Assembly: GCF_003231495.1 (NCBI RefSeq)
Contig: NZ_PQWO01000046.1
Coordinates: 1 to 16,218 of the forward strand
Source of the DNA: Acaryochloris thomasi RCC1774
GTDB taxonomy: Bacteria > Cyanobacteriota > Cyanobacteriia > Thermosynechococcales > Thermosynechococcaceae
Length of the DNA: 16,218 bases
Reading direction: 5' to 3'
The notes beneath the pieces are model-generated. The model searched no databases and was not told the DNA's origin. It saw nothing but the letters and a program-made list of their open reading frames with translations. A program made the translations under genes and the position numbers. Within the stretch, counting starts at the first letter, position 1. Every line of letters begins with the position of its first letter. This document shows, in pieces, positions 1 through 16,218 of the stretch.

Positions 1-6
1 TTAATA

Positions 7-50
7 CCCCACTACCGAACGAACTTTGACGGGCTTGAGCGGTAGTGGGG
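7..50. repeat. Perfect 11-bp inverted repeat CCCCACTACCG / CGGTAGTGGGG with a 22-nt spacer; potential GC-rich stem-loop upstream of the first gene
   Basis: Read directly: 7-17 is the exact reverse complement of 40-50. No T-run follows, so it is not a classic intrinsic terminator. Function unknown. Confidence 0.6.
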
Positions 51-91
51 AGGTCTCCTAAGTATGGAAAACACCACACTGGAGTATTTCT

Positions 92-367
92 ATGATACCT
101 GCACAACATACGACAGGCATTGCCTGTGGCGGTAAGCATCGCTGCTGGCTAGCCGTCTCTATTGGCCTTGCCTTCTTTCTGGCTACCCTATCGAGCGCCA
201 AACCTGCACAGGCTCTGTTCATTAACGGGTCTGAGTCATTTATTGCTCAATCTTTCCCACACGCTCGGGGCTTCTTCCCCTTCGCCGCGAAAGCCTTTGT
301 GGTTTTGAGTCTGACTTCTATCGCGCTTAGCTCCAACGGTTCAGATTCAACAAACGAGAATTCCTAA
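92..367 (+). CDS. Small exported/membrane protein, truncated paralogue of the pilin-like gene at 1323-1745
   Basis: GGAG at 81-84 lies 7 nt before the ATG. It has a long hydrophobic leader ending KPAQA. The following LFINGSESFIAQSFP matches QFLNGGREFFRTSFP of the downstream pilin-like ORF at the equivalent position. One further hydrophobic segment follows. Confidence 0.5.
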   Translation: MIPAQHTTGIACGGKHRCWLAVSIGLAFFLATLSSAKPAQALFINGSESFIAQSFPHARGFFPFAAKAFVVLSLTSIALSSNGSDSTNENS

Positions 368-371
368 GTTC

Positions 372-398
372 GGCTGAGCGCAATGACGCGCTTCAGCC
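372..398 (+). promoter_or_regulatory. Intercistronic stem-loop (GGCTGAGCGC / GCGCTTCAGCC, one bulged T, 6-nt loop) between the first pilin-like gene and the sigma factor gene
   Basis: Complementarity read directly. It sits 5 nt after the stop at 365-367. No downstream U-tract, so it could be an attenuator or mRNA-stability element rather than a strong terminator. Confidence 0.35.
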
Positions 399-420
399 AC
401 GCATTTGTGCAGGATTGCCG

Positions 421-1266
421 ATGATTAAATCCCCACCACTGGAACTAATCCGAGCAGCCCAGGCCAACGATCGGCGGGCCAGGGACAGAGTATTCTCTGC
501 CTCCTACGAATTCGTGTCGATGATCGCTAAGCGGTGGTCAAGTCGATACGCATGGCTTGAATATGACGATTGCCTACAGGCAGGATTTGAAGGAATCCCT
601 GTCGCCATTGAGCGCTTCGACTTTTCAGAAGGCGTTCAATTCTTCACCTATGCCAAATATGCAGTCTCAAACAGTATCCAAAAGCTGAAAAGAGCTGAAG
701 AGAAACAGCATCGAACCTACGAAAAAGCTGTTTCTGCCTACAGCGTTCCAATTGTTGAACCCCTGAGCTGGATTAGTGAGGCCCAATATAATCGCTCTCT
801 CCGCCGTCGCATTTACAGGGCGCTGAAGTCTTTTTCTCGCCTCCTCCGCAAGTGGGTGTTCCTTCGTTTGCTGGGTCGCTCCTATGTCAGTATTGCCGAA
901 CGCTTCAACGTCACGCGGCATCAGGTTGCAACTGAAGTGAAAGCTGCGATGCAAGTCTTGCGGCGGCGGCTGTTTCCAAAAGCCTATCGCTTCAAGCAGT
1001 CTTTGAAAACTTCACTGACACCCGGACAGGTGACTCGCCACAAGCCTGTTCCTGCTGTCAGTCCCACCCCGATTCAAGCGGTATTCAACCGACTGAGAAC
1101 GCTTAGCAGCGGCTTACTTAAGTCTGTGCAAAAGCGGGTTAGTCGAGCAATGCCAGCATTTCGCTTGAACTCGAAAAGGTCTAGCGACCATTCCGTCCAG
1201 CGTGCCAGCAGTCCTGTTGAGGCAGTCTCTGCGCCAGGGTTCGGTAGACCGCCGCCCCCTGGATAG
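421..1266 (+). CDS. Sigma-70 family RNA polymerase sigma factor, ECF-like (regions 2 and 4 only), with a C-terminal basic extension of about 97 aa
   Basis: Region 2 pattern: YEFVSMIAKRW...YDDCLQAGFEGIPVAIERFDFSEGVQFFTYAKYAVSNSIQ. Region 4 HTH: LLGRSYVSIAERFNVTRHQVATEVKAAMQVLRRRL. AGGA at 411-414 lies 6 nt before ATG 421. The ORF track starts at TTG 415, which is also possible. Confidence 0.8.
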   Translation: MIKSPPLELIRAAQANDRRARDRVFSASYEFVSMIAKRWSSRYAWLEYDDCLQAGFEGIPVAIERFDFSEGVQFFTYAKYAVSNSIQKLKRAEEKQHRTYEKAVSAYSVPIVEPLSWISEAQYNRSLRRRIYRALKSFSRLLRKWVFLRLLGRSYVSIAERFNVTRHQVATEVKAAMQVLRRRLFPKAYRFKQSLKTSLTPGQVTRHKPVPAVSPTPIQAVFNRLRTLSSGLLKSVQKRVSRAMPAFRLNSKRSSDHSVQRASSPVEAVSAPGFGRPPPPG

Positions 1267-1322
1267 ACTGCCCATACTTGTGTCCAAAATCCAGTTCTTC
1301 ATTACTAACAAAGGAAAAACCA

Positions 1323-1745
1323 ATGCTTGGTCCTCTGTATATTCCGCATGTGATCTTTTCCGCGATCGTCGTTTGTATCTGGGCCTACCCCCGGATTGCA
1401 AAGCGCTACTCCAAATACACCGCCCGTCTGACAATCGGGGTGATGGGATTCCTGGGTTTCAATATTCTCACCACCCTTCCAGCGCGGGCGCAGTTCCTTA
1501 ACGGTGGCAGAGAGTTCTTCAGGACTTCGTTCCCTGACACCACCGAACTGACGGACCTCCTCTTTAACATCATGCTGGCTGTCTATGTCATCTATATTGC
1601 TGTCTCTGCCTACCGGGTCTTCGGAGCCATGCGTTCAGAAGAAGGGGGAGAGTGGATCGAGATTGCTAAGACCCCTCTCAAGATTATTCTGGCGATCACC
1701 GTCATTGACTCCATGATTGCCTTAGTCGTTGATGGTGCTGGGTAG
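1323..1745 (+). CDS. VirB2/TrbC-like pilin candidate: long leader followed by two hydrophobic helices
   Basis: AAAGGA precedes ATG 1323, so the track start at 1278 is probably an upstream extension. The leader ends LPARA. The predicted mature part has two hydrophobic helices (LLFNIMLAVYVIYIAVSAY and LKIILAITVIDSMIALVV) separated by a charged loop. It lies immediately upstream of the VirB3-like and VirB4 genes. The call rests on architecture and position only. Confidence 0.55.
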   Translation: MLGPLYIPHVIFSAIVVCIWAYPRIAKRYSKYTARLTIGVMGFLGFNILTTLPARAQFLNGGREFFRTSFPDTTELTDLLFNIMLAVYVIYIAVSAYRVFGAMRSEEGGEWIEIAKTPLKIILAITVIDSMIALVVDGAG

Positions 1746-2089
1746 TGGCCAAATACCCTCTCACCGTTAGGAAAGCCCTGGGGAAGAAGGCTTCTCTGGG
1801 GCCAATTCCAGCAGACATGGTGGTGCCGTCCATCATGGGCTTCATCCTGGCATTGATGGCTAGGGGTGCCTTCAACCTCGACTGGCCGGTGGCCGTGATG
1901 CTCTGTGCGATGAGCTTCGTGTTCTACTTCTTCCTAGTCGGTCCCAAAAGCTGGAAGTTCTACAGCCTGTTCATCAAGACCCCGACCCTGATGCGGATTA
2001 TTCCTCGATACTTGAGTCCCAGCAGCTATGAAAGAAACCAAAGCCAGAAGAAAAGTCGCCGGACTAAAGGGAACCGTCGTCGGCGCTGA
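1745..2089 (+). CDS. VirB3/TrbD-like small inner-membrane protein
   Basis: GTG start overlaps the previous stop (TAGTG). It has two hydrophobic segments (VVPSIMGFILALMARGAF and VAVMLCAMSFVFYFFLV). Its size (114 aa) and its position directly upstream of VirB4 fit VirB3. The C-terminal tail is strongly basic. Confidence 0.55.
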   Translation: MAKYPLTVRKALGKKASLGPIPADMVVPSIMGFILALMARGAFNLDWPVAVMLCAMSFVFYFFLVGPKSWKFYSLFIKTPTLMRIIPRYLSPSSYERNQSQKKSRRTKGNRRRR

Positions 2090-4835
2090 AGACTGCCTCA
2101 ACGTCGCTGAGATTGTTGACTACCAGATGGAGGAGCACCAAGTGGGTGCTTACCAACTCCATAAGCGAGACAACATCAAGAATACGGATGTCTATCAACT
2201 GGTGTTTGGCTTTGAGGTGTCAGGCATCCATAGCTTTGCTTCCCCCCAAGACCTAGAAGATGCCACCCATAAGCTTGCTGCTGGCCTCAAGTCTGCCCCT
2301 CAGGGTGAAAGCCTCACCCTGAGGCTAACCACCGAATCGAACTGCGACCGTCGCACCCGCCAGTTGCAGAAGCTCCTTCAACGCGCCGGGTCGCCCGAGA
2401 TTAGGTATCTGCTGCAAAAGGAACTCGAACGACTGCAGCAGATCTCACAGAAGGGCATCCGCCAGCCTAAGACGCTGCGGGCCTACTGCACCTACAGCCC
2501 TTATCAAGCAAAGGCAAAAGATGATTGGTACGACAAAGTATCGGTGCAGCTTATGTCCATCTGGGATAAGTGCACCGACCAAGTTGATATCAAGGCACAG
2601 CAGGCGTTTGCCGACCTCTACGGGGATGCCTACGCCAATGGGTTCCTGGACTGGCTGCTGTACTTCGAGCAGCAGCTAGAGATATCCGTCACGCCCCTGT
2701 CTGCCGATGATCTGTGGGAAGACCTGTGGTATCGCTTTAACCGAGAGGAAGCGCCGGAGCTGCCCCAACGGGTTGTGTATACCCCAGAGGGAATCGAAGA
2801 GATCTACCATTCCCAGGCCCACTTTACCGGCCATCTGTTCAAGGAGAATGTACCTGATTTAGATCCGCGCTGGATTCGCAACAGGGGCCAGTTTACGGGA
2901 GTATTGGTCTTTCAAGAGAAACCCTTTGGATGGGCGACCCCCCAGCAGCAGCTCCAGTACCTGTGGAAGCCGATCACCGCCGATGATTGGCATGACTGCG
3001 AAGTGGTGACTGAGCTGCGGCCTGCCAATCAGAAGCAGGCGCTGCAGGGGGCAACCGACCTCGCCAAAGGAGCCAATCGTCAGGCCAATAACGCCGATAA
3101 CAAGAAGAAGATTAATCGTCTGGCCGAAAAGAGCAAAGAAGCGGCCATTGGAACCACCGATGCCCTCCTCGATGGTGAGGTGGCTTACTACGTCTCGACG
3201 GTCTTTTTGGTCCATCGCAAAACCCCGCGCCAGCTTGATATGGCTTGCGACAAGCTCTCGAAGATGTTCCGCTCACCGGCAGCGGTCGAGCGCGAGGAGC
3301 AGATTGCATGGCGGCTGTGGCTCGATACGTTTCCGGTGGTGATGCGAAAGATGCTGGCCCAGGTGCCCACCGACCGCCGCAGCATGTACTTCAGTAGTGA
3401 GGTGCCCGGTCTTGCGCCGCTACTCCGTACTCGCACCCCGGCCTTGAGCGGGTATGAATTCATCGCTGAGTGTGGCACACCTGTCTGTGTGGACCTGTAT
3501 AAGCAGCATCAGCATATGGGCTTCTTTGCGACCCAGCGTGGGGGCAAGTCTGTTACTATCGGTGGCATTTTGAGCCACGGGTTAGCTAATGATATTCCCA
3601 CCGTCATTTTGGACTACCCCAAAGGCAATGGTTCGAGTACCTATAAGTATTACAGCGCCTTCTTGCCGGACGCAGAGTACTTTGATATTGCCGAAGAATC
3701 AAACAACATCTTTGAAGCTCCTGATTGGCGACATCTCACCGTAAAGGAACAGAAGCAGCGCTTTAACAGCTTTCGAGAGTTCCTGGAAGGTGCGCTGCTG
3801 CTGCTGGTTAACAGCGGTAGTCAGGATGAGAAGCTGACGATGACGCTGCGAACGATCTTTGGCATCGCGCTCAGGGAGTTTTTCTCTGATCCTGGCATTC
3901 AGGCTCGATACCAGAAGGCGATGGATGGCGGGTTTGGCTCTGAAGATTGGAAGGAGACACCCACTCTACGAGACTTCAAGGCATTTTGCTCTAAGGCACG
4001 ACTGCCTGATATCAAGGGCAATACAGAAGACAACGATAAAGCGCTGGGTCTGATCAATCAGCGGCTAGAGTACTGGCTCCATAGCTCAGTGGGTAAGGCT
4101 ATCAGCCAGCCATCGAGCTTCCCCACCGATGCCAAGATGATCGTTTTTGCCCTGCGAAACTTGGGCACAGAAGAAGATGCTGCAGTACTGGCGCTGTCTG
4201 CCTACGCTGCTGCCCTGCGTCGGTCTTTAGAGCATGACAAGAGCATCTTCTTTATTGACGAAAGCCCGATTCTGTTTAAGTTTGATGCGATTGCGCGGCT
4301 GATTGCGACCCTAACGGCCAACGGTGGTAAGTCTGGCATTCGGGTGCTGTTGTCGGCTCAGGATGTCGATAGCATCGGTGAGAGTCCAGTCGGCTCTCAA
4401 ATCCTGCAGAACTTAACGATGGTGTTAATTGGGTTTATCAAGCCGAGTGCGGTGGCTTCCTTCGTTAAGTACTTGGGCTACCCAGAAGCGCTGATTCGAG
4501 AGAATACAAAATTCAAGCTCAATGCCAGTGACCTGTACTCTCGTTGGCTGATTATCGACGATGCGGCAAAGACGAAAGTGCGTCACTATGACACACCGGA
4601 GCGATTGGCCCTGCTAGCCAACAACCCCGATGAAGAGCGCAAGCGTGATGAGGTCTTTGCCGCTGTATCGGACAAGTACGAAGCCCTAGAGCAGTTCACA
4701 GCGCTGCTGTGGGAGTCCATCAAAACGGGCCAGAAGTTCTACGAGGATGAAGAAGAAGTGAAGCCTGAGGTACTGCCACAGGTCGAGAAACGGCCTCTGT
4801 TGTTGGCGGGTAACTTTACTGATGATGCGGCTTAA
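2028..4835 (+). CDS. virB4: VirB4/TrbE-family type IV secretion ATPase
   Basis: 935 aa. Walker A variant ATQRGGKS at 3528-3551. Walker B hhhhDE (SIFFIDES, with DE at 4257-4262). Size and position after the pilin-like and VirB3-like genes fit. The start is uncertain: ATG 2028 overlaps the upstream gene by 62 nt, and the next in-frame ATG is 2127. Confidence 0.9.
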   Translation: MKETKARRKVAGLKGTVVGAEDCLNVAEIVDYQMEEHQVGAYQLHKRDNIKNTDVYQLVFGFEVSGIHSFASPQDLEDATHKLAAGLKSAPQGESLTLRLTTESNCDRRTRQLQKLLQRAGSPEIRYLLQKELERLQQISQKGIRQPKTLRAYCTYSPYQAKAKDDWYDKVSVQLMSIWDKCTDQVDIKAQQAFADLYGDAYANGFLDWLLYFEQQLEISVTPLSADDLWEDLWYRFNREEAPELPQRVVYTPEGIEEIYHSQAHFTGHLFKENVPDLDPRWIRNRGQFTGVLVFQEKPFGWATPQQQLQYLWKPITADDWHDCEVVTELRPANQKQALQGATDLAKGANRQANNADNKKKINRLAEKSKEAAIGTTDALLDGEVAYYVSTVFLVHRKTPRQLDMACDKLSKMFRSPAAVEREEQIAWRLWLDTFPVVMRKMLAQVPTDRRSMYFSSEVPGLAPLLRTRTPALSGYEFIAECGTPVCVDLYKQHQHMGFFATQRGGKSVTIGGILSHGLANDIPTVILDYPKGNGSSTYKYYSAFLPDAEYFDIAEESNNIFEAPDWRHLTVKEQKQRFNSFREFLEGALLLLVNSGSQDEKLTMTLRTIFGIALREFFSDPGIQARYQKAMDGGFGSEDWKETPTLRDFKAFCSKARLPDIKGNTEDNDKALGLINQRLEYWLHSSVGKAISQPSSFPTDAKMIVFALRNLGTEEDAAVLALSAYAAALRRSLEHDKSIFFIDESPILFKFDAIARLIATLTANGGKSGIRVLLSAQDVDSIGESPVGSQILQNLTMVLIGFIKPSAVASFVKYLGYPEALIRENTKFKLNASDLYSRWLIIDDAAKTKVRHYDTPERLALLANNPDEERKRDEVFAAVSDKYEALEQFTALLWESIKTGQKFYEDEEEVKPEVLPQVEKRPLLLAGNFTDDAA

Positions 4836-4857
4836 GGGTTCGTAGAAGGGAGCAAGT

Positions 4858-5154
4858 ATGTTTCACATTATCGATCTCATCACCAATGTTTTGCTGCTTA
4901 CTCTGGCAATAGTTGTGCTGCCCTCAGCTTTGATTGGTGGTCTCTCTGCAGTTGATTGGAACCAGCAGAGCAAGCAGAACATTAACGAGCAAGTGGAACG
5001 CGAAGATCCGCAACTGCATCAACCATCTGTCAAGCCATCAACAGAGCCAAGACGGACGTTGAGACCTCTCTTGTCCGCAGCCGACAGACAGGCTTTCCAT
5101 AGCGACCCGCTAGCCCCTTTGATTCCAGACTCAAGCTCCACTTGCAATGAATAA
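4858..5154 (+). CDS. Small membrane-anchored protein (N-terminal TM, proline-rich tail), function unknown
   Basis: GGGAG lies 7 nt upstream of the ATG. The N-terminal hydrophobic helix is IIDLITNVLLLTLAIVVLPSALIGGL, followed by a hydrophilic P/S/Q-rich C-terminus. It lies in the operon between VirB4 and the secreted helical protein. Confidence 0.55.
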   Translation: MFHIIDLITNVLLLTLAIVVLPSALIGGLSAVDWNQQSKQNINEQVEREDPQLHQPSVKPSTEPRRTLRPLLSAADRQAFHSDPLAPLIPDSSSTCNE

Positions 5155-5166
5155 GTGGACGTCCAC
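5155..5166. repeat. Perfect 12-bp palindrome GTGGACGTCCAC, starting immediately after the stop codon at 5152-5154
   Basis: Read directly; the sequence is its own reverse complement. Confidence 0.6.
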
Positions 5167-5173
5167 ATTTACT

Positions 5174-5183
5174 GGAGTACTCC
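5174..5183. promoter_or_regulatory. Perfect 10-bp palindrome GGAGTACTCC that contains the Shine-Dalgarno GGAG and abuts ATG 5184
   Basis: Read directly; self-complementary. It occupies the ribosome-binding region of the 5184 gene. Confidence 0.45.
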
Positions 5184-5975
5184 ATGAAACGAAAACGAAT
5201 ACGAAAACTAGCACTCATTGGTGCGATCGCCATTCCGGTATCGCTGGGTATCGGGCAGAATGCTCAGGCTGCTGATTTTTTCGGCTCAAGACTCGGCGGC
5301 TTTGCCGAAGAAGTTGGCGGCGTAGGCGGTGACCTTTTCCGAGGTGCTTTTACTGCTGTCACTGGGTTTGAAAGTCCTCAGGTGTTTGCCCAAGATATGT
5401 TCTCTGACATCCTCGGTAAGGAGAAGCTAGACATTGCTGCCGCAGGAAATGTCGAGGATTACGTGGGTGAGCTAGGTAGTGTTGACCTGCAAAGCGCTGC
5501 TGAGGACAGTCAGGATAGCCTTCGGGGGCTGATCGAGGATGGTACCGGCATCATGACCAACATGGCATCTAAAGCTCAGGAGCAATCCTTTCAACGTGCT
5601 GCCATTAGCGCCAGTGCTAAGAATACCCTGTCCCAGGAAGCTCAGTCTGCTGCAAAGGCCAGTATCCAAAATACAGGGGATACGAATCAGAAGCAGGCTG
5701 AAGCGCTGACATCTGTGATGGACTTTACCGTGACCCAAGATGTCGCTAAATATCAGGCGGTTCTGGGTCAGACCCAAAACAACATCCTCGGCGATATCAA
5801 GTCAGGTCAGATTACTGCAGCTCAGAAGCAGGCCCAGACTAATCAATTGCTCTCAAATATCGATGGGTCTCTTGAGAAAATAGCAAATCAGGGCAGTAGC
5901 TCTAAAGAAGCTTACAGCCTGCTCAATGCCAGCAAAGGCCGTTTAACCGCCCTGCAGCCAACAGGCGCGAGGTAG
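5184..5975 (+). CDS. Secreted Q/A/S-rich, probably helical protein; positional equivalent of TrbJ/VirB5
   Basis: Signal peptide MKRKRIRKLALIGAIAIPVSLGIGQNAQA followed by ADFF. The 263-aa size fits, the composition is low in hydrophobic residues and rich in Q/A/S, and the gene sits between VirB4 and the VirB6-like gene as trbJ does in Ti-type trb operons. I recognised no family motif. Confidence 0.6.
   Translation: MKRKRIRKLALIGAIAIPVSLGIGQNAQAADFFGSRLGGFAEEVGGVGGDLFRGAFTAVTGFESPQVFAQDMFSDILGKEKLDIAAAGNVEDYVGELGSVDLQSAAEDSQDSLRGLIEDGTGIMTNMASKAQEQSFQRAAISASAKNTLSQEAQSAAKASIQNTGDTNQKQAEALTSVMDFTVTQDVAKYQAVLGQTQNNILGDIKSGQITAAQKQAQTNQLLSNIDGSLEKIANQGSSSKEAYSLLNASKGRLTALQPTGAR
5223..5230. repeat. 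HIP1 octamer GCGATCGC
   Basis: Exact match read directly. Confidence 0.9.
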
Positions 5976-5994
5976 ATTCCTCTGTACCTCTATT

Positions 5995-6016
5995 GCGCCT
6001 CTGTTAACAGGGGCGC
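5995..6016 (+). promoter_or_regulatory. Intercistronic hairpin: 9-bp stem with one G-U pair (GCGCCUCUG / CAGGGGCGC) and UUAA loop
   Basis: Pairing read directly. It lies 20 nt after the stop at 5973-5975 and 8 nt before ATG 6024. No U-tract follows. Confidence 0.4.
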
Positions 6017-6023
6017 TAAGAAT

Positions 6024-6428
6024 ATGTTCAAAAGACCCCAGAAGGCTCCTAAAGGCTCTGCTGCATATCGAGAGCGAGTGACAGAAATGCTGCTTCAGGA
6101 AATGACGCGAGTTGAGCCTGGGTCTCCCGCCTATACCCAGTTGCTCGAACAGTTGACAACACTGTCGAGTGAGGATGAGTTATCCGAAAAAGAGAACGAT
6201 AGAAAGCGAGTTCAAAAGCTACTCAAGTCTCTTCCACAGATTTTTGCAATGCCTTGGTGGTTTCAAGTTGTTTTCATTAGTGTCATTATTTTTGGACTTG
6301 TATTGTTTATTGATGCTGTTGGTTTGTGGTTTGACTTTGATTTGCTTAGGAATGATCCCCCGCCGGTGCAAATCAGGCGGCACGCTACGCACGTTTTTCC
6401 TCCTAGCACAATTCATAGGATTCAGTGA
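6024..6428 (+). CDS. Single-pass membrane protein, function unknown; positional equivalent of trbK
   Basis: Hydrophilic N-terminus, one TM (WWFQVVFISVIIFGLVLFIDAVGLWF). Its stop TGA 6426-6428 is nested in GTGATG, the start region of the next gene, which suggests translational coupling. The GC content drops mid-gene at about 6170. Confidence 0.55.
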   Translation: MFKRPQKAPKGSAAYRERVTEMLLQEMTRVEPGSPAYTQLLEQLTTLSSEDELSEKENDRKRVQKLLKSLPQIFAMPWWFQVVFISVIIFGLVLFIDAVGLWFDFDLLRNDPPPVQIRRHATHVFPPSTIHRIQ

Positions 6429-7630
6429 TGTTTGAATATTCTCCCCTCACATCTGATCAACTCCTTTATGTTGAACCATCAGAGTACATTGGCCAGTCGA
6501 AAACGGTTTGGCGAAATCATCATAATCGAAAACTATTTTTAAGTCTCTGTCTAGTAGCATTTATTACTTTGATTTACCTCGTTTTGCCACATGAAGCGAC
6601 GGCTCAAGGCCCAATTGATGTAATCATTGAAGCCGGTACAGCCGTTCAAGAAGCAGTGTCAGATTCAGTTGAAGATATATGGGAAGATCAGCTTCCATTG
6701 TTTATGACACTTCTTAGCCAACTGTCTGTTGCAATCGCTGTTATTTCAATTATTGTTCTTGGTATGGAGTTGGTGCAAGAGCAAATTGATTGGGGGTATT
6801 TCACTTGGCAACGTGCAGTAATCCCTCTAGTGATGATGGGAGTAATTAGTCAAATAACTTTTATGGCTGATGTTGCCTATGGCCTGAGAAATGAGTTTAA
6901 TCAGCTCAGCACCAACGCCTATGAAACCTTCGGTATCCTGGAAACGATTGGTGAGGCAGGCGATGCTGATGCTTTGCCAAATGTTTTGTCATCAATATTT
7001 GAAGAATGTAATAAAGAAACAGTTGTTGATAGCAGGGCTTGTGCAGAAGATGCAATTGAGCAATCTGAGGCTATTTTAGATATTGAGGAAAGAAACTATC
7101 CTGGTGCGGGATGGATCGCATTTTACCGCAACCGAATTGAGGAATTTTCATCGAATATCTTGGATGATGGATTTAGTCTTTCAACTATTCCTGAAGTGTT
7201 TAGAGATATTAGTTTATCTTTTGTTCAGAACCAAATTACTGGATTATTTCTTTTTATATCTACGGGCCTCCAAGGTGCCATTCAGATACTATTTGAGGTT
7301 GTCCTATTTGTAACTTCATTGTTACTTCCTCTTGCCGTAGCAAGGTCTATTTCAGAAGGCTTTGGACCACTTGTTGCTTGGTTCTTAAAGATGTTTGAAT
7401 TCGCGTTGGTCAAGTTCCTGTACACCATACTTATTGGCATATCTAGTCTGATCTATATCAATGCCGGAGGAATAGGTGGAGGGATATGGTTTACCATGTT
7501 GGTTGGTTTTCTGGCCCCCTTACTTGCTTTTGGGATGCTTGCTGGCGGTGGCCTATCTGTTGTTCAAGGAATTATTGGAGCGGCTGGTTCTGTGGCGGGT
7601 GTTGCCGTGAAGGTTGCGAGGGCTATTTGA
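6425..7630 (+). CDS. Polytopic inner-membrane protein, VirB6/TrbL-like candidate
   Basis: 401 aa with multiple hydrophobic helices on both sides of a central acidic soluble loop of about 120 aa, and a glycine-rich hydrophobic C-terminus. Its position after the TrbJ-like gene fits. Start is GTG 6425 or ATG 6428. Codon usage is strongly A/T-ending, unlike VirB4. Confidence 0.6.
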   Translation: MMFEYSPLTSDQLLYVEPSEYIGQSKTVWRNHHNRKLFLSLCLVAFITLIYLVLPHEATAQGPIDVIIEAGTAVQEAVSDSVEDIWEDQLPLFMTLLSQLSVAIAVISIIVLGMELVQEQIDWGYFTWQRAVIPLVMMGVISQITFMADVAYGLRNEFNQLSTNAYETFGILETIGEAGDADALPNVLSSIFEECNKETVVDSRACAEDAIEQSEAILDIEERNYPGAGWIAFYRNRIEEFSSNILDDGFSLSTIPEVFRDISLSFVQNQITGLFLFISTGLQGAIQILFEVVLFVTSLLLPLAVARSISEGFGPLVAWFLKMFEFALVKFLYTILIGISSLIYINAGGIGGGIWFTMLVGFLAPLLAFGMLAGGGLSVVQGIIGAAGSVAGVAVKVARAI

Positions 7631-8135
7631 TCGTCCAGCCTTTTTCTTTGTCGTAAACAGGTCGAGGAGAGGCGTTGTTGCTCTTCATGATGCTGGGGTG
7701 GTCTGGATTTCGTTTTTCCCATTGACGTCTCTCGCGGTACTCCGACCTGAGCTTCCTGCCTCTGGAACTCCATTCTTTCAATCCTAGGTCATTAGCCACG
7801 ACGGTAGTTCTGATTGCTCTTTTTTCTTTCAAGTACCAGCGCTCAGTAGGGCTACACATGAGATCCCTGACGTAATTCCCTGTGCGCGTAGACATATTTC
7901 TCCGCTCACACTTTTCTTTCAGGGTGATTTTTTCGCTCTTTAAATATCTTAAATCTTTCGTTGACCAAGTGAGATGTCTAGCCTCTGTTGCTGCTGGATA
8001 AACTATAGTGACATATAGGTATAAGAGCACAGATGCTGTTATACCTGGAAATGTGCATAATAGCCGAATAAATGTGAAGTATGTATGCCCGTTAAAGTAC
8101 CCTGCTAAATAGTTGTTTATACCTCGGTTGCTCAT
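7623..8135 (-). CDS. Hypothetical protein: N-terminal hydrophobic anchor plus a strongly basic C-terminal region
   Basis: A strong SD (AAGGAG, reverse complement of 8142-8147) lies 6 nt before the ATG (8135-8133). The hydrophobic segment is YFTFIRLLCTFPGITASVLLYLYVTIVYPAA and the remainder is R/K-rich. It is antisense to the cluster and its 3' end overlaps the VirB6-like gene by 8 nt. Confidence 0.6.
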   Translation of the reverse strand: MSNRGINNYLAGYFNGHTYFTFIRLLCTFPGITASVLLYLYVTIVYPAATEARHLTWSTKDLRYLKSEKITLKEKCERRNMSTRTGNYVRDLMCSPTERWYLKEKRAIRTTVVANDLGLKEWSSRGRKLRSEYRERRQWEKRNPDHPSIMKSNNASPRPVYDKEKGWTIK

Positions 8136-8147
8136 TGGATTCTCCTT

Positions 8148-8188
8148 CTCTCTGCCTTCTCTGATCTATTATTTTTGTATTTGTTCCT
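8148..8188. promoter_or_regulatory. AT-rich core of a 62-bp divergent intergenic region; candidate overlapping divergent promoters
   Basis: Only about 40 bp remain between the two SD sequences (AAGGAG for the minus gene, GGAGG at 8189-8193 for the plus gene). The region contains TATTAT at 8167-8172. No convincing -35 element is present. Confidence 0.3.
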
Positions 8189-8197
8189 GGAGGCTTT

Positions 8198-8797
8198 GTG
8201 CTGAAACGAATTAGCTCTGTATTAGCAATTCTCCCGCTGATGTTTGCGGCCCCAGTAGTGGCTGGCGAGTCTGATCGTTTGCCTAGAACGATGCAGACGT
8301 TTCTTGGGGCGCAGCAACTGGTCTCGGAACAGCGATTTGATGAGGCGCTCCCACTTTATTGGGAGACATTTGAAACGACTCGCGATCCCATGTTGAAACG
8401 ATTGGCGGCAACAGGTGTTCTCCATTTACACCTAACTGCAGGTTTTTATCATAAGCGGTCTCCTGAGAAGGTCATCCCTCATTTGGATGAAGCATTGAAG
8501 CTCAAGCCTGATTTATCTAATGCGTGGCATGACAAAGGCATTGCCCACTGTGAGTTGAAGCAGTATTCCGCATGTGATCAATCTTTAACAATGGCAATTA
8601 AACATTCTCGACCTGAGCATGAGTATTTAATAGTTTGGAAAAGGGCAATGCATAGAGCTGACATGGGTAAACGTAACCTTGCGGCTCAAGACTTTGCACT
8701 GGCTATAAAACAAGCAGTGGCTCAGGGCGAAACCAAGGCTGCACAGGCATTCGCTCTTTCTGCTAGGGCTGAAGGTATTAATATCAATCTTCCGTAG
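8198..8797 (+). CDS. Secreted tetratricopeptide-repeat (TPR) protein
   Basis: GGAGG lies 4 nt before GTG 8198. Signal peptide is MLKRISSVLAILPLMFAAPVVA followed by GE. TPR-like units are present, for example NAWHDKGIAHCELKQYSACDQSLTMAIKHSRPE and LIVWKRAMHRADMGKRNLAAQDFALAIK. Confidence 0.7.
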   Translation: MLKRISSVLAILPLMFAAPVVAGESDRLPRTMQTFLGAQQLVSEQRFDEALPLYWETFETTRDPMLKRLAATGVLHLHLTAGFYHKRSPEKVIPHLDEALKLKPDLSNAWHDKGIAHCELKQYSACDQSLTMAIKHSRPEHEYLIVWKRAMHRADMGKRNLAAQDFALAIKQAVAQGETKAAQAFALSARAEGININLP

Positions 8798-8814
8798 CGC
8801 AAGTTGCCCCTACG

Positions 8815-9309
8815 ATGCACCCGATCGCAATCCCCCAGACAAGCCCAGATCGATACATCTCCTTCAAACATGCGCTGAACCTTCGGTTGCCCGATGAAGA
8901 TACAGGTGAATGGCACTTCCTGAGTGCATTCTTCGACGAAGGGGAATTCACTAGCTCAAGATCAGCCCCTGTCGCTGGAGCTGGTGGCCTGGTCGATACC
9001 ACTCCGTCACTCAGCGATCGCGGCGTTCGAGAAATGTCGTCCATCCTAGCAGCCCAGGAAATTTTGCCTGATGATGGCCCAGTCTACGTCGCCAACCATT
9101 ACCGTGCGATCGCAGATCTATCGATGCTGGAGCTTAAAGATTGCAAAGTACCAACGATCGCAAATAACAGAGCAATTAATGCTTGGCTCGATACCGAAGA
9201 GCAGGTCAATCAGCTCGTCACTGAGTATTTGATTCCATTGCGTTCTCAGCTCAAGAAGACCAATCGGCAGGTTTTTGATCAATGGATAGCAACCGTTCGA
9301 TACGAGTGA
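8815..9309 (+). CDS. Hypothetical cytoplasmic protein (164 aa), no recognised domain
   Basis: Uninterrupted ORF with G/C-ending codon usage typical of the window. It contains two exact and two 7/8 HIP1 octamers. No signal peptide or TM segment. Confidence 0.55.
   Translation: MHPIAIPQTSPDRYISFKHALNLRLPDEDTGEWHFLSAFFDEGEFTSSRSAPVAGAGGLVDTTPSLSDRGVREMSSILAAQEILPDDGPVYVANHYRAIADLSMLELKDCKVPTIANNRAINAWLDTEEQVNQLVTEYLIPLRSQLKKTNRQVFDQWIATVRYE
9014..9021. repeat. HIP1 octamer GCGATCGC
   Basis: Exact match read directly. Confidence 0.9.
9106..9113. repeat. HIP1 octamer GCGATCGC
   Basis: Exact match read directly. Confidence 0.9.
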
Positions 9310-9311
9310 AA

Positions 9312-9776
9312 CTACTTTTCTGGCAAAGATTCACTGTCGAGCGTCTGCTCTGCTGTGTAGGGGCAGTCTGCCGGGAAGGTCTCTAAAGGAAGCCCAGTCT
9401 CATCGGCTGCATCTTCGACGGCATCTTGGTAGCAGATATCGAACTTTGCCGTCAGATGATTCTTGAGTGATGGATAGTTCCGCAGCAATCTTCTAATTTG
9501 CTTTCTGGCTTCTCGGATAGATCCGCTCCAGCTACCAGAGCGTTTATCGGGTTGATACTGCCATTTGAGCAAGTGCATCAGCAGTCGCGTCAGTTGGCTT
9601 TCTAGCGCGTCTCTGTGCCTATTGCCCAAGTCCTCAACCTCTTCAATCAGGTTCTCAATATCTAGCTCACTAAATTTACCCTGCTTCAGTAGCTCTGCAG
9701 TCTGATCTGCCCACTCAACAAAGTCAGTGTTGTAGAGCTGTTGGTGGGGTGTGCTACTTACCTGTGTGCTGGTCAT
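9312..9776 (-). CDS. DUF29 family protein
   Basis: The sequence LYNTDFVEWADQTAELLKQGKFSELDIENLIEEVEDLGNRHRDALESQLTRLLMHLLKWQYQP...SW..SIREARKQIRRLL matches the DUF29 pattern common in cyanobacteria. The start is taken at ATG 9776 (MTSTQV), giving the typical length of about 154 aa; the track start at 9872 adds an implausible Cys/Gly-rich extension. Confidence 0.8.
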   Translation of the reverse strand: MTSTQVSSTPHQQLYNTDFVEWADQTAELLKQGKFSELDIENLIEEVEDLGNRHRDALESQLTRLLMHLLKWQYQPDKRSGSWSGSIREARKQIRRLLRNYPSLKNHLTAKFDICYQDAVEDAADETGLPLETFPADCPYTAEQTLDSESLPEK

Positions 9777-9874
9777 TTCATTACCAGATTCATTTGCTAC
9801 CCCTAATTTGACACACAGGGCTATCAGGCAACCAAAACCAGCCTGATTTCCCACCCAATTACAGCAAATCACCT

Positions 9875-9900
9875 GACTTGCAATAGATAGATAGCAAGTC
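9875..9900. promoter_or_regulatory. 7-bp inverted repeat GACTTGC / GCAAGTC enclosing (ATAG)x3, immediately upstream of the SD of the VirB8-like gene; candidate operator or 5'-UTR hairpin
   Basis: Read directly. (ATAG)3 is at 9883-9894. TAGGAG at 9901-9906 lies 7 nt before GTG 9914. Confidence 0.35.
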
Positions 9901-9913
9901 TAGGAGTTGTGCT

Positions 9914-10726
9914 GTGTTAAAAACCCTAACCCGCCCCAGGCGGACAACAGAACCACCTGAGGAGTCCTCAGAACCACTGCGGAAGTCCCCTGCCACCCGG
10001 CAGGGTAACTTCCATAAGTTTGTAGCTGCTGCCCTAGGCTTACAAATCTTCACAGCCTTGGGTGTGCTGCTGCTGGGGATGGGCTACTTACGCCTATCGA
10101 GCCGCCCTCCAGTGCTGGTGGAGCGGGCCAATGGCGAAGCATTCCAGGCAGAGCAAAAGGGGCCAGACTATCGAGACCCCAAAGCCATCCAAGAGTTTGT
10201 AGAGACCATGTACGGCTCTTTGTATAACTGGTCGAAGGTGACGACGGCCAACGCTGGCTTCAAGGCAGAGACGGGCTACCAGCGGGGCAAGGTGAATATC
10301 CCGCTGCGAATGGCCGCTGCAGAGTTTGGCCTGTCGCCCGAGGGCCAGTTTCGAGCCGGTGTCCTCGACGAGCTAGCGGAGAACTACGGCAGATATGCCC
10401 GCTCGATTCGGGCAGGGGACTTCTCGCAACTGATCAACATTCGGGCCGTGTCGAAGCCCATCCCCCTTGAAGACGGGGGCTGGAAAGTATCCATCGTGTC
10501 AGATTTGGTGATCACCTCCCGCACCGCCAGACCGGAGAATATCGGCCTCAATCAGACGGTGTATATCACCCCAGACCACCGAGATAAGCTGCCGGTGCCC
10601 ACCAATGAGTTTGAGGGGCATCGCAACGAAATCAGAGCCTATGGCCTGCTGATCTACGCCATCCGCGATATCGAAATTGATGACCCTACCGTTGATGAGG
10701 ATCTGAGCTATGACCGAGAAAATTAA
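9914..10726 (+). CDS. Bitopic membrane protein, VirB8/TrbF-like candidate
   Basis: The SD TAGGAG precedes the GTG start. It has a short basic cytoplasmic N-terminus, a single TM (FVAAALGLQIFTALGVLLLGMGYL), and a periplasmic domain of about 200 aa. Size and position immediately before the VirB10-like gene fit. The call rests on architecture only. Confidence 0.5.
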   Translation: MLKTLTRPRRTTEPPEESSEPLRKSPATRQGNFHKFVAAALGLQIFTALGVLLLGMGYLRLSSRPPVLVERANGEAFQAEQKGPDYRDPKAIQEFVETMYGSLYNWSKVTTANAGFKAETGYQRGKVNIPLRMAAAEFGLSPEGQFRAGVLDELAENYGRYARSIRAGDFSQLINIRAVSKPIPLEDGGWKVSIVSDLVITSRTARPENIGLNQTVYITPDHRDKLPVPTNEFEGHRNEIRAYGLLIYAIRDIEIDDPTVDEDLSYDREN

Positions 10727-12107
10727 ATTCTATCCAGGGTCAGAAGCTGAGCTGGATGAGCCAGATGTCGAACAAAGCAGCGGAGAAGGCGTCGATACTT
10801 CCCCTATATCGATCGATATTCCAGACCACTCCAATCATTACGAAGATGAAGAGTCGCTGCTGCCGGAGGACTTTGATGCTGAAGATCTAGAGGTTGAGCA
10901 AGCGCGGACCCAACGGCATCCGATGCAGACGCCTTGGACAAAGATGGCTGTGGTGATGGCCGGTACAGCGGTTGCCTTCGGTCTGTTGATGATGTGGTAC
11001 AACTCAGCCAAAGGCGTCAAGCTCACTAAGGAGGATGAGAAAACCGAACGAATTGAGTTTGTCACTAAAGCAGAGATCAATCAAAACAGCGATCGCATCA
11101 ACAGCGCCGTTCAGAAAGGCAACATCGAGCGGAAGCTGGCCGCAGAACGACTGGCAGAGGAAGAGAAGAAGCGTCAGAAGGCAGAGAAACAAACCTCTAC
11201 CCAGCGTCCCCCCGCTCGTCCGTCAACCGCTAGCCGCTCATCATCGCCTGCTCCCCCGCCCAGAACCTATCGTCCTCCCCCGCCGCGCCCTCGAATAGCC
11301 GCTCGTCCAGCTCCACCCCCACCACGACCCGCTAGTCGTCCAGCCCCAGCCCCTCAATCTGCACCCCGGCCAGCACCAGCTCCGGTCGTCGCCAAAGCTG
11401 AACCCGTGGATCGCTCTCCGGTCTATGGTGGTCAACTGCCTGCGACCCAAGCACCTCCAACGCAGCCAAATCAAGCTGATTTTGAGACTGAGCTGGTGTC
11501 CCAGGAGCCTGAGTTTAACGAGAGCTATGCCGATAATTCGCCCTTGTCTACCCAACAGAGCGCCTTCCTTCAGGGCCAGACCCTAGCCACCATCCCCTCC
11601 GGTACCACGCTCAAGGCAGATATCCAGTCAGAAGCGATCGCCTCCGATAGCGCCACCTTTACTGCCATTACCCGCGAGGAAATTGCGGGAATTCCGAAGG
11701 GAGCCAAAGTCTTGGCGCAGATTGTTCAGCTAGCCCCAGGGGGTTCCTTTGAAGCAGAAGTGATCGCACTCAATGGGGCTGAGATACCCCCTGGTTCAAC
11801 TCGGATTTTGAGGGGCAATGGAAAACTGATGCGGGCCAAAGGCAGTAAGCCCAAAAAGGGCTTCTTCCAAAGTGGCCTAGGCCGGATGATCACCGGCTTT
11901 GCCCAGGATGCCGGAGAGAGCTGGGTCCGAGATCAGGTGGGGGGCAACCGGACGATCAGCAATGGTGCGAGAGATGTGCTGGTGCTGAGCGACCCGACGA
12001 GAACCTCACGGCCCCCTAACCCCAAAGATCCTAGGGAAGCTTCAGTACTCATCCCCACCGGCAGCATTGAGATCACGTTCGAGCAAGACACTCTTATTTC
12101 GAGGTAG
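10710..12107 (+). CDS. VirB10/TrbI-like protein
   Basis: Acidic N-terminus, TM (WTKMAVVMAGTAVAFGLLMMWY), a K/E-rich helix, then a proline-rich spacer (about 11205-11390). The C-terminal domain shows TrbI-like patterns: TIPSGTTLKADIQSEAIASD, IPKGAKVLAQIVQ, and the terminal VLIPTGSIEITFEQD. The gene overlaps the upstream gene by 17 nt. Confidence 0.7.
   Translation: MTEKIKFYPGSEAELDEPDVEQSSGEGVDTSPISIDIPDHSNHYEDEESLLPEDFDAEDLEVEQARTQRHPMQTPWTKMAVVMAGTAVAFGLLMMWYNSAKGVKLTKEDEKTERIEFVTKAEINQNSDRINSAVQKGNIERKLAAERLAEEEKKRQKAEKQTSTQRPPARPSTASRSSSPAPPPRTYRPPPPRPRIAARPAPPPPRPASRPAPAPQSAPRPAPAPVVAKAEPVDRSPVYGGQLPATQAPPTQPNQADFETELVSQEPEFNESYADNSPLSTQQSAFLQGQTLATIPSGTTLKADIQSEAIASDSATFTAITREEIAGIPKGAKVLAQIVQLAPGGSFEAEVIALNGAEIPPGSTRILRGNGKLMRAKGSKPKKGFFQSGLGRMITGFAQDAGESWVRDQVGGNRTISNGARDVLVLSDPTRTSRPPNPKDPREASVLIPTGSIEITFEQDTLISR
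11089..11096. repeat. HIP1 octamer GCGATCGC
   Basis: Exact match read directly. Confidence 0.9.
11634..11641. repeat. HIP1 octamer GCGATCGC
   Basis: Exact match read directly. Confidence 0.9.
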
Positions 12108-12112
12108 AAAGC

Positions 12113-13522
12113 ATGTTCAGCAAAAATATACCGGCTCTAGTTGTCGCTGGAGCTGCAACCAGCATCGCTTTATCGGCAGCATTACCGGCGCAGGCCACTC
12201 AGCGGTTAACCCTATCGCAAGCAGCAGAGAAGGCGAAAGTTCATCTCAACCCTAGTGAAGGGGTGTACATTCAGCTCCCGGCTTCTATGCCGATTTACAC
12301 CTACTCCATTGACGATGGCTCTGTACTAACCCTTGGCGATAAATTCAGCCCTGGCATGAACATCCTGCGGATTGTGGGTCAGAACCCTGGAAAGACAGGC
12401 ATGGGTTTGGTGGTTCAGGGCAGCTCTGGGTACCAGACGCTCAACTTCTCGGTGCATGTCGGCAAGAAGGGCAGTCAAGGGACCATTCAAATCACTGAGG
12501 ATGCCCCTCAAGTTGAAGCGGAGTCGGCTCGAAAAGCGACTGATGCTGCCCTGCAAACGTCGAACTATCCGTCAGATTTGGTGCGGAGTGGCTTGAGCCT
12601 TGCCAATATTCAAGGTCAGATACCGGCAGGTTCTCCCCTCGATATTGCCGTCAACCAATGGATTGATGCTGTTGAGCAGGGTGCCAGTGAAGGTGATGCT
12701 TCTCGTCAAACCGGCGTTCAGTCCAACGTGCTGCAAAAGCTGACTGATTTGGGGCAGACGACCCCTATCGCCCAGGCCCCGACCCCTGAAGCTGCACCAC
12801 CTGAGACTGCTGCTACTCCTGTTGCGGAAGCACCACCTGAGGCCACCGTCACTCCCGTTTCAGAAGTTGCTAAAACACCTGCTCTTGAGCTGGATGAGAA
12901 GCTGAAGGCTGTCAGGGAGCGGATAGCAGCTCTAGAAGAGCAGGTTGAGTCGAACACCAATGAGTTATCGGAGCAGGAGCAGATTCTGGCCCAGGTAGAA
13001 GCGCAGCAGCAAACCTTTCTGGCCCGGTTTGATGACATCGATGCCCAGAGCAAACAATTCTTAGCTGAGCTAGGGGATATCAAAGAGACTGATATTGCGT
13101 CTGTGGAATCTCCTCAACCTCAGGTCGATCAGGAGGTCGCCGCCGCTCCGGAGCCACAGCCTCAGACAGTTACAGAGACTGAAGCGACACCTGAGAGTGG
13201 TGCTGAAACACAAACCACTGTAGTGATCACACCTGAGGAGCAACCCCCTCAAGCCATTGAGGATTCAGTAGAGGTAAAAGATTCCTTAGGGGAGTTGACA
13301 CCCATCGAGCTAGCCCACGCCATCAAACAAGGTTTGCACCAGAATACTGAGGACTATCCCTACCGCTCTTGGAAGTATCGGCAGGTCAATAACGCGGTCC
13401 TGATTCTCAAGCGAGGAAATTCGATTGAGACTGCCTCCAAGTGGTCGGGGATTGAACTGAAGGCTCTGAGAAAACTGGCCGGTGTAATGCCCCTTCAAGT
13501 GAGTCAGGGGGTTGTCCAATGA
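12113..13522 (+). CDS. Secreted multidomain protein: N-terminal beta-rich domain (possibly VirB9/TrbG-like), P/E/A/T repeats, coiled coil, C-terminal globular domain
   Basis: GAGG lies 8 nt upstream of the ATG. Signal peptide is MFSKNIPALVVAGAATSIALSAALPAQA. The N-terminal domain (YIQLPASMPIYTYSIDDGSVLTL...NILRIVGQNPGKTGMGLVVQGSSGYQTLNFSVHV) loosely resembles the VirB9 N-terminal pattern. The position next to the VirB10-like gene fits. Confidence 0.6.
   Translation: MFSKNIPALVVAGAATSIALSAALPAQATQRLTLSQAAEKAKVHLNPSEGVYIQLPASMPIYTYSIDDGSVLTLGDKFSPGMNILRIVGQNPGKTGMGLVVQGSSGYQTLNFSVHVGKKGSQGTIQITEDAPQVEAESARKATDAALQTSNYPSDLVRSGLSLANIQGQIPAGSPLDIAVNQWIDAVEQGASEGDASRQTGVQSNVLQKLTDLGQTTPIAQAPTPEAAPPETAATPVAEAPPEATVTPVSEVAKTPALELDEKLKAVRERIAALEEQVESNTNELSEQEQILAQVEAQQQTFLARFDDIDAQSKQFLAELGDIKETDIASVESPQPQVDQEVAAAPEPQPQTVTETEATPESGAETQTTVVITPEEQPPQAIEDSVEVKDSLGELTPIELAHAIKQGLHQNTEDYPYRSWKYRQVNNAVLILKRGNSIETASKWSGIELKALRKLAGVMPLQVSQGVVQ
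12794..12865 (+). repeat. In-frame tandem duplication, 2 x 36 bp, encoding APPETAATPVAE / APPEATVTPVSE
   Basis: GCACCACCTGAG recurs at 12794 and 12830 (period 36 bp). 8 of 12 residues are identical between the two units. Confidence 0.6.
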
Positions 13523-15222
13523 ACCGATTAGCAGCTACTTCATTAGGAGTGATAACGCTTGCGCTGACGACCCTTCAGGCCAGCGCGATTGTAGACCCCT
13601 TCGAGAGGCCAACGTTAGACAATCTCTCGTTCGGCCAGCTACCGGCCACCGATACCAATGGTGCAATCGAGATCCCTGGTGGTCCCACTGTCCACTGGGA
13701 GCGGGGTGAATCTCCTGCTGACTACCTGCCGCTGGGTGTGATCATGGATAGCCTGGGGGCAGGAGATCTGACGCTCAATGAGATTGGTGATGCCATCGGG
13801 ATTAGTCCCGGCGATTACACCCTGGATGATTTTTTCCCAGTCAAATGGCAAACCCTTCAGCATTTAGTCGATGCGGTTCCCGAACTGCCGAACTATCGAG
13901 TTGCCGATGTAAAGCCGATATTTGATGCATTGGGCGGTCAATATGCCGATTCTCTGATCGTCAATTTACCGACTGAAGCCCTCTCCCAGACCCTCGATGT
14001 TGACAAGCTGGTGGATTACTCAATCCACGATATCCCCAACCTAGCCAATACGCCCCTTGATCACTTTGACCGTGCGGGATGGTCAGAGATCTATGGGATT
14101 CCCGGCTTAGAGGATCTGCCGCTGAGCAATTACCCCACTGCTCTCAAGCAGCCGTTCTGGGCAAAAGTGGATATTGTCTACGGCGATAAGGAATCGACGC
14201 GTAGAGACACCATTACCGGGTCTGTTCAGGAGAATAGCTGGTCGGTCCCTTGCGAGAAGCCCTGTGCCTACCTAGAGATGACCAATGCTCACACCACCAG
14301 CGGTAACTTGAGCAAGTTTGGCTATCACGGTAAGCATTATATTGCCGGTGACTTCCAGAAGGTTAAAGGGGGCTGGGCCGGTCAAGAGAGCAACTGGGTG
14401 GGCGGCTACGAACCGACCGGCCAGCTTCCCTTCGGTGATTTTGCCAAGGTCTCTGCCTCAGACTTGACCGAACAGAAGGGTAAAGGCCAGTTGCGGCTGA
14501 ACTACCGATATTGTGAGCGGAGCTTTGGGGTGACGAAAGCCTGTACCCCTTATGGCGTTACAGGTGGGATCTTGTCTACTCCCTTTCTGCCATTCAAAGA
14601 GACCGGGATTATTCCCGTGATGGCCCTGACGGGGGCACCCGCGAACAACGGCAGTCCATCGAAGGAGGACACAGCCGACGTTGATAAAACGGATCCGCGT
14701 AAAGCAGAAGGGGGAGCCAGTAGCCCGATCAGTGGCATTAATCCGCCGAAGCTTGGCTCGTCTGAGCAGGGGCAGTCGAGTACGCAGCCGTCCCCTGCCG
14801 AGGAAGAGGAGTGTGAAGGACCGCCTCTACGTCCTGGTGCGGGTTATCGGATTACGAGCGGTTATGGCCCTCGCCCTCGCCCCTGCCCTACCTGCTCTAG
14901 TTTCCATAAGGGAGTAGATATTGGAACCCCTATGGGTACTCCACTTCAAGCTGCACAAACAGGCACAATTGTCGAAACTAGGGTTGCTCAATTTAATGGA
15001 CTTTTTGTGAAGATCAAAGCCTGTGATGGCTGGACATACTCCTATCTTCACCTAAGCGAAGTTTGGTTGAAGGAGGGGCAGAAGGTAGAGAAAGGGGAAA
15101 GTATTGCCAAAAGTGGAGGTGTTGGACCTTTAGCAGGATCTTCCACTGGTCCTCATCTTCACGTCAGTACACTGAACCCAAGTGGCACTGCAGTAGATCC
15201 CAATGGCTACATCAATTTCTGA
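13519..15222 (+). CDS. Secreted protein with an unknown N-terminal domain of about 440 aa and a C-terminal M23 (LytM-type) metallopeptidase domain; candidate peptidoglycan hydrolase of the secretion apparatus
   Basis: ATGA start/stop overlap with the upstream gene. Signal peptide is MNRLAATSLGVITLALTTLQASA. The M23 domain lies at about 14842-15219, with GYRITSGYGPR, the HxxxD motif (HKGVD, H codon at 14905-14907) and the HxH motif (HLH at 15154-15162). Confidence 0.85.
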   Translation: MNRLAATSLGVITLALTTLQASAIVDPFERPTLDNLSFGQLPATDTNGAIEIPGGPTVHWERGESPADYLPLGVIMDSLGAGDLTLNEIGDAIGISPGDYTLDDFFPVKWQTLQHLVDAVPELPNYRVADVKPIFDALGGQYADSLIVNLPTEALSQTLDVDKLVDYSIHDIPNLANTPLDHFDRAGWSEIYGIPGLEDLPLSNYPTALKQPFWAKVDIVYGDKESTRRDTITGSVQENSWSVPCEKPCAYLEMTNAHTTSGNLSKFGYHGKHYIAGDFQKVKGGWAGQESNWVGGYEPTGQLPFGDFAKVSASDLTEQKGKGQLRLNYRYCERSFGVTKACTPYGVTGGILSTPFLPFKETGIIPVMALTGAPANNGSPSKEDTADVDKTDPRKAEGGASSPISGINPPKLGSSEQGQSSTQPSPAEEEECEGPPLRPGAGYRITSGYGPRPRPCPTCSSFHKGVDIGTPMGTPLQAAQTGTIVETRVAQFNGLFVKIKACDGWTYSYLHLSEVWLKEGQKVEKGESIAKSGGVGPLAGSSTGPHLHVSTLNPSGTAVDPNGYINF

Positions 15223-15231
15223 GGATTATCT

Positions 15232-15861
15232 ATGAAAATGAAACGTGCTGGAATTCTTCTTCTTCTGCTCGCTATTTCCATCGCAATGGTGAGAGTGCTT
15301 GTCGGTACCAGCACTCCAGCGAGTTCTAGTAGCAACAATCGCCCTGAGATTCCGGTAGATAAAGACTGTAGGGCCGAAGGTTGGACACACACACTAATTG
15401 GGGAGTCATCGGAAGCAGGCGTTCGTTATCAACTGGTTGATAGCCAAGATCCCGATGGCTACTATCACCTGAATGTCGTTCAAGTCGATAATGCCGGATG
15501 CAAGGCTCTCACCTATCCAGGGGATGATCATCCCATTCTTGGTAATCATGTTCCTTACGCAGTTGCTGTAGATCTTGCAAAAGCAAGTTGGTCTAGGGAT
15601 ATGGAAACTATGGGCGGCAAACAACAAATGGAGCAGCGCTTAGCTTCAACAACAGTTTCCCTAGATCTTGGTGACAACATTGATCTCTATTCCTGGGATT
15701 TAGCAGCCTTGGATCAGCTTGGGGTTAACTATCCCGATTATGTAAAACCTCTGGATGAATTTGCCAGCCGTTCCGAAGCCCAAGAATACTATGAGCCGAT
15801 TTATACAAAGCAATGGCAAAAGGAAAATAATTACGACAATCGTTTTCATGGAGCAGACTAA
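15232..15861 (+). CDS. Exported or membrane-anchored hypothetical protein (209 aa)
   Basis: GAGGA overlaps the upstream stop and lies 6 nt before the ATG. The N-terminal signal/anchor is MKMKRAGILLLLLAISIAMVRVLVG. No recognised domain. Confidence 0.6.
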   Translation: MKMKRAGILLLLLAISIAMVRVLVGTSTPASSSSNNRPEIPVDKDCRAEGWTHTLIGESSEAGVRYQLVDSQDPDGYYHLNVVQVDNAGCKALTYPGDDHPILGNHVPYAVAVDLAKASWSRDMETMGGKQQMEQRLASTTVSLDLGDNIDLYSWDLAALDQLGVNYPDYVKPLDEFASRSEAQEYYEPIYTKQWQKENNYDNRFHGAD

Positions 15862-16218
15862 TGCCTAGCCAAAGCCCAAGAGTAGATACGACATCCGCAC
15901 GATCGGCAGAATCCGAAACGCGACAGACGACTGAAAAGACCGCAACGCTGCTGTTGCTATTGCTCAAGCAGTGGAAGCATCACGCGCCTCCCGACATCCA
16001 GGCAAAGATCGGCCCCAACCCTGAAGTGTCAGTGCGGGTGGGTGAAGAAGTCTATAAGGGTTTGGCTGACAGCCCCGCGATACGAGCCATTCCCAAAGAT
16101 GATTTAGACTACCTGAAAATTGCCACCGGCATGGCTCAGGGATATTCCCATGCCGACCTGACGCGAGATGTGGAGATCAAGGTAGGGGGTCGCAAAGTCT
16201 TCGAGGTGGCCGGTGGTA
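15861..16218 (+). CDS. 5' part of a further plus-strand gene that runs off the window (not in the supplied ORF track)
   Basis: My own translation from ATG 15861 (TAATG overlap with the previous stop) reads MPSQSPRVDTTSARSAESETRQTTEKTATLLLLLLKQWKHHAPPDIQAKIGPNPEVSVRVGEEVYKGLADSPAIRAIPKDDLDYLKIATGMAQGYSHADLTRDVEIKVGGRKVFEVAGG. There is no stop before the window end. Confidence 0.5.
   Translation, partial: MPSQSPRVDTTSARSAESETRQTTEKTATLLLLLLKQWKHHAPPDIQAKIGPNPEVSVRVGEEVYKGLADSPAIRAIPKDDLDYLKIATGMAQGYSHADLTRDVEIKVGGRKVFEVAGG

Follow-up and report, generated by a model that had tools for sequence, protein, structure and literature searches.

What kind of machine is encoded by a 16,218-bp contig of the cyanobacterium Acaryochloris thomasi RCC1774, and does it belong to a class that is already known? 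The contig was analysed in its entirety and is referred to below as the window; according to the genome paper, plasmid fragments are possible among the contigs of this strain (PMC6002478). A first-pass annotation had recognised a cyanobacterial background, in agreement with the host, and had proposed a nearly complete parts list of a type IV secretion system (T4SS) of the cyanobacterial mating-pair-formation class MPF-C or of a similarly obscure class. Our analysis indicates that the window is very probably a mating-pair-formation module (channel and pilus) of an MPF-C-type T4SS and that its replicon is most likely a conjugative plasmid of A. thomasi.

Gene content of the window

Long open reading frames are densely packed from position 92 to the contig end. 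The features, with the evidence used for each, are as follows.

92..367, plus: 91-aa ORF, possible second pilin-like precursor (signal peptide and one hydrophobic segment)
415..1266, plus: sigma-70 family-like protein, 283 aa (Pfam, PHROG, synteny)
1278..1745, plus: small membrane protein, 155 aa, alr7204 family, VirB2/TrbC-like topology, candidate pilin (hhalign E 1.9e-23; BLAST)
1745..2089, plus: VirB3-like protein, 114 aa, two TM segments, alr7205 family (hhalign E 1.6e-12; tblastn; position)
2028..4835, plus: VirB4-family ATPase, 935 aa, alr7206 orthologue group (tblastn, AF2/Foldseek, NCBIfam, hhalign, NJ tree)
4858..5154, plus: 98-aa ORF with one TM segment, gene status uncertain
5184..5975, plus: secreted, predicted helical protein, 263 aa, alr7207 family (hhalign E 1.8e-7; BLASTP; signal peptide)
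6024..6428, plus: 134-aa single-TM protein, lineage-specific (synteny)
6425..7630, plus: polytopic membrane protein, 401 aa, about 7 TM segments, alr7208 family, VirB6-like (hhalign E 1.6e-25; BLAST; TM prediction)
7623..8135, minus: conserved 170-aa protein, splitting the cluster in two (syntenic homologues)
8198..8797, plus: secreted TPR protein, 199 aa (weak TPR matches, best E 2.9e-4)
8815..9309, plus: 164-aa ORF, window-specific cargo or insertion
9312..9872, minus: DUF29 protein, window-specific insertion (Pfam DUF29 E 4.7e-56)
9914..10726, plus: bitopic protein, 270 aa, alr7209 family, VirB8-like (hhalign E 2.4e-27; BLAST)
10710..12107, plus: VirB10/TrbI-like protein, 465 aa (hhalign to the Nostoc-type VirB10 family, alr7210, E 1.7e-14)
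12113..13522, plus: secreted 469-aa protein, N-terminal ~200 aa of the alr7211 family (hhalign E 3.9e-12; signal peptide)
13519..15222, plus: secreted fusion protein, 567 aa, alr7212-family domain and M23 peptidoglycan endopeptidase (hhalign E 3.3e-55; BLASTP; Pfam)
15232..15861, plus: lineage-specific 209-aa protein, hydrophobic segment near its N terminus (synteny)
15858..16218, plus: gene truncated at the contig end, 5′ portion only (342-374 aa long in relatives)

Most plus-strand neighbours overlap or are separated by no more than 48 nt (-1, -62, -4, -17, -4, -4 and 5-48 nt). The co-directional, coupled series described in the first-pass annotation holds for the plus strand but is interrupted by two minus-strand genes, at 7623-8135 (conserved in relatives) and 9312-9872 (the DUF29 gene). 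The inserted cargo and these two genes could disturb expression of the operons.

Predicted topologies were as that annotation described: a signal-like segment and two TM segments in the 155-aa protein, two TM segments in the 114-aa protein, one in the 134-aa protein and about seven in the 401-aa protein; the 270-aa and 465-aa proteins are bitopic, the latter with a Pro-rich linker, and signal peptides are predicted on the 263-aa, 469-aa and 567-aa proteins. Its component list, however, contained one pilin-like gene where there are two such ORFs (92-367 and 1278-1745), and it omitted the sigma-70-like gene (415-1266), the TPR protein (8198-8797) and the 164-aa ORF (8815-9309). None of the nine core ORFs is truncated or frameshifted. 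Protein conservation with the related loci L003 and L004 is 36-72%, a range that would fit purifying selection.

The 935-aa protein as a VirB4 ATPase

The Walker A motif noted earlier at 3528-3551 was confirmed by translation as ATQRGGKS, and Walker B at 4257-4262 as the DE inside FFIDES. Among 118 family representatives K507 and E745 never vary, and G506 and D744 hardly do. A tblastn search with the ATPase matched 132 cyanobacterial plasmids, 111 of them over at least 80% of its length at 38-41% identity; identity to the cyanobacterial plasmid VirB4 proteins is 37-41% over more than 90% of the length.

Curated models did not recognise the window ATPase: Pfam gave nothing, and the NCBIfam TraC model scored 17 bits against a cut-off of 567 bits. 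A 12-sequence profile searched against PDB sequences returned only Walker-A matches to HerA and FtsK (E about 0.03). The AF2 model, which is confident (pLDDT 86.7, pTM 0.82), has as its 13 best Foldseek matches full-length TrwK/VirB4 structures (E 1.3e-24 to 1.6e-18, ~940 aligned columns), while HerA and the coupling protein TrwB get no better than 2.5e-8 and align with the C-terminal domain alone. The match to full-length VirB4 is better than theirs by ~16 orders of magnitude. NCBIfam searches of 52 family members matched TraC in 46, VirB4_CagE in 39 and TraD in 9. Profile comparison by hhalign aligned the family with F TraC over 411 columns (95% probability, E 2.9e-8, about 17% identity), the best sequence-level link outside cyanobacteria; matches to coupling proteins were confined to the surroundings of Walker A. 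The UniRef name of the protein derives from a TraD/TraG domain.

In a neighbour-joining tree with two outgroups only (Ti VirB4, F TraC), the clade of the window protein (bootstrap 99) lies inside the cyanobacterial VirB4 proteins, not outside VirB4, as sister to the clade containing alr7206; the VirB4 of A. marina pREB8 branches deeper. The 935-aa protein is a VirB4-fold ATPase whose Walker A and Walker B motifs are both preserved.

Collinearity with the Nostoc MPF-C locus

Plasmid alpha of Nostoc (Anabaena) sp. PCC 7120, pCC7120alpha, carries the published MPF-C model locus (Guglielmini et al. 2012/2014; PMC4027160), in which alr7206 encodes VirB4 and alr7213 the coupling protein (PMC8600333). 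Nine window genes match alr7204-alr7212 both by homology and in their order: pilin-like, VirB3-like, VirB4, alr7207, VirB6-like, VirB8-like, VirB10, alr7211 and alr7212. The E-values listed above for the accessory genes come from pairwise hhalign comparison of window families with Nostoc-type families. Since no significant match emerged when profiles of the accessory families were compared directly with individual Ti and F proteins, the proposed equivalence to VirB2, 3, 5, 6, 8 and 9 draws on architecture, gene order and published profile-profile analysis. The class membership and the near-complete parts list proposed earlier are supported, each core gene having its counterpart in this locus.

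The 155-aa candidate pilin has BLAST matches in L001, L002, L008-L010 and L015; Pfam TrbC/VirB2 matched one member of the alr7204 family only, weakly (E 0.0026). The VirB3-like gene lies directly 5′ of the VirB4 gene and overlaps it; its product matches L002 (tblastn, about 1e-13 to 1e-15), L003 (66% identity), L004 and L005. The 263-aa protein, related to alr7207 by BLASTP (E 7.8e-5), occupies the VirB5/TrbJ position of other systems, a positional likeness. BLAST matches to the VirB6-like protein were found in L001, L002, L009, L010 and L015, and to the VirB8-like protein, with its single TM segment at residues 36-54, in L001, L002 and L008-L010.

In the VirB10-like protein a TM segment (residues 79-97) is followed by the Pro-rich linker (~160-230) and a C-terminal domain, in which recognisable motifs had been claimed. 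Pfam gave no direct match to this protein, TrbI included, whereas Nostoc-type VirB10 proteins pass Pfam TrbI. The link is therefore transitive: residues 281-386 align with alr7210 residues 285-412, within the TrbI match of alr7210 (3.7e-14, residues 298-512). The nearest relatives are on Picosynechococcus and A. marina plasmids. In the 469-aa protein residues 13-217 align with alr7211 residues 7-237, and beyond them lie a Pro/Glu-rich coiled-coil and then a C-terminal domain; full-length homologues are found on Picosynechococcus plasmids. The alr7211 family is presumed to be a VirB9/TraV-like outer component.

The peptidoglycan hydrolase recognised earlier was corroborated by a signal peptide and a Peptidase_M23 match (Pfam E 2.9e-21; NCBIfam ShyA/MepM E about 1e-18). 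The protein is a fusion of an MPF-C-specific alr7212 domain (residues ~30-365, with four invariant Cys; BLASTP E 6e-41 to alr7212) and an M23 domain (residues 462-561), whose translation shows H-x-x-x-D (H463-D467) and H-L-H stretches. L003, L004 and Picosynechococcus PCC 7003 have this fusion too.

Lineage-specific genes

The 283-aa protein matches Pfam Sigma70_r2 at the curated threshold (E 3.2e-5), region 4 weakly, and a PHROG sigma factor (E 1e-15). Its gene keeps its position in L003 (45% identity), L004 and L005, and over 80 aa the product shares 41% identity with the sigma factor adjoining the A. marina pREB8 T4SS. It is likely to be the dedicated transcription factor of the cluster. 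The 91-aa ORF gave no match in family searches; it shares the signal-peptide/cleavage-site region (AQA|LFINGSESF..SFP) with the 155-aa protein (BLASTP E 1e-5) and with the pilin-like protein of L004, and may tentatively be taken as a second pilin-like precursor.

Homologues in position were found in L003 for the 134-aa protein (47% identity; a 51-aa gene takes its place in L004) and for the TPR protein (50%; absent from L004). Two further proteins gave no match in family searches and have homologues in both loci: the 170-aa minus-strand protein (L003 47%, E 6e-53; L004 26%, E 3e-14) and the 209-aa protein (L003 50%, L004 30%, L006 weak). The 98-aa ORF had no homologue in L003, L004 or other loci and the 164-aa ORF none among related loci, and neither gave a family match. 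The DUF29 gene is absent from the corresponding position of L003 and L004 and is probably unrelated to secretion. The truncated last gene is 74% identical to its counterpart in L003 and 55-61% to that in L004.

Comparison with other systems

The alr7204-alr7213 locus resembles the window in its cyanobacterial host and in the downstream coupling protein seen in the window's relatives. It differs in several respects: the window VirB4 is only 37-39% identical and belongs to a sister clade, the VirB10-like protein lacks a Pfam TrbI score, the alr7212 domain is fused to M23, and the alr7211-like protein has a ~250-aa C-terminal extension. Additional genes in the window encode the sigma-70-like, 134-aa, minus-strand 170-aa, TPR and 209-aa proteins, and a 342-374-aa gene (size in relatives) precedes the coupling protein. 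The relaxase of a syntenic contig is of TrwC/MOBF type, not MobV.

Picosynechococcus (PCC 7003/7002) and A. marina pREB plasmids share the downstream genes for VirB8-like, VirB10-like, a secreted ~390-aa protein, the M23 peptidase, a small protein and the coupling protein, with a MobF relaxase on the plasmid; in pREB8 a sigma-70 factor gene adjoins the cluster, as in the window. Identity between the window ATPase and the VirB4 of A. marina is only 22-23%, the A. marina M23 protein (1027 aa) has no detectable alr7212 domain, and for PCC 7003 no VirB4 gene is listed. In its upstream half the window is nearer to the Nostoc type.

With R388 Trw and Agrobacterium VirB (MPF-T) the window shares the VirB4 fold (Foldseek E 1e-24 to TrwK), and its order resembles trbC-D-E-J-K-L-F of Ti-type Trb operons. 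The VirB2/3/6/8/10 counterparts have comparable topologies and the window, too, encodes a cell-wall hydrolase, but sequence similarity is undetectable save for VirB4 (by fold) and VirB10 (transitively). VirB11 and a recognisable VirB7 lipoprotein are lacking, and the hydrolase is an M23 endopeptidase fusion, not a lytic transglycosylase like VirB1. VirB10 precedes the putative VirB9 counterpart, an order that had been noted as an exception and is standard in MPF-C loci. None of the F-specific TraF/H/N/U/W genes is in the window.

Transfer genes and alternative explanations

As stated earlier, family searches detected no relaxase, coupling protein or VirB11 within the window; oriT is likewise absent. 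The cluster does continue past 16218, where the last ORF runs off the end. In L004 the coupling-protein gene directly follows the homologue of this ORF, and in L014 a further 465-aa gene precedes the coupling protein, with a TrwC/DUF3854 relaxase also present. Since in syntenic metagenome contigs the coupling protein and TrwC-type relaxase lie just past the equivalent point, their absence here is explained as an effect of the contig end. An alternative is that this MPF-C-type T4SS serves something other than conjugation, for instance the delivery of proteins or toxins, the release or uptake of DNA, adhesion or pilus display. Such use would suit a window without transfer genes, the extra secreted proteins of the lineage (263, 469, 209 and the TPR protein of 199 aa), the presence of a second, paralogous and 84%-identical copy in the A. 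thomasi genome, and a class whose function has never been put to test (PMC12282955). We nevertheless consider it unlikely: the VirD4-type coupling protein and TrwC relaxase adjoin the same genes in the closest syntenic contigs, relatives reside on plasmids with MOBF, MOBV or MOBP relaxases, and no effector-like or toxin/immunity genes were recognised.

The paralogous copy, together with the 164-aa ORF and DUF29 gene inserted within the cluster, could also speak for a duplicated, partly rearranged remnant that no longer assembles a machine, and some relatives have lost the VirB4 neighbourhood (the PCC 7003 plasmid, without a listed VirB4, is typed only as "mobilizable"). Against this stand the intact core ORFs and start/stop overlaps, the retained catalytic residues of VirB4, the readable H-x-x-x-D and H-x-H of M23, and conservation that fits purifying selection, which make decay very unlikely. 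A different envelope machine, not a T4SS and with a HerA/FtsK-like P-loop ATPase at its centre, is scarcely credible: the PDB-sequence matches, the silence of Pfam and the TraD/TraG-derived name would allow it, but the fold match includes the N-terminal domain of VirB4, family-wide matches are to TraC and VirB4, the VirB10 family is TrbI-positive, VirB3/6/8-like topologies are present, and syntenic loci carry a coupling protein and relaxase. The fold and family matches effectively refute it, and the proteins encoded around the ATPase gene are those of the MPF-C machine rather than of some other.

Working model and significance

No experimental dissection of any MPF-C system has been reported (PMC12282955), as the first-pass annotation had stated, and the mechanistic steps are consequently all drawn by analogy with the R388/VirB system. 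The sigma-70-like factor would switch the operons on. Pilin would be produced by processing of the small signal-peptide protein encoded at 1278-1745, and perhaps also of that at 92-367. The VirB3-like protein and VirB4 would form an inner-membrane ATPase complex powering assembly of pilus and channel on a platform of the VirB6-like and VirB8-like proteins. The VirB10-like protein may cross the envelope by its Pro-rich linker, with the secreted alr7211-like protein contributing the outer part. The alr7212/M23 fusion would locally cut peptidoglycan cross-links, letting the machine pass the thick cyanobacterial wall, the role of VirB1 in the VirB system. A TrwC/MOBF-type relaxase and a VirD4-type coupling protein would be encoded past the contig end, the arrangement that the syntenic contigs show.

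The window is a divergent member of a class already recognised computationally. The novelty originally suggested was overstated, as definitions of MPF-C and of eight accessory profiles for it date from 2012-2014. The sole cyanobacterial plasmid reported to be transmissible is pCC7120alpha (Muro-Pastor 1994, as cited in PMC8600333 and PMC12282955). To a class hardly tested by experiment the window adds one more member, and one with lineage features of its own: a sigma factor gene, the M23-alr7212 fusion and several extra conserved small genes.

The 935-aa product is a VirB4-family ATPase

The 935-aa product (PZD70273.1) is annotated as 'hypothetical protein' and gave no match in Pfam, CagE_TrbE_VirB included. 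Against NCBIfam (TIGR00929 and TIGR02746) it scored 17.3 bits with the TraC-F-type model, which has a cut-off of 567 bits, and E 0.058 with VirB4_CagE. Scores below the curated cut-offs were to be expected because MPF-C ranks among the two VirB4 clades that diverge most (PMC3548315). A profile of 12 VirB4-like sequences searched against PDB sequences matched HerA and FtsK only, at the level of Walker A.

Searches with tblastn revealed full-length relatives of the ATPase, 38-41% identical, on 132 cyanobacterial plasmids; the hosts are Nostoc, Acaryochloris, Gloeothece and others, and both large Nostoc PCC 7120 plasmids are represented. Taken with the tree described below, identity to the cyanobacterial plasmid VirB4s, alr7206 included, is 37-41% over >90% of its length. 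Word-indexed homologue searches, those with a profile query included, yielded no more than 5-6 proteins apiece, and an exhaustive HMMER search was required: among 1.84 billion cluster representatives it identified 573 relatives, 292 of these at E <=1e-30. When 52 relatives were scanned individually, 46 matched the NCBIfam TraC-F-type model (best 3.7e-18) and 39 matched VirB4_CagE (best 1e-14), while the TraD coupling-protein model was matched by nine only. With hhalign, the ATPase family aligned to F-plasmid TraC over 411 columns, i.e. the whole C-terminal domain, at 95% probability; alignments to coupling proteins and VirB11 were confined to the surroundings of Walker A.

An AlphaFold2 model of the ATPase built from 52 sequences was confident (pLDDT 86.7, pTM 0.82) and predicts the two-domain VirB4 fold, in which an N-terminal domain precedes a RecA-like C-terminal one, with both Walker motifs in place. 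Translation placed both motifs exactly where the first-pass annotation had read them. The best 13 Foldseek matches in PDB were all full-length R388 TrwK/VirB4 chains (E 1.3e-24 to 1.6e-18, ~940 columns, TM 0.55/0.64), followed by the C-terminal domain of Thermoanaerobacter VirB4 (5e-11); HerA and the coupling protein TrwB were aligned over the C-terminal domain only (2.5e-8). The first-pass annotation had set its VirB4 assignment against clustering with other ATPases, and the plasmid relatives, the family-wide TraC/VirB4 matches, the alignment to TraC and the modelled fold all favour VirB4. On these grounds the 935-aa protein is a VirB4; assignment to the coupling proteins or to ATPases of the FtsK, HerA or TraB type is rejected.

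A bootstrapped neighbour-joining tree of VirB4 proteins was built with two outgroups and without MPF-I or MPF-G sequences. In this tree the window protein groups with its A. thomasi paralogue and three metagenome proteins (bootstrap 99), and this group is sister to the clade with alr7206. One metagenome protein and that of A. marina pREB8 diverge more deeply, with Ti VirB4 and F TraC outside; placement of the window VirB4 within the cyanobacterial clade has bootstrap support of at least 99. The pREB8 and window proteins are only 22-23% identical. None of the 50%-identity cluster representatives outside the window protein's own cluster exceeded 40% identity to it. The window lineage is both divergent and rare.

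Accessory genes of the MPF-C model locus

The MPF-C model is plasmid alpha of Nostoc PCC 7120, around whose VirB4 gene Guglielmini et al. defined eight class-specific accessory profiles (PMC4027160). In this plasmid alr7206 encodes VirB4, alr7213 the coupling protein and alr7199 the relaxase (PMC8600333); its RefSeq annotation has two genes upstream of the VirB4 gene and six between the VirB4 and coupling-protein genes. The same pattern recurs in Chroococcidiopsis, in plasmid beta and in most of the Allocoleopsis genes, and Gloeothece carries the same genes permuted. All eight accessory families (alr7204, alr7205 and alr7207-alr7212) were detected in the window in the order of the model, with E values of 1.8e-7 to 3.3e-55, by BLAST and/or pairwise hhalign of small family alignments.

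Window proteins and their counterparts in the MPF-C model locus
155 aa: alr7204, hhalign E 1.9e-23
114 aa: alr7205, hhalign E 1.6e-12
935 aa: alr7206, 39% identity
263 aa: alr7207, hhalign E 1.8e-7
401 aa: alr7208, hhalign E 1.6e-25
270 aa: alr7209, hhalign E 2.4e-27
465 aa: alr7210, hhalign E 1.7e-14
469 aa, N-terminal ~200 aa: alr7211, hhalign E 3.9e-12
567 aa, N-terminal ~340 aa: alr7212, hhalign E 3.3e-55

The 465-aa protein itself gave no match in Pfam and no usable one in NCBIfam. Nostoc-type alr7210 proteins pass Pfam TrbI (PF03743, 3.7e-14), and the segment aligned to the 465-aa protein falls inside this domain, covering its first half only. The protein is bitopic with a Pro-rich linker, an architecture that fits VirB10, and it can be assigned transitively as a putative VirB10 through the TrbI-positive Nostoc proteins. 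Its position before a VirB9-like gene had been taken in the first-pass annotation for an exception; a VirB10-like gene followed by an alr7211-like one proved to be the normal MPF-C order.

No significant match emerged when the MPF-C accessory families were compared by hhalign with individual reference proteins from Ti and F, and a Pfam scan of 44 members of these families yielded one weak TrbC/VirB2 match (E 0.0026). Links to VirB3/6/8/9/10 have been drawn for MPF-C in published profile-profile work (PMC4027160). Because direct profile comparison was not significant, equivalence to VirB2/3/5/6/8/9 rests on topology, gene order and that published analysis. Overall, the VirB4 clade, the eight collinear accessory families and the cyanobacterial host place the window cluster in MPF-C, which the first-pass annotation had proposed alongside a similarly obscure class.

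Gene content and layout of the contig

The window is a complete 16,218-bp contig of the Acaryochloris thomasi RCC1774 draft genome, which consists of 72 contigs and, according to its authors, possibly includes plasmid fragments (PMC6002478). Its 19 ORFs include the core genes reported earlier and also a sigma-70-like gene, a TPR gene and an unconserved 164-aa ORF that the earlier list lacked. The cluster had been described as fully co-directional, and two minus-strand genes were found in it. Most plus-strand neighbours overlap or are no more than 48 nt apart, so their spacing is consistent with translational coupling.

Features of the window discussed in the text
92-367: pilin-like ORF
415-1266: sigma-70-like gene
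1278-1745: pilin-like ORF
5995-6016: near-perfect 22-nt palindrome
7623-8135, minus strand: gene for a 170-aa protein
8198-8797: TPR gene
8815-9872: 164-aa ORF and DUF29 gene (the latter 9312-9872, minus strand)
13519-15222: alr7212-family gene, fused to M23

The sigma-70-like gene is the first large gene of the contig; its product matches Pfam Sigma70_r2 (E 3.2e-5) and a PHROG sigma factor (E 1e-15). Searching plasmids with tblastn gave two matches only, both unrelated, and the gene is therefore not widespread on plasmids. The two pilin-like ORFs resemble each other in their signal peptide and, at the predicted cleavage site, in the motif A-x-A|(L/Q)F(I/L)NG...SFP (BLASTP E 1e-5), and they may be a paralogue pair on either side of the sigma-like gene.

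The 170-aa minus-strand protein has a single hydrophobic segment, at the N-terminus, is basic in its C-terminal half, and gave no family match. Its gene shares 8 nt with the 3' end of the VirB6-like gene, and is present with the same position and orientation in two syntenic metagenome contigs, L003 (47% identity) and L004 (26%). It could encode a regulator or an exclusion protein. The 164-aa ORF and the DUF29 gene are missing from the syntenic contigs and, by accession spacing, probably also from the paralogous cluster of A. thomasi; they look like a recent insertion within the secretion cluster.

G+C content is 0.40-0.47 at 6000-9000 compared with 0.51-0.58 in the flanks, a dip that spans the VirB6-like gene, the 170-aa minus-strand gene and the TPR gene; AT skew is strongly negative across 7000-8500. 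The palindrome, GCGCCTCTGTTAACAGGGGCGC, lies within the 48 nt that separate the 263-aa gene from the 134-aa gene. Scans of the window for Rfam families, repeats and promoters or terminators found nothing exceeding chance and no nameable oriT-like candidate, and megablast of the whole window against plasmids gave no match.

Syntenic loci and putative off-contig genes

Synteny with the window extends gene by gene over two metagenome contigs, whose VirB4 proteins are 72% (L003) and 52% (L004) identical to that of the window; it starts at the sigma-like gene and reaches the contig-end ORF. As the first-pass annotation had noted, neither a relaxase nor a coupling protein is encoded in the window; the contig ends at 16218, inside a gene that in relatives precedes the coupling-protein gene. 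The homologue of this cut gene in L004 is followed directly by a VirD4-type coupling-protein gene (T4SS-DNA_transf, TrwB_AAD_bind, TraG-D_C). In L014, a longer view of L003, the downstream order is a 374-aa gene, a 465-aa gene and a coupling-protein gene, with a TrwC+DUF3854 relaxase ~5 kb further. The closest database relatives of the VirB10-like, 469-aa, M23 and 209-aa proteins are on Picosynechococcus and A. marina plasmids, where they are accompanied by an M23 peptidase, a coupling protein and a MobF relaxase. Since L004, L014 and the plasmid relatives carry a coupling protein or relaxase beside the same genes, absence of both from the window is best explained as a contig-end effect.

A second copy of the cluster is present in A. 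thomasi on one 38,473-bp contig. Its VirB4 and M23 proteins are 84% and 85% identical to those of the window, and their accessions are nine apart, which matches the L003 layout without the 164-aa and DUF29 insertion. A scan of the genome collection matched a single Snowella MAG.

Likeness to other loci looks mosaic: the pilin-like, VirB3, VirB4, VirB6 and VirB8 genes are nearest to Nostoc-type loci (L001/L008-L010), and the VirB10-like, 469-aa, M23-fusion and 209-aa genes to the Picosynechococcus PCC 7003 plasmid (L006, NZ_CP016476.1 28908-59321). For L006, genes from the VirB8-like one to that of the coupling protein are listed together with a MobF relaxase; upstream a strawberry-notch-like helicase gene is listed in place of a VirB4 gene, which may reflect a truncated cluster or gaps in the gene table. 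MOB-suite types these cyanobacterial plasmids as 'MPF_T' (PLSDB), which appears to be mis-typing of MPF-C by a tool that does not separate this class.

The alr7212 domain and its M23 fusion

The M23 domain of the 567-aa protein was detected by Pfam with E 2.9e-21 (75.9 bits against a cut-off of 28.7 bits), and H463-K-G-V-D467 (H-x-x-x-D) and H-L-H (H-x-H) are readable in the translation and alignment. A structure model of the fusion from a 6-sequence alignment (pLDDT 48.6) was too poor for a fold search.

The alr7212-family domain, encoded in the window and also at 21841-23037 of L001 and 21629-23479 of L008, has four invariant cysteines, C245, C249, C332 and C342. The window, L003, L004 and Picosynechococcus carry the domain as a fusion with M23; in Nostoc it occurs on its own. 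The Allocoleopsis homologue has a different C-terminal extension of ~230 aa with no family or PDB match; a lysozyme-like nature of this extension was unsupported by Pfam and PDB sequence searches.

Proposed mechanism and alternatives

The analysis shows an ATPase of VirB4 fold whose catalytic motifs are intact, a full collinear set of accessory families and the M23 motif stretches. By analogy with R388/VirB, the VirB3-like protein and VirB4 would form an inner-membrane motor and the VirB6- and VirB8-like proteins a platform, the VirB10-like protein would span the envelope, and the alr7211-like protein would contribute to the outer part. Proteins of the alr7204 family would supply the pilin, the alr7212/M23 fusion would open peptidoglycan locally, and transcription would be under the sigma-like protein. 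An off-contig coupling protein and TrwC relaxase would feed single-stranded DNA into the channel.

A machine other than a T4SS is effectively ruled out by the Foldseek preference for full-length TrwK/VirB4. A T4SS in non-conjugative use is unlikely, and so is a decaying copy of the cluster. The window is an addition to the known MPF-C class and not a new type of machine, because part of its architecture is already annotated in Picosynechococcus and A. marina plasmids. Features of the window lineage are a sigma-like factor encoded in the cluster, an alr7212 domain carrying a fused M23 endopeptidase, an alr7211-like protein with a long C-terminal extension, and additional small conserved genes, one of which points the opposite way. 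That these features mark a distinct MPF-C sub-type, in which alr7212 is a hydrolase-recruiting peptidoglycan module, alr7204 the missing pilin and the genes under sigma control, is a tentative proposal with somewhat less than an even chance of being right. Its members to date would be both copies in A. thomasi and a few metagenome contigs, and its architecture is partly common to Picosynechococcus plasmids.

Significance

MPF-C, a conjugation class specific to cyanobacteria, was defined in 2012 from the phylogeny of VirB4, and profiles for it followed in 2014 (PMC3548315, PMC4027160). A 2025 review describes it as still hypothetical and lacking functional studies, with the exception of marker transfer between megaplasmids of Anabaena reported in 1994 (PMC12282955). 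The copy in the window is compact, intact and divergent, and comes from a marine strain that can be cultured. Comparison of this copy with the Nostoc and Picosynechococcus types narrows the conserved core to nine genes, exposes lineage add-ons and suggests roles for two orphan components, as wall-hydrolase partner and pilin. If the sub-type is real, it would give the first functional clues to the 'orphan' parts of MPF-C, and sigma control encoded within the cluster would be an unusual logic for conjugation genes. The pay-off would lie in understanding gene flow among cyanobacterial megaplasmids and in native conjugation tools.
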